This document shows, piece by piece, positions 1 to 64,000 of a stretch of DNA of 64,000 nucleotides. Below the pieces are notes generated by a model that was not told the DNA's origin, did not search any database, and saw only the letters and a list, made by a program, of their open reading frames with translations. The position numbers and the translations under genes are program-made. The stretch comes from Cetorhinus maximus (Eukaryota), in NCBI RefSeq assembly GCF_964194155.1, contig NC_135901.1:30566001-30630000 (forward strand), given 5' to 3'. Numbering within the stretch: the first letter of the stretch is position 1; the number at the start of each line of letters is the position of its first letter.

Positions 1-770
1 CCTGCCACTCAACCAATTCTGGATCCAATTTGCCTAATTGCCTTGGATCCCATGGGCTCTTACCTTCGTTATCAGTCCCCCACGCGGTACCTTATCAAAA
101 GCCTTGCTGAAGTCCAAGTAGACTATGTCAAATGCATTGCCCTCATCTACACACCTGGTCACCTCTTTGAAAAATTCAATCAAATTGGTCAGACATGACT
201 TCCCCTAAACAAAACCATGCTGACTGTCCTTGATTAATTCCTGCCTCTCCAAGTCTGTCCCTCAGAATTGCTTCCAATAGTTTCCCCATCACTGAGGTTA
301 GACTGACTGGCCTGTAGTTCCCTGGTTTATCCCTTCCTCTCTTCTTGAATAGCGGTACCCCATTGGCTGTCCTCCAGTCCTCTGGCACCTCTCCTGTGGC
401 CAGAGAGGTATTGAAAATTATTGCCTGTGCCCCTGTTATCTCCTCCTTTGCCTCACGCAACAGCCTGGGATACATTTCATCCGGGCCTGGAGATTTATCT
501 ACTCTTAATCCTGTCAGACCACTGAGAACCTCCTCCCTTTAAATGCTAATTTCTTTAATTACATCACAGTTCTTCTGCCTGATTTCCAAACGCACGTCAC
601 CCCTCTCACTTGTGAACAATGACACAAAGCATACATTTGGAACCCTACCAACATCGTCCGGCCTATAGCACACTGTACCCTCTCTCGTTCCCCAAAAGCT
701 GCAAATCTCCACCCCACACACAGTCCCTGTATTCTCACTCTGCTACACTCTCTCCATTCTAAATTTAATC
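1..770 (-). mobile_element. CR1 LINE ORF2 (RT region) fragment
   Basis: ORF 176..475 reads PRLLREAKEEI..PEDWRTAN.VPLFKK..RDKPGNYRPVSLTS, a typical CR1 pre-RT motif. Disrupted; continues off the left edge. Confidence 0.9.
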
Positions 771-1133
771 TACCCGGTATACACCCAATCATACTGTACT
801 TAAAAGGTATGGTACTCTATTACATGATTGGAGACACATGGGCTGTGAGCAAGAACTGTATTTCAGCAGTGAGTTGTGATGACCTGGAACTCACTGTGTA
901 CAAGGGTGGTGGAAGCAGAGATGATCAATGATTTCAAAATGAAATTGGAAAGGCACTTGAAGGAAATAAACTTGCACAGGAATGGGGATATAGAGGGGGA
1001 ATGGGACTGACTGGATTGGTCTACAGAGTCAGCAGGGACTTGAGTTGCTGAATTGACTCCTTCTGTGTCGTAATGAATATATGATGAGAAATATATAACA
1101 TAGTTACAGTACTATATTACAAAACTAGAAATA

Positions 1134-1370
1134 GTCTTTTGGCCGTACAGAGCTTGAGTATTGCTGAAAAAAGAGACATGCTGAAGCTTTTTGTTTTACA
1201 CTCATCAGGACACTTTGCAAAAAGATAAATATAAGGGGAAAACAACAATTTATATTGTATGTGAAGAGAGTGCCGATTGGTTGGCTAGGAGACTTTGATT
1301 GGTAGAGATATTCTTGTGAAGTGTCCTGATGAGTGCAGGATGAAAAGCTTTGACATGTCCCTTTTTTAAG
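1134..1370. mobile_element. Short Penelope-type insertion with inverted hammerhead-containing ends
   Basis: 1165-1222 is the reverse complement of ~1311-1372. Flanked by caaaactagaaata (1120-1133) and caaaactaaaaata (1371-1384). Absent from the paralogous intron at ~13260. Confidence 0.65.
1321..1356 (+). ncRNA. Minimal type I hammerhead ribozyme motif
   Basis: GTGTC-CTGATGA-gtgcaggat-GAAA-AGCTTT-GACAT: stem I GUGUC/GACAU, intact CUGAUGA and GAAA core, palindromic AAGCUU stem III. Confidence 0.65.
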
Positions 1371-2262
1371 CAAAACTAAAAATAAGAATAAATGAACTTA
1401 GTTACAGAACCATAAATAACATGCTAAAATGTCCCCTATCACAACATTAGACGCATCTATGTTCTTTATTACTATACTGTCCAGGGGGCAGAAATCTTAT
1501 TAAATAAAATAAGGGACAGTTCAACGATGGGGCTGGGGGAGGGTGTTGGTGGGATGCTGGTGACCATGAGAGAGGGTTGAGGGCGGGTGTCTGTGTTTCA
1601 ATATGAGAGGGGGTGGGGAAAAGGGGTCTTCAGACAATAATAGTGGGAGTGATGGAGTTTAAAATCAACTAAAACTTACAACTTATCTTGTTCAGTCACA
1701 ACATCATCATCTCTCTGCTGGCCAATTCACTCACTTACCATCCCACTCGAATCACTCAGACTCGCCCTGGAGACTCCTGGGATCAGTTTCCCACAGGCTG
1801 TCCTAGAAATGCAGGACAAAAGGCAAATTAAGGAGCAATCCCTTAAAATACAGGACAGTAAATCACCCGGAAATAGTCCCCTTAAATGTCAGCCATCTCT
1901 TGGGGAAACCACCCCTTTAATTGTGAACATTAGGAAAGAAACCATCCTTTTAGCCAGACAAATAAATGTGTCAAACTGAGGGAGCAAAGGATGTCAATGT
2001 CTTTAAGAGAGAGAGAGAGACCTGGGCCAACCTTTCCAGAGTCTGCACCCTCCCTGGATTCACTTCCTTTCCCTTCAGTTCCTGCAAGTCAACAATTTGC
2101 CCCCAGAATGAGAAAAGAAATGGAAAGGGGGAAACATTGATTTCCTCACAGCTGTTGCCCAGAGGAGGAAGTTTTAGTCTGAAGCTCATTATCCAACTTC
2201 CGCATTGTGACGTCCTGAATCAGCCAATAGGAATCACTCTGCTCCGCGGTGACGTCCTCGGG

Positions 2263-2360
2263 ATCCAAAACAAAAACAAAAATACCTGGAAAAACTCAGC
2301 AGGTCTGGCAGCATCGGCGGAGAGGAACAGTTAATGTTTCGAGTCCGAATGACCCTTCAA
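2263..2360 (-). mobile_element. Penelope-like element terminal fragment between two divergent ZNF promoters
   Basis: aaaacaaaaatacctggaaaaactcagcaggtctggcagcatc..ttcgagtccgaatgacccttcaa, the same terminus as the GIY-YIG-coding copies at 39026 and 61376. Confidence 0.85.
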
Positions 2361-2379
2361 TATAACCAGGGTTCCAGTC

Positions 2380-2703
2380 TGCAGGCCAGGCGCGCGGACA
2401 CGGGAGCCCCGCCCCCACCCATTGTTCCCCCTCCCTCCACCTCCTCCTCCTCCCCTCCTCCTCGAGCCCAAGGTTTCCAGGCAACCGGCTCCGGCCAGAG
2501 CGAGAAGCCACTCGGGAGACGGGAAGCTGCGCATGTGCGGGGGAACCCGCTCCTTCCCTTCAGGCTGAGGGACTGACCAATGGGGAAACTTGGAGGACCG
2601 GAAGGACTCCGGTCCTCCAGGCAATCAGAGCGCGGGCTTTGTGTGAATGAAGATTGAACTTCACACAGACTAAAACTTCCTCCTGTGTTCAACATCTGTG
2701 AGT
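2380..2703 (+). promoter_or_regulatory. ZNF cassette promoter and exon 1 (gene 1)
   Basis: CpG-rich; GC box, TGCGCATG (NRF1-like), CCAAT, ACCGGAAG (ETS). Donor CATCT|GTGAGT at 2698 pairs with acceptor ttttacag ending at 3660. Confidence 0.7.
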
Positions 2704-3029
2704 AAAACACTTTCTTTTCTCCGCCTTTCCATTTCTTTTTTAGTCTTGTAATAAAGTGCTGTAGCTACATTATATATTTCCAGTCATAGAGTCATTATGG
2801 CACAAAAGGACTCCATTCAGCAAATCGAGTCTGTGCCAACTCTCTGGAGAGCAATCCAGTCAGTCTCATTCACCCTCAGTATCTTCATTCTCTCTCCCAG
2901 AAGTTTCCTTCAAGTGCCCATCCAACTTCACTTTTAAATGATTGATCTTCTCTGCTTCCACCACCCCTTAGGCAGCAAGTTCCAGGTCATTACTGCGCGC
3001 TGTCTACATTTTCATTATGTTCTTTCACA

Positions 3030-3300
3030 GGGTCTGGGTGTCACTGGTTAGGCCAGCATTTTAAATGCCCATCCCTAATTGCCCTTGAGAAGGTGGTGTT
3101 GAGCGATCTTATTGAACCGCTGCAGTCCATGTGGTGGAGGTACAGCCACATTGCTTTTAGGGAAGAATGTCGAGGATTTTGACCCAACAACAGAGAAGGA
3201 CCAGCCGATATCTTTCCAAGTCAGTATGGTGAGTGGCTTGGAGGGGAACCTGCAAGTGGTGGTGGTGTTCCCATGCATCTGCTGCCCTTGTCCTACTCGG
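3030..3300 (-). mobile_element. LINE (L2/CR1 group) 3' end fragment
   Basis: Same tail (caccaccttctcaagggcaattagggatgggca) recurs at 19270-19580, 46442-46556 and 48695-48875. Confidence 0.7.
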
Positions 3301-4017
3301 AGGTAAATAAAGTTCTTCTTCACATTCCCCTTGTATCTTAAGCAAGTGATACAGTGCAGTATATGACACATTTTTCATGCTTTAAAATAGACACATATGT
3401 GGTCAACCACCTGCTTGAAGATTTTCAGGTCTCTGTGCCCTGGAGAGGAAGCGGTGAGCATGGATCTGTCAATCAGCATGAACCAGGAGAATTGGGAGGG
3501 TGTATATTAGGTAAAGCAGAGTGAGAATGGAGGGACAGTGTGTGGGACAAAGATTCACACCTTTTGGGGGGTGACAGAAGAAAGAATGTTCCACATGAAT
3601 TAGAATTCTCAGTTCTAAAATGTTATGATGTACTGATTTTTTACAAACTCTTTTTTACAGGATATCAGAAGGGGAGGATTTTCAGACAAAAATCTCAAAA
3701 CAAACATCATGTCAAGATCTGACAGTGTCGCTTGATTCATTGGAATGCGAATACTCTCAAGCTTTGAATCTGGAAGTAGAAATGTTTATCTGTTCTGTCT
3801 GCTTCAAAATATTTTAAATGTTATTTTGACTGGAAAAGCACCGAGACACACATACACCTAAGTGAGAATCTTACAGTGCACTGACTGTGGAAAGAGCTCT
3901 AATCAGTTAAAAAGCCTGAAAAAACATCACAGTGAACAGACACTGTACAAGTATTCCATGTGTGTTCGAGGCTTCAACTGATTGTCAAACCTTGAGATTC
4001 ACAAGGACAACCGCACG

Positions 4018-4524
4018 ATGGAGAAACCGTGGAAATGTGGAGACTGTGGGAAGCGATACCGATTCCCGTCTGAACTGGAAATTCATCATCGCATTCACAC
4101 TGGGGAGAGGCCTTTCACCTGCTCTGAATGTGGAAAGGGATTCACTGGGTCATCCCACCTGCTGACACACCAGCGGGTTCACACCGGGGAGAGACCATTC
4201 ACCTGTTCTGAGTGTGGGAAGGGATTCACTCAGTCACCCAACCTACTGACACACCAGCGAATTCACACTGGGGAGAGGCCGTTCACCTGTTCTGTGTGTG
4301 GGAACAAATTCAGTCAGTTATCCAGCCTGCAGACACACCAGCGAGTTCACACTGGGGAGAGGCCGTTCACCTGCTCTGAGTGTGGGAAAGGATTCACTCA
4401 GTTATCCAGCCTGCAGAAACACCAGAGAATTCACACTGGGGAGGGGCCATTCACCTGCTCTGTGTGTGGGAAGGGATTTGTTCATTTATCCAGCCTGCGG
4501 AGACACAAGCGAGTTCACGAGTGA
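4018..4524 (+). CDS. C2H2 zinc-finger protein, 6 fingers, no effector domain (gene 1)
   Basis: [10 protein letters not shown] start, six CxxC-x12-HxxxH units with TGERPF linkers, stop, conserved 3' UTR and AATAAA at ~4779. Confidence 0.85.
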
Positions 4525-4844
4525 TTCCAGGGGTTGGATTCTGCTGTTGTTGCTGCTGTTAATCACATCCAGGACTGAACCAGGTTCATTCTGACACTTG
4601 GTGAAGTCGGAGGGTCTCTTTCTGCTGGACTGGCCGGTCTCACGACTTTGCTTCCAGTGATGATCTTTGAACCTGGGAGTGCACGTTTCCACTGAATTGA
4701 TCTGCAACAGTGATGAAACACATTTCTTTTATCCTGGATGGTAAATTGTCTTTTTCCTACCACGACAGGTAGATCTAAAATAAATACATTTGTCTCTGTT
4801 CCATTGAGTCCACAGCTCAGGGCCAGGCCAGGCGGCTCAATTGG

Positions 4845-6153
4845 TTGGGTGTATTAGTGAGAGGCAGCATGGTTTTGTGAAGGGGAGGTCGTGTCTCACT
4901 AACTTGATCGAGTTTTTCAAGGAAGTGACAAAGATGATCGACGATGGAAGGGCAGTGGATGTTATATACATGGATTTCAGTAAGGCCTTTGACAAGATCC
5001 CTCATGGCACACTGGTACAGAAGGTAAAGTCGCACGGGATCAGAGGTGAGCTGGCAAGATGGATACAGAATTGGCTTGGTAATAGAAGACAAAGGGTAGC
5101 AGTGGAAGGGTGCTTTTCTGAATGGAGAGCTGTGACCAGTGGAGTTCCACAGGGATCAGTGCTGGGACCTTTGCTGTTTGTGGTATACATAAATGATTTG
5201 GAGGAAAATGTAACTGGGCTAATTAGTAAGTTTGCAGACGACACTAAGGTTGGAGGAGTTGCAGATAGTGAAGAGGATTGTCAAAGGATACAATGGGATA
5301 TAGATCGGTTGGAGACTTGGGCGGAGAAATGGCAGATGGAGTTTAATCCGGACAAATGCGAGGTAATGCATTTTTGAAGGTTTAATACAGTCAGGAATTA
5401 TGCAGTAAATGGCAGAACCCTTAAGTGCATCGACGGGCAGAGGGATCTGGGTGTACAGGTCCACAGGTCACTGAAAGTGGCAACGCAGGTGGATAAGGTA
5501 GTCAGGAAGGCATATGGCATGCTTGCCTTCATTGGCGGGGGTATTGAGTATAAAAGTTGGGAAGTCATGCTGCAGCTGTATAGAACCTTGGTTAGGCCAC
5601 ACTTGGAATATTGCGGGCAATTCTGGTCACCACATTACCAGAAGGATATGGAGGCATTGGAGAGGGTGCAGAGGAGGTTTACCAGGATGCTGCCTGGTCT
5701 GCAGGTTATTAGCTATGAGGAGAGGTTGGAGAAACTCGGTTTGATCTCACTAGAGCGACGTAGATTGAGGGGCAACTTGATAGAAGTTTACAAAATTATG
5801 AGTGGCATGGACAGAGTAGATAGTCAGAAGCTTTTTCCCAGGGTGGAAGAGTCAATTACTAGGGGACGTAGATTTAAGGTGAGAGGAAAAAACTATAGAG
5901 GAGATGTGCGGGGCAAGTTTTTTACGCAGAGGGTAGTGAGTGTCTGGAATTCGCTGCCAGAGGAGGTGGTGGAAGCAGGTACGATAGTGATGTTTAAGAG
6001 GTAGCTTGACAAATACATGAATAGGATGGGAATAGAGGGATACAGACCCCGGAAGTGCAAAATGTTTTAGTTGACGGGCAATATGATCGGCGCAGGCTTG
6101 GAGGGCCAAAGGGCCTGTTCTTGTGCTGTAGTTTTCTTTGTTCTTTGTTCTTG
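4845..6153 (+). mobile_element. 5'-truncated CR1 LINE
   Basis: ORFs 4841..5377 (QHGF..DFSKAFD..GVPQGSVLGP..FADD) and 5477..6004; (TTCTTTG)n tail. Empty site in the paralog at ~47680 (caattgg|tctctgtcag). Confidence 0.95.
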
Positions 6154-6329
6154 TCTCTGTCAGTATTTATACTCCATATGAGCCTCCACTCACCCCTCTT
6201 CATCTCCCCCCATCAGCATATCCTTCTATCCTTTCTCCCTCATGTATGTATCGAGCTTCCACTTAAATGTATTCATGCTATTCACCTCAACCACTCACTG
6301 TGGGAGCGAGTTCCACATTCTCATCACTT

Positions 6330-7120
6330 GCTGGGTAAAGAGGTTTCTCATGAAATCCCTATTGGATTATTAAACCCCTTCCTCATCTTAAAGACTTTCA
6401 GCAGGTGACCCTTCAGTCGTCTCTTTTCTAGAGAAAAGCAGCCCCAGCCTTTCCTGAGGGTTAAATGCTCTCAGTTCTGGGATTATTCTTGTGAATCTGT
6501 GTGGCACCTTCTCCAATGCCTCTATTTCCTTTTTCTAAATGGAGATCACAGATGTTGACAGTGCTCCCAGTGTAGTCTAACCATGGTTCGAAACAAATTG
6601 GACATAACCTCCCTGCTTTTCAATTCTATCCCTCGAGAATGGAACCCGATATCTGGGCCCCACACTTTAGGAAAGATGTGATGTTCTTAGAGAGGGAACA
6701 GAGGAGATTTACGAGAATGGCACCAGGGATGAGGGACTTCAGTAAGTTGGAGAGACTGGAGCAGCTGAAATTTCTCTTTTTGGATCATGGAGTCATTAGC
6801 ACATACAAGGCGGCCATTCAGCCCATCAAGCCCATAATTCCCTTAAGTGCCAATTGGCTTTGGAGTTGTTCATCGTCTCTGCTTCCACCCCCCCTCATAG
6901 GCAGCAAGTTCCAGGTCATTACCACTCACTATGTGAAAATATTCCTCCTCACATCCCCCTGCATCTCCTGCCCACAACCTTAATCTGTGTCCCCCTCATC
7001 CTTGTACCATCAGCGAATGGGAACAGATTTTCTTTGTCCACCTTATCTAAACCTGTCATAATCTTGTACACCTCCATTAAATCTCCCCTCAACCTGCCGG
7101 ATTCAAGGAAAACAGCCCCA
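6330..7120. mobile_element. Old CR1 fragments in both orientations, part of the duplicated 3' flank
   Basis: ORF remnants WAPHFRKDV..ERxQRRFTRM and RLRGDL.EVYKI. The same mosaic occurs at 47990-48690 and 58447-58970. Confidence 0.75.
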
Positions 7121-7148
7121 GACTGACATCTAAAATAAAAAAAAACTA

Positions 7149-8310
7149 TGTTAATACCGGAAATCAATTGGGAATGTTTGATTTCTGTTTTAAAGACATG
7201 ATGAATATATTGTCTTGGACAGTAAAGGAATTGGAGTAACTCACCCGGGTGATCAGTGGAATGTATCAATCTGGTATCCACCTACATTCTAGTGAAAGTC
7301 AGGGAGGTGTAGATGAGATGAATAAGTTGATAGATTTCTCTGGGAGATATTTACATCCTTACCTATGAATTTTGTTTTAAAGAAAACCACATTTGACAGC
7401 CTGGCCACCACCTGAAATATCAGGATCATAACAGGGGGAGATAAGCAAAGACAGACACTCACTTTGGTCTTTTGATAAGCACACCTGAAAGTTCAGAATA
7501 TGTGGCCTGACATCGGGATACCGGTGTGAGTGTGCAGATGTGATTTGTTACATGTGAAGACAATAGGACGCGTAAATTCATGGTGAAGTGGACTAAGGAA
7601 CGGGTCCCAAACATACCCAGCTACTTGACAAACAACATGACATGAAATGGTTAATGTGACCATGAGAATGAGAATATTTTGACATCATCAAAGCACTGAC
7701 ACATACTCCAGAGGGAAACTGACTTTAAAACAATCAGCATAGAATTAAACACACTGGTCATGGTCAAAAAGTGACTAAAATTGAACTAACAGAGATAAAG
7801 ATTTGGATTGGGTCAATTAAGGGCTTGGTAGAAATAATACTGAGTGAGAACTCTCCAGAAGTTGGACAGGGGTAAGGAGAGAGCTGGAGAATCTTTTACA
7901 TCCATGCTTGATCTGTTGCTTGAAGCATATGTCCTTATGTACTAGTAACCTAGAACTCACAGCGCTCCTTCAGGAGAAGAAAAGATTGAGTAGATGTTGC
8001 CCCAGGCGGGACCAGACCAGAACTGGAAAATAACAGAGTGAAATTGAGTGAGGGGTCAGAGAGAGAGTTCTCCTCCCCCTCAAGGTGTGGGCTGTAAGAA
8101 TCCTGGGGCACCCCCTACTTCGGGTTTTCTTGCTAATTAGTGAACACTAAATAAAAACTATGACTGGCTGTGCATTTATTTTTAATTTGATTGTTACACT
8201 TCTCCTGTTTTTATTCCTGTTGTGATTACTCTCTGGGTGAGGATAGTTGACAGGTGACAGGATGGGAAATTGTGGTTTGGGTCTTCATTGACCAAATGTT
8301 TTATTGATCT
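7149..8310. repeat. Non-coding, possibly LTR-derived module duplicated with the ZNF cassettes
   Basis: Closely similar to 58998-59794 plus 63918-64000 (direct) and 43500-43900 (inverted). Starts TGTTAA; no ORF. Confidence 0.6.
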
Positions 8311-8944
8311 GAAAGGTGTAAAAGGGGCCAAACTTCAGCAGAAATCTGGCAGAGCTGAGAACAGATGACTTGCTATGTGGGAACAGGGAGATGAACAGCT
8401 CCCAGAGGACAGAAAGAACAAGAGTGCCTTGAATCCTAGACGACATCTGGGTGTCAAGGCCACCATGTTTTCACTGCTTGGCATGGGAATGCTGACTCCC
8501 TGTACCGGGGACGGAGCGTGGGAAGCCAATTGTTTGAGAGTTTGACGTGGCTTGGGCAGGTACAGATGGTTCAATGACAGGTTTTGTAATTGGTCCGTTC
8601 AAATGTTAGCTCAGCAATGATTGGGTTAAGTCAGTCTCCATAGACTTTGTGATGTAAAAAAGTATCAGAAGGGATTCCCCGAGCACAGAGATTTGTAGAG
8701 GTTTTACATATTGCATTGACTGGTGCCATGGCATCTGGGGCAGACCAGGGAGCATTTACGTGGAGATGGTGCTTCTACCCAGAGTGTAATGGTAATGCTG
8801 CTGCACTTTGATACTACTGCTCAGACATGAGCATGTGTCAGGTCTTATTTATACTGAATGAAATCTAACCACTGTCACCAAAAAGGGTTATCACCGTGAA
8901 TCAATTCAGAGTTTGTGAATGGGGGATAAAGGGTTAATACATAC

Positions 8945-9720
8945 TAATTAGGAGCAGGAGTAGGCCATTCGGCCCCTCAAGCCTGCTCCACCATTCAATA
9001 AGATCATGGCTGATCTGATTATGGTCTCAACTCCACTCTCCTTCCTCGCCTCTGTCCCCTTTCTCACCCTCGGCAATCAAGAATCTATCAAACTCAGCCT
9101 TAACAATATTCAGTGACCCAGCCTCCACTACTAAATAGCAATTGTGTCATTTCTTAAATAAGGAGACCAAAATTGTGCACAATCCTCGAAATGTGGTCTC
9201 ACCAAGGCCCTGTACAGCTGCAGGAAAACATCCCTAATTTTGTATTCCATTCCCCTTGCAATAAATGACAACATGCCATTTGCCTTCGTAATCATTTGTT
9301 GTACCTGAATAATAACGTTTTGTGGTTCATGTACCAGGACGCCCAGATCCCTTTGTACCTCAGAGTTCTGCAATTCCTCTCCATTTAAATAATATGCTTT
9401 TTAAATTCTTCCACCCAACGTGGACAAGTTCACATTTTCCCACATTATACTCCATCTGCCAAATCTTTTGCCCACTTACTCTTCACAAATTATTTTCTTA
9501 CATACCTATAACATCAGCAAATTTAGCTGCCATACATTCAATCCCACCATCCAATTCATTTATATTCATAGCAAATGGTTGAGGGCACAGCATTTATCCC
9601 CTGTGGCACTCCACCTGTCACATCTTATCAATCCGAAAATGGCCCATTTATGCCTACTCTCTGTTTCCTGTTCGCTAACCAATCCTCTATCCATGCTGAT
9701 ATGTTACACCCTCCACCACT
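8945..9720 (-). mobile_element. Decayed CR1 LINE 3' portion
   Basis: ORF 9131..9373 QRDLGVLVH..KANGMLSFIARGMEYK..LYRALVRPH; 3' end aattaggagcaggagtaggccattcggccc. Confidence 0.85.
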
Positions 9721-9904
9721 AGTTCTTACTTTGTGTATTATTTCCTGGCTCCTTTGCCAATTACCTAAGAGGGACTCACTTTCTGTTGAAGAGCCTGCCA
9801 ACCCCTCTCACCCACTTTCCCTAAAGTGAATAAATTTAATCAGGAAATCAGATATTTTTACTGATAAAAGTTTAGTAACGTAACAGATCTGTAGTAACGA
9901 AACA

Positions 9905-10110
9905 GACGGTCTGGAATGCACTGCCTGGGAGGGTGGTGGAGGCAGGTTGCCTCACATCCTTTAAAAAGTACCTGGATGAGCACTTGGCACGTCATAACAT
10001 TCAAGGCTATGGGCCAGGTGCTGGTAAATGGGATTAGGTAGGTAGGTCAGGTGTTTCTCACGTGTTGGTGCAGACTCGAAGGGCCTCTTCTGCACTGTTT
10101 GATTCTGTGA
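9905..10110 (+). mobile_element. CR1 3' end, same subfamily as 35170 and 59795
   Basis: Encodes TVWNALPGRVVEAGCLTSFKKYLDEHLARHNIQGYGP, followed by ggattaggtaggtaggtc. Confidence 0.85.
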
Positions 10111-10291
10111 ATCTTTCCTTAGCTTAATCTATGAAAAACTGGAGAAAAACACTTACTCACTGCTCACCAATCAGCTCTCAACTTTGTGCTGACGTCACTT
10201 TTTGAAGCTTCCCCGCACTCGCGCTGGTTCTGATCTCTCTGCCGCTCTCTCACGCTGTCTTGTGATGTCACTCTAGCTATTTTCACCAAGA

Positions 10292-10440
10292 ACTGACTGC
10301 AGGGCACTCCTCCCAGACTGCTTCACCGCAATGCTGACTACAGGACACTCTTCCCAGACTGCTTCACCACGATGCTGACTGCAGGACGCTCTTCCCAGAC
10401 TGCTTCACCACGATGCTGACTGCAGGGCACTCCTCCCAGA
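10292..10440. repeat. 41-bp tandem repeat, ~3.6 copies
   Basis: Unit gctgactgcaggacgctcttcccagactgcttcaccacgat. Confidence 0.9.
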
Positions 10441-11673
10441 GGACAGAGAAAACAAGAGTGCCTTGAATCCTAGACGACACTTGGGTGGGACGCATGGGAA
10501 TACTGACTCCCTGTACTGGGGACGGAGCGTGGGAAGCCAATTGTTTGAGAGTTTTGACGTGGCTTGGGCAGGTACAGATGGTTCAATGACAGGTTTTGTA
10601 ATTGGTCCGTTCAAATGTTAGCTCAGCAATGATTGGGTTAAATCCTTCTCCATAGACTTTGTGATGTAAAAAAGTATCAGAAGGGATTCCCCGAGCACAG
10701 AGATTTGTAGAGGTTTTACATATTGCATTGACTGGTGCCATGGCATCTGGGGCAGAGCAGGGAGCATTTACGTGGAGATGGTGCTTCTACCCAGAGTGTA
10801 ATGGTAATGCTGCTGCACATTGATACGACTGCTCAGACATGAGCATGTGTCAGGTCTTATTTATAATGAATAAAATCTAACCATTGTCACCAATAAGGGT
10901 TATCACTGTGAATCATTTCAGAGTTTGGGAAAGGGGGTAAAGGGTTAATTGACACCCTGAACCACATTTTCTAACATCGCTGTCTCAAAAATAAAATCTC
11001 ATCTCCCCCTCTGGCTCCTTTGCCAATCACCTTAGAGGGACTCACTTTCTGTTAAAAAGCCTGCTAACCCCTCTCACCCACTTTCCTTAAAGTGCAGAAA
11101 TCTAATCATGAGAAGTCCAGAAAAATCAAATATTTTTACTGATAAAAGTTTATTAATGAAATTGAACATGGTTAAAAAAACAGAAAATTACTTGAGGATC
11201 AAAGCCAACCAGAGTAAAAGGATCTGCACAATGTTCTGGACCCAAATGGTTTCTCTTTAATTCATCTGTCCCCAGTTTGCTGCCCTCTTTGTGGAACACC
11301 TCCGCTCAGCCCACAGGCATGACCCTGACCTTCCAGTTGCTGCCATTATAATTCACCACCTTACTCTCATGCTCACATTTCTGTCCTCGGCCTGCTGCAA
11401 TGTTCCCGAGAAGCCCAACACAAGCTGGACAAGCAGCATTTACTACCCAGGATAAAATAAATGTCCTTCATCAGCTTTTGTGGATCATTTAAGTGGAAAT
11501 GTGCACTCCCAGGCTCAAAGAGCATCAGCCCACTAAAAGCAAAGTCATGAGACCAGCCAGTCCAGCAGTAAGAAACCCTCTGACCCTCCCATTTCACCTA
11601 GTGTCAGAATGAACATGGTTCAGTCCTGGATGTGATTAACAGCAGCAATAACAGCAGAATCCAACCCCTGTAA

Positions 11674-12348
11674 TCACTTGTGAACTCGCTGGTGTTTCAG
11701 CAGGTGTGGTGACTGAGTGAATCCCTTCCCACACATGGAGCAGATGAACGGCTTCTCCCCAGAGTGAATTCGTTGGTGTGTGAGGAGGTCAGATGAATCA
11801 CCGAACCCCTTCTGGCACTCAGAGCAGGTGAATGGCTTCTCTCCAGTATGAACTCACTGATGTTGCAGCAGGTGGGATAATTGAGTAAATCCCTTCCCAC
11901 ACTCGCAGCAGGTGAATGGCCTCTTCCCGGTGTGAACTCGCTGGTGTGTCCCCAGGTTGGATGCCGTGCTAAATCTCATCACACAGCGAGAACAGCTGAA
12001 TGGTCTTTCCTCAGTGTGAATGCACTGGTGGACCCTCAGAACTGCAGCACTTTTGAAGCCACTGCCACAGTCAGAGCATTTAAAGGGTCTCTCATTGGTG
12101 TGAGTGACATGGTGTCTCCGAAGGATGGATGACTGAGTGAATCGCTTCCCACACACAGACCAGGTAAATGGTCTCTCTCCGGTGTGAACTCGCTTGTGTG
12201 ACCGCTGGGTGTATAAATCTCTGCATCCCTTCTCACACACAAAGCAGGTGAATGGCCTCTCCCCAGTGTGACTGCGTCGATGAATCTCCAGCTTCGATGG
12301 GGTTTTGAATCCCATCCCACAGTCCCCACATTCCTAGGGTTTCTCCAT
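11674..12348 (-). pseudogene. C2H2 ZNF gene 2, 8 finger units, disrupted
   Basis: Starts MEKP*ECGDC (TAG at codon 5). A second in-frame TGA at 11854-11856 is followed by two more fingers ending HQRVHK*, then the conserved 3' UTR. Acceptor at 12711. Confidence 0.85.
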
Positions 12349-13639
12349 GATGTGGATGCCCTTGTGTCTTCCCAGGTCCGACGGTCAGTTGAACCCTTGT
12401 CCTCACACAGAACATATATGATGTCTCTCCTCACTGTGAATGGTGTGATGTTTTTTCAACTATAACTGGTTAAAGCTCTTTCGACAGTCAGTGCACTGGA
12501 ACACTTTCACTCGGGTGTGTGTGTGTCTTGCTGCTGTTCCAGTCACACGGATCTTTAGTACCTTTTGAAGCAGACAGAACAGGGAAACATTTCTCCTTCC
12601 ACATTGAAAAGCCAATGATATTCAGGTCCTGGTAAATCAAGTGACTCTGTCAGATTTGACATGCAATTTGGGTTGTGACTTCTGTCTGCAATTCCTCCCC
12701 TTCTAGTATCCTGTAAAAGGAGTTTACAAATAGCATCAATGTAAGTACAGTTTAGAAATTCAGAACAGAGAAGTCTAGTTTCAGTGTATCATTCCTTCCT
12801 TTCTATTCCCCCAAAGTCCATTCCAGACACATTCTCCCCATTCTCACTCAGCTGTACCGAATATACACCCTCCCAATTCTCCAGAAGGAGCGATCAATGC
12901 TGGTCAACAGATCCATGGTCACTGCTTCATGTCGTGGACACAGATATGAAAATGTTCATGCAGGCTGTAAATATGGAGTGAGATGTGAGGATGAACTTTG
13001 TTTCGGAAGCGACTAGTCATGACCTGGAACTCGCTGCCTGGGCGGGTGGAGGTAGCAGAGGTGATCAATGATTTCAAATTGAAATTGGACAGGTACTTGA
13101 AGGGAATAAACTTGCAGAGGAATGGGGATAGAGGGGGAATGGGACTGACTGGATTGCTGCACAGAGAATCGGCATGGACTCAAGTTGCCAAATGGACTCC
13201 TTCTAAGCTGTAATGACTCTATGACAGGAAATATAAAACGTAGCTACAGTACTATATTACAAGACTATAAATAATATCAATGTACTTTATTACAGAATGA
13301 TAATATATCTAGTATGTACCATATAACGACACAAGACATATCTCTGTCCTTTTATTAATTTATTGTCCCTTTAAATGTCAGCCATCTCCTGGGGAAACCA
13401 TCCCTTTAATTGTGAACATTAGGAAAGAGACCATCCTTTTAGCCAGACAAATAAATATGTCAAGCTGAGGGAGCAAAGGATGTCAATGTCTTTAAGAGAG
13501 AGAGAGAGAGACCTGGGCCAACCTTTCCAGAGTCTGCACCCTCCCTGGATTCACTTCCTTTCCCTTCAGTTCCTGCAAATCAACAATTTCCCCCCAGAAT
13601 GAGAAAAGAAATGGAAAGGGGGAGAAAAGAAAGTGTTTT

Positions 13640-14126
13640 ACTCACAGATGTTGGACACAGGAGGAAGTTTTAGTCTGTGTGAAGCTCAATCCTCAAAGCC
13701 CGCGCTCTGATTGGCTGGAGGACTAGAGTCCTCCGGTCCTCCAAGTCTTCCCATTAGCTAATCATTCAGCATGAAGACAATGGGGCGAAGGAGAACCTCT
13801 GACTCTCATGACGATGTGAGCGACTGGCCAATGGGAAACGCCATTCACCGCACACGCGGAGCTTCCCCTTTCCCTCGGACGTGCGCAGTCCCGGGCCGTG
13901 CGCCCGCGCGGCAGATAGAGCGGTTTCCCCAGCGCGGGGCGTTGTGGGAGCTACGGCCACCATTACTCAAACAGAGCCCAGTCTCCAAACGCCTGGGACT
14001 GGGATGGAAAGTGGGGGTGTGGGGCGTAGTGACCCCGCCCTGACACAAAGTACAAGTCACTGGATTTGATTGTGACACCCCCTTAGCAAAACAGTTTGTT
14101 ATCCTCAGGTGTAAAGATTTAGACAC
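13640..14126 (-). promoter_or_regulatory. ZNF cassette promoter and exon 1 (gene 2)
   Basis: Donor at 13645; CCAAT, ZNF143-like gctcccacaacgccccgcg and GC box; homologous to 29770-30290. Confidence 0.7.
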
Positions 14127-14745
14127 AAAGATAAAAACAAAAAACTGCGGATGCTGGAAATCCAAAACAAAAACAGAAATACCTGGAAAAACTCAGCAGG
14201 TCTGGCAGCAAACTGGAGGAACAGCACCTCATCTTCCGACTAGGCACTTTACAGCCTTCCGGACTGAATATTGAGTTCAACAACTTTAGATCTTGAACTC
14301 CCTCCTCCATCCCCACCCCCTTTCCGTTTCTTCCCCCTCCCTTTTGTTTTTTCCAATAATTTGTATAGATTTTTCTTTTCCCACCTATTTCCATTATTTT
14401 TAAATGTATTCCACCCATGGTTTATTTCACCCCACCCCCACTAGAGCTACCTTGCTCGTCCTGCTCTCCAATCTTAATTAGCACATTCTTTTAGATAATA
14501 TCACCACCTTCAACACCTCTTTGTTCTTTTGTCTGTGACATCTTTTGGTTATCTGCTCCTATCACTGCTTGCTTGTCCCAACAACTCCTTCATCCCCCCA
14601 CCCCCTTAAACCAGCTTATATTCCACCCCTTTCCTATTTCTACTTAGTTCTGTTGAAGGGTCATGAGGACTCGAAATGTCAACTTTGTTCTTCTCCGCCG
14701 ATGCTGCCAGACCTGCTGAGTTTTTCCAGGTATTTCTGTTTTTGT
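14127..14745 (+). mobile_element. Penelope-like 3' fragment with inverted terminal copy and 15-bp TSD
   Basis: Encodes KLEEQHLIFRLGTLQPSGLNIEFNNFRS. 14127-14210 is an inverted terminus. taaagatttagacac occurs at 14112-14126 and 14746-14760. Confidence 0.9.
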
Positions 14746-14927
14746 TAAAGATTTAGACACCTAGGGGACATATTGAGGAGGGCAATAAGTGAGTGTGAAA
14801 CTGAACCCGAGAGTCAGCACCTTCAGGAGAGGGGAATTGGGGAAGGAGGAGGAGAGTAGTCGGATGAATTAGTGTTACAATCAATAGTTGGGAGGGAATG
14901 TCTGGGGCACAGAGGTATATAGTTTGA

Positions 14928-15230
14928 GAGGCATAGTGGCATTGCCATTGGACTAATATTGCAGAGACCCCGGGTAATACTCTGGGGATCCGGGTTAGAA
15001 TCATACCACGGCAGATGTTGAAATTTGAATTCAACAAAAACCAGGATTTAAAGTTCTGATGACCACCATAAAACCATTGCTGATTGTTGCAAAAACCCAT
15101 TTGATTTGTTTCACTAATGCCCTCGAAATAAGGAAATCTGGCCGACACGTGACTCCAGACCCACAGCAGTCTGGTTGACTCTAAATGCTCTCAAAACAAG
15201 GACAATTTGGGATGAGCCACCCACATCACA
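14928..15230 (+). mobile_element. tRNA-derived SINE
   Basis: A-box-like ggcatagtggc and B-box-like gggttagaatc, then a body and a tail (ggacaatttgggatg) related to the LINE tail at 3030/19270. Confidence 0.6.
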
Positions 15231-16589
15231 TTAACGATCGTAGGATGTTCTATGACATAATCATAATCTTGAACAAATTGATCAAATCTTTTGTCAATAT
15301 CTGTTTCAAAATGTTCCTGTGAAAAACTTGGGACATGTTTATACATTAAAGGTGCTATATAAATACAGGTTGTTCTGTTACTGAAGGCTGCCACTTGAAC
15401 TCCCCACTGCCCCCAACTCCAAGACCCCTACGATAAACAGTCTGATCAACCATCTCATTCCCACAGCACAGCCCAGCCCAGCCATTCTCAGTGAATTTCC
15501 TGTCCTGTCTCCCTTATGACTCTGTCCCTGCTCTCACACTGTGCTGAGCTCAGGTGTGAACAAAGCATTTTTGTCTTCAGATTTTTACTCTGAGAGGTTT
15601 AACCCATCCGGAGACGATGAATAGGCTGGGTCACTTCTCACTTGGAAAGACAAGGGCCAATGGAGGTTTTTGAAATTCTGAAAGATTTTAATAACCACAG
15701 AAAATGTTTCCATTTGTAGGAGCAAGAGGAACACTAGAGGCCATGGTAAATTTAATCAGGAATTCAGGAGAAACTTCTTTACCAGAGAGTGGTGAGAATG
15801 TGGAACTTGCTACCACAGGCAGTGGTGGAGGTGAATAAACCAGATACGTTTAAGGGGATAAACACATGGGGGAGAAATGAACAGAACGATTCACTGATAG
15901 AGTGAGATGAGAAAGCATAGGAGGAGACTCACGTGAAGTATAAACACTGGCATGGATTGGGTGGGCTGAATGACCTGTTTTTGTGCTGTATATTCAATGT
16001 AATTGAACCTGGTATTGCCTTTAACTCTGACATAGTCCATTCCGGGTTAAAGAGAAACAGTTTCACTCACAGAAGAACATTTCAGCTCATTGTTTCCAGC
16101 CATTGTCCAATCACTGCCTCTTGTCAGTCAGGTGTCCGAGTGAGGAGCCATGGCATTCAATTCAACTACAAACATCTCATGTGATTTGTTCCAATACATC
16201 TTTCAAGAGCAAATATTTTGCAAATTGACTGAATTTTTTTTAATTCACTGATACCAGTGCTTTCCCAAACGATTATTATTTTTCAGCCAGTCTTTATCAA
16301 ATTGGAGAGTCTATTTCATCCAGGACAATCTGCCCACTCGATCAGCGCCCCATCCATCACCTTGAACATTCACTCCCTCCACCGCTGACACACTGTGGTT
16401 GCAGTGTGTACCATCTACAAGATACACTGCAGCAACTTGCCAGGCATCTTTCGATAGAACCTTCCAAACACAGCCTCTACCAGCTCGAATGACAAGGGCA
16501 GCAGACACATGGGAACGGCATCAGTTGAAATTTCCCACTGTGTGACACTCCTGACTTGGACCTATATTTCTCAGGATCGTGCGTATGAA

Positions 16590-16853
16590 TACCCCTGCAA
16601 CTCAGTAACTGTGTGTACTCAAACCCCTTTTTTCAGGTCCTGTGTGCATGTAAACCCCTTTAGTTCAGGGTCTGTGTGTACACAGTCCACTTTAGCTCAG
16701 GGTCGGTGGGTACACTTTCCCCTTTAGTTCAGGGTCTGTGTGTACACAAACCCTTTTAGTTCAGGGCCTGTGTGTATGTAAACCCCTTTAGTTCACATTC
16801 TGTGTCCACAAACCCCTTCATTTCAGGGCCTGTGTGTATGCAAACCCCTTTGG
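16590..16853. repeat. ~32-bp minisatellite, about 8 diverged copies
   Basis: Unit approximately aaacccctttagttcagggtctgtgtgtacac. Confidence 0.9.
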
Positions 16854-17245
16854 TACTATGAAAAAATTTATTATTAGGAAGGTAAGGTCCAAGGACATTT
16901 TGGAACAATGGGACTTATATTAGAAAGGGAGAAACATGTATAAAGGAAATGAGGTTATGTGTAAGGGGAAGGAATTCTAAGATCTAATAAGTGTGAAAAG
17001 CCTTCAGCCTCTATGTACCAAGCTGCTGTCTATAAGAACCGAAGCTAAGAGAATTCAGTGTGAATATCCCTGACCAGGGCATTGTGTGCCTTGCCTGGGT
17101 CTGTTAAAATCCATTTTGTTTTTACTGTTGCCTTCACAGGGGTGTAACTGGGAGCCTGATTAATTCGGGGAGCTTGGAGTCATCATAGTAGTAATCTGTA
17201 GACCTATGTTTGTCCTTAAAGTTATTTATTTTATTAATAAATGTT

Positions 17246-18052
17246 GGTATGACACAGCAGTTGGTGAAGGCTGAGTTATTTAAAATCCCAGAGGGAAACT
17301 TTAAACAACTGTCATAACCTATATTTTCAATTGGTATGTTTTGAGTTGCAGCTCTAAATAAAATGGAATAAGACCACCAAGTCTAGAGAGGTTTTTATAT
17401 CAAACTAAATTAAATATTTATTAATTTACAACAAATTAAACACATGCACATGGCTACAAATTACTACGATAATAACTTTTTAACAAATTCCCAAATTAAT
17501 CTCTACTAAGGCAACAATAACCAATAGACTTAAACAGACATCAGGCAAAGCATTTTTCACTTTACGAAATCAAAATGAGGTTCCTTTCAATTTGTTCCTT
17601 TGCAGACACAGTGGCAGGCTTACAGGCTAAGATCTTCCATGCCTCTGACTTCCACACAGGAAATCTTCTATAAATACCTAGCCTCAGCTTTGAATGGAAA
17701 TTCTCATTGTATCACTAGGCCCTTTGAAAGCCACCTCCTCTAACATTTAATACTCTTTCTTAGTACCAATTTTATTAGCAATATAAACATATTGCTTGGT
17801 GTCTCCGAGCTAGGTGCAAGATTTCACTCCCAACCTTTGAATGGTTTATTCAACGAAATGCAAACGTACTCTTTACCTTAACTTTCTCACTGTTTAACGT
17901 CTCAAAACTACTACGCATCACAGCACCTAGACTAGCTGGATTCAATCCAATTAAGACACACACACAGGCACACCCACAGACACAGACCCTACTACAAGTC
18001 CAATTTAACATAATTTCCAATAACATTATATACATTAATATCTCTTTGTGAC
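17246..18052. mobile_element. Probable solo LTR nested in another LTR-like sequence
   Basis: Ends ..tgtgaca, flanked on both sides by atgtt; AT-rich, no ORF. Confidence 0.45.
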
Positions 18053-18779
18053 AATGTTTAATTTAGTTTTGTACCACTGAATTCAATGCACGCATCACAA
18101 AAGCAAAACACAAATTGCAAACCAGATGTGGCAGTTGTTTCAAGTTTCCGTCTGGGATTTGAGCAGCTGAGTATTTATGAGCTGCTGTGCCAAACATAAG
18201 CCTCACCTTTCTTCCCCCTGGACATATTCAAATTATGATAAATGGATCTATGCTTTTCGTCTCAACCGTCTGTGTGGGAGCAAGTTCCACATTCTCACCA
18301 CTCTCTGGGTGAAGACATTTATTTTCTTAACTTTCTTATTTCCCCTTTTAATTGTTGTCCAGTTTCTCAGCTGATCTGCTGACCCTGAAATGGAACAAAG
18401 GACAGAGGAAGAATGAGGCAACTGAGACTTCACATCACTTCCCCGAACACCAGGACTCAGTCAGCCTCATACTCTCATCTCTGAGTCTGAAGGTCGTGGG
18501 TTCAAGTCCCCACTCCAGAGACTCGAGTCCCCCATAATCCAGGGCTGACACTCTTTCAGTCTTCAGTTGTCAGGTTCTTAAGCTCTAGAATTCCCACCCT
18601 TAACCCCTCCACTTCTGTCTCCTCCGTTAAATCTCTGCTTAAAACCTGCCTTTTTTCATCAAGGACTTGACAAACTGTGTGCCCAAAACAAAGCTGATTT
18701 ATTTGACATTTACCCAGTTTATTAAACTCCAGCCCAGTTACAGGGATTATTAACATCAGCAGAAACAAACCGCAACTGT

Positions 18780-19070
18780 CAGAGTGAACATGGTTCAGTC
18801 CTGGATGTGATTAGTAGCAGCAATAACAGCAGAATCCAACCCTGTAACCACGTGAGTTGTGTCTCAGCAAGTGGGATGACCGTGTGAATCCCTTGCCACA
18901 CTTGGAGCATTTAAACAGCTTCTTGCCAGCCTGAACTCGCCGCTGGGCCAGCAGGTTGGCTGAATGAGTGACTCCAATCCCACATACGGAGCAGGTGAAT
19001 GACCTCACTCTGCTGGGAGCTCACAGGATGTAATAAAGCTCGATGAGGGACTGAATCCCTTCTCTTCGCC
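18780..19070 (-). pseudogene. 3' remnant of a C2H2 ZNF gene (gene 3)
   Basis: ORF 18811..19008 has two degenerate fingers, followed by the conserved 3' UTR (ggattctgctgttattgctgct..cacatccaggactgaaccatgttca). The 5' part is missing. Confidence 0.85.
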
Positions 19071-20159
19071 TTGAACCTGACCCTCAGCATCATGACCTGC
19101 ACCACGGGTAGGGTATGGAGGCAGATCCCAAACCCACGTCATCCGGAACGAGGATCGATCCCTGTGCTGTTGGCACCAATTTGATCCACACACTTTCGAG
19201 GCGACTGAGCCTACTGGCCCCTGAGGAGTGTGAATTGCTGTGGCAACACACACTGTTACACGCAAGTTACAGTCCTTCCTAACCCATGACCACTACCATT
19301 TGAAGGACAAGGGCAGCAGATATATGCGAACACCACCACCTGGAAGTTCCCCTCCAAGTCACTCACCATCCAGACTTGGAAATATATCGCTGTTCATTCA
19401 CTGTCGCTGGGTCAAAATCCTGGAACTCCCTTCCTAACTGCACTGTGAGTGTACCTACGGAACATAGACTGCAGAAGTTCAAGAAGGCAGCTCACCACCA
19501 CCTTCTCAAGAGCAACTAGGGATGGGCAATACATGCTGGCCCAGCCAGTGAAGCCCACATCCCATGAATGAATGAAAAAAAGCCATGGATATTAATGGTT
19601 GAGATTTCGATTTCTTTACATCACATCGCAGAACCAGGAACCTCTATGCCTTTCATGGGTGCGTGTTGAAAGGTTTTATAACTCGATACTAAACCTGTTT
19701 GGCTGCATCGTGAAGACACTGTCCTTGGCCATCAAGTCCTGGAGCGGGATTTAAACCAGGAACTTTTGGCTGAGAAGCTGGTACAGTGTCCACTGCTCCG
19801 CAATACCTCCTCTGTTAGTTGTTGATCTCCCTAATATGTCACTGAGGTGTCTACATCTCTACAGAAAGATTCATATTCTCGAAACATTACCCCTGTTTCT
19901 CTCTCCACAGGTGATTCCAGACCTGGTGAGTGTCTCCAGTATTTCTCGTTTTATTTCAGTCTAAATCTTTACACCTGAAGTTAACAAACTGTTTTGCTAA
20001 GGGGACGTCACAATCAAAAACAAAAACACCTGGAAAAACTCAGCATGTCTGGCAGCATCGGCGGAGAAGAACAAAGTTGACGTTTCGAGTCCTCCTGACC
20101 CTTCAACAGAACTAAGTAAAAATAGGAGGGGTGAAATATAAGCTGGTTTAAGGCCCACA

Positions 20160-20634
20160 ATCAAATCCAGTGACTACCCACATGTACTTTGTGACAGGGC
20201 GGGGTCACTGCGCCCTGCGCCCCCCACCCCCTTTCCATCCCAGTCCCAGGAGTTTGGAGACTGGGCTCCGGATGGGTAATGGCGGCCGAAGCTCTCACAA
20301 TCCGCCGCGCTGGCGCTGGCGAAACCGCTCTATTTGCCGCGCGGGCGGGCGGCCCGGGACTGCGCATGTCCGGGGCAGAGTGGAAGCTGCGCATGTGCGT
20401 ACAATGACGTTTTCCATTGGCCAACCGCTCAGCTCAGCATAGGGTCAAGGGGTATCCTGGGCCCAGGAAGGCTTCCGGTGACCCATTGTCTGCATGCTGG
20501 GGGTTGACCAATGGGAGGAGTTGGAGGACCGGAAGGACTCTGGTCCTCCAATCAATCAGAGCGCGGGCTTTGTGGGAATGAAGATTGAGCTTCACACGGA
20601 CTAAAACTTCCTCCTCTGTCCAACATCTGTGAGT
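20160..20634 (+). promoter_or_regulatory. ZNF cassette promoter and exon 1 (gene 4)
   Basis: GC box, ATGGCGGC (YY1-like), two TGCGCATG, CCAAT boxes, ACCGGAAG. Donor at 20629, acceptor ending 22287. A Penelope terminus at 20019-20155 with cacaatcaaa duplication lies just upstream. Confidence 0.7.
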
Positions 20635-20779
20635 AAAACACTTTCTTTTTTCATTCTGGGGGGAAATTGTTGTTTTGCAGGAACTGAAGGGAAAGGAAGT
20701 GAATCCAGGGAGGGTGCAGACTCTGGAAAGGTTGGCCCAGGACTCTCTCTCCCTCTCCCTCTCTTAAAGACATTGACAC

Positions 20780-21820
20780 TAAAAGACTAATAAGGAGGGA
20801 AAAATTAGAGTATGAGGGAATGCTGGCCAGAAATGTAAAAACAGAAAGCACGAGTTTTTAAAAATAAATATTTAAAAAAGAAAGAGTTCACAAAGTGAGC
20901 GTTATTCCTATGGAAAGTGAGTCTGGGGAATTGATAATGGAAAACAAGGAGATGGCAGATGAATTGAACAAGTATTTTGCATCAGTTTTCACTATAGAGG
21001 ATACAAGTAACATCCCAGAAGCAGCTACAAACCAGTAAATGGAAGTGGAGAAGGAAGTCAGGATAATTACAAGTCTTGACATTTTGAGTCCTCATGACCC
21101 TTCAACATAACTGAGTAACATTACTCAGTTCTGTTGAAGGGTCATGAGGACCGAAACATCAACTCTTTTCTTCTCCGCCGATGCTGCCAGACCTGCTGAG
21201 TTTTTCCAGGTAATTCTGTTTTTGTTTTGGATTTCCAGCATCCACAGGTTTTTGTTTTTATTTAATTACAAGTCTTACTGAGTAAATTGTCGGAGCTGCG
21301 GGCTGACAAGAGCCCAGGTCCTGATGGACTTCATCCTCGGGTCTTAAAAGAAGTGTTTAGTGAGATTGTTTTTGCATTGGTTTTAATTTTCCTAAACTCC
21401 CTAGATTCGAGGAAGGTCCCATTAGATTGGAAGATAGGTAATGTAGCTCCATTATTCAAAAAGGGAGGGAGACAGAAAGTGGGAAACTGCAGGCCATTTA
21501 GCTTAACATATGTCATAGTGAAAATGTTAGAAATTATTAAAGAATTATTAAAGAAGTCATAGCAGGGCACTTGGATGAGCTCAAGGTCAGGAGAGCCAAC
21601 ATGGTTTTGTGAAAAGAAATCATGTTTAACCAACTTACTGGAGTTCTTTGAGGAAGTGCTGTGGATACAGGGAAACCAGTGGATGTACTATACCTAGATT
21701 TCCAGAGGGCATTTGATAAAGTGCCACATCAAAGTTTATTGCAGAACATAAAAGCTCACGGTATAGGGGGTAACAAGTTGGCATGAATAGAAGATTGGCT
21801 GGCTAACAGAAAGCAGAGAG
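20780..21820 (+). mobile_element. Intronic CR1 ORF2 fragment interrupted by a 185-bp Penelope fold-back (21078-21262)
   Basis: ORF 21287..21562 DKSPGPDGLHPRVLKE..DWK..NVAPLFKKG. The insert is flanked by taattacaagtctt at 21064-21077 and 21263-21276. Confidence 0.9.
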
Positions 21821-22635
21821 TTGGCACAGGAGGAGTCCATTCGGCAACTCAAGGCCACACCAACTCTCTGTAGAGCAATCCAGTTACTCCCATTCCCCCT
21901 CGATATCCCCGTTTCCCTGCAAGTTTATTTCCTTCAAGTGATCATCCAATTTCATTTTGAAGTCATTGAACATCTCCAGTTCCACCACCCTCATAGGCAG
22001 CGGGTTCCAGGACAGCACCACTCGCTGCCAAAATGAAGCTCTCCCTCACAGCCCCATGTATCTCCAATCACGTAATAGAGCACTGTGTATTACACACATT
22101 TTTAGCGCAGTACTGTTGGGTGTATATTAGGTACAGCAGGGTGAGAATGGAGGGAGAGTGTGTGGGACAGAGATTTACAGCTTTGGGGGAATGAGAGGGG
22201 AAAGAATGTTCCATAGAAACTAGAATTGTCTGTTCTGGATATCTATCCTGTACTGACAGTGATGACTTTTGCAAACTCCTTTTACAGGGTATTCGAAGAG
22301 GAAAATTTGCAGACAGAAATCTCACACCAAACATCATGTTCAGACCTGACAGAGTCATTTGATTCATGGTACCTGAATATCACCGGCCTTTGAATCTAGA
22401 AGGAGAAATGTTTGTCTGTTTTATCTGTTTGAAGAGATTTTAAACATCTGCGTGACCATAAAAGTATCGAGAGACACACACCCGAGTGAGAGCGTTCCAG
22501 TGCATTGACTGTGAAAAGAGCTTCAACCAGTTACACAGACTGATAAAACATCACACTGTTCACAACCGGGAGAGACCGTAGATGTATTCTGTGTGTGGAT
22601 GAGGCTTCAACTGATCATTGAACCTGGAATGACAG

Positions 22636-23673
22636 ATGGCCAACCGCACCATGGAGAAAACTTGGAAATGTGGGGATTATAGGACAGGAATCAAATCCCC
22701 ATCTGAGCTGGGGATTCAGCGACATAGTCACAGCGGGGAGAGGCCGTTCACCTGCTCCGTGTGTGGCAAAGGATTCACTCATTCATCCTCGCTGTTGACA
22801 CACCACCGAGTTCACACTGGGGAGAGGCCGTTCACTTGCTCTCTGTGTGGGAAGGGATTCAGTAGTTCATCCCACATGATGACACACCAGCGAGTTCACA
22901 CTGGGGAGAGGCCGTTTACCTGCTTCGAGTGTGGGAAGGGATTCAGTGATTCATCCAACCTGCTGATGCACCAGCGAATTCACAGCAGAGAAAGGCGGTT
23001 CACCTGCCCTGATTGTGAGAAGGGTTTCACTCAGTTATCCCACCTGCAGTCACACCAGCGAGTTCATTCTGGAGAGAAGCCGTTCGCTTGCTCTCAGTGT
23101 GGGAAGGGATTCAGTAATTCATCCAACCTGCTGAGACACCAGCGAGTTCACACTGGGGAGAGGCCGTTCATCTGCTCCGAGTGCGGGAAAGGATTCAGCA
23201 ATTCAACCCAGCTGCAGACACACCAGCGAGTTCACACCGGGGAGAGGCCGTTCACCTGCTCCGAGTGTGGCAAGGGATTCAGTAATTCATCTGACCTGCA
23301 GAAACACAAGCGAGTTCACAGTGGGGAGAGGCCATTCATCTGCTCTGTGTGTGGGAAGGGATTCATTGTTTCATCTGCCTTGCTGGCCCACCAGCGAATT
23401 CACACCGGGGAGAGGCCTTTTACCTGCTTCGAGTGTGGGAAGGGATTCAGTAATTCATCCACCCTGCTGACACACCAGCGAGTTCACACTGGGGAGAGAT
23501 GGTTCATCTGTTCTGAGTGTGGGAAGGGATTTACTGATTCATCCACCCTGGTGAGGCACCAGCGAGTTCACACCTGGAAGAGGCCGGCACCTGCTCTGAG
23601 TGAGGGAAGGGATTCAGTCAGTCATCCCACCAGCGAGTTCACAAGTGATTTACAGGGGTTGGATTGCTGTTAA
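22636..23673 (+). CDS. C2H2 zinc-finger protein, 10 intact fingers (gene 4)
   Basis: 345-aa ORF; family start ATG at 22651 (MEKTWKC). First finger degenerate, last finger frameshifted. Conserved 3' UTR follows. Confidence 0.85.
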
Positions 23674-23949
23674 TCACATCCAGGACTGAGCCATGTTCAG
23701 TCTGACAGTTGGTGAAGTGGGAGGGTTGGAGGGTTTCTTTCTGTTGGACTGGCCAGTCTCACATCTTTGTTTCCAAGCTGCTGATGTATTTTGAGCTTTG
23801 TTAATAGAATGCAGTTTCAAATTTTGTATGGATCACCGAAGCAAAGGGTGTTTTTAAGGTAAAAGGTAGGTACCTTTCATTTCTGTTTGGAACGTCCCAA
23901 AAAATGCCACGTTGCCATGGAGATGGACTGTGGGGTTTTGAAGGATCTT

Positions 23950-24765
23950 ATAAACATATACGAACTTACGAATTAGGAGCAGGAGTAGGCCACTCAGCCC
24001 CTCGAGCCTGCTCCACTATTCAATAATATCATGGCTGATCTGAATGTAACCTCAACGTCATGCTCCTGCCTATCCCTGATAGCCTTTCGCCCCCTTGTTA
24101 ATCAAGAATCTATCTAGCTGTGCCTTAAAAATATTGAAAGACTCTGCTTCCACCACCTTTCGAGGAAGAGAGTTCCAAAGACTCTCGACTCTCTGAGAGA
24201 AAACATTTCTCCTCATCTCTGTCTTAATTGAGCGACCCCTTATTTTTAAACTGTGACCACTAGTACTTGATTCTCCCACAAAAGGAAACACCCTCTCCAC
24301 ATCCACTTTGTCGAGACCCCTCAGGATCTTAAAGGTTTCAAGTACGTCACCTCTTACTCTTCTAAATTCCAGTGGATACAAGCCTAACCTGTCCAGCCTT
24401 CACCCATAAGACAACCCGCCCATTCCTGGTATTAGCCCAGTAAACCTTCTCTAAACTGCTTCTAACGCATTTACATCTTTCTTTAAATAAGGACACTAGT
24501 ACTGCACACAATACTCCAGATGTGGTCTCACCAATACCCTGTACAACTGAAGCATAACCTCCCTAATTTTGTATTCAATTCCCCTCTCAATAAATAATAA
24601 CATTCTATTAGCTTTCCCATTACCTACAGACTAACCTTTTGTGATTCATGCACTAGGACACCCAGATCCTCTGAATCTCAGATCTCTGCAATCTCTCACC
24701 TTTTAGATAATAAGCTTCTTTTTTATTCTTCCTGCCAAAATGAACGATTCCATATTTGCCCACAT
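23950..24765 (-). mobile_element. CR1 3' portion
   Basis: ORF 24070..24381 LEFRRVRGD..FKILRGLDKVD..FSQRV..LWNSLP; same tail type as 8945. Confidence 0.85.
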
Positions 24766-25582
24766 CAGATCTTGTTGAATTTATCTGGGTGTTTCTCACA
24801 GAAAGCAGTTACAAAATTGGTTGCATCGTTTGCAGTTAATTTGGAGTTGTTGAGGGGAAAAGAAGCTGAAAGATCTGCCCACTTTGGAGCTAGAGGAGGA
24901 AAACTACAGTGACCCTTCCGGTGAAAGTCTTCCGGGCGTACGAAATCGGAGCAGAAGTCAGCCACCCAGCTCCTCGAGCCTGCTTCGCCTTTCAATATGG
25001 TCATGGCTGATCTGTTTGTGTTTCAAGTTCCACATTCCCGTTGTGTAGCAGAAAGCAGTCAGCTTGAACATTCAGCTTGGAAAGACCAGTGAATAAGCTG
25101 TGGGCGCAGGCTGGGAAAAGCAGTCAGACTGTCCAAAGTCAGGGCCAGAAGGCAGTGAGGCTCAAGCTTGAGCAGAGGAACTCACAGTTGTGAGGCCTTA
25201 AAGAAAGGTTGGAGGGTCAATTATCCAAAAGCTCATGGAAAGATGTCGAGGGATCCTTGGATGTCAAAGAGTAGCTGGAACACTGAGGAAAAATCAAAGT
25301 GAATTCCAGAGGGCTGTGGCATATTTTTAGGTTCATCCCAGGAAAGGTAAATGAACCTTCAGGATCTCATAGGGAACTCTTGGGTGGAACTTAAATGTAA
25401 AACGGACTTTACAACTGAAGTAATTACACAATATAGTGTTAGGTTAGTTGTGCTTAGTTTCTTTTTTTTAATCTACATTAAAGTTTGTGTCAAGCGTGGA
25501 AACTTATGATGTAGTTCTTTCAGTTCATTACTGGATTCCGATTTCTCTTGAAACATTGACAGTCCCTATCAGGATCCTTACA
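24766..25582. repeat. LTR-like repeat related to 49610-50423
   Basis: Shared block tgaggccttaaag..tagctggaa(c/t)actgaggaaaa..aaagtgaattc in both places; both end ..aca. Confidence 0.5.
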
Positions 25583-25729
25583 GGGAGTACACTACAGTCA
25601 CTACACTTGAGAAAGTGTTTCATTGTCAGTGAAACGCATTGAGAGGCCCTGAGGTGGTAAAAGGAGCTGTATAAATGCAAGTTTTTTTTTAAATCGACAA
25701 GCTCCTATCCTTACAGGCAGATCATCCAT

Positions 25730-26310
25730 ATGAGCATATGAATTAGGAGCAGGAATAGGCCATTCGGCCCCTCAAGCCTGCTGCTCCATTCACTAAGATC
25801 GTGACTGATCTGACTGCGGTCTCAACTCCACATTCCACCTTTCCCCGACAACCTTTGACTCCCTTGTTAGTCAAGAATATATCTATCTCTGCCTAAAAAA
25901 TATTCATTCACCCTAGATCCATCATTACCTGGGGAGGAGAGTTCCAAAGACTCACAACCCTCTGAGAGAAAACAATTCTTCTCATCTCCATCTTAAATGG
26001 GAGACCCTTATTTTTAAACAATGTCCCCTAGTTCTAGTCTCTCCCACAGGGGAAACTTCCTTTCAGCATCCACCCTGTTAAGTCCCCTCAGGATCTTACG
26101 AGGTTTCAATAAGGTCACCTCCCATTCTTCTAAACTCCAGTGGATAAAGGCCCAGCCTGTCAAACCTTGCCTCCTCAGATAACCCACCCATCCCAGGTAT
26201 CAGTCGAGTGAACCTCCTCTGAACAGCTTCTAAAGTATTTACCCTTTCTGATATAAGGTGACCAGAACATAACACAATACTCTAGATGTGGTCTCACAAC
26301 GCCATGTACA
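25730..26310 (-). mobile_element. CR1 3' end
   Basis: Homologous to 23960-24545. Confidence 0.8.
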
Positions 26311-27398
26311 TCAGGAGCATGAACCAGCACGAGCCAGCTGACTGGGAAGCAGGAACTCCCAGCGTGGACCGAGGCTGCTTCCCTTCAGAGGCCACTGAAT
26401 CCATTGTGGGAAGTGGCCATTTAAAGAGGGTACCTTGACTTGCTGGTCTGAGAATCCAGCCCTTTTCCCCCTGTGTAATGCTGGCTGAGAATAGACATCG
26501 GGGCTGCTCAATGTACTGAAAGTGATTTGCTTTTGTTCTCTTTGTCTGAAACTAAACTGGAAGGAAAGGGATAAAATTCTGAAACGTCACAAAGAGAATT
26601 CCAGATAGTATTGACGTCACTGTACATATTACAGACACACATTTATTTATCTGTCATCACAGAGTCTCACAGCACAGAAGGAGGCCATTTGGTCCATCAT
26701 GCCTGTGCTGGCTCTTTGACAGAGCCACTCAATTAGCCCCACTATCCTGCCCTTTCCCCATGAGCCCTGCAAACTAGTCCACTTCCAGGATTTATCTTAA
26801 TTCCCTTTATTGAATCTGCTTCCACCAGCCTTTCAGGCAGTGCATTCCAGATCACAACACCTCACTGTGCAAAGATTTATCTTCCTCATTTCCCTCTGGC
26901 TTTTGTGTCAATCACCTTCAATCTGTGGCCTCTGGTCAGTGGAAACAGTTTCTCTTTATTTACTCAATGTAAACCATTCATGATCTTGTGAGGAACCGGT
27001 TTTTGGACAATTTGAAGAACATTGAATTTTGGACATTCTCCCTCCTGAGTTATTTTTTAAATCTGCCATATTAACTCAGGGTTGAGAAAGTGCCATTCTT
27101 CAATAAACCACGGGTGAATTGAGATGTCCAGCAGGAACGTTTGGAGAGGGAAGAGATACTTTGTATATCTAAATTAACAAAGAACCACTGTTGCCAGGCT
27201 AAAGACTCTTGCTGATTGGTTAAAAACCCCTGGCCTAAGAGAAGTATTCTTTGAACATCTTAGTCCTTTAGAACCCTCAGTCTGAGAGTGTGTGTGTGCC
27301 CTAGAATCAGGCTGCAAAAAATACTCTGTCTTTCCCTCTCTTTGCCCCACCTTTGTCTAAAACCTGCCTCAAAAATGTCCCATCAGGATAATTTGTCT

Positions 27399-28288
27399 CA
27401 ACAAAAACAAAAATACCTGGAAAAACTCAGCAGGTCTGACAGCATCTGCGGAGAGGGATACAGTTGACCTTTCGAGTCCGAATGACCCTTCATCAGAACT
27501 AAGAAATATAGAAATGAGATGAAATATAAGTTAGTAGAGGGGGGTGGGACAGGGAGAGCTCAATAGGGGGCCAGTGATAGGTGGAGGCCAAGGAGAGACT
27601 GCCAAAGATGTCATAGACAGAAGGACAAAGGGTGTTGACAGTGGTGATATTATCTAAAGGATGTGCTAATGGGAACATTAAGGGTAGCAAGCAGGACAAG
27701 CTAGTGGCAGATGGCCCTACGTGGGGGTGGGGTGGGGGGAAGGGATCGAAATGAGCTAAAAGGCAGAGATGAAACAATGGATTGAAATAAATTTAAAAAT
27801 AGATGGGAAAAGAAAACATTTATTCAAATTTACTTTTCTTTTCCCACCTATTTTTAAATTTATTTCAATCTATTGTTTCATCTCCACCTTTTAGCCCATT
27901 TCGATCCCTTCCCCCCACCCCACCCCCACTAGAGCCATCTGCCACTAGCTTGTCCTGCTTGCTACCCTTAATGTCCCTATTAGCACATCCTTTAGATAAC
28001 ATCACCACCATCAACACCCCTTTGTCCATTTGTCTATGACATCTTTGGCAGTCTCTTCTTAGCCTCCACCTTTCACTGGCCCCCTATTGAGCTCTACCTG
28101 TCCCACCCCCCTCTACCAGCTTATATTTCATCTCATTTCTATATTTCTTAGTTCTGATGAAGGGTCATTCGGACTCAAAACGTCAACCGTATCTCTCTCC
28201 GCAGATGCTGTGAGACCTGCTGAGTTTTTCCAGGTATTTTTGATTTTGTTCTAGATTTCCAGCATCCGCAGTATTTTGCTTTTATCTT
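27399..28288. mobile_element. Penelope-derived ~890-bp palindrome with 14-bp TSD
   Basis: 27400-27815 is the reverse complement of ~27833-28250. aggataatttgtct occurs at 27385-27398 and 28289-28302. Confidence 0.92.
27462..27500 (-). ncRNA. Minimal type I hammerhead ribozyme motif in the Penelope terminus
   Basis: AGTT-CTGATGA-A-GGGTC-attcg-GACTC-GAAA-GGTC-AACT. The mirror copy at 28150-28188 (+) has GAAA changed to AAAA. Confidence 0.7.
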
Positions 28289-29769
28289 AGGATAATTTGT
28301 CTGTTTTTCTAAGGTCTGCAGAGTTGTGACAAATCAGAGTCATCAAGGACAGCCTAACCAAAAAATCCGTCTGAAGGAACCTCCAGAAGTTTTGTGACCA
28401 GAATTCTGTTAGATCAACAGTGTTGTGATCTCTTCAAATGTTATCCTTTTAAAAGAAACTTTCTCATACTCCAGCCTCTCCAGGGGACTGTGTTTGTTTT
28501 GTCATGTTTTGTGTGTGTGTGTGTATCTGTATGGGGGTTCGAATATATTTTTTTCAAAAAGGGGAAAATCATTGCCCTTCTAAACTACAAGTTTAATGTT
28601 AACCAGTTCATTCACTTGTCTTTAAAAAGTAGGTTGTTTTATAATAATTCAATCTTTTGTGTTTACTGAAAGAAGCCTGGTTAGATTTTTTTTGGCTTGG
28701 AATAACGGTATCAAAGGGTAACAGTTGACCTGTTTTGTGGGTGAATTAAATATTTGAACTAGGACCTGTGAAGATGTGGGGCTAGAATTAACTGTGAAAT
28801 CCTCCCATCTCGCTCCGTAACATTGTCTAAACTCAGCTAAAAAGAAAGATCCTGAACAGTCCAATTGTTCTGCTTCATGGAACAATGTACGGAAAGGATT
28901 GAATTCAATAAAACTAACCTAGTAACAACAATGACTAATTGCCTAATGACAACAGGCCTGATTCGAGACGAGTTCATATTAATTCAGGCGTTAAAAGTGG
29001 GTTTCAAGAACCATCTTGGGTTTGCGAGTTTGACTCTATTAGCGGAGGTACTGAGGGACCTCTGGAGCAGGATTGTGAGAAATTACTGTTGGTTCAGAAA
29101 CCTGAGGAAGGTTCACATTCATACCTGGGGTGGTCGCCCAATTGAGGTGGGGAAAGTCGCTCGTGTAATTCGAAAGTAAACCTTTTTCTTTTAAATAAAT
29201 ATTAATATTATTTGCTACTTCAGAGTCTGTTCTTGCCTGATGCTTAAGTCTCCTTTGAACTAAAGTATCTTAGAGGGCCAATTTGGAATTGAGAAATTAG
29301 ATGCCTGCAACCAAATTAAACTGAGCCTAAATTTTAATGATACACCCCTTTTAAAATGACAGAGGTCGTCAAGAAGGTGCAAGAAAGATTGACAAGGATC
29401 ATACCATAACCAAGAGTGTTTAAGTTACAGGATAGAGTGAACAGGCTGGGGAAGCCAAGGCTGAGGGTTGACCTGATAAAGGACTTCAAGATTATGAATG
29501 GGTGCAACAGGATTGACGTTATCATGTCATCACTGTCAATACAGGATAGAAATTCAGAAGTGACAGTACTAATTATCAGAAAACATATTTCTCCCCCTTC
29601 AAATTATAAATACCTGCCACTCCCCCAATGCAAGCCCTCCTCCCCATTGATTGAAACACTAATTCACCCTACTATCCTCATCCTGCTTTTTCCCCAATTC
29701 TCCTCCCCTGAAGCTGCTGACTCTTGGGTTCAGTTTCACGCTCACCTATTACCCTCCCCAATATATTAC

Positions 29770-30290
29770 CCAGATGTCTAAATCTTTACACCTGAAGTTA
29801 ACAAACTGTTTTGCTAAGGGAACGTGACAATCAAATCCAGTGACTACCCACATGTACTTTGTGTCAGGGTGAGGTCACTGCGCCCCCCACCCCCACTTTC
29901 CAACTCAGTTCCAGGAGATTGGAGCTGGGCTCCGGGTGAATAATGGCAGCCGCAACTCCCACAATCCCCCGCGCTGGGGAAACAGCTCTATTCGCTTGGC
30001 GGGCGGCCCGGGACTGCGCATGTCCGAGGGAGAGGGGAAGCTGCGCATGGGCAGAAAATGGCGTTTCCCATTGGCTAACCGCACAATTCATCATGGGGGT
30101 CAAAGGGTCTCCCGCGCCAACGAAGGCTTCCGTTGTACCATTGACTTCATTTGGGAGATTGACCAATGGGGAGAGTGGTCGGACCGGAAGGACTCTTTGT
30201 CCTCCAGCCAATCAGAGCGCGGGCTTTGTGCGAATGAAGATTGAGCTTCACACAGACTAAAACTTCCTCCTGTGTCCAACATCTGTGAGT
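29770..30290 (+). promoter_or_regulatory. ZNF cassette promoter and exon 1 (gene 5)
   Basis: ZNF143-like 29955-29973, TGCGCATG 30015 and 30042, YY1-like AAAATGGCG 30055, CCAAT 30163 and 30208, ACCGGAAG 30183. Donor 30285, acceptor ending 32153. Confidence 0.75.
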
Positions 30291-30594
30291 AAAACACTTT
30301 CTTTTCTCCCCCTTTCCATTTCTTTTCTCATTCTGGGGGGAAATTGTTGACTTGCAGGAACTGAAGGGAAAGGAAGTGAATCCAGGGAGGGTGCAGACTC
30401 TGGAAAGGTTGGCCCAGGTCTCTCTCTCTCTCTCTTAAAGACATTGACATCCTTTGCTCCCTCAGCTTGACACATTTATTTGTCTGGCTAAAAGGATGGT
30501 CTCTTTCCTCATGTTCACAATTAAAGGAGTGGTTTCCCCAGCAGATGGCTGACATTTCAGGGGACAGTGAATTAATATTGGACAAAGATATATC

Positions 30595-31575
30595 CAGAAC
30601 AAAAACAAAAATACCTGGAGAAACTCAGCAGATCTGGTAGCATCTGCGGAGACGAACACAGTTAACGTTTCGAGTCCGAATGACCCTTCAACAGAACTAA
30701 GTAAAAATAGAAGAGAGGTGAAATATAAGCTGGTTTAAATTGGGGGGTGGGGCAGGTAGAGCTGGATAGAGGGCCAGTGATAGGTGGAGATAACCAAAAG
30801 ATGTCACAGACAAAAGGACAAAGAGGTGTTGAAGGTGGTGATATTATCTAAGGAATGTGCTAATTAAGGGTAGAAAGCAGGACAAGCAAGGTACAGATAG
30901 CCCTAGAGGCTAAAAGGTAGAGATAAAACAATGGATGGAAATACATTTAAAAATAATGGAAGTAGGTGGGAAAAGAAAAATCTATATAAATTATTGGGAA
31001 GAAAAAAAAAGGGGGGGGATCGGAAAGGGGGTGGGGATGGAGGAGAGAGTTCATGATCTAAAATTGTTGAACTCAATATTCAGTCCGGAAGGCTGTAAAG
31101 TGCCTAGTCGGAAGATGAGGTGCTGTTCCTCCAGTTTGCGTTGGGCTTCACTGGAACAATGCAGCAAGCCAAGGATGGACATGTGGGCATGAGAGCAGGG
31201 TGGAGTGTTGAAATGGCAAGTGACAGGGAGGTCTGGGTAATGCTTGCGGACAGACCGAAGGTGTTTGGTCTCTCCAATGTAGAAGAAACCGCATTGGGAG
31301 CAACGAATGCAGTAGACTAAATTGAGGGAAGTGCAAGTGAAATGCTGCTTCACTTGAAAGGAGTGTTTGGGCCCTTGGACGGTGAGGAGAGGGGAAGTCA
31401 AGGGGCAGGTGTTGCACCTTCTGTGGTTGCATGTGAAGGCGCCGTTGGAGGGGGTTGAGGTATAGGGGGTGATGGAGTAGTGAACCAGGATGTCCCGGAG
31501 GGAACGATCCCTGCGGAATGCTGCCAGGGGGCGTGAAGGGAAGATGTGTTTGGTTGTGGCATCATGCTGGAGTGG
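30595..31575 (-). mobile_element. Penelope-like element 3' part (GIY-YIG endonuclease) in an intron
   Basis: ORF 31051..31401 NLVYCIRCSQCGFFYIGETK..GLNIEFNNFRS. Confidence 0.92.
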
Positions 31576-32510
31576 GATATATCTAGTGTTGTTATATGAT
31601 ACATATTAGCTATATTATCAATGGTTCTGTAATAATGTTTGTTTATTATTATTTCTAGTCTTGTTATATAGTCCTATAACTACATTATATATTGCCAGTC
31701 ATAGAGTCATTATGACACAGAAGGAGTCCACTTAGCAGCTCGAGTAGGTGCCAACTCTCTGTCGAGCAATCCAGTCAGTCCCATTCCCCCTCTATATCCC
31801 CATTCCCCTGCAAGTTTATTCCCTTCAATTTCATTCTGAAATTAATGACTCTCTCCGCTTCCACCACCCTTATAGGCAGTGAGTTCCAGGGCATCATCAC
31901 TGGCTGTCGAAATAGATTTTTCCCTCACAGCTTCATGTATCTCTAATCATGTAATGGAGTACTGTGTGTTGCACACATGTTAATGCAGTACTATTGGGTG
32001 TATGTTAGATACTGCAGAGTGAGAATTGAGAGGGAGTGTGTGGGATGGGGATGTACAGTTTTGCGGAACGAGTGCACCATAGAAACTAGAATTGTCTGTT
32101 CTGAATTTCTATCCTGTACTGGCAGTGATGACTTTTGTGATCTCCTTTTACAGGATATTAGAAGGAAAGGATCTGCAGACAGAAACATCACATCATAACA
32201 TCACATCAAGATCTGACGCAGTCACTCGATTCATGGGACTTAACTATCACTGGCCTTTGAACCTGGAAAGAGGAATATTTGTCTTTTCTGTTTGCTTCAA
32301 GAGATTTTAAATATCAGTGTGACTGGAAAAGTACCAACACACACGCCCGAGTGAGAGTGTTTCCAGTGCACTGACTGTGAAAAGAGCTTTAACCAGTTAC
32401 ACAGCCTGAAAAAATACCACACCATTCACAGTGAGGAGAGACCGTGCATGTGTTCTGTGTGAGGACAAGGCTTCAACAGATCACTGAACCTGGAGAGACT
32501 CACGGACACC

Positions 32511-33098
32511 ATGGAGAAACCATGGAAATGTGGGGACTGTGGGAAGGGATTCAAATACCCTTCTCACCTGGAAATTCATTGGCGCAGTCACAGTGGGGAG
32601 AGGCCGTTCATCTGCTCTGTTTGTGCGAAGGGATTCAGTCGGTTATCGTCCTTGGAATCACACCAGCGACTTCACACCGGGGAGAGGCCTTTCACCTGCT
32701 CTGAGTGTGGGAAGGGATTCACTGATTCGTCCAACCTGCAAACACACAAGCGAGTTCACACCGGGGAGAGGCCGTTCACCTGCTCTGTGTGTGGCAAGGG
32801 CTTCATACAGTTATCCCACCTGCAGGGACACCAGCGAGTTCACACTGGGGAGAGACCATTCACCTGCTCCGAGTGTGGTAAAGGATTCACTCATTCATCC
32901 CACCTGCAGACACACAAGCGAGTTCACACTGGGGAGAGACCGTTCTTCTGTTCTGAATGTGGGAGGCGATTCAGTCATTCATCTGATCTCCGAAAACACA
33001 AGCGTATTCACACCGGGGAGAGGCCGTTCACCTGCTCTGAGTGTGGGAAGGGATTCACTCAGTCATCCCACCTGCAGCGACACCAAGTTCACAACTGA
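32511..33098 (+). CDS. C2H2 zinc-finger protein, 6 intact plus 1 imperfect finger (gene 5)
   Basis: caccATGG start, [16 protein letters not shown] linkers, conserved 3' UTR with AATAAA at ~33367. Confidence 0.88.
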
Positions 33099-33379
33099 TT
33101 CCAGGGGTCGGATTCTGCTGTTATTGCTGCTGTTAATCACATCCAGGACTGAACCATGTTCATTCTGACACTTGGTGAAGTGGGAGGGTCGGAGGGTTTC
33201 TTTTCTGCTGGACTGGCTGGTCTCACGACTTTGCTTCCAGTGGCTGATGCTGTTTGAGCCTGGGAGAGCACATTTCCACTGAAATGATCCACAAAAGCTG
33301 ATGAAAATACATTTATTTTATTCTGGATAATAAGTAGTTTTTGCTTACCACTACAGGTAGATCTAAAATAAATACAGAG

Positions 33380-33980
33380 TGTGCAGGAAAAACTCAGCAG
33401 GTCTGGCAGCATCTTTGGAGAGAGAAACAGAGTTAACGTTTCGAGTCCAATATGACTCTTCCTCAGAATTTCAGAGAGGGAGAAATGTGATGGGTTTGAT
33501 ACTGTTGAGAAATGGGGGAGGGTCAGGTAGAACAAAAGGGAAAGTCAGGGATTGGTTAGAGGGCAGGCGAGATTAAATAACAAAAATGTCATGGAACAAA
33601 AGACAAAGGGAGAGGTAATGGTTGTAGTAAAGAAACAAAGCCTTGGTCCAGAGTAAGTGTTAATGGCAGAATAAAGGACAGCTCTGTCTCAAAGCAAAAG
33701 CATGAAAACAAGATGCAGACTGGCACTTGGCCAAAAAAAAATCAAAACAGGACAGAGTTGACGGTCTGAAGTTGTTGAACTCAATGTTGAGTCCAGAAGG
33801 CTGTAAAGTGCCTCATCGGAGGATGAGGTGCTGTTCGTCCAGCTTGTGTTGGGCTTCTCGGGAACATTGCAGCAGGCCGAGGACAGAAATGTGAGCATGA
33901 GAGCAAGGTGGTGAATTATAATGGCAGCAACTGGAAGGTCAGGGTCATGCTTGTGGACTGAGCGGAGGTGTTCCACAAAG
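33380..33980 (-). mobile_element. Older Penelope-like 3' fragment, partly shared with the 3' flank of gene 2 (11295-11440)
   Basis: EHLRSVHKHDPDLPVA.. remnant; terminus with hammerhead core CTGAGGA..GAAACGTT. Confidence 0.8.
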
Positions 33981-34734
33981 AGGGCAGCAAACAGGGGACA
34001 GATGAATTAAAGAGAAACCATTTGGGTTGAGAACATTGTGCACATCCTTTTACTCTGGTTGTCTTTGATCCTCAAGTAATTTTCTGTTTTTTTAACCATG
34101 TCCTGCTTCATGAATAAACTTTTATCAGTAAAAATATTTGATTTTTCTGAATTTTTCAGGATTAGATTTATGCACTTTAGGGAAAGTGGGTGAGAGGGGT
34201 TGGCAGGCTCTTTAACAGAAAGTGAGTCCCTCTAAGGTAATTGGCAAAGGAGCCAGAGGGGGAGATGAGATTTTATTTTTTGACACAGCGAGTTGTTCTG
34301 ATCTGCCTGAAAGCAGATTCAATAGTATCTTTCCAAAGGGTAAATACTTGAAAGGGAAGTATTTTCAGGGCTGTGGGGAAAGAGCAGAGCAGTTTGATGA
34401 ATCAGAGAGTCCTTTCAAAGAGATGGCAGGGGCACGATGGGCCAAATGGACTCTTGCAGCCTGTGAATCTGAGCCTCCTGCTTTTGTGCAGGTTAAAAGG
34501 GACAGATTTCATTTCAGCCTCTTCCCCGTATCTGTATTTAAAGAGACGGGTTTCTGTTCAGCTCTGAGTGACTAATAGAACAATGTCTCCACCCTCTGTA
34601 TATTTAAACATGGAACAAAGCCTTGCATGGCCGATTATAGTCAACAGCCTTCCTGTAGCCCTCTCTGGACACAGCAAGAAAGTGTTTGACTGCTTAACAA
34701 TAGCGGCGTCCCCTGAAAATAATTCAAACACCAC

Positions 34735-35110
34735 AGCAAAAACAACCTGCATTTATATAGCACCTTTAATGGAGTAAAACTTCCCGGGGAGCTTCACAGG
34801 AGCGATTATCAAACCAAATCTGACACTGAGCCACATAAAGAGATATTAGCTCAGGTGACTTCAAAGCTCGGACAAAGAGGCAGGTTTTAAGGAGACTCTT
34901 AAAGGAGGAAAGTGAGGTAGGGAGTCGGAGATATTTAAGGAGGGAATTCCTGAGCTTGGGACACAAGCAGCTGAAGACACGGCCGACAATGGTGGAGCGA
35001 TTAAAATCAGGGATACTCCAGAATGAGAGGAGCACAGATATTTCAGAGGGTTGTAGGGATGGAGGAGATTACAGAGATGGGGAGGGGCGAGATCATGGAG
35101 GGATTTGAAA
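34735..35110 (-). mobile_element. L2-like LINE 3' end
   Basis: ORF 34766..35035 FNRSTI.GR.FSCL.PKL.NSL..LR..TSLSSFKSLLKT.LF; tail ggtgctatataaatgcaggttgtt. Confidence 0.7.
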
Positions 35111-35169
35111 AGAATGGGCCCGATTTTAACTCATTCAAAATCCCATTCACTTTTACAGAGGTAAAATCG

Positions 35170-35865
35170 GGCCAATCGAGTCTGCACCGACACGTGAGAA
35201 ACACCTGACCTACCTACCTACCTAATCCCATTTACCAGCACTTGGCCCAAAGCCTTGAATGTTATGATGTGCCAAGTGCTCATCCAGGTACTTTTTACAG
35301 GATGTGAGGCAACCCGCCTCCACCACCCTCCCAGGCAGTGCATTCCAGACCGTCACCACCCTCTGGGTAAAAAAGTTTTTCCTCACATCCACCCTAAACC
35401 TCCTGCCCCTCACCTTGAACTTGTGTCCCCTTGTGACTGACCCTTCAACTAAGGGGAACAGCTGTTCCCTATCCACCCTGTCCATGCACCTCATAATCTT
35501 GTACACCTCGATCAGGTCACCCCTCAGTCTTCTCTGCTCCAACGAAAACAACCCAAGTCTATCCAACCTCTCTTCATAACTTAAGTGTTTCATCCCAGGC
35601 AACATCCTGGTGAATCTCCTCTGCAGCCCCTCCAGTGCAAACACATCCTTCCTATAAAGTGGCGACCAGAACTGCACATAGTACTCCAGCTGTGGCCTCT
35701 GTGGCCTGGTTCTATACAACTCCAACATGACCTCCCTACTTTTGTAATCTATACATCGATTGATAAAGGCAAGTGGCCCATTTGCCTTTTTCACCACCCC
35801 ACTAACATGCCCCTCTGCCTTCAGAGATCTATGGACACACACGCCAAGGTCCCTTTGTTCCTCAG
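35170..35865 (-). mobile_element. CR1 3' portion
   Basis: ORF 35222..35953 EQRDLGV..LEQRRLRGDLIEVYKI..FFTQRVV.VWNALP; (ggta)n near the end. Confidence 0.92.
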
Positions 35866-36942
35866 AAATCCAAGCATTGGTTGAGTGGGAGCCAATGTCA
35901 GTCAGTGAGCACAGGGGGTGATAGGTGAATGGACTGAGTGTGAGCGGGGACACTTTATTTGCAGATTAACACAGTAAGCACTGTACTTGAATCAATATTA
36001 TTAATGGATGGAATTGAATCAATTAGGGGTCAAATTAACGATATCACGATAACCCAGCATCAGCTCGGTCTGCTTAATACAGAACAGGGTTACACCCAGT
36101 GTCCAATATTAGAGGCGGCTGTGGCTGTTGGACGCCTAGTTTCACTGTCCAGCTGACAAGCCCACAGCTTCGGAGAACGAGTCTACCCAGGGTATGTTTC
36201 TAAAGCCTCCTCACAACACATTGCCTGGTTAGCTCCCAGCTGAGAGAATTCTTGCTGCGTTTCAGGATGCTCTCTTCCTTCTGGCTTGGTCAGTTGTGGG
36301 GGATCTGCCTCCTGCTGGGTTCACGTGTGTGTTCATTGGGCTCTGGTTCCCCGGCCCCATCCCCACTCTAATCTCACCGGCTTCCATCCCTCATCGACCC
36401 AACCCTGTGCAGAGTGCAGCAAAGACAGGAGCACGGAGTGGAGGTGGCGATCAGCCATGAGCTGACTGAGTGGCAGAGGAGGTCCCCTTCCTAATCTTCC
36501 CAGGCTGCGTGTTTTAATGGGGACTGGGTCCTGTTCTAATGTTTGTCTCTCCATCTCCTCTCAAAGACTTGACTGGGTTTACATAAAGCTTTCCCATCTC
36601 AGATACACATCAAACCCATTTCATCCCCATTTTATTGACCTGATCCAGGCTCGACTTGCTCATGAACTAAACCCTTTCTTACCTTCCAGGTCTGAATAAA
36701 AAACAGCGGACGTGTCAGATTAAACTGGCTTTCCTTTGGGTCCCTCCCAGCCATTGGTTCTCTTACCCAGATATCAAAACAGAATTGGATGGGCACTTGA
36801 GGGAAATAAACTTGCAAGGGTGCAGGGTTAGAACTGGAGAATGGGGCTGACTATATTGTTAAAAAGAGGGTCAGCATGGACTAGATGGGTGGAATGGCCT
36901 CCTTCTCTGCCCTAATGACTCTATGACTCTCGTTCTGATTCC

Positions 36943-38540
36943 TGTAGAGACCGATAACTTATTAAATGAAAAGAATCCCCACGACACCAATGGAAAGAAA
37001 ACCAATGGACAAGATTTCACCTTTTAAAACCTTTACTGTAATAAACCAACTAAAATCAACACAAACATTCATTAACAGGCGATGGATATTTCAAAGAAAA
37101 GGGGAAATTTCACTTTAAATAGTCGATAGAACAAAGATACACCTCAGGTTGTTATAAACATCCACATTACTTCCTGACCACATGTTGCACCATGGGCAAT
37201 CTCACAGTCTTTCGAACCAGTCTCTGCTATGTTGGATCTCTCACTTCCCACTCAATGGATTTAGCCCTGGAGTCACTATTCTATCCAAGGTCCCCAAATA
37301 TGGTGAACACCAATAAAGTGCACGACTACGAATGCTCTCTCTCTTGGGTCACAACAGTCCTGATGTCTCAGAATACCCAGAGGCTCCCATCTTCAGCCCC
37401 TTTAAAAGGTCTGGTTGGCTCTGGCAAAACTGAAATAGAAGCAAGGGGTCTTTTCCAATCCACAATCCCCTGCTCTCCTTGTCTTCAGCTCCCTGTCCTT
37501 TCCAACTGTATAACACACTGAATACTACAGCCCCTGCTCCATTCTGAGAGCCCTGCTTCAACACCAGGTTTTGTTCTTAACTATGTCTGAAATTTTACCC
37601 TGTAACTGAACCTGCTTCAGCAGGACATAAACTGCAATTCAATATGCAATTCACTGTCTCTTTGCCCTTGGTTTCTGAGCTTTTTATCCCCATAGTAACC
37701 TCAGGTCACATGGCCATTTCTTTAAAGTAATGATCACAGAACCAGGCAATCAATTACACCTCCTTCAGAAGAATCCCCAGTTTCACTTTGGGTTTAAAGG
37801 GACATTGCATGAAAAAAACACCCTTTTCCCAAGGTACATGGGTCATCACATTCCCCCCACCCAAGGGAAAAACCTTACTAAAGTTAGGAAGTTTCCACAA
37901 TCCTTTTTGACTACAACACATTATAACATGGTAAACACTGTAACAACTACCTTTTTACACACTGTACAGATAAAGTTTTCCCTTTGTCACATTTTGCAAT
38001 TAAACATATCACCTCGGCAACACTATAGGCTTAACTCTTAACAGAACCAACCAAATGTGACAATTAGGTTTTAAAGTTCAACTTGCTCGAGTTCCTCAAG
38101 TTCCAATGTTCTGGTAAACACGATTTCATTTTACTATTGGTTGATTCACTTTCTTTAACCTTCTCAAGAGATCTCCTTTCCCCTGTCACACAGTCTTTCC
38201 AGGTCCTTGGTTAAAAGGTTGTACTTCAGTTTTCTATTCCTCATGGTGCTTTTTAAATCTGTATCGGATTGTGTACAGTCTGGTCCCTGGGATAGAACTT
38301 GTGATGGGTCCAAAGGATTTCCAGATTTGAGGTCTGGTTCACTTTGTCAGGAAACACATTGCTGATTGCTGGCAATCCATCCGGCTTTTGAGTGCTGGCT
38401 GTTAGGAATTGGACTTTCGGACAAAATTCCCTGTCATCTTGCTTTTTCCCCTCTGAATTCAGCAATTTGTGTATACAATGGTATTTGTGTACACAGTGGT
38501 ATACAGTCAGGAGGGAGTGGTCCTGGGAGTCCTCAACATC
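36943..38540 (-). mobile_element. 3' LTR (36943-37850) with polypurine tract and adjacent internal sequence of an LTR retrotransposon
   Basis: On the minus strand gggtggggggaa (PPT-like) directly precedes TGTGATG; the LTR ends TCTACA. Confidence 0.55.
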
Positions 38541-38559
38541 AACTCTGGACCCCATGAAG

Positions 38560-39025
38560 TCTCATGGCATCAGGTCAAACATGGACAAGGAAACCTCCTG
38601 CTGATTCCCAGCTACCGACCACCCCTCAGCTGATGAATCAGTGCTCCTCCATGTTTAACAGCACTTGGAGGAAGCACTGAGGGTGAAAAGGATACCAAAT
38701 GTACTCTGGGTGGGGGACTTCAATGTCCATCACCAAGAGTGACTCAGTAGCATCACTACTGACCAAGCTGGCCGAGTTCTAAAGGACATCGCTGCTAGAC
38801 TGGGTCTGCAGCAGGTATTGAAGGAACCAACAAGAGGGAAAAACCTCCCTGACCTCGTCCTCACCAATCTCCCTATCGCAGATTCATCTGTTCATCAAAG
38901 TGTTGGTGTGAGTGACCACTGCACAGTTCTTGTGGAGGCAAAGTCCTGTCTTCATATTGAGAATACCCTCCATCGTGTTGTGTGATACTACCACTGGGCT
39001 AAATGGGATCGATTTCAAACAGATA
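38560..39025 (+). mobile_element. LINE APE endonuclease fragment
   Basis: Translates to LWVGDFNVHHQE..AGRVLKDIAARLGLQQV.KEPTRGKNL.DLVLTN, with stops. Confidence 0.8.
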
Positions 39026-40713
39026 TAAAAACAAAAAGCTAAAAGCTACTGCGGATGCTGGAAATCCAAAACAAAAACAGAATTACCTGGAAAAACTCAG
39101 CAGGTCTGGCAGCATCGGTGGAGAAGAAATCAGTTAACGTTTTGAGTCTTCATGACCCTTCGGCAGAACTGAGTATAGTTAGGAGAAAGGTGAAATATAA
39201 GCTGGTCTAAGGTGGGGGGGCGGGGGGAGAGAGAAGTTGAGGGTGGGATGATTGTGGAGATAAGCAAGCAGTGATAGGAGCAGATAATCAAAAGATGTCA
39301 CAGACAAAAGGATCAAAGAGGTGTTGAAGGTGGTGATATTGTCTAAGAAAAGTGCTAATTAAGAATGGAAGACAGGATACTCAAGGTACAGCTCTAGTGG
39401 GGGTGGGGTGAAAAGACTAACAAAGTTTTCGTTGTAGATTTAAAAATAATGGAAATAGGTGGGAAAAGAAGAATCTATATAAATTATTGAAAAAAAGGGA
39501 GGGGGGAGAAACGGGGTGGGGATGGGGGGAGGGGGAGTTTAAGATCTAAAGTTGTTGAATTCAATATTCAGCCCAGAAGGCTGTAAAGTGCCTAGTCGGA
39601 AGATGAGGTGCTGTTCCTCCAGTTTGCGTTGGGCTTCACTGGAACAATGCAGCAAGCCAAGGACAGACATGTCGGCAAGAGAACAGGGTGGAGTGTTAAA
39701 ATGGCAAGCGACAGGGAGGTTTGGGTCTTTCTTGCGGACAGACCGCAGGTGTTCTGCAAAGCGGTCGCCCAGTTTGCGTTTGGTCTCTCCAATGTAGAGG
39801 AGACCGCATTGGGAGCAACGAATGCAGTAGACTAAGTTAGGGGAAATGCAAGTGAAATGCTGCTTCACTTGAAAGGAGTGTTTGGGCCCTTGGACGGTGA
39901 GGAGAGAGGAAGTGAAGGGGCAGGTGTTGCATCTTCTGCGTGGGCATGGGGAGGTGCCATAGGTGGGGGTTGAGGAGTAGGGGGTGATGGAGGAGTGGAC
40001 AAGGGTGTCCCGGAGGGAACGATCCCTACGGAATGCCGTCAGGGGGGGTGAAGGGAAGATGTGTTTGATGGTGGCATCATGCTGGAGTTGGCGGAAATGG
40101 CGGAGGATGATCCTTTGAATGCGGAGGCTGGTGGGGTGATAAGTGAGGACAAGGGGGACCCTATCATGTTTCTGGGAAGGAGGAGAAGGCATGAGGGCGG
40201 ATGCGCGGGATATGGGCCGGACACGGTGAGGGCCCTGTCAACGACCGTGGGTGGAAAACCTCGGTTAAGGAAGAAGGAGGACATGTAAGAGGAGCTGTTT
40301 TTGAAGGTAGCGTCATCAGAACAGATGCGACGGAGGCGAAGGAACTGAGAGAATGGGATGGAGTCCTTACAGGAAGCGGGGTGTGAGGAGCTGTAGTCGA
40401 GGTAGCTGTGGGAGTCGGTAGGCTTGTAATGGATATTGGTGGACAGTCTATCATCAGAAATTGAGACAGAGAGGTCAAGGAAGGGAAGAGAAGTGTCAGA
40501 GATGGACCATGTGAAAATGATGGAGGGGTGGAGATTGGAAGCAAAATTAATAAATTTTTCCAGGTCCCAACGAGAGCATGAAGCAGCACCGAAGTAATCA
40601 TCGATGTACCGGAGAAAGAGTTGTGGGAGGGGGCCGGAGTAGGACTGGAACAAGGAATGTTCCACATACCCCATAAAGAGACAGGCATAGCTGGGGCCCA
40701 TGCGGGAACCCAT
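39026..40713 (-). mobile_element. Penelope-like retroelement, 5'-truncated (RT C-terminus, GIY-YIG and 3' terminus)
   Basis: AMGSRMGPSYACLFMG..FLRYIDD..FLDL..HYKPT (to 40713) and NLVYCIRC..LLYIGET (39539..40192); one frameshift between them. Confidence 0.95.
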
Positions 40714-42230
40714 AGCAATCCAATTCCCTTTTGAACACATCGATTGAACCTGCCTGCACCACCCTCTCAGGAATTTTGTTCCAGACTCCAACCACCCTCT
40801 GGGTGAACAAGTTTCTCCTCACATCATAGTTTACACCTTTTGCCAATTGTTTTGAATCAGTGCCCTCCAGTTCTTGTGTTTTCTTGAGTGGAAACAATTT
40901 CTCACTATTTACCCTGTTCATACCCCTCTGGATCTTGAATATCTCTGTCAAGTCTCCTCTCAGCCTTCTTTTCTCCAAGGAAAACAGACCCAACTTCTCC
41001 AGTCTATCCTCATAGCTACAGTTCATTATCTCTGGAATCATTCTTGTGAATCTCCTCTGTACTCTCTCCAAAGCCTTCACATCCTTCCTCAAGTATGGTG
41101 CCCAAAACTGGATACAGTACTCCAGATGAGGCCTTACTCGTGTCTTATAGTGTCTCCTTAAAGCCTAAGATACTATATGCTTTATCAACTGCTCTCTCGA
41201 CACGCCCTGCCATCTTCAATGATGTATGTACATCTACACCGAGGTCCCTCTGTTCCTGCACCTTCTTTAGAGTTTCTGCCTTTATTTTATACTGTCTCTC
41301 CTTATCCTTCCTGTTAAAATAAATAACCTCACAGTTCTCTGCATTGAACTTCATCTGCCACATCTGCCCAATACACTAATAAGTCTATGTCCTCTTGAAG
41401 TTCAAGACAATCCTCTTCACAGTTGACAACGTTTCCAGTCTTTGTATCATCTGCAATTCTTGACAATCTTCGTTGCACCAGTCAGCCCTATTTCCCTGTT
41501 CTATCCCCATATCTCTGCACGTTTATTTCCCTCGAGTGCCCATCCAATTTCCTTATGAAACTGTTCACTGTCTCTGCTTCCACGTCCCATCCCCCTGAAA
41601 GGCAGTGAGTTCCAGGTCATTACTGCTCACTGTGTAAAAATATTCTTCCTCTCATCCCCCCTAAATCTCCTGTCCAAAACTTTAACTCTGTGTCCCCCTT
41701 GTCCCTGTACCATCAGCAAATGGGAACAGCTTTTCTTTGTCCACCTTATCTAAATCTGTCATAATCTTATACAACTCTATTAAATCCCCCCTCAACCTCC
41801 TTTGCTCCAAGGAGAACAACCCCAGCTTCTCCAACCTAACCTTGTGGTTAAAATCCCTCATCCCTGGAACCATTCTGGTAAATCTCCTCTCCACCCTCTC
41901 AGGGACCCTCACATCCTTCCTAAAGTGTGGTGACCAGAACTGGACTTAATACTCTAGTTGTGGCCTAACCAGAGCTTTATAAATGTTCAGCATAACTTCC
42001 CTGCTTTTGTTCTCAATCCCTCTATTTCTGAAGCCCAAGATCCCATGTGCTTTGCAAATTCCTCTCTCACTCTGTCCTGCCAGCTTCAATGATCTCTGCA
42101 CATGAACCCCCAGGTCCCTCTGCTCCCGCTCACTCTTTAGAACTGTGCCATGAAGTCGAGATTTCCTCTCCCTACCCCCTCTGCCAAATCACATCACCTC
42201 ACTCTTCTATGTATTAAATTCCATCTACCA
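40714..42230 (-). mobile_element. Two decayed CR1 3' portions
   Basis: ORFs 40598..41092, 41145..41363 and 41682..41912 carry ERVQRRFTRM and RRLRGDL motifs. 41680-42400 is duplicated at 48900-49600. Confidence 0.85.
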
Positions 42231-44022
42231 CTTCAGAGAATGTTAAGGGGAGATTTAAGTGTTAAACTAAACATACAGAGGAGAGGAGGCACTGCTTTCT
42301 TTAATATGTCACCTACAATTGAAGATGATCCCCTCCCTTTAAATGTACACAAGGCTCATAGAGCGCAGAAGGAGGCTATTCGGCCCATCATGCTACTGCT
42401 GGCTCTTTGAAAGAGCTGTCCAATTAATCCCAACGCCCTGCAATTTTCTTTTCCTTTCAAGAATCTGTCCCATTCCCTTCTGAAAGATACAGTTGAATTT
42501 GCTTCCAGTGCGTTTTCAGGCAGTGAATTCCAAATCACAACAACTCGCTGTGTTTTCTTTAACAATTCAGGATATTGTGTTGAACATCTTATTGGAAAGA
42601 AGGCTGCTCCAACACTGCAGCACTCCCTCAATGCAGGTTTTGATATTTGTCATGTCCCTGGACCCCGACTTGACACCACAACCTTGAGGCTCAGAGGTGA
42701 GAGTGTGATCCACTGAGCCGTGACCGATGCTGTATACAATACAAAGTTGGAAAGGGAAAGTTACCCTTTAAAAAAAGTTACCCCCACCCTTTGCCTCCAG
42801 TGTCTAAACCTTATAATAAAAACCCCAGTATAAATAACAAGTGTTGGTTCAGAGCCACTAGTTTCCCCTTCCCTTCTGAGCCTCCAGCACCTTTCTGTCT
42901 CTCTATTGCTCGTGCCAATGACAGCCAGGCGATGGAGCTGAGGGCAGAATTTAGCTGAGAATGACAGGGCCTGCGCCCCAGTTGGGAAACTGCCATGGGC
43001 GTTGCACTAATAGAGAGACAGGAAGGTGCTGGAGGACTGACTGGGAAATGGGTCTCCAACCAATCAGGGCACGGAAGGGGTGACCGGGGCTGATGGTGAC
43101 CCGACCCCCAGGGTTCAGTGCCTCTGTGTCCAGGTTATAGAGCAGATGAAGAGAAACCATTTGGGTCCAGAACATTGTGCATATCCTTTTACACTCGTTG
43201 TCTCTGATCCTCAAGTAATTTTCTGTTTCTTTTAACCATGTTCTGTTTCATTAATAAACTTTGATCAGTAAAAATATTTGATTTTTCTGGACTTTTCATG
43301 ATTAGATTTCTGCACTTTAGGGAAAGTGGGTTAGAGGGGTTGGCAGGCTCTTTAACAGAAAGTGAGTCCCTCTAAGGTAATTGACAAAGGAGCCAGTGGG
43401 GTAGATGAGATTTTATTTTTGACACAGCGATGTTAGAAAATGGGGTTCAGGGAGTCAATTAACCCTTTATCCCCTTTTCCCAAACTCTGAAATTGGTGAC
43501 AGTGGATCAATAAAACATTTGGTCAATGAAGACCCAAACCACAATATCCCATCCTGTCACTTGTCAACCATCCTCACCCAGAGAGTAATCACAACAGGAA
43601 TAAAAACAGGGGAAGTGTAACAATCAAATTAAAAATAAATGCACAGCCAGTCATAGTTTTTAATTCAGTGTTCACTTATTAGCAAGAAAACCTGAAGTAG
43701 GGGGTCTCCCAGGATTCTTACAGTCCACAGCTTGAGGGAGAAGAGAACGCTCTCTCCGACCCCTCACTCAATTTCACTCTGTTATTTTCAAGTTCTGTTC
43801 TGGACCCGCTTGGGGTAACATCTACTCAATCTTTTCTCCTGAAGGAGCGCTGTGAGTTCTCGGTTACTCGGTTACATAAGGACATATGCTTTAAGCAACA
43901 GACCGGCCAGTTGAGCAGAAAGAAACCCTCTGACCCCCCCACTTCACCAACTGTCAGAATGAACATGGTTCAGTCCTGGGTGTGATTAACAGCAGCAATA
44001 ACAGCAGAATCCAACCCTGTAA

Positions 44023-44865
44023 TCACTTGTGAACTCGCTGGTGTCTCAGCAGGTGGCACGACTGAGTGAATCCTTTCCCACACTCAGAGCAGCTGAATGG
44101 CCTCTCCACAGAGTGAAGTCGCTGGTGTGTCCGCAAGTTGGATGAATCATTGAATTCCTTCCCACACTCAGAGCAGGTGAATGGCCTCTCCCCAGTGTGA
44201 ACTCGCTGGTGTCTCCGGAGGTTGGATGAATTAATGAATCCCGTCCCACACATGGAGCAGGTGAACGGCCTCTCCCTAGTGTGAATGAGATGGTGAGTCA
44301 GCAGGTTTGGTAAGTGAGTGAATCCCTTCCCACACTCAGAGCAGGAGAATGGCCTCTCCCCTGTGTGAACTCGCTGGTGTCTCCGCAGGATGGATGAATC
44401 ACCGAATCCCTTCCCACACTCAGAGCAGGTGAATGGCCTCTCCCCAGCGTGAACTCGCCGGTGTCTCCACAGACTGGACGATGAACTAAACCTCTTTGCA
44501 CAGTGAGAACAGCTGAATGGTCTCTCCTCAGTGTGAATGCGCTGGTGGAACATCAGTTCCCGAGAGCTTTTGAAGCCACTCCCACAGTCAGAGCATTTAA
44601 AGGGTCTCTCATTGGTGTGAGTGACATGGTGTGTCAGCAGGCTGGATGACTGAGTGAATCGCTGCCCACACACGGTGCAGGTGAATGGCCTCTCCCCCGT
44701 GTGAACTCGCTCGTGTGTCAGCAGGGCAGATAAATCACTGAATCCCTTCCCACACACACAACAGATGAATGGCCTCTCCCCAGTGTGACTGCGTCGATGA
44801 ACCTCCAGCTTTGAAGGGAATCTGAATCCCTTCCCACAGTCCCCACATTTCCACGGTTTCTCCAT
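44023..44865 (-). CDS. C2H2 zinc-finger protein, 10 fingers (gene 6)
   Basis: Intact 280-aa [19 protein letters not shown]. Acceptor at 45212; its own exon 1 is absent. Confidence 0.85.
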
Positions 44866-45480
44866 GATGTAGGTTTTCTTGTATCTCTCCAGGCTGAATG
44901 ATCAGTTGAAGCCTTGTCCTCACACAGGACACATGTACAGTCTCTCATCACTGTGAATGCTTCAATGTTTTTTTCAACTGAGTAACTAGTTAAAGCTCTT
45001 TCCACAGTCTGGAACACTCTCACTGACGCATGTGTGTGTGTCTTCCCACTGTTCCAGTCACACTGATCATTAAAATGTTTTGAAGCAGGCAGAACAAGGA
45101 AACATTTCTCCCTGATGATATTCGGGTCCCGATAAATGAAGCCACTCTGTCAGATTTTGACATGAAATTTGGTTTGAGACTTCAGTCTGCAAATCATCCC
45201 TTTCTCATATCCTGTAAAAGGAGTTTACAAATAGCGTTACTGTCAGTACAGGATAGAAATTCAGAACATACAAGTCTAGTTTCAGTGTACCATTCCTTCC
45301 TCTCTCATTCCCCCAGTGTCTATTCCGGACACACTCTCTCCTTTCTCACTCAGCTGTACCGAATATACATCCTGCCAATTCTCCAGAAGAAGCGATTCAT
45401 GCTGATTGACAGATCCATGGTCATTGCTTCATGTCCCGGAGACAGACATGTAAATCTTGATGCAGAGTGTAAATATGGAG

Positions 45481-45669
45481 GAAGAGGGGAAGCTGCGCAT
45501 GTGCGGGGGAGAGCCCGCCCCTTCCCGTCATGCGGAGGGGATGACCAATGGTAAGAGTTGGAGGACCGGAAGGCCTCTGCTCCTCTAGCCAATCAGTGCG
45601 CGGGCTTTGTCTGAATGAAGATTGAGCTTCACAGACGAAAACTTCCTCCTGTGTCCAACATCTGTGAGT
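45481..45669 (+). promoter_or_regulatory. ZNF cassette core promoter and exon 1 (gene 7)
   Basis: TGCGCATG, GC box, two CCAAT, ACCGGAAG. Donor 45664, acceptor ending 46120. Confidence 0.7.
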
Positions 45670-46441
45670 AAAACACTTTCTTTTCTCCCCTTTTCCATTT
45701 CTTTTCTCATTCTGGGGGCAAATTGGTGACTTGCAGGAACTGAAGGGAAAGGAAATGAATCCAGGGAGGGTCTGGAAAGGTTGGCCCAGGTCTCTCTCTC
45801 TCAAAGACATTGACATCCTTTGCTCCCTCAGCTTGATACATTTATTTATCTGGCTAAAAGGATGGTCTCTTTCCTCATGTTCACAATTAAAGGGGTGGTT
45901 TTCCCAGCAGATGGCTGACATTTAATGGGACAGTAAATTAATATAGGACAGTGATATGTCTCGTGCCGTTACATGATGCATATTTTATGTTTGTGTGGGA
46001 CAGACAATGACAGTTTTTATGGAACAACAGAGGAAAGAATGTTCCACAGTAATCAGAAATGCCTGCTCTGAATTTCTATCCTGAACTGACAGTCATGCAT
46101 TTTGTAAACTTCTTTTACAGGACATTAGAAGAGGAGGGTTTACAATCAGAAATCTCAAACCAAACGTCATGTCAAGATCTGACAGAGTCAATCGATTCAT
46201 CAGGACCTGAATTTCATCGGTAATTAAATCTAGAAGGAGAAATGTTTGTCTACTCTGTCTGCTTCAAAAGATTTGAAATGTCGGTATGACTGCAAAAGCA
46301 CCGAGACACACATGCCCGAGTGAGAGTGTTCCAGTGCACTAACTGGAAAGAGCTTTACCCAGTGACACAACTTGAAAAATCATCACACCATTCACAGCAG
46401 GGAGAGACCATACACGTGTTCTGTGTGTGGATGAGCCTTCG

Positions 46442-46556
46442 GCTTCAGCAGTTCAAGGAGGCAGCTCACCCACCACATTCTGAAGGGCAGTGAGGGATAG
46501 GCAATAAATGCTGGCCGAGGCAGCGACGCCCACATCCCATCAATGAATAAAAAAAA
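46442..46556 (+). mobile_element. LINE-tail insertion in the 5' leader of gene 7
   Basis: cagcagttcaag..caccacattctgaagggca..gggcaataaatgctggcc..aatgaataaaaaaaa interrupts fossil finger 3. Confidence 0.85.
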
Positions 46557-46593
46557 TTGTTGAACCTGGAGAGACACAAAGGGCACCCGCACC

Positions 46594-47352
46594 ATGGCGA
46601 AACCATGGAAATGTGTGAACTGTGGGAAAGGATACAGATCCCCATCTCAGCTGGAAATTCACCAACACAGTCACACCGGGGAGAGGCCATTCACCTGCTT
46701 AGAGTGTGGGAAGGGATTCACTCATTCATCCTCCCTGCTGAGACACCAGCGCATCCACACCGGGGAGAGGCCGTTCACCTGCTCTGAGTGTGGGAAGGCA
46801 TTCAGTACTTCATTTGACCTGGTGACGCACCAGCGAGTTCACACAGGGGAGAGGCCATTCACCTGCTCTGAGTGTGGGAAGGGATTCACTCAGTCATCTC
46901 ACTTGCAGACACACCAGCGAGTTCACTCTGGGGGGAGGCCAGTCATCTGCTCTGAGTGTGGGAAGGAATTCACTGGCTTGTCACACCTGCAGGTACACCA
47001 GCGAGTTCACACTGGGGACAAGCCCTTCACCTGCTCTGATTGTGGGAAGAGATTCACTCAGTTATGTAACCTGCAGACACACCAACGGGTTCACACTGGA
47101 GAAAGGCCATTCACCTGCTCTCAGTGTGGGAAGAGATTCACTCAGTCATCCACCCTGCTGACACACCAGCGGGTTCACACTGGGGAGAGACCGTTCACCT
47201 GCTTTGAGTGTGGAAATGGATTTGCTCATTCATCGCACCTGCTGAGACACCAGCGAATTCACACTGGGGAGAGGCCATTCACCTGCTCTGAGTGTGGCAA
47301 GGGATTCACTCGGTCAACCTACCTGCTGAGTCACCAGCGAGTTCACAAGTGA
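46594..47352 (+). CDS. C2H2 zinc-finger protein, 9 fingers (gene 7)
   Basis: accATGG start, intact 252-aa ORF, conserved 3' UTR with AATAAA at ~47621. Confidence 0.9.
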
Positions 47353-47799
47353 TTGCGGGGATTGGATTCTGCTGTTATTGCTGCTGTTAATCACATCCAG
47401 GACTGAACCATGTTCATTCTGACACTTGGTGAAGTGGGAGGGTCGGAGGGTTTCTTTCTGCTGGACTGGACGGTCTCACGACTTTGCTTCCAGTGGGCTG
47501 ATGCTCTTTGAGCCTGGGAGTGCACATTTCCACTGAAATGATCCACAAAAGCTGATGAAGTACATTTATTTTATCCTGGACAGTAAATAGTGTTTTTCCG
47601 ACCATGACAGGTGGATCTAAAATAAATACATTTGTCTCTGTTCCATTGAGTCTACAGCACAGGGCCAGTCGGCTCAATTGGTCTCTGTCAGTATTTATGC
47701 TCCACATGAGCCTCCACCCACCCCTCTTCATCTCCCCCATCAGCATATCCTTGTATTCTTTTCTCCCTCATGTATGTATCTAGCTTTGCTTTAAATGTA

Positions 47800-47906
47800 G
47801 CAGGTCTGGCAGCATCTTCTCCACCGATGCTGCCAGACCTGCTGAGTTTTTCCAGGTAATTCTGTTTTTGTTTTGGATTTCCAGCATCCGCAGTAGCTTT
47901 TTGTTT
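47800..47906 (+). mobile_element. 107-bp Penelope fold-back with 15-bp TSD
   Basis: Hairpin gcaggtctggcagcatc-loop-gatgctgccagacctgc. tttgctttaaatgta at 47785-47799 and 47907-47921. Absent at the paralogous site ~6260. Confidence 0.88.
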
Positions 47907-50559
47907 TTTGCTTTAAATGTATTCATGCTATTCACCTCAACCACTTGCTGTGGTAGTGAGTTCCACACTCTCACCGTTCGCTGAGTAATGAGGTTTCTCA
48001 TGAAATCCTGATTGGATTATTTAACCCCTTCATCATCTTAAAGGCTTACATCAAATCACCCTTCAGCCTTCTCTTTTCTAGAGAAAAGCAGCCCCACCCT
48101 TTCCTGAGGATTAAATGCTCTCAGTTCTGGTATTATTCTTGTGAATCTTTGTTGCCCCTTCTCCAGTGCCTCTATTTCCTTTTTCTAAATGGAGGTCACA
48201 AATGTTTACAGTGCTCCCAGTGTAGTCTAACCATGGTTCGAAACAAGTTGAACATAACCTCCCTGCTTTTCAATTCTATCCCTCGAGAATGGAACCCTAT
48301 ATCTGGGCCCCACACTTTAGGAAGATGTGAAGTTCTTAGAGAGGGTGCAGAGGAGATTTACGAGAATGGCACCAGGGATGATGGACTTCAGTTAGTTGGA
48401 GAGACTGGAGCAGCTGAAATTGTTCTTTTTGGATCACAGATTCATTAGGGTAGAGAAGGAGTCCATTCAGCCCATCGTGTTCACGCCGGCTCACTGCAGA
48501 GCAAACCAGTCAGTCCCATGGCCTTGTTCTATCCCTGTCTCCCTGAAAATTTATTTCCCTCAAGTGCCCATCCAATTTCCTTTTGAAACCGTTCATTGTC
48601 TCTGCTTCCACCCACCTCGCAGACAGTGAGTTCCAGGTCATCGCCACTCACTGTGTAAAAACGTTCCTCAAATCCCCCCCATATCTTTTCATTTTCATTC
48701 TTTCATGGGGTTGTGGGTGTCACTGGCTGGGCCAGCATTTATTGCAATCCCTAATTGCCCTTGAGAAGGTGGTGTTGAGCTGCATTCTTGAACCGCTGCA
48801 GTCCATGTGGTGTAGGTACACCCACAGTGGTTAGGGAGGAATTCCAGGATTTGACCCAGCGACAGTGAAGATATACCCACAGTGATGTAGATATATCTCC
48901 TGTACAAAACTTTTAATCTGTGTCCGCCTTGTCCTTGTACCATCAGCAAATGGGAACAGCTTTTCTCTGTCCTCCTTATCTAAACCTGTCATAATAATCT
49001 TGTACACCTCTATCAAATCTCCCCTCAACCTCCTTTGCTCCAAGGAGAACAACCCCAGCTTCTCCAACCTAACCTTGTGGTTAAAATCCCTCATCCCTGG
49101 AACCATTCTGATAAATCTCCTCTCCATCCTCTCATCGACCCTCACATCCTTCCTAAAGTGTGGTGACCAGAACTAGACTCAATACTCTAATTGTGGCCTA
49201 ACCAGAGTTTTATAAAGGTTCAGCATAACTTCCCTGCTCTTGTTCTCAATCCCTCTGTTTCTGAAGCACAAGATCCCATGTGCTTTGCTAATTCCTCTCT
49301 CACTCTGTCCTGCCACCTTCAATGACCTCTGCACATGAATCCCCTGCTCACTCTTTAGAACTGTTTTATTTACATCTATATTTCCTCTCTGCTAAATATC
49401 ATCGCCTCAGTCTTCTCTGTGTTAAATTCCATCTGCCACTTCAGAGAATGTTAAGGGAAGCTTTAAGTGTTAAACTAAACATTCAGAGAAAAGGAGGCAC
49501 TGCTTCCTTTAATATGTCACCCACAATTGAAGATGATCCCCTCCCTTTCAACGTATATGAGGCTCATAGAGCACAGAAGGAGGCCATTCGGCCCATCATG
49601 CTGTCTGCTGCGAATATCTAAGTTCATAATTCATACATTTTCAAAAATAACTTTTAGTTTGGGGATTGGAATGTAGCTCAATGGAAACTCTGGGTTGAGA
49701 AACTGTTGAATACAACTCTGATGGAAATCCAAATCAAAGAAGCCTGGGCTAATTACAATTAGAATGTGACCTATGTTTATTCAGTAGGTTAATGTTGATA
49801 GTGAGAACACTTAAACAATGGATGATCCATTGTGGATTTTTCTTTTTATTTTCTCATTGAAGGCAGTTTCAGTCGGCAGGAAGTGTGGGACCAGGAGCTG
49901 TGAACCAGCTGTGGGATGAGAAGCCAAGAGGGTCATTAGGAACCAACGTGTTCCTCATGTTTAAATTCCACAGCAACAAGGTAGTGAAACTTCCGCTTGA
50001 ACTGAGAAGTCCACAGCTTTGAGGCCTTAAAGGAAAGTTGCAGTGTTTCTTAGCCTAAAGCTGATGGAAGGACCCCCATAAAGTCTTGGAGCTTGGAGAA
50101 TAGCTGGAATACTGAGGAAAATTAAAGTGAATTCTGGAGAGCTTTGACATCCCTTTGGGATGGTCCCAGGAACGGAAGCGAACGAACCTTCAAGATATTG
50201 TTAAGTATAAGTTCTCTTGTGGAGAAGTTAAAAAGTAGAACTGGGTTTAAAGCATAAATCTTTATAAACTATAGCATTAAGTTCGTCGTGCTGGTTTTTA
50301 ATATTCTTTTGTTTTATATATACAGTAAATTTTGGTTTTGTTTGTAAATGTGGTGTAATTCTTTCAGTTATCACTGGGTGTTCGAATTTCTCTTTAAACG
50401 TTAACCTGACCGGGATTGGAACAATCGGCACAAACAATATTTCAAAACAAACCAAAGAGGACAAAATATGATTTTCCTTATTTTGCACAAAGCATTATTA
50501 CATTTTAAGACATTCCTCTTCTAAGATCCCCAGTAATTTCTTAGTTCAAGCATTTATTT

Positions 50560-52784
50560 TTATGAAACAATCTGATAATTGATGACTAAAAATGGAATGA
50601 ATTGTAGTCCCTTCGAAAGCAGGAGGGCTATTGCCCAGCACAGAAGCTAATTTGGGATTTCTCCAGTAGACCAATCGAAAGGGACTTTTCCCTCCAACCA
50701 TCTGAAGTGAATTCTTTCCATGAATCATCCATGTCAGTGCAGTTGTCAACTTGCAGTTTGACTGATCAGCTAAGATTTTCTGCAGCATTTCATCGATCAC
50801 AGCATGATTCCTTTCACAGAGTCCATTGCTGAAAGGATTTTCAGCTGCGGTGTTCATGACCATAATGTTCATGTTTTCACACACGTCTCTAAACTCGTCA
50901 TTAGCAAATTTCCCCTCCATTATCAGTCAGAAACTTAGCTGGTAACCCAGGTCCAGTCCCTATCCATTTCTCCATGACTTGGTCTATAATCTCCCTTTTG
51001 CCCTTGCCATGTATTATTGAGAAAGACTAAATCGGTTACCATGTCTATAAAGTGTAGAATGAAAATATTTCTGTCTTTGTCCCATCCCTTTAGATCCATG
51101 GCAACGACCTGGTTAAAGTCATGTGCCAAGGGAAGGTTTACAATAGGATGTGACAGCGTCCTCCCATACTTTTTACACATTTCACACTTTGCTCTAATCT
51201 CCTCCATGAGCCTCGTATACTCTTCACCAACCACCCCTGCATCTTTTAGCAGGATTTGTTATCTTTGACAGGGTGAGCAAATTGCCTGTTTAGTTTTAAA
51301 ATAATTTGTTTTTTTCTCTCTGATTCTTATCATTGATGCCTTTAATCCTTCTCAAACACTCTGATCAGAAACATCAGGTATTGTTAAGGGGAGACGATGA
51401 TGTCCTGATTGAGTATGCTGCAGATCCACTGACTTTCCATGTCCAGTTGCATTTGTGCCATTTTTGTGGAAGGTTTACTCAACAGTAAGGGTATCACACT
51501 GGAGTACACACCAGTCCTGATAAAGTGGCTGACTCCAGCTATTTTGCAAAAATCCCCACTCTTTTTAGTGACATCAATGTGTTCACATCACCAAAGACAA
51601 GGCAAACTTTCATACTCCTTGTGTCAATCCTCATTACAAGGTGAATCTGGATAACATTTTCACCAACTGATCCACATGCTGACGAGGAGCAGCCACTGTC
51701 TAACACAGCACAGTTGAATGAGTCTGTGATGAACACAATCATCACTGGACCAAAGCTCCTTGTGACCTCTACAATTCCTTCAGAGTGATCATCATCATCA
51801 TCTTCAGCCTCAGAATTCTCTGTATCATGTGTCACTTCGAAGACCCTGATTTTCCACTTTGGGAAGGTCATCACATAATGATATTTTAAGTCAGACCTGA
51901 AACACCTGTTATTGTTCCTTGGTCATTCCTGGGGTTCATTCACCTATTAGTGCTGTTCCAGTCCCGTCTCTTGTTGTGATATCCAGATCTGCTAAAAATG
52001 TTTTCACCCTCATTTGAAACCTGTCAAAGTCCATCTATACTTCATAGGCATCCAATAGATCATCTTTCTTGTAAATCTCATCAATGAACCTGAACAGAAG
52101 ATCCAAACCTTCTTCAGTGACGGGCATCCAGCTCACTAAATATTTTGCTTCTGATTTTACTTTTGTTGGGAAGTGACAATGCCAAGACTAGACCTTGTTT
52201 CCTCCTTGGTAGGGACGTAACCCGTGTCCACATCTCCACTTCATTCTTCCACTGGTCGTGTGGCTCAGACTCCGAGAACATCGGCGGGTAATCAGACCCT
52301 GACAATTTCCATAACATAAAAGCAAATTACTGCAGATGCTGGAAATCTGACACAAAAACAGAAAGGGTTGGAAAAACTCAACATTCAAGCAGCATCTGTG
52401 GAGAGAGAAACAGAGTTAACGTTTTGAGTCCATATGACCCATCTTCAGAGCAATTCCCAGACAATTTCCACTTGTTTTCAGCCATTTCGCACAAAAGCTA
52501 CTCGGATTGTAAGCTTCTATCTGAAATTTTATTTTCCTTTAGTTTCCAACATCCACCATTAGACAAGTACTCTCTGTTACCATGTTATAATCCTGACAGC
52601 CTGATTGTGAAGGAAGAAACTGGAGCCAGTCTTTGCTTTGTACAGATTTATTCACAGTGTGAAACATTACAGGTACATACCTCCTGAATACACCCCATTA
52701 TGTGTCAGTAGTGTCTCTTTATATGTGCTCAAGTAACCATCCAATAAATGTCTTGCATCTGTATATATTTTACCTCAATTGACA
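50560..52784 (-). mobile_element. Decayed Ty1/Copia LTR retrotransposon, GalEa-like (5' LTR, PBS, gag, protease, integrase; RT lost)
   Basis: gag YPPMFSE..WKNEVEMW..KQG..LALSLP, protease AVLDSGCS, integrase CxxC..DFNQVVAMDLK..FID..PFSNGLCERNH, in gag-PR-IN order. ~200-bp LTR 52583-52784 (TGTCA..TAACA, with TATAAA and AATAAA) followed by PBS TGGTAACAGAG. A Penelope end is inserted at ~52315-52450. Confidence 0.82.
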
Positions 52785-52814
52785 CAATTAACTCCCACAG
52801 TCCGAGCAGGCTGG

Positions 52815-54293
52815 TTAACCGAGTGAATTCCTTCCCACATCGAGAGCGGGTGAATGGTCTTTTCCAGTGTGAACCTGTTGATGTGTCAGCAGGTGGGATA
52901 ATTGAGCGAATCCCTTCCCCCACACAGTGCAGGTGAACGGCCTCTCCCCGGTGTGAACTACCTGGTGTGCCACTAGGTGGGATGACTGAGTGAATCCCTT
53001 CCCACACACAGAGCAGGTGAATGGCTTCTCCCTGGTGTGAGTTACCTGGTGTGCCACTAGGTGCGCAGACTGAGTGAATCCCTTCCCACACACAGAGCAG
53101 GTGAACGGCCTCTCCCTGGTGTGAACTACCTTGTGTGCCACTAGGTGGGATGAATGAGTGAATCCCTTCCCACACTCGGAGCAGGTGAAAGGCCTCTCCC
53201 TGGTGTGAACTACCTGGTGTGCCACTAGATGGGATGAATGAGTGAATCCCTTCCCACACTCGGAGCAGGTGAATGGCTTCTCCCTGGTGTGAACTATCTG
53301 GTGTGCCACTAGGTGGGATGACTGAGTGAATCCCTTCCCACACTCAGAGCAGATGAATGGTTTCTCCCTGGTGTGAACTGCCTGGTGTGCCACGAGATGG
53401 GATGACTGAGTGAATCCCTTCCCACAAACAGAGCAGGTGAACGGCCTCTCCTCAGTGTGAACTACCTGGTGTGCCAGTAGGTGTGCAGACTGAGTGAATC
53501 CCTTCCCACACTCAGTGCAGGTAAACGACCTCTCCCGGGTGTGAACTGCCTGGTGTGCCACGAGGTGGGATGACTGAATGAATCCCTTCCCACACTCAGA
53601 GCAGGAGAACGGCTTCTCCCTGGTGTGAGCAACTTGGTGAGTCACTAGGTGGGATGACTGAGTGAATCCCTTCCCACAAATAGAGCAGGTGAACAGCCTC
53701 TCCCCAGTGTGAACTACCTGGTGTACCAGTAGGTGGGATGACTGAGTGAATTCTTTCCCACACTCAGAGCAGGTGAATGGCTTCTCCCTGGTGTGAACTA
53801 CCTGGTGTGCCACTAGGTGGGATGAATGAGTGAATCCTTTCCCACACACAGAGCAGGTGAGCAGCCTCTCCCTGGTGTGAGCTACCTGGTGTGCCAGTAA
53901 GTGTAATGGCTTACTGAATCCCTTCCCACACACAGAACAGGTGAGTGGCCTCTCCTTGGTGTGAGCCATCTGGTGTACCACTAGGTGGGATGACTGAGTG
54001 AATCCTTTCCCACACACACAGCAGGTGAGCAGCCTCTCCCTGGTGTGAGCGACCTGGTGTGCCACTAGGTGTGAGGAATGAGTGAATCATTTCCTCCACA
54101 CAGAGCAGTTGAGCGGCCTCTCCCTGGTGTGAGCGACCTGGTGTGCCACTAGGTGTGAGGAATGAGTGAATCCCTTCCCACACACAGGCCAGGTGAATGG
54201 CCTCTCCCTGGTGTGAATGTGTCGATGAGTTTCCAGTACAGATGTGGTTTGGAATCCCTTCCCACCATCCCCACATTTCCACAGTTTCTCCAT
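52815..54293 (-). pseudogene. C2H2 ZNF gene 8: homogenised array of ~17 units (13 intact), with an early in-frame stop
   Basis: ATG at 54293 (MEKLWKC), three damaged fingers, TGA at 54087-54089, then an open frame to 52815 with repeated (Q/H)SSHLVAH helices. The 3' end is frameshifted next to the Copia LTR. Confidence 0.8.
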
Positions 54294-55942
54294 GGTGCGT
54301 GTGCCCTTGTGTATCTCCACGTCTGTTGATCAATTGGTGCCTTGTCCACACACAGAACACATGTGTGGTGTCTCCCCTTTGTAAACGGTGTGATGTTTTT
54401 TCAGTCTGTGTAACTGCTTAAAGCTCTTTCCACAGTCAGTGCACTTGAACACTCTCACTCGGGTGTGTGTGTCTCTGTGCTTTTCCAATCACACTGATGT
54501 GTGAAACATTTTGAAGCAGTCAGAACAGACAATAATTTCTCCTTCTAGATTCAAAGGCCAATGATATTCAGGTCCTGATGAATCGAGTGACTCTGGCAGA
54601 TGTGAACGTGAATTTTGGTTTGAGAATTTCTAGCACAGACGGGTTCCGGAATCCCTTCCCACAGTCCCCACATTTCCATGGTTTCTCCATGGTGTGGGTG
54701 TCCTTATGTCTCTCTGTGTTTGACGATCAGTTGAAGCCTCATACATGCACAGAACACATGTACAGTCTCTCCCCGCTGTGAATGGTGTGATTTTTTTTTC
54801 AGGCTGTGTAACTGGTTAAAACTCTTTCCACAGTCAGTGCACTGGAACACTCTCACTCGGGTGTGTGTGTCTCGGTGCTTTTCCAATCACACCAATGTTT
54901 AGAATCTTTCCCCACAGACAGAACAGACAAACGTTTCTCCACATTCAAAGGTCAATTATGTTCGGGTCCTGATGAATTGAATGACACTGTGAGGGCTTGA
55001 TGTGATTTTTGGTTTGAGATTTCTGTCTGCAAATCCTCCCCCTCTAATATCCTGCAAAAGGAGTTTACTGTCAGTACAGGATAGAAATTCAGAATCGACA
55101 ATTCTAATTTCTATGAAACATTCTTTCCTCTCCTGTTCCCCAAAACCTGTAAATCTCTGTCCCACACATTCTCCCTCCAATCTCACTCTGCTGTACCTAA
55201 TGTACAACCTCTCAATTCTCCTGAAGGTGCAAATTCATCCCGATTGACAGATTCATGTTCAGCACTGTCAGTCCAGCAATCAGAGCTGTGAGCCATATGC
55301 ATGAACACATTACAGGAGTACAAATGTTGTAATATATAATATGCATTGCATGATTAGAGGTATGGGGGGATGCAAGAAACAACAGAATTTAGGAGTGAGT
55401 GATCATGACCTGAAATTCAGTGCGTCTGTGGATGGTGGAACTGGAGGTGATCATTGATTTCAGAATGAAATTCGATGGACACTTGATAGAAATACACTTG
55501 AAGGGGAACGGGGATATCGAAGGGGAATGGGACTGACTGGATTCTTCCACAGAGAGTCAGCATGGACTTGAGTTGCTGAATTAACTCCTTCTGTGCCGTA
55601 ATGACCCTATGACTGGAAATATATACACAGCTACAGTCCTATATTATACTATAGACATATCTCTGTCCTATATTAATTTACTGGCCCCTTAAATGTCAGC
55701 TATCTCCTGGGGAAACCCCTTTAATTGTGAACATTAGGAAAGAGACCATCTGTTTAGCCAGACAAATAAATGTGTCAAGCTGAGGGAGCAAAGGATGTCA
55801 ATGTCTTGAAGAGAGAGAGAGAGAGAGACCTGGGCCAACCTTTCCAGAGTCTGCACCCTCCCTGGATTCACTTCCTTTCCCTTCAGTTCCTGCAAGTAAA
55901 CAATTTAGAAAAGAAATGGAAAGGGTGAGAAAAGAGTGTTTT

Positions 55943-56195
55943 ACTCACAGATGTTGGACACAGGAAGAAGTTTTAATCTGTGTGAAGCTCAATCTTCATG
56001 CACACAAAGCCCGCGCTTTGATTGGCTGAAGGACAAGAGTCCTTCCGGTCCTCCAACCCTTCCCATTGGCCAGCTCCTGAGCAAGAAGGGAAGGGGCGGG
56101 CTCTCCCCTACACATGCGCAGCTTCTCCTCTCCCGAGTTCTTCGAGCGGCTTCTCGCTCTGGCTGGAGCCGTCAGCCGGTTGCCTGGAAACCTTA
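55943..56195 (-). promoter_or_regulatory. ZNF cassette promoter and exon 1 (gene 8)
   Basis: Donor 55948, acceptor 55052; TGCGCATG, GC box, two CCAAT, ACCGGAAG; homologous to 2469-2700. Confidence 0.7.
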
Positions 56196-56395
56196 ACAGA
56201 AACAGAAACACCTGGAAAAACTCAGCAGGTCCGGCAGCATCGACGGAGGAGAGCACAGTTGACGTCTCGAGTCCTCATGACCCTTCAACAGAACAGTTGA
56301 AAACTGTGGTTTTGGGACTCGAAACGTCAACTGATTTCTTCTCCACCGATGCTGCCAGACCGGCTGAGTTTTTCCAGGTAATTCTGTTTTTGTTT
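56195..56395. mobile_element. Two inverted Penelope termini at the axis of the gene 8/gene 9 divergent pair
   Basis: 56195-56295 and 56315-56395 are mutually inverted; no TSD. The right flank starts mid exon 1 of gene 9 (cagactaaaac..catct|gtgagt at 56428). Confidence 0.85.
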
Positions 56396-57582
56396 CAGAC
56401 TAAAACTTCCTCCTGTGTCCAACATCTGTGAGTAAAACACTTTCTTTTCTCCCCCTTTCCATTTCTTTTCTCATTCTGGGGGAAATTGTTGACTTGCAGG
56501 AACTGAAGGGAAAGGAAGTGAATCCAGGGAAGGTGCAGACTCTGGAAAGGTTGGCCCAGGTCTCTCTCTCTCTCTCTTAAAGACATTGACATCCTTTGCT
56601 CTCTCAGCTTGACACATTTATTTTTCTTGCTAAAATGATGGTCTCTTTGCTAATGTTCAGAGTCCAGTGTTGTTTAATGGTTCATATTAAATGTATTATT
56701 TCTGGTTCTCTAATAAAATACATTTATTATTTTTTCTAGTCCTGTAATATATTACTGTAGCTAGGTTATTTATTTCCAGCCATAGATTCATTACGAATAC
56801 AGGAGTCCATTCAGCAACTCAAATCCCTGTCGAGTCTCTGTAGAGCAATCCAGTCAGTCCTATTCCCTTTCTATATCCCCGTTCCCTTGCATGTTTATTT
56901 CCTTCAAGTTATCACTCAATTTCTTTTTGAAATCGTTCATCATCTCTGCTTCCACCAGTCAGTGAGTTCCAGGTCTCGCAGCCTACAGGTAGATTTTCAG
57001 GACTTTGTGTCCTGCACTGGAACCACTGAGCATGGATCAATCAATCAGCATGAATTGACACCTTCAGGAGTATTGGGAGGGTGTATATTAGGTACAGCAG
57101 AGTAGGAATGGAGGGAGAGTGTGTGGGACAGATTTACAGCTTTTGGGTGAGAGAGGAAAGAATGTTCCATAGAAACTAGAATTGTCTGTTCTGAATTTCT
57201 ATAATTGACTGACGGTGATGACTTTTGTAAACTCCTTTTACAGAATATTAGAAGTTGCAGACAGAAATCTCAAATCAAACGTCACATCAGGATCTGACAG
57301 AGTCACTCAATTCATCAGGAGCTGAATATCAATGGCTTTTGAATCTAGAAGGAGAAATGTTTGTCTGTTCTGTCTGCTTCCGATGGTTTTGAAATCAGGG
57401 TTATTGGAAATGCACTGAGACAGACACATCTGAGTGAGAGTGTTCCAGTGCACTGACTGTGGAAAGAGCTTTGACCAGTTACGCAGCCTGACAAAAAATC
57501 ACGAGAGGGACTGTACACATGCTCTGTGTGTGGACTGCTCAGTTGATCATTGAATCTGGGGCGACCTAAGGACACCCACACA

Positions 57583-58445
57583 ATGGAGAAACTGTGGAAA
57601 TGACGGGACTGTGGGAAGGGATTCATATCCCCATCAAAGCTGGAAATTCATCGACGCAGCCACACTGGAGAGAGGCTGTTCACCTGCTACATGTGTGGGG
57701 AGGGATTCACTCATTCATCCCACCTGATGAGACACCAGCGAGTTCACACCGGGGAGAGACCATTCACCTGCTCTGACTGTGGGAAGGGATTCACTGAGTC
57801 GTCTCACTTGCGGATACACCAGTGAGTTCACACCAGGGAGAGTCTGTTCATCTGCACCATGTGTGGGAAACGATTCACTCAGTCATCCAGTCTGCTGAGA
57901 CACCATGTCACTCACACTGATGAGAGACCCTTTAAATGTTCGAATGTGGGAGTAGCTTCAAAAGCTGTCGGGAACTGATGTTCCACCAGCGTTTTCACAC
58001 TGAGGAGAGACCGTTCAGCTGCTCTCTCCGCACAAAGAGGTTGAGAAGTTCATCCAACCTGCAGGAACACCAGCGACTGCACACCAGGGGGAGACCATTC
58101 ACCTGCTCTGAGTGTGGGAAAGGATTCATTCAGTTGTCCAAACTGCAGATGCACCAGCGAGTTCACACTGGGTAGAGGCCATTTACCTGCTCCAATAAGA
58201 GAAGGGATTTGCTTATTTATCCAGCCTACTGAGATACCAGCGAGCTCACAGTGGGGAGAGGCCATTCACCTGCTCGGAGCATGGGAAGGTATTCACATGA
58301 TTGTCCCACCTGTTGACACATCAGCAAGTTCACACTGGAGAGAGGCCATTCACCTGCACCGTGTGTGGGCAGCGATTCCCTCAGTCATCCAGCTGACACA
58401 CCATGTCACTCACACCAATGAGAGACCCTTTAAATGTGCTGACTG
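57583..58445 (+). pseudogene. C2H2 ZNF gene 9, multiply disrupted
   Basis: MEKLWK* followed by further stops and frameshifts; promoter missing; 3' end fused to the CR1 flank module at ~58447. Confidence 0.88.
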
Positions 58446-59794
58446 TATCTGGGCCCCACATTTTAGGAAAGATATGAAGTTCTTCCAGAGGGTGCAGAGG
58501 AGATTTATGACAATGGCACCAGGAATGAGGGACTTCAGTTATTTGCAGAGACTGGAGCAGCTGAATTTTTTGTCTTCGAATCATGGAGTCACTAAGATAT
58601 ACAAGGAGACTATTCAGCCCATCAAGTCCATGCGAGTTCTCTGTAGAGCAATCTAGACAGTCCCATTCCCCCATTCTATCACTGAGTCCATCCAATTGCC
58701 TTTTGAAATTGTTCATTGTCTTTGCTTCCCACCCCGCCCCTCATAGACAGCGAGTTCCAGGTCATTACCGCTCGCTGTGTAAAAATATTACTCCTCGCAT
58801 CCTCCCCGCATCTCCTGCCCAAAACCTTAAATCTGTGTCCCTCTCCTCCTTGTACCATCAGCGAATAGGAACAGCTTTTCTTTGTCCACCTTATCTAAAC
58901 CTGTCATAATCTTGTACACCTCTATCAAATCTCCCCTCAACCTCCCGGATTCAAGGAAAACAACCCCAGCCTGACGTCTAAAATAAATAAAACAATATGT
59001 TAATGCCTGAAATCAATTGGGAATGTTTGATTTCTGTTTTAAAGATATGATGAATATATTGTATTGGACAGTAAACGAATTGGAGTAACTCACCCGGGTG
59101 ATCAGTGGAATGTATCAATCTGGTATCCACCTGAATTCTAGTAAAAGTCAGGGAGGTGTAGATGAGATGAATAAGTTGATAGATTTCTCTGGGAGATATT
59201 TACATCCTTACCTATGAATTTTGTTTTAAAGAAAACCACATTTGACAGCCTGGCCACCACCTGAAATATCGGGACGATAACAGGGGGAGATAAGCAAAGA
59301 CAGACACTCACATTGGTCTTTTGATAAGCACACCTCAAAGTTCAGAATATGTGGCCTGACATTGGGATACCGGTGTGAGTGTGCAGATGTGATTTGTTAC
59401 GTGTGAAGACAATAGGACGCGTAAATTCATGGTGAAGTGGACTGAGGAACGGGTCCCAAACATACCCAGCTACTTGACAAACAACATGACATGAAATAGT
59501 TAATGTGACCAAGAGAATGAGACAATATTTTGACATCATCAAAGCATTGACACATACTCCAGAGAGAAACTGACTTTAAAACAATCAGTATAGAATTAAA
59601 CACACTGGTCATGGTCAAAAAGTGACTAAAATTGAACCAACAGAGATCAACATTTGGATTGGGTCAATTAAGTGCTTAGGAGAAATAATACTGAGTGACA
59701 ACTCTCCACAAGCTAGACAGGGTTCAGGAGAGAGCTGGAGAATATTTTACATCCTTGCTTGATCTGTTGCTTGAAGCATATGTCCTTATATACT

Positions 59795-62700
59795 GTCACA
59801 GAATCACAGTGCAGAAGAGGCCCTTCGGCCCATCGCATCTGCACTGACCTACCTACCTAATCCCATTTACCAGCACTTGGCCCATAGCCTTGAATGTTAT
59901 GACGTGCCAAGTGCTCATCCAGGTACTTTTTAAAGGATGTGAGGCAACCTGCCTCCACCACCCTCCCAGGCAGTGCATTCCAGACTGTCACCACCCTCTG
60001 GGTAAAAAAGTTTTTCCTCACATCCCCCCTAAACCTCCTGCCCCTCACCTTGAACTTATGCCCCCTTGTGACTGACCCTTCAACTAAGGGGAACAGCTGC
60101 TCCCTATCCACCCTGTCCATGCCCCTCATAATCTTGTACACCTCGATCAGGTCGCCCCTCAGTCTTCTCTGCTCCAGCGAAAACAACCCAAGTCTATCCA
60201 ACCTCTCTTCATAATTTAAATGTTTCATCCCAGGTAACATCCTGGTGAATCTCCTCTGCACCCCCTCCAGTGCAATCACATCCTTCCTATAATGTGGTGA
60301 CCAGAACTGCACAAGTACTCCAGCTGTGGCCTCACCTAGGTTCTATACAACTCCAACATGACCTCCCTACTTTTGTAATCTATGCCTTAATTGATAAAGG
60401 CAAGTGTCCCATATGCCTTTTTCACCATCCCACTAACATGCCCCTCTGCCTTCAGAGATCTATGGACACACACGCCAAGGTCCCTTTGTTTCTCAGAACT
60501 TCCTAGTGCCATGCTGTTCATTGAATACTTCCTTGTCAAATTACTCCTTCCAAAGTGTATCAGCTCACACTTTTCAGGGTTAAATTCCATCCGCCACTTA
60601 TCTGCCCATTTGACCATCCCATCTATATCTTCCTGTAGCTCAAGACACTCAAGCTCACTGTTAACCACCCGGCCAATCTTTGTGTCATCCGCAAACTTAA
60701 TCCTACACCCCACATAGTCATCTATGTCGTTTATATAAATGACAAATAATTGGGGACCGAGCACAGATCCCTGTGGTACGCCACTGGACACTGGCTTCCA
60801 GTCACTAAAGCATCCTTCTGTCATCACCCTCTGCCTCCTACAACTAAGCCAATTTTGAATCCACCTTATCAAATTACCCTGTATCCCATGTGCATTTGCC
60901 TTCTTTATAAGTCATGTGGGACCTTGTCAAAGGCTTTGATGAAATCCATATAAACTACATCAACTGCACTACCCTCACCGACATACCTGGTCACCTCCTC
61001 AAAAAATTCAATCAAATTTGTTAGGCATGACCTCCCTCTGACAAAGCCATGCTGACTATCCCTGATCAAACCTTACCTCTCGAAGTGGAGATAGATACTC
61101 TCCTTCAGAAATTTCTCCAATTGTTTCCTGAACACTGACGTGAGACTCACTGGCCTGCAGTTCCCTAGCTTATCTCTACAACCCTTCTTAAATAGCGGAA
61201 CCACATTAGCTGTTCTCCAGTCCTCTGGCACCTCCCCTGTGGCCAGAGAGGAATTAAAAATTTGGGTCAGGGCCCCTGCGATCTCCTCCCTTGCCTCCCT
61301 CAGCAGGCTTGGACACAAATCATCCGGACCTGGAGATTTGTCCACTTGTAAGCCTGCGAACACCTCCAATACCTTGAAAAAACTCAGCAGGTTTGGCAGC
61401 ATCGGCGGAGAAGAACAAAGTTGACATTTCGAGTCCTCATGACTCTTCAACAGAACTAAGTAAAAATAGGAGAGGGGTGAAATATAAGCTGGTTTAAGGT
61501 GGGGGGGTGGGGGGAGAGAAGTGGTGGGGTGGTGGTTGTAGAGACAAGCAAGCAGTGATAGGAGCAGATAATCAAAAGATGTCACAGACAAAAGAACAAA
61601 GAGGTGTTGAAGGTGGTGATATTATCTAAAAGAATGTGCTAATTAAGAATAGATGGCAGGACACGCAAGGTACAGATAGCTCTAGTGGAGGTGGGGTGAA
61701 ATAAGACTAAAAGGGCATAAAAGGTATAGATTTAAAAATAATGGAAATAGGTGGGAAAAGAAAAATCTATATAAATTATTGGAAAAAACAAAAGGGAGGG
61801 GGAAGAAACGGAAAGGGGGTGGGGATGGAGGAGGGAGTTCGAGATCTAAAGTTGTTGAACTCAATATTCAGTCCGGAAGGCTGTAAAGTGCCTAGTCGGA
61901 AGATGAGGTGCTGTTCCTCCAGTTTGCGTTGAGCTTCACTGGAACAATGCAGCAAGCCAAGGACAGACATGTGGGCAAGAGAGCAGGGTGGAGTGTTAAA
62001 ATGGCAAGCGACAGGGAGGTCTGGGTCATTCTTGCGGACAGACCGAAGGTGTTCTGCAAAGTGGTTGCCCAGTCTGCGTTTGGTCTCTCCACTGTAGAGG
62101 AGACCGCATTGGGAGCAACGAATGCAGTAGACTAAGTTGGGGGAAATGCAAGTGAAATGCTGCTTCACTTGAAAGGAGTGTTTGGGCCTTTGGACGGTGA
62201 GGAGAGAGGAAATGAAGGGGCAGGTGTTGCATATTTTGCGTATGCATGGGGAGGTGCCGTAGGTGGGGGTTGAGGAGTAGGGGGTGATGGAGGAGTGGAC
62301 CAGGGTGTCCCGGAGGGAACGATCCCTACGGAATGCCGTCAGGGGGGGTGAAGGGAAGATGTGTTTGATGGTGGCATCATGCTGGAGTTGGCGGAAATGA
62401 CGGAGAATGATCCTTTGAATGCGGAGGCTGGTGGGATGATAAGTGAGGATAAGGGGGACCCTATCATGTTTCTGGGAGGGAGGAGAAGGCATGAGGGCGG
62501 ATGCGCGGGAGATGGGCCGGACACGGTTGAGGGCCCTGTCAACGACCGTGGGTGGAAAACCTTGGTTAAGGAAGAAGGAGGACATGTCAGAGGAGCTGTT
62601 TTTGAAGGTAGCGTCATCAGAACAGATGCGACGGAGGCGAAGGAACTGAGAGAATGGGATGGAGTCCTTACAGGAAGCGGGGTGTGAGGAGCTGTAGTTG

Positions 62701-63917
62701 AGGTAGCTGTGGGAGTTGGTAGGCTTGTAAAGGATATTGGTGGACAGTCTATCACCAGAAATTGAGACGATTTGACCTCCTGCACCAACTCTTAAGCCAC
62801 GTATTCATCTGTGCTATTCTACTTCTGAGCTCACTAGCACGTGGCATTGGGAGTAATTCAGAGATTACAACCTGAGAGGTCTTGCTTTTTAGTCTACTAC
62901 CTAACTCCCTGAATTCTTGATGCCTCATCCCTCTTTCTACCTATGTCATTGGTACCAACATGTACCATGACCTCTGCCTTATCACCCTCCCTCTTCAGGA
63001 TGCCCTGCAGCCGTTCAGTGACATCCCGGACCCTGGCACCAGGGAGGCAACATACCATCCTGGAGTCACGTTGACGGCCACAGTAGCGCCTATCTGTTCA
63101 CCTGACTATAGAATCCCCTATTACTATTGCTCTTCCTCCCTTCCTCCCTTCCTGTACAGACAGGCTGCTTATGGTGCCAGAAACTTGGCTCTGTCCGCAC
63201 TCCCTGGAGGAACCAGCGCTCTCATCAGCCTCCAAAATGGAATACCGATTTGCGAGCAGAACCCCAGGGGACTCCTGAACTACCTGCCTATTTTTCTTGC
63301 ACTGCCTGGCGGTCACCCATTCCCTTCCTTCCTCAAGTCCCTTCATCTGCGGTGTGACCACCTCTCTAAACATGCTATCCACGATGCTCTCAGACTCGCG
63401 GATGCTCCACAGTGTCCCCAGCCGCCATTCCAGCTCTGAAACCCGAGCTTGCAGGAGCTGCAGCTGGGCACACTTCCTGCACACATGCTTGTCCCGGGCA
63501 CTGGAAATGTCCCCGGCTTCCCACATGGAGCACGAGGAGCACACCACGGCTTTGAGTGCTCCTGCCATGACTTATCCCTTTAAATTAAACCTTTTAAGTC
63601 AATTACTCTAGGGCCCTTCTTTCCTGATCCTCGTTACTGTAGAGTATACAAACTGTAAACCACAAAAAGACCTTAAACTATAAGCGATTAAAGTAGTAAA
63701 TACTTTACCCACTACTTACCAGTGGTTCCTTTCCCTTGTAGCCTCTCCTGCTGCAGCACGCTCTGAAGATTTCAGAAGTTGGATAGCAAGGAAAAAATGC
63801 AAAGAACACCTCGTCCCCTGTGCACCAAATTCCCGCTTTGCACCAAATTCTGAATACCCACTCTCGCTGTGCCCCACTTAGGATATGCTCACTCTCCTGT
63901 TCCTGTGCAAGCACACG
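59795..63917 (-). mobile_element. CR1 LINE with 5' UTR, ORF1 and RT; central part replaced by a Penelope
   Basis: ORF1 63098..63568 (VCSSCSMWE..CRKC, coiled coil, AIVIGDSIVR esterase start); RT pieces 61073-61375, 60387..60872 and 59857..60312. Empty site at ~7943. Confidence 0.92.
61376..62768 (-). mobile_element. Penelope-like element 3' part (thumb and GIY-YIG)
   Basis: ORF 61776..62585 is nearly identical to 39539..40192. Confidence 0.95.
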
Positions 63918-64000
63918 AGTAGCCTAGAACTCACAGCGCTCCTTTAGGAGAAGAAAAGATCGAGTAGATGTTACCCTAGGTGGGGCCAGAACAGAACTGG

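What the first reader, a model, noticed from the sequence alone, without database searches (positions are those of the whole stretch)
1880..58445. Cluster of effector-less C2H2 ZNF genes expanded as one complete promoter-intron-array-UTR cassette
Seen: about ten copies share promoter motifs, exon 1, the donor CATCT|GTGAG, intron blocks, the acceptor ttt(t/g)cag|G, a fossil leader, an MEKPWKC-type start and a 3' UTR. Finger number (6-17) and recognition helices differ, about half the copies are dead, and no KRAB, SCAN or BTB coding exon is visible. Known: tetrapod KRAB-ZNF and cyprinid FiNZ-ZNF clusters evolve by birth-and-death and are linked to TE silencing. Inference: this may be an independent, fingers-only analogue in cartilaginous fish, acting without a fused repressor domain.
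Basis: partly seen in the sequence, partly recalled or inferred. Interest (0 to 1): 0.75.

Follow-up and report, generated by a model that had tools for sequence, protein, structure and literature searches.

The report
Shark finger-only zinc-finger gene cluster
This is one slice of a shark chromosome carrying over a thousand related genes whose proteins consist only of DNA-gripping zinc fingers; they likely police repeats or transposons without a built-in silencing module (targets untested), and they share an intron stretch that was probably copied between neighbours.

Summary
Observation largely confirmed. The window holds 8 finger arrays (5 open frames, 3 dead) plus 2 remnants. They belong to a family with at least 1,217 exact start motifs; 85 of the first 100 listed lie on one 65-Mb chromosome. 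Fingers-only is well supported. Probable RNA contigs from relatives join exon 1 straight to the array exon. All 37 of 37 intact neighbours have a strong Kozak ATG behind an in-frame stop in the same exon. Exon 1, leader and intron show no coding constraint, and the genome has one KRAB hit, on another contig. Finger frameworks are under purifying selection (dN/dS about 0.3), and contact residues change about twice the neutral rate. Corrections: copies spread in 5-22 kb multi-gene segments, often head-to-head, not as a fixed cassette. The acceptor is TTTTACAG|G. About two thirds of copies nearby are broken. Added: a roughly 275-nt block after the donor is 96% identical across lineages whose leaders are 18% diverged, best explained by local gene conversion. 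Transposon targeting is untested. Shark ZNF expansions are already counted in print, and this scan reported the family before on other DNA. New variant of a known kind.

The parts
1876..2181 (-). 5' module (variant exon 1, donor and conserved intron block) of the head-to-head partner of gene A; its broken array lies left of the window
2561..4800 (+). Gene A: exon 1 to 2697, donor block cut after 42 nt, acceptor 3660|3661, fossil leader 3661-4017, ORF 4018-4524 (168 aa, 6 fingers, intact), AATAAA at 4779
11438..13773 (-). Gene B, dead (stop at codon 5, second stop in the array); full exon 1, block 13365-13645, acceptor at 12710
18773..19572 (-). Remnant: 3' UTR fragment and intron piece, no array
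20493..23796 (+). Gene D: partial block, acceptor 22288, ORF 22651-23673 (340 aa, 10 canonical fingers, degenerate first finger, frameshifted tail)
30150..33376 (+). Gene E, intact: exon 1 to 30284, acceptor 32154, ORF 32511-33098 (195 aa, 6 canonical fingers), AATAAA at 33367
30285..30565 (+). Reference copy of the homogenised first-intron block (about 275 nt, non-coding, no Rfam hit, no fold signal)
43900..45465 (-). Gene F: intact ORF 44023-44865 (280 aa, 10 fingers), acceptor 45211; no exon 1 or block of its own, abuts the promoter of G
   Evidence: probable RNA contigs of relatives stop fitting at 45210-45211
45480..47630 (+). Gene G, intact: exon 1 to 45663, block 45664-45931, acceptor 46121, ORF 46594-47352 (252 aa, 9 fingers); leader carries an inserted repeat
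   Evidence: joint 45663->46121 GT..AG
52815..56082 (-). Gene H, dead: duplicated leader, both starts hit stops or a frameshift; 13 canonical fingers (16 linkers), mostly QSSHLVA-type helices; head-to-head with I
56396..58445 (+). Gene I, dead (stop at codon 7, frameshifts); short exon 1, block 56428-56659, acceptor 57244
42217..63916 (.). Segment of about 22 kb (genes F, G, H, I and repeats) with an inverted 88-94% copy at C24:29.18-29.20 Mb

Best explanation
These are two-exon genes of a chromosome-wide shark family that encode bare arrays of C2H2 fingers, turn over by segmental duplication and loss, and likely act as sequence-specific binders of repeats or transposons that repress by occupying their sites or by recruiting a co-repressor through the fingers themselves. 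Shown: a non-coding exon 1 is spliced to one exon holding a dead leader (an old linker and three fossil fingers), a Kozak ATG, the array and the 3' UTR; frameworks are constrained and contact residues diversify; copies move in multi-gene segments and sometimes swap promoters at the exon 1/block boundary. Inferred: the first-intron block was homogenised by gene conversion inside the dense cluster (sampled at 27-30.8 Mb) about 2% divergence ago, probably on top of weaker constraint. Untested: the DNA targets and any co-repressor.
For: Splice: the joint 45663->46121 (GT..AG) is seen in 3 of 4 probable-RNA contig sets, and paralog forms of the same joint cover the fourth. No in-frame upstream coding: 37 of 37 intact genes have A(-3)/G(+4) at the ATG and an in-frame stop 10-34 codons upstream in the same exon. 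dN/dS is 0.7-1.5 in all six frames of the block and 0.75-1.15 in linker and fossil fingers. Other subfamilies on the chromosome start at MEG/MEA within about 12 residues of finger 1. One KRAB hit genome-wide, on C34; the 150 scored SCAN hits (of 4,987 candidates) are dispersed and none is on C24. Selection: finger 1 framework dN/dS 0.30, contact positions 1.27. On a fixed tree, contact 0-fold sites have 8.5 changes per site, leader 4.3 and framework 1.8. 32% of copies are intact, against 2% or less simulated for neutral decay at 5% divergence. Age: the same leader, ending at the same TSV residues, appears in predicted proteins of Pristiophorus and Heterodontus, and a homologous leader in Carcharodon. 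Block: private change is flat at 0.017-0.029 whatever the lineage age, while leader (0.019/0.063/0.095) and framework (0.009/0.014/0.045) scale with age in intact genes. Copies outside the cluster are 3-11% (median 6.8%) from the cluster consensus and differ from it by majority at 5 positions. The TTT variant occurs in 0 of 81 scorable cluster blocks (14 unscorable), although leader lineages inside and outside are intermingled. Analogy: ZNF and retroelement counts correlate across metazoans (PMC10547256).
Against: No binding or knockdown data; nothing here links a finger array to a transposon. Positive selection rests on 6-8 sites of finger 1, and the ratio of 1.27 (71 N, 24 S) was not tested against 1; the 1.84 for later fingers compares non-orthologous fingers. 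The RNA evidence is contigs 'guessed RNA' from related organisms at 85% likeness or more. It shows family splicing, not expression of these copies, and 132 further joints were not displayed. Leaders of intact genes carry a median of 3 upstream ATGs and exon 1 an 8-aa uORF, so translation may be weak. Neutral decay over the last 2% alone would leave 8-21% intact, and framework dN/dS rises to 0.5-0.65 in recent pairs, so much of the cluster may now be relaxed. Against pure conversion: rare block variants are still shared by related copies (30% vs 3% expected); head-to-head partners and near neighbours are no more alike; intact genes are slightly closer to the consensus (0.021 vs 0.026, p=0.046); outside blocks are still about twice as conserved as leaders; and monophyly of the outside copies is not rejected (p-AU 0.1).
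Confidence: 0.45

Rival explanations
1. The family is mainly a self-amplifying by-product of a repeat-rich, duplication-prone chromosome; only a minority of copies ever matter and there is no dedicated anti-transposon role.
For: 71 of 115 copies broken; segments duplicate together with their repeats; constraint is weaker on recent branches.
Against: Framework dN/dS 0.3 and about twofold excess change at contact residues; intact share far above neutral decay for 10-13% deep lineages; the leader architecture is kept across shark superorders.
Confidence: 0.2
2. The proteins are finger-only regulators of ordinary promoters, of each other (for example through the shared intron block or the shared 3' UTR core), or of RNA, rather than of transposons.
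For: All copies share regulatory-looking DNA: the block, and a 21-nt UTR core with 1,003 exact genome matches that is kept across subfamilies. A primate precedent exists for a shared first-intron element driving ZNF genes (MER57E3, PMC9122532, section read).
Against: Fast change at DNA-contact positions fits moving targets better than fixed promoters; no target data either way.
Confidence: 0.2
3. The intron block is a per-gene cis-element held by purifying selection alone, with no need for conversion.
For: Non-CpG divergence 0.027 against 0.091 in the leader; sharp dips inside the block in several intact pairs; internal-branch ratio 0.10; intact copies closer to consensus.
Against: In young intact genes the block changes at the neutral leader rate (0.020 vs 0.019) and does not scale with age as the framework does; no correlation with either flank, while the flanks correlate with each other; cluster-specific fixed differences.
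Confidence: 0.25
4. A hidden effector exists: an alternative exon (for example the AG at +75 of the block) or a separate gene supplies a KRAB- or FiNZ-like domain.
For: The block has a conserved pyrimidine tract and TTGCAG|G; the linker frame is open from the acceptor in 3 MEA-type copies; database models in other sharks translate the linker, one fused to histone H2A.
Against: An in-frame stop precedes the ATG in 37 of 37 intact genes; no coding constraint; the block peptide finds no longer protein and one 62-aa unnamed singleton among 1.84 billion; in the database models the linker frame mostly ends at the fossil finger. A partner encoded elsewhere is not excluded.
Confidence: 0.1

Closest known systems
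Cyprinid FiNZ-ZNF family on zebrafish Chr 4q (Wells et al. 2023, PMC10547256; abstract, passages and parts of two supplementary files read)
   Same: Hundreds of two-exon tandem C2H2 genes concentrated on one chromosome; change focused on DNA-contact residues; repeat-rich surroundings.
   Different: FiNZ exon 1 encodes a conserved acidic domain; here exon 1 is non-coding and the ORF starts six residues before finger 1. TE derepression was shown for FiNZ and is untested here.
Tetrapod KRAB-ZNF clusters (PMC2604467 and PMC5363842, passages read)
   Same: C-X2-C-X12-H-X3-H fingers with TGERP-type linkers, one array exon, segmental birth-and-death, many pseudogenes, finger gain and loss.
   Different: No KRAB or SCAN exon; TRIM28-type recruitment through a fused domain is not possible.
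Poly-ZF genes with no annotated N-terminal domain (Emerson and Thomas 2009, PMC2604467, passages read)
   Same: Same category; that paper leaves open whether such genes are truly finger-only or mis-annotated.
   Different: Here the question is answered at DNA and splice level for a very large family.
MER57E3 first-intron element of primate ZNF genes (PMC9122532, abstract and one results section read)
   Same: A shared promoter-proximal intronic element across clustered ZNF genes.
   Different: No transposon origin or activity is shown for the shark block; its pattern points to conversion.

Membership tests
Tandem C2H2 (Kruppel-type) poly-ZF genes | Five or more tandem C-X2-C-X12-H-X3-H fingers with conserved linkers (PF00096, PF13465) | tested here: met
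Tandem C2H2 (Kruppel-type) poly-ZF genes | Clustered birth-and-death with constrained framework and diversifying -1/2/3/6 positions | tested here: met
   (formal codon-model test not run)
KRAB-ZNF | KRAB-A exon upstream, spliced in frame | tested here: not met
   one KRAB hit in the genome, on C34; in-frame stop before the ATG in 37 of 37
KRAB-ZNF | TRIM28/SETDB1-dependent silencing | not testable with these tools
   needs experiment
SCAN-ZNF | SCAN domain in the same transcript | tested here: not met
   no SCAN among the Pfam hits shown for the window peptides; none of 150 scored genome hits on C24, of 4,987 candidates
BTB-ZNF | N-terminal BTB domain | tested here: not met
   ORFs F and G are fingers from residue 7 to the stop; no genome-wide BTB search was run
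FiNZ-ZNF | Coding first exon with the acidic FiNZ domain | tested here: not met
   exon 1 holds only an 8-aa uORF and no frame into the array; no FiNZ profile was available to scan
FiNZ-ZNF | Expression at genome activation and TE derepression on knockdown | not testable with these tools
   contigs show presence of family transcripts only
Transposon-like mobile cassette | Fixed ends shared by copies (terminal repeats, target-site duplications) | tested here: not met
   homology between copies runs on for variable 5-22 kb segments including neighbours and repeats; no dedicated TSD scan was made
Structured intronic ncRNA (the block) | Rfam match or folding better than shuffles | tested here: not met
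   0 Rfam hits at gathering threshold; z +0.99

The most novel reading that the evidence does not exclude
Sharks run a chromosome-scale, KRAB-free transposon surveillance system of over a thousand bare finger arrays, at least as old as the split of shark superorders, that silence through a finger-bound co-repressor not yet known. Within the dense cluster they are kept on one shared control switch by gene conversion of a 275-nt intron element, while promoters and arrays are shuffled around it.
Probability: 0.2. Interest if true: 0.8.

Novelty: new variant of a known kind. Interest (0 to 1): 0.45.

Why it matters
Whether large finger-only ZNF families are real or an annotation gap has been left open (PMC2604467). 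Here the gene structure rules out a fused effector through the used acceptor, in a lineage that lacks the KRAB family. If these proteins repress transposons, the repressor domain is dispensable or supplied in trans, which bears on what ZNF arrays did before KRAB and FiNZ were acquired. The shared exon 1, Kozak start and intron block also make the family experimentally reachable with one reagent, as was done for FiNZ.

Tried and rejected
Coding exon in the intron block: rejected (dN/dS near 1 in six frames, variable CT run; no longer protein; one unnamed 62-aa singleton). Block as structured RNA: no support. Conserved stops in the fossil leader as read-through or editing sites: their retention (51-60 of 77) is about the median 3-mer retention of 0.74, so they are simply inherited. 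A micro-exon at 3430-3454 in gene A: not shared by the other copies. MEA-type copies with an open linker: no shared coding exon upstream in 3 of 3 compared (output cut, read in part). Histone H2A fusion in a sawshark model (P0121): treated as a probable annotation read-through, not followed. Recent-pair test for conversion: uninformative alone, because finger frameworks also diverge at the leader rate in those pairs; replaced by the age-binned test. Promoter flipping between head-to-head blocks: partners are not more alike (0.039 vs 0.043). GC-biased conversion: no W>S excess among shared variants. A whole-array protein search was swamped by tetrapod ZNFs; the best identity listed was a ray (68%) and a white-shark protein had 64%. 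The 16-gene region comparison was too small and was superseded. A second RNA layout with a DNA control gave no result, so use of the block's AG in RNA is open. Literature: searches found no paper describing this shark family; the search found none on the intron block; one search was empty. The library lacks most subscription papers, and three supplementary files of PMC10547256 were not searched.
Full report
What is there. A six-frame scan finds eight finger arrays in the window. Self-comparison shows each with the same parts in order. A, D, E, F and G have open frames of 168-340 aa with 6-10 canonical fingers; B, H and I are dead. A 5' module at 1876-2181 belongs to a head-to-head partner whose array lies left of the window, and 18773-19572 is a scrap. 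The acceptor is TTTTACAG|GAT rather than ttt(t/g)cag|G. F has no exon 1 of its own, and A and D have truncated donor blocks, so not all copies are complete.

Size of the family. The window is C24:30.57-30.63 Mb of a 4.0-Gb genome. A donor 24-mer has 311 exact matches, a block 20-mer 379, a start 20-mer 1,217 and a UTR 21-mer 1,003, each with 0 in the reversed control. Only the first 100 places are listed per search; 85-100 of them lie on C24. Donor and block become dense from about 26.7 Mb. Samples at 32, 33, 34.5 and 44 Mb had no family parts and 63 Mb had no array; samples at 37, 40, 48, 53 and 58 Mb held related subfamilies. Relatives of the leader are found in predicted proteins of Pristiophorus, Heterodontus and Carcharodon, which places the DNA in sharks. 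I infer the architecture predates the split of shark superorders. In 864 kb of the dense cluster, 37 of 115 acceptor-anchored copies are intact, 71 broken and 7 lack a start; intact genes across all five sampled segments have 4-24 fingers. 54 of 103 donors lie in head-to-head pairs, mostly about 450 bp apart. Duplicated units are segments: window 42217-63916 (F, G, H, I and repeats) has an inverted 88-94% copy at 29.18-29.20 Mb, and 25592-38859 another copy.

Is it really effector-less? Contigs of four probable RNA runs from two related organisms join 45663 to 46121 across GT..AG (3 of 4 runs), or show the same joint with paralog letters (covering the fourth). Several contigs stop fitting exactly at the acceptor of F. 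The runs are guessed to be RNA, are not this individual, and 132 joints were not shown. At DNA level, 37 of 37 intact genes have A at -3 and G at +4 of the ATG and an in-frame stop 10-34 codons upstream inside the same exon. No upstream exon spliced to this acceptor can therefore add a domain. Exon 1 holds only an 8-aa uORF. The leader is an old linker plus three fossil fingers with dN/dS 0.84-0.91. Other subfamilies start at MEG/MEA at the position where this one has LEG. The genome has one KRAB hit, on C34 (PRDM9 is my recalled guess, not checked), in line with the reported absence of KRAB families in cartilaginous fishes (PMC8455134, passages). SCAN hits are dispersed, none of 150 scored on C24; I read them as retroelement gag, from recall.

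Selection on the arrays. Finger 1 is homologous in all copies. In 34 intact genes its framework has dN/dS 0.30 and positions -1, 2, 3 and 6 have 1.27; 339 later fingers give 0.33 and 1.84 (not orthologous) with 162 contact signatures. On a fixed tree, non-CpG 0-fold contact sites change 8.5 times per site (6 sites), the leader 4.3 and the framework 1.8. Simulated neutral decay leaves 2% or fewer ORFs open at 5% divergence but 8-21% at 2%; lineages are 10-13% deep. Long-term selection is therefore clear. Recent branches look partly relaxed (framework ratio 0.5-0.65).

The intron block. The first roughly 275 nt after the donor are 93-98% identical in 25-nt bins over the core among 44 copies. Pairwise medians among 77 genes are 0.043 for the block, 0.181 for the leader, 0.208 for the next intron part and 0.080 for the UTR. 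CpG content does not explain it (0.027 vs 0.091 at non-CpG sites). It is not coding and not a recognisable RNA. Its divergence is flat across lineage age and gene status, whereas the constrained finger framework scales with age. It does not track either flank, though the flanks track each other. Copies outside the dense cluster have equally old leaders, but their blocks are a median 6.8% from the cluster consensus with five majority differences (these copies were mostly picked by an exact 20-mer, which biases them towards similarity). The TTT variant is absent from 81 scorable cluster blocks. This points to local homogenisation by gene conversion about 2% ago. Against conversion alone: rare variants still follow the genealogy, neighbours are not more alike, intact genes are slightly closer to the consensus, outside blocks remain about twice as conserved as leaders, and a clade of outside copies is not rejected (p-AU 0.1). 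I put conversion, with some background constraint, at about 0.7. Two of 17 recent pairs share block, intron and leader but have different promoters, so the block also marks a promoter-swap point.

How it most likely works. Shown: spliced two-exon structure at family level, finger-only ORF, constrained scaffold, variable contacts, segmental turnover. Inferred: each protein reads a DNA sequence, and the moving targets are probably repeats, by analogy with the ZNF-retroelement correlation and the FiNZ knockdown (PMC10547256). With no effector domain, repression would be steric or through finger contacts. Finger-dependent chromatin aggregation and partly NuRD-independent repression are reported for ZNF512B (PMC11602157, abstract only), which is a loose precedent. 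None of this was tested here.

Comparison and novelty. It works like KRAB-ZNF and FiNZ-ZNF clusters but fails the defining domain test for each. Large shark ZNF counts are already in print: 475 to 3,586 ORFs with five or more fingers in seven chondrichthyan assemblies (PMC10547256 supplement). Poly-ZF genes without N-terminal domains were noted as unresolved in PMC2604467. My searches found no description of this family's structure or of the block. This scan had already reported the family on other stretches of this genome, with conflicting readings of the conserved 5' part; the age-binned and outside-copy tests here favour conversion. Verdict: real, a new variant of a known kind, function untested; interest 0.45.

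Noticed in passing
window:33120-33170 and all copies; core right after the stop codon: A 21-nt 3' UTR core is kept almost unchanged across all subfamilies, from 0.3 to 58 Mb and on C22, where the rest of the UTR differs; 1,003 exact matches. It contains two DRACH-type motifs (recalled m6A consensus); function unknown.
   Followed up: partly
P0121: A sawshark predicted protein joins histone H2A to this family's leader; probably a read-through model, but it hints that histone genes sit among these ZNF genes there.
   Followed up: no
window:45211-45560: Gene F has an intact 10-finger ORF but no exon 1; its intron remnant runs straight into the promoter of G, so it could only be read as an unspliced antisense product of that promoter.
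   Followed up: partly
window:52815-54290; paralogs at C24:29.03 and 29.19 Mb: The H lineage has internally amplified near-identical QSSHLVA fingers; two paralogs have open 23-finger ORFs while the window copy is dead.
   Followed up: partly
window:4808-6004, 35222-35965, 59857-60911; 39539-40818, 61776-62804; 50546-51922: Intergenic DNA is full of retroelement fragments: RVT_1 (E 1e-27) and GIY-YIG (E 6e-5) by Pfam, Penelope- and CR1-like by recall; an integrase-like broken frame near 50.5-51.9 kb had no Pfam hit.
   Followed up: partly
window:27400-28250: An 850-bp inverted repeat, 92.5% self-complementary, between D and E.
   Followed up: no
window:8399-8938 and 10433-10949: A roughly 540-bp direct duplication inside a multi-copy repeat that recurs throughout the cluster.
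   Followed up: no
G000:C34:9123034-9123144: The only KRAB-domain hit in the genome; likely PRDM9-type, not examined.
   Followed up: no
L140 (12.95 Mb) and L086/L085 (0.39 Mb): Two copies 12.5 Mb apart are 99.6% identical in the leader and identical in the aligned block: a very recent long-range duplication or an assembly duplicate.
   Followed up: no

Follow-up and report, generated by a model that had tools for sequence, protein, structure and literature searches.

Why should a zinc-finger gene carry, in front of the ATG of its open reading frame, several hundred nucleotides that still read as a linker and fingers and contain stops? The question is raised by the window analysed here, a 64,000-nt stretch of the Cetorhinus maximus genome (G000:C24:30566001-30630000) in which a two-exon C2H2 zinc-finger gene occurs in eight complete copies and one incomplete one. 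In our reading, this leader very probably once encoded protein, was broken and now evolves neutrally, while translation likely begins at the ATG that follows it.

Layout of the gene family in the window

The layout of gene 1 is given below; C1, C1920, C13 and C2452 are related genes, and the sister copies belong to a further subfamily on C24.

2640..2697 (+): exon 1, type A, 5′ end approximate; GTGAGT donor at its end (GT at 2698-2699)
2698..3660 (+): predicted intron, 963 nt, phase 2 relative to the old frame; same junction in catshark model P0102
3661..3781 (+): remains of a linker, acidic and rich in Ser/Thr (codons 1-40); evolves neutrally among paralogs and has an open frame in C1, C1920, C13 and C2452
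3782..3862 (+): dead finger 1; sole inherited upstream ATG (uATG) at 3782, TAA at 3815 (CAA in C1), TGA at 3827 (TGG in C1)
3863..3940 (+): remnant of finger 2 with approximate boundaries; gene 1 has a frameshift and a shortened finger, the family consensus an undamaged one
3941..4017 (+): dead finger 3; TGA at 3979, where C1 and 16 of 24 sister copies have CGA; the codon for its last His is replaced
4018..4524 (+): intact ORF of gene 1, 168 aa, six C2H2 fingers; ATG at the linker Gly position, A at -3 and G at +4

The acceptor of gene 1 is AG/G at 3661. Exon 1 contains an 8-codon ATG..TAA frame, which is out of frame, and no in-frame ATG. An earlier note on this DNA had located shared TGAs in several copies and a repeat insertion in one of them, and all of its coordinates proved correct on rechecking. 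Its translation of exon 1 of gene 1 has to be changed to RLNFTQ with an in-frame TGA directly before it, and the context of the TGA at 3827, which had been given differently, is MLF*LEKH (asterisk, stop).

Judged by their domains, these can be classed as ordinary tandem Krüppel-type C2H2 genes: PF00096 fingers with TGE(K/R)P-type linkers number six in gene 1, 12 in C1 and 13 in C1920. With the leader as query, 2802 first-look candidates were obtained at the DNA level, and all 40 that were scored lie on C24; protein searches found relatives from 0.4 to 64.7 Mb of C24 and on small contigs. The copies are clustered, with 42 strong leader matches in 264 kb, and many are dead. The further features of this family in the window are:

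12346..12710 (-): paralog 2 leader; array stop after 4 codons
22288..22653 (+): paralog 3 leader; all three stops present, TGA at 22612
32154..32513 (+): paralog 4 leader; TGA at 32320, finger-3 stop now AGA
44863..45211 (-): paralog 5 leader; all three stops present
46121..46596 (+): paralog 6 leader; TGA at 46287; the finger-3 stop is the site of an inserted repeat 3′ end (~46442-46548)
54294..55051 (-): paralog 7, full leader (ATG 54690), then a second, partial leader (ATG 54296)
57244..57585 (+): paralog 8 leader; finger-1 TGA lost, array stop after 6 codons
2109..2194 (-): type-B exon 1 belonging to a neighbour that lies head to head, upstream of the window; first exons of type B often carry an ATG in the fossil frame

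Three of the eight full copies have dead arrays (ORFs of 4, 40 and 6 aa). In paralog 7 the second leader (54294-54690, minus strand) is fused into the first finger, and the long array uses the second ATG. The insertion in paralog 6, placed by the earlier note at about 46442, is indeed the 3′ end of a dispersed repeat (46442-46548, more than 40 matches in the DNA examined); by its motif it may be a CR1/L2-type LINE tail. One paralog carries the same insertion at the identical site, and the 9-finger ORF of paralog 6 is intact downstream of it.

Several other features of the window were observed. A near-identical finger array with unusual VAHQ..HTRE linkers (52815-54086, minus strand) suggests a recent internal duplication. 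Retroelement ORF fragments at 31051-31605, 39539-40818 and 61776-62804 are of a kind unlike the common CR1-like pieces, and one of them ends in a possible GIY-YIG-type nuclease. Exon-1 modules stand head to head with a shared promoter at 2109-2194 (-)/2475-2742 (+) and at 55905-56190 (-)/56396-56473 (+); in some copies a repeat replaces the promoter arm directly 5′ of exon 1.

Shared stops in the leader

Leaders were collected from ~0.88 Mb of C24: dropping 69 partial matches from 176 left 107 full-length leaders, and removal of 7 near-identical ones left a non-redundant set of 100. The leader forms the 364-nt start of exon 2 and comprises a 40-codon linker and three fingers. Between acceptor and ATG, the majority sequence of the 107 leaders keeps to a single frame for 121 codons; it contains exactly three stops and is free of frameshifts, which is much more order than chance would give. 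Its elements are acidic linker, finger 1 (TAA at codon 52, TGA at codon 56), intact finger 2, finger 3 (TGA at codon 109, final His replaced) and MEKPWKC. The finger-1 TGA is present in 91 of 107 copies, the finger-3 TGA in 89 of 105, the TAA in 84 of 105 and the ATG in 102 of 107. At codon 109 a further 11 copies have TAA, two of which are misalignments at the repeat insertion. Among the 100 non-redundant copies, 66 carry all three stops, 28 two and 6 one; leader lengths are spread over the three remainders modulo 3 (29/33/38), and the ORF behind the leader contains no finger in 11 copies. An open frame through the leader, which according to the earlier note would speak against its reading if most paralogs had it, was found in none of the 100.

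The earlier description of a fossil coding leader with shared stops is thereby borne out, though not for every copy as it had been put: among the eight full window copies, the codon-52 stop and the finger-1 TGA are present in seven each and the finger-3 TGA in six. Of the three fingers that it had called dead, fingers 1 and 3 are; finger 2 has no shared lesion and is intact in the consensus.

Two relatives are open through the same region

An uninterrupted gene of the kind that the earlier note had proposed to look for is present in the same genome. G000:C1:215370538 (-) and G000:C1920:51250 (+), both outside the cluster, have the same exon start and are open through the linker and all three fingers; they keep the acceptor, its phase and an open frame into their 12 and 13 fingers. 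When the leader was read through its stops (as X) and used for a search, C1:215370187-215370531 and C1920:51254-51601 were the only stop-free matches among the 150 best, and a search with the C1 protein agrees, C1 and C1920 again being the only stop-free loci in its top 150. Relative to C1, the family shows CAA>TAA, TGG>TGA and CGA>TGA at the three stop positions, each a single base. Where C1 reads CAC GCT GGA (His…Gly), the family has CGC ACC ATG (Arg…Met), with CAC>CGC and the linker Gly codon turned into ATG.

We compared the coding character of these sequences. The family majority against C1 gives a dN/dS of 0.39 (p 0.001), and C1 against C1920 gives 0.12 (p 7e-14), indicating purifying selection. 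The constraint between C1 and C1920 is strongest in fingers 1-2 (pN 0.13 and 0.09 versus pS 0.78 and 0.72). The linker is less constrained (0.33, p 0.016; the high GC content of C1920 inflates pS). Judged by sequence comparison, the region was evidently coding before it was broken. C1 is a surviving relative and not necessarily the direct source of the family, and C1 and C1920 are candidate genes for studying the original function.

C1 has in-frame ATGs at codons 9, 37 and 41. In C1920, exon 2 contains no ATG ahead of finger 1, and the linker of this gene would therefore be translated from an upstream exon. No such coding exon was found for C1920, where a satellite repeat reaches the contig start, and none matching the family exon-1 profile was found within 60 kb of C1. 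The satellite (G000:C1920:1-51100) covers ~51 kb directly upstream of the intact, GC3-rich zinc-finger exon. Among 71, 41 and 14 candidates from word-index protein searches, which are weak for zinc-finger queries, no ortholog of C1 was found.

Inheritance of the lesions

Shared stops could also result from parallel CpG decay that hit the copies repeatedly after the expansion. The finger-3 stop does derive from CGA, and true CpG codons of the leader have reached TGA in 16-21 copies each. At these codons, however, CGA is kept in 46-67 of 104 copies, and TGA and CAA are both common and about equal, whereas codon 109 is CGA in 1 of 100 copies and CAA in none. As these two classes are nearly absent compared with true CpG codons, the finger-3 stop must have been inherited. 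The other two stops derive from TGG and CAA, which are not CpG, and for the copies sampled we give parallel decay a negligible probability.

The two TGAs and the ATG are common to proximal and distal C24 copies. In five distal copies (35.7-63.4 Mb), which share the two TGAs and the ATG, codon 52 is CAA and codon 48 is GGG, as in C1; the TAA is therefore younger than the founder. The earlier note's proposal that the founder lost its N-terminal region before the expansion thus fits the two TGAs and the ATG and fails for the TAA, which arose after the founder.

Gene models of other sharks were inspected as well. A profile of the linker gave 38 protein matches; 27 of them were retrieved and the origin of 20 was looked up, and the 15 with names are all from sharks. 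Automatic models from sawshark, smoothhound and bamboo shark begin with MEKPWKC. Sawshark P0096 and horn shark P0108, also automatic models, end at FQTSV, the site of the finger-1 TGA, and their codon 52 encodes Gln, in agreement with a TGA that is old and a TAA that came later. The automatic catshark model P0080 has retained Trp at the finger-1 TGA position and is frameshifted further on; this TGA is hence not universal in sharks.

Neutral drift of the leader

In order to compare leader and array, as the earlier note had proposed, we estimated selection with codon models. The leader has a dN/dS of 0.93, not different from 1 (2dlnL 2.0; off-frame controls 0.88 and 1.19), while the first live finger is constrained (0.44, 2dlnL 71). 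With CpG-aware rates the values are 1.00 and 0.63, and 129 new stops were seen in the leader against 127.5 expected, compared with 15 against 34.8 in the ORF; these rates were trained largely on the leader itself, so that only the contrasts count. Changes at non-CpG sites on the tree amount to 5.9 in the leader and 6.2 in the intron end. The acidic stretch gives 0.84-1.02 in the window's family and 1.02 in the sister subfamily. The leader shows no sign of present function and drifts neutrally among paralogs.

Finger 3 at first seemed to carry a coding signal (dN/dS 0.67, and 0.28 over the final 12 codons of the leader). We rejected this signal as a result of CpG decay and small sample size: CpG-aware values for these 12 codons are 0.91 and 0.80, within the spread of control windows (0.69-1.67). 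As a positive control, finger 3 of the sister subfamily gave 0.71, a weak signal (2dlnL 3.7).

A long protein might still be made if the stops were recoded by read-through, selenocysteine insertion or RNA editing. In favour of such a reading, TGA accounts for two of the shared stops, and the consensus stays in frame throughout; but a net frameshift is present in 71 of 100 copies, no copy has fewer than two stops in the frame of the ATG, and new stops at the neutral rate together with a dN/dS of about 1 leave recoding with hardly any probability.

Predicted splicing of the leader and likely start of translation

The junction between exon 1 and the leader is predicted from sequence signals and gene models. 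It could be imagined that splicing removes the leader in most cases, or that transcription really begins downstream of it, which would make it an intron-like relic and not a 5′ UTR. Models of related subfamilies (P0099, P0101 and P0049) in fact use an internal donor after the linker. In contrast, the acceptor AG is kept in 95 of 100 copies, an exon 1 with a donor stands upstream of 85 of 107, and catshark model P0102 joins exon 1 to the leader's acceptor. Contigs of four presumed-RNA runs from other organisms cover every leader bin, and likewise every intron bin. Two listed joints skip parts of the leader, but both have non-GT-AG ends and one contig each; the joint 2697-3661 was absent among the 15 joints listed (there are 754 more, and the table was filled by arrays and repeat). 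We consider skipping of the leader unlikely and retain its reading as a probable untranslated part of exon 2.

The ATG behind the leader shows 4 changes on the tree, which equals the minimum among 281 leader triplets, and its context is kept in nearly all of the 100 copies (A at -3 in 98, G at +4 in 96). This conservation suggests that the proteins likely start here.

Exon 1 could be typed for 74 copies, 51 of type A and 17 of type B, and it contributes at most 19 in-frame codons. Type A has no in-frame ATG, so that its link to the leader is not coding; a short ATG ORF is present in 40 of 51. In type B an ATG stands in the fossil frame in 10 of 17, and 1 more has another in-frame ATG; in 10 of 17 the ATG corresponds to the start of P0102. 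One guess is that translation once began at the type-B ATG; the loss would then not have included a large domain. A conserved 70-codon upstream ORF (uORF) from type-B exon 1 was considered and rejected, the frame being open to finger 1 in only 1 of 17. Exon 1 and the first 70 nt of the intron (2650-2745 and paralogs) are better kept than the leader, with about nine in ten copies agreeing per site, and the first part of the intron contains a C-run and a G-run that could pair.

Upstream ATGs

Since 99 of 100 copies have at least one uATG (mean 3.5 per copy), initiation at the main ATG should be lowered, and the fossil might be kept by selection as a uORF brake that holds the translation of thousands of zinc-finger genes low. 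Short ATG ORFs in most type-A first exons point the same way, as does the slower change of the three stops (7, 7 and 9 changes versus a triplet mean of 13). However, off-frame TGAs are just as steady (3-9 changes). The majority leader has a single uATG, opening an 11-codon ORF, and its 12 changes place it at the 46th percentile of the background, unlike a conserved-peptide uORF. ATGs were gained 2.0 times per one-step site versus 3.1 for CAT, and more uATGs are present in shuffles (6.2) and on the reverse strand (7.2). The leader is thus not uORF-rich, although it had been called so. A selected brake seems very unlikely to us; incidental damping by uATGs of a neutrally drifting relic is possible.

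A sister subfamily with another start

C24 also holds a sister subfamily with the same linker and without fingers 1-2. We kept 24 of 31 copies, a sample deliberately enriched for stop-free loci: 23 have an ATG at codon 37, 16 CGA at the finger-3 stop position and 13 GGG in the linker. Its linker has stops of its own at codons 12 and 28. Most copies of the window's family have CTA or CTG at codon 37. In the sister subfamily translation apparently begins at another ATG, one that is older and lies in the same former frame. C13 and C2452 each carry a single gene of the sister layout whose linker is open. The fingers of C2452 match catshark P0005 and ray P0007, and no match to the N-terminus of P0005 was found upstream of it; C13 has an exon-1 ATG, which is out of frame. 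In a tree of finger 3 and the next finger, the 13 sampled rows of the window's family form one group (100/99). C1, C1920, C13 and C2452 fall outside the 25 C24 rows, with a separating branch of only 91/77, not starred.

Stand-alone copies of the acidic linker ending in a GTAAG donor (L091-L110, C24 35.7-63.5 Mb) were also observed; compared with models P0049 and P0101, they look like an extra untranslated exon of the sister subfamily.

Proposed history and relation to known systems

In the history that we propose, a founder would have gained an ATG in a strong context and two TGAs, in either order, and would then have been copied many times. The TAA would have arisen later within a subclade, and indels, CpG decay and repeat insertions would have accumulated since. 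Ribosomes could arrive at the ATG through leaky scanning, or re-initiate there once short uORFs have been translated, and the products would be finger-only proteins beginning MEKPWKC.

N-terminal truncation by a downstream start codon, with the old coding sequence left as 5′ UTR, is a known route. The shark leader resembles it in its readable old frame, shared lesions, neutral drift and constrained new ATG. It differs in that the relic has been multiplied (2802 first-look candidates), that intact relatives exist in the same genome and that the sister subfamily apparently has its start at a different ATG in the former frame. The mechanism is ordinary, and nothing suggests a new one; what is added are two intact relatives and a stepwise history.

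The cyprinid FiNZ-ZNF genes on zebrafish Chr 4q are hundreds of two-exon tandem C2H2 genes, defined by a conserved 28-aa domain in its own exon (PMC10547256). Both systems mass two-exon tandem C2H2 genes on one chromosome and have an acidic stretch before the fingers, but the shark stretch lies in the finger exon and is broken and drifting; the distinction is one of architecture and of constraint. The main text of PMC10547256 does not mention sharks. No description of the leader appeared among the papers that literature searches listed; the supplements of PMC10547256 hold ZNF counts and may cover sharks. Tetrapod KRAB clusters share birth-and-death and a last exon made of spacer and finger array (PMC11603059, PMC8455134), and according to the same papers KRAB families were lost from or not yet present in cartilaginous fishes. 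Unlike those clusters, the five shark proteins scanned have no KRAB match (read-through leader P0067, C1, C1920, P0005 and gene 1; the upstream exons of C1920 lie off the contig and may encode such a domain).

Both large C24 subfamilies are without fingers 1-2, one through stops and a new ATG, the other through deletion with an older ATG. A doubtful extension, suggested by the low pN of fingers 1-2 between C1 and C1920 (0.09-0.13, with synonymous sites near saturation), is that these fingers were an anchor module, binding a fixed target or partner, whose loss freed the arrays to multiply and retarget. If so, the single-copy C1 and C1920 would show the function which the finger-only chromosome escaped.

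Several public shark gene models translate parts of the relic, which calls for caution in annotation. The broken leader would explain the absence of an N-terminal module in these shark zinc-finger proteins, and its ~360 nt may serve as a neutral clock common to a very large family, for dating the expansion and calibrating selection on the arrays.
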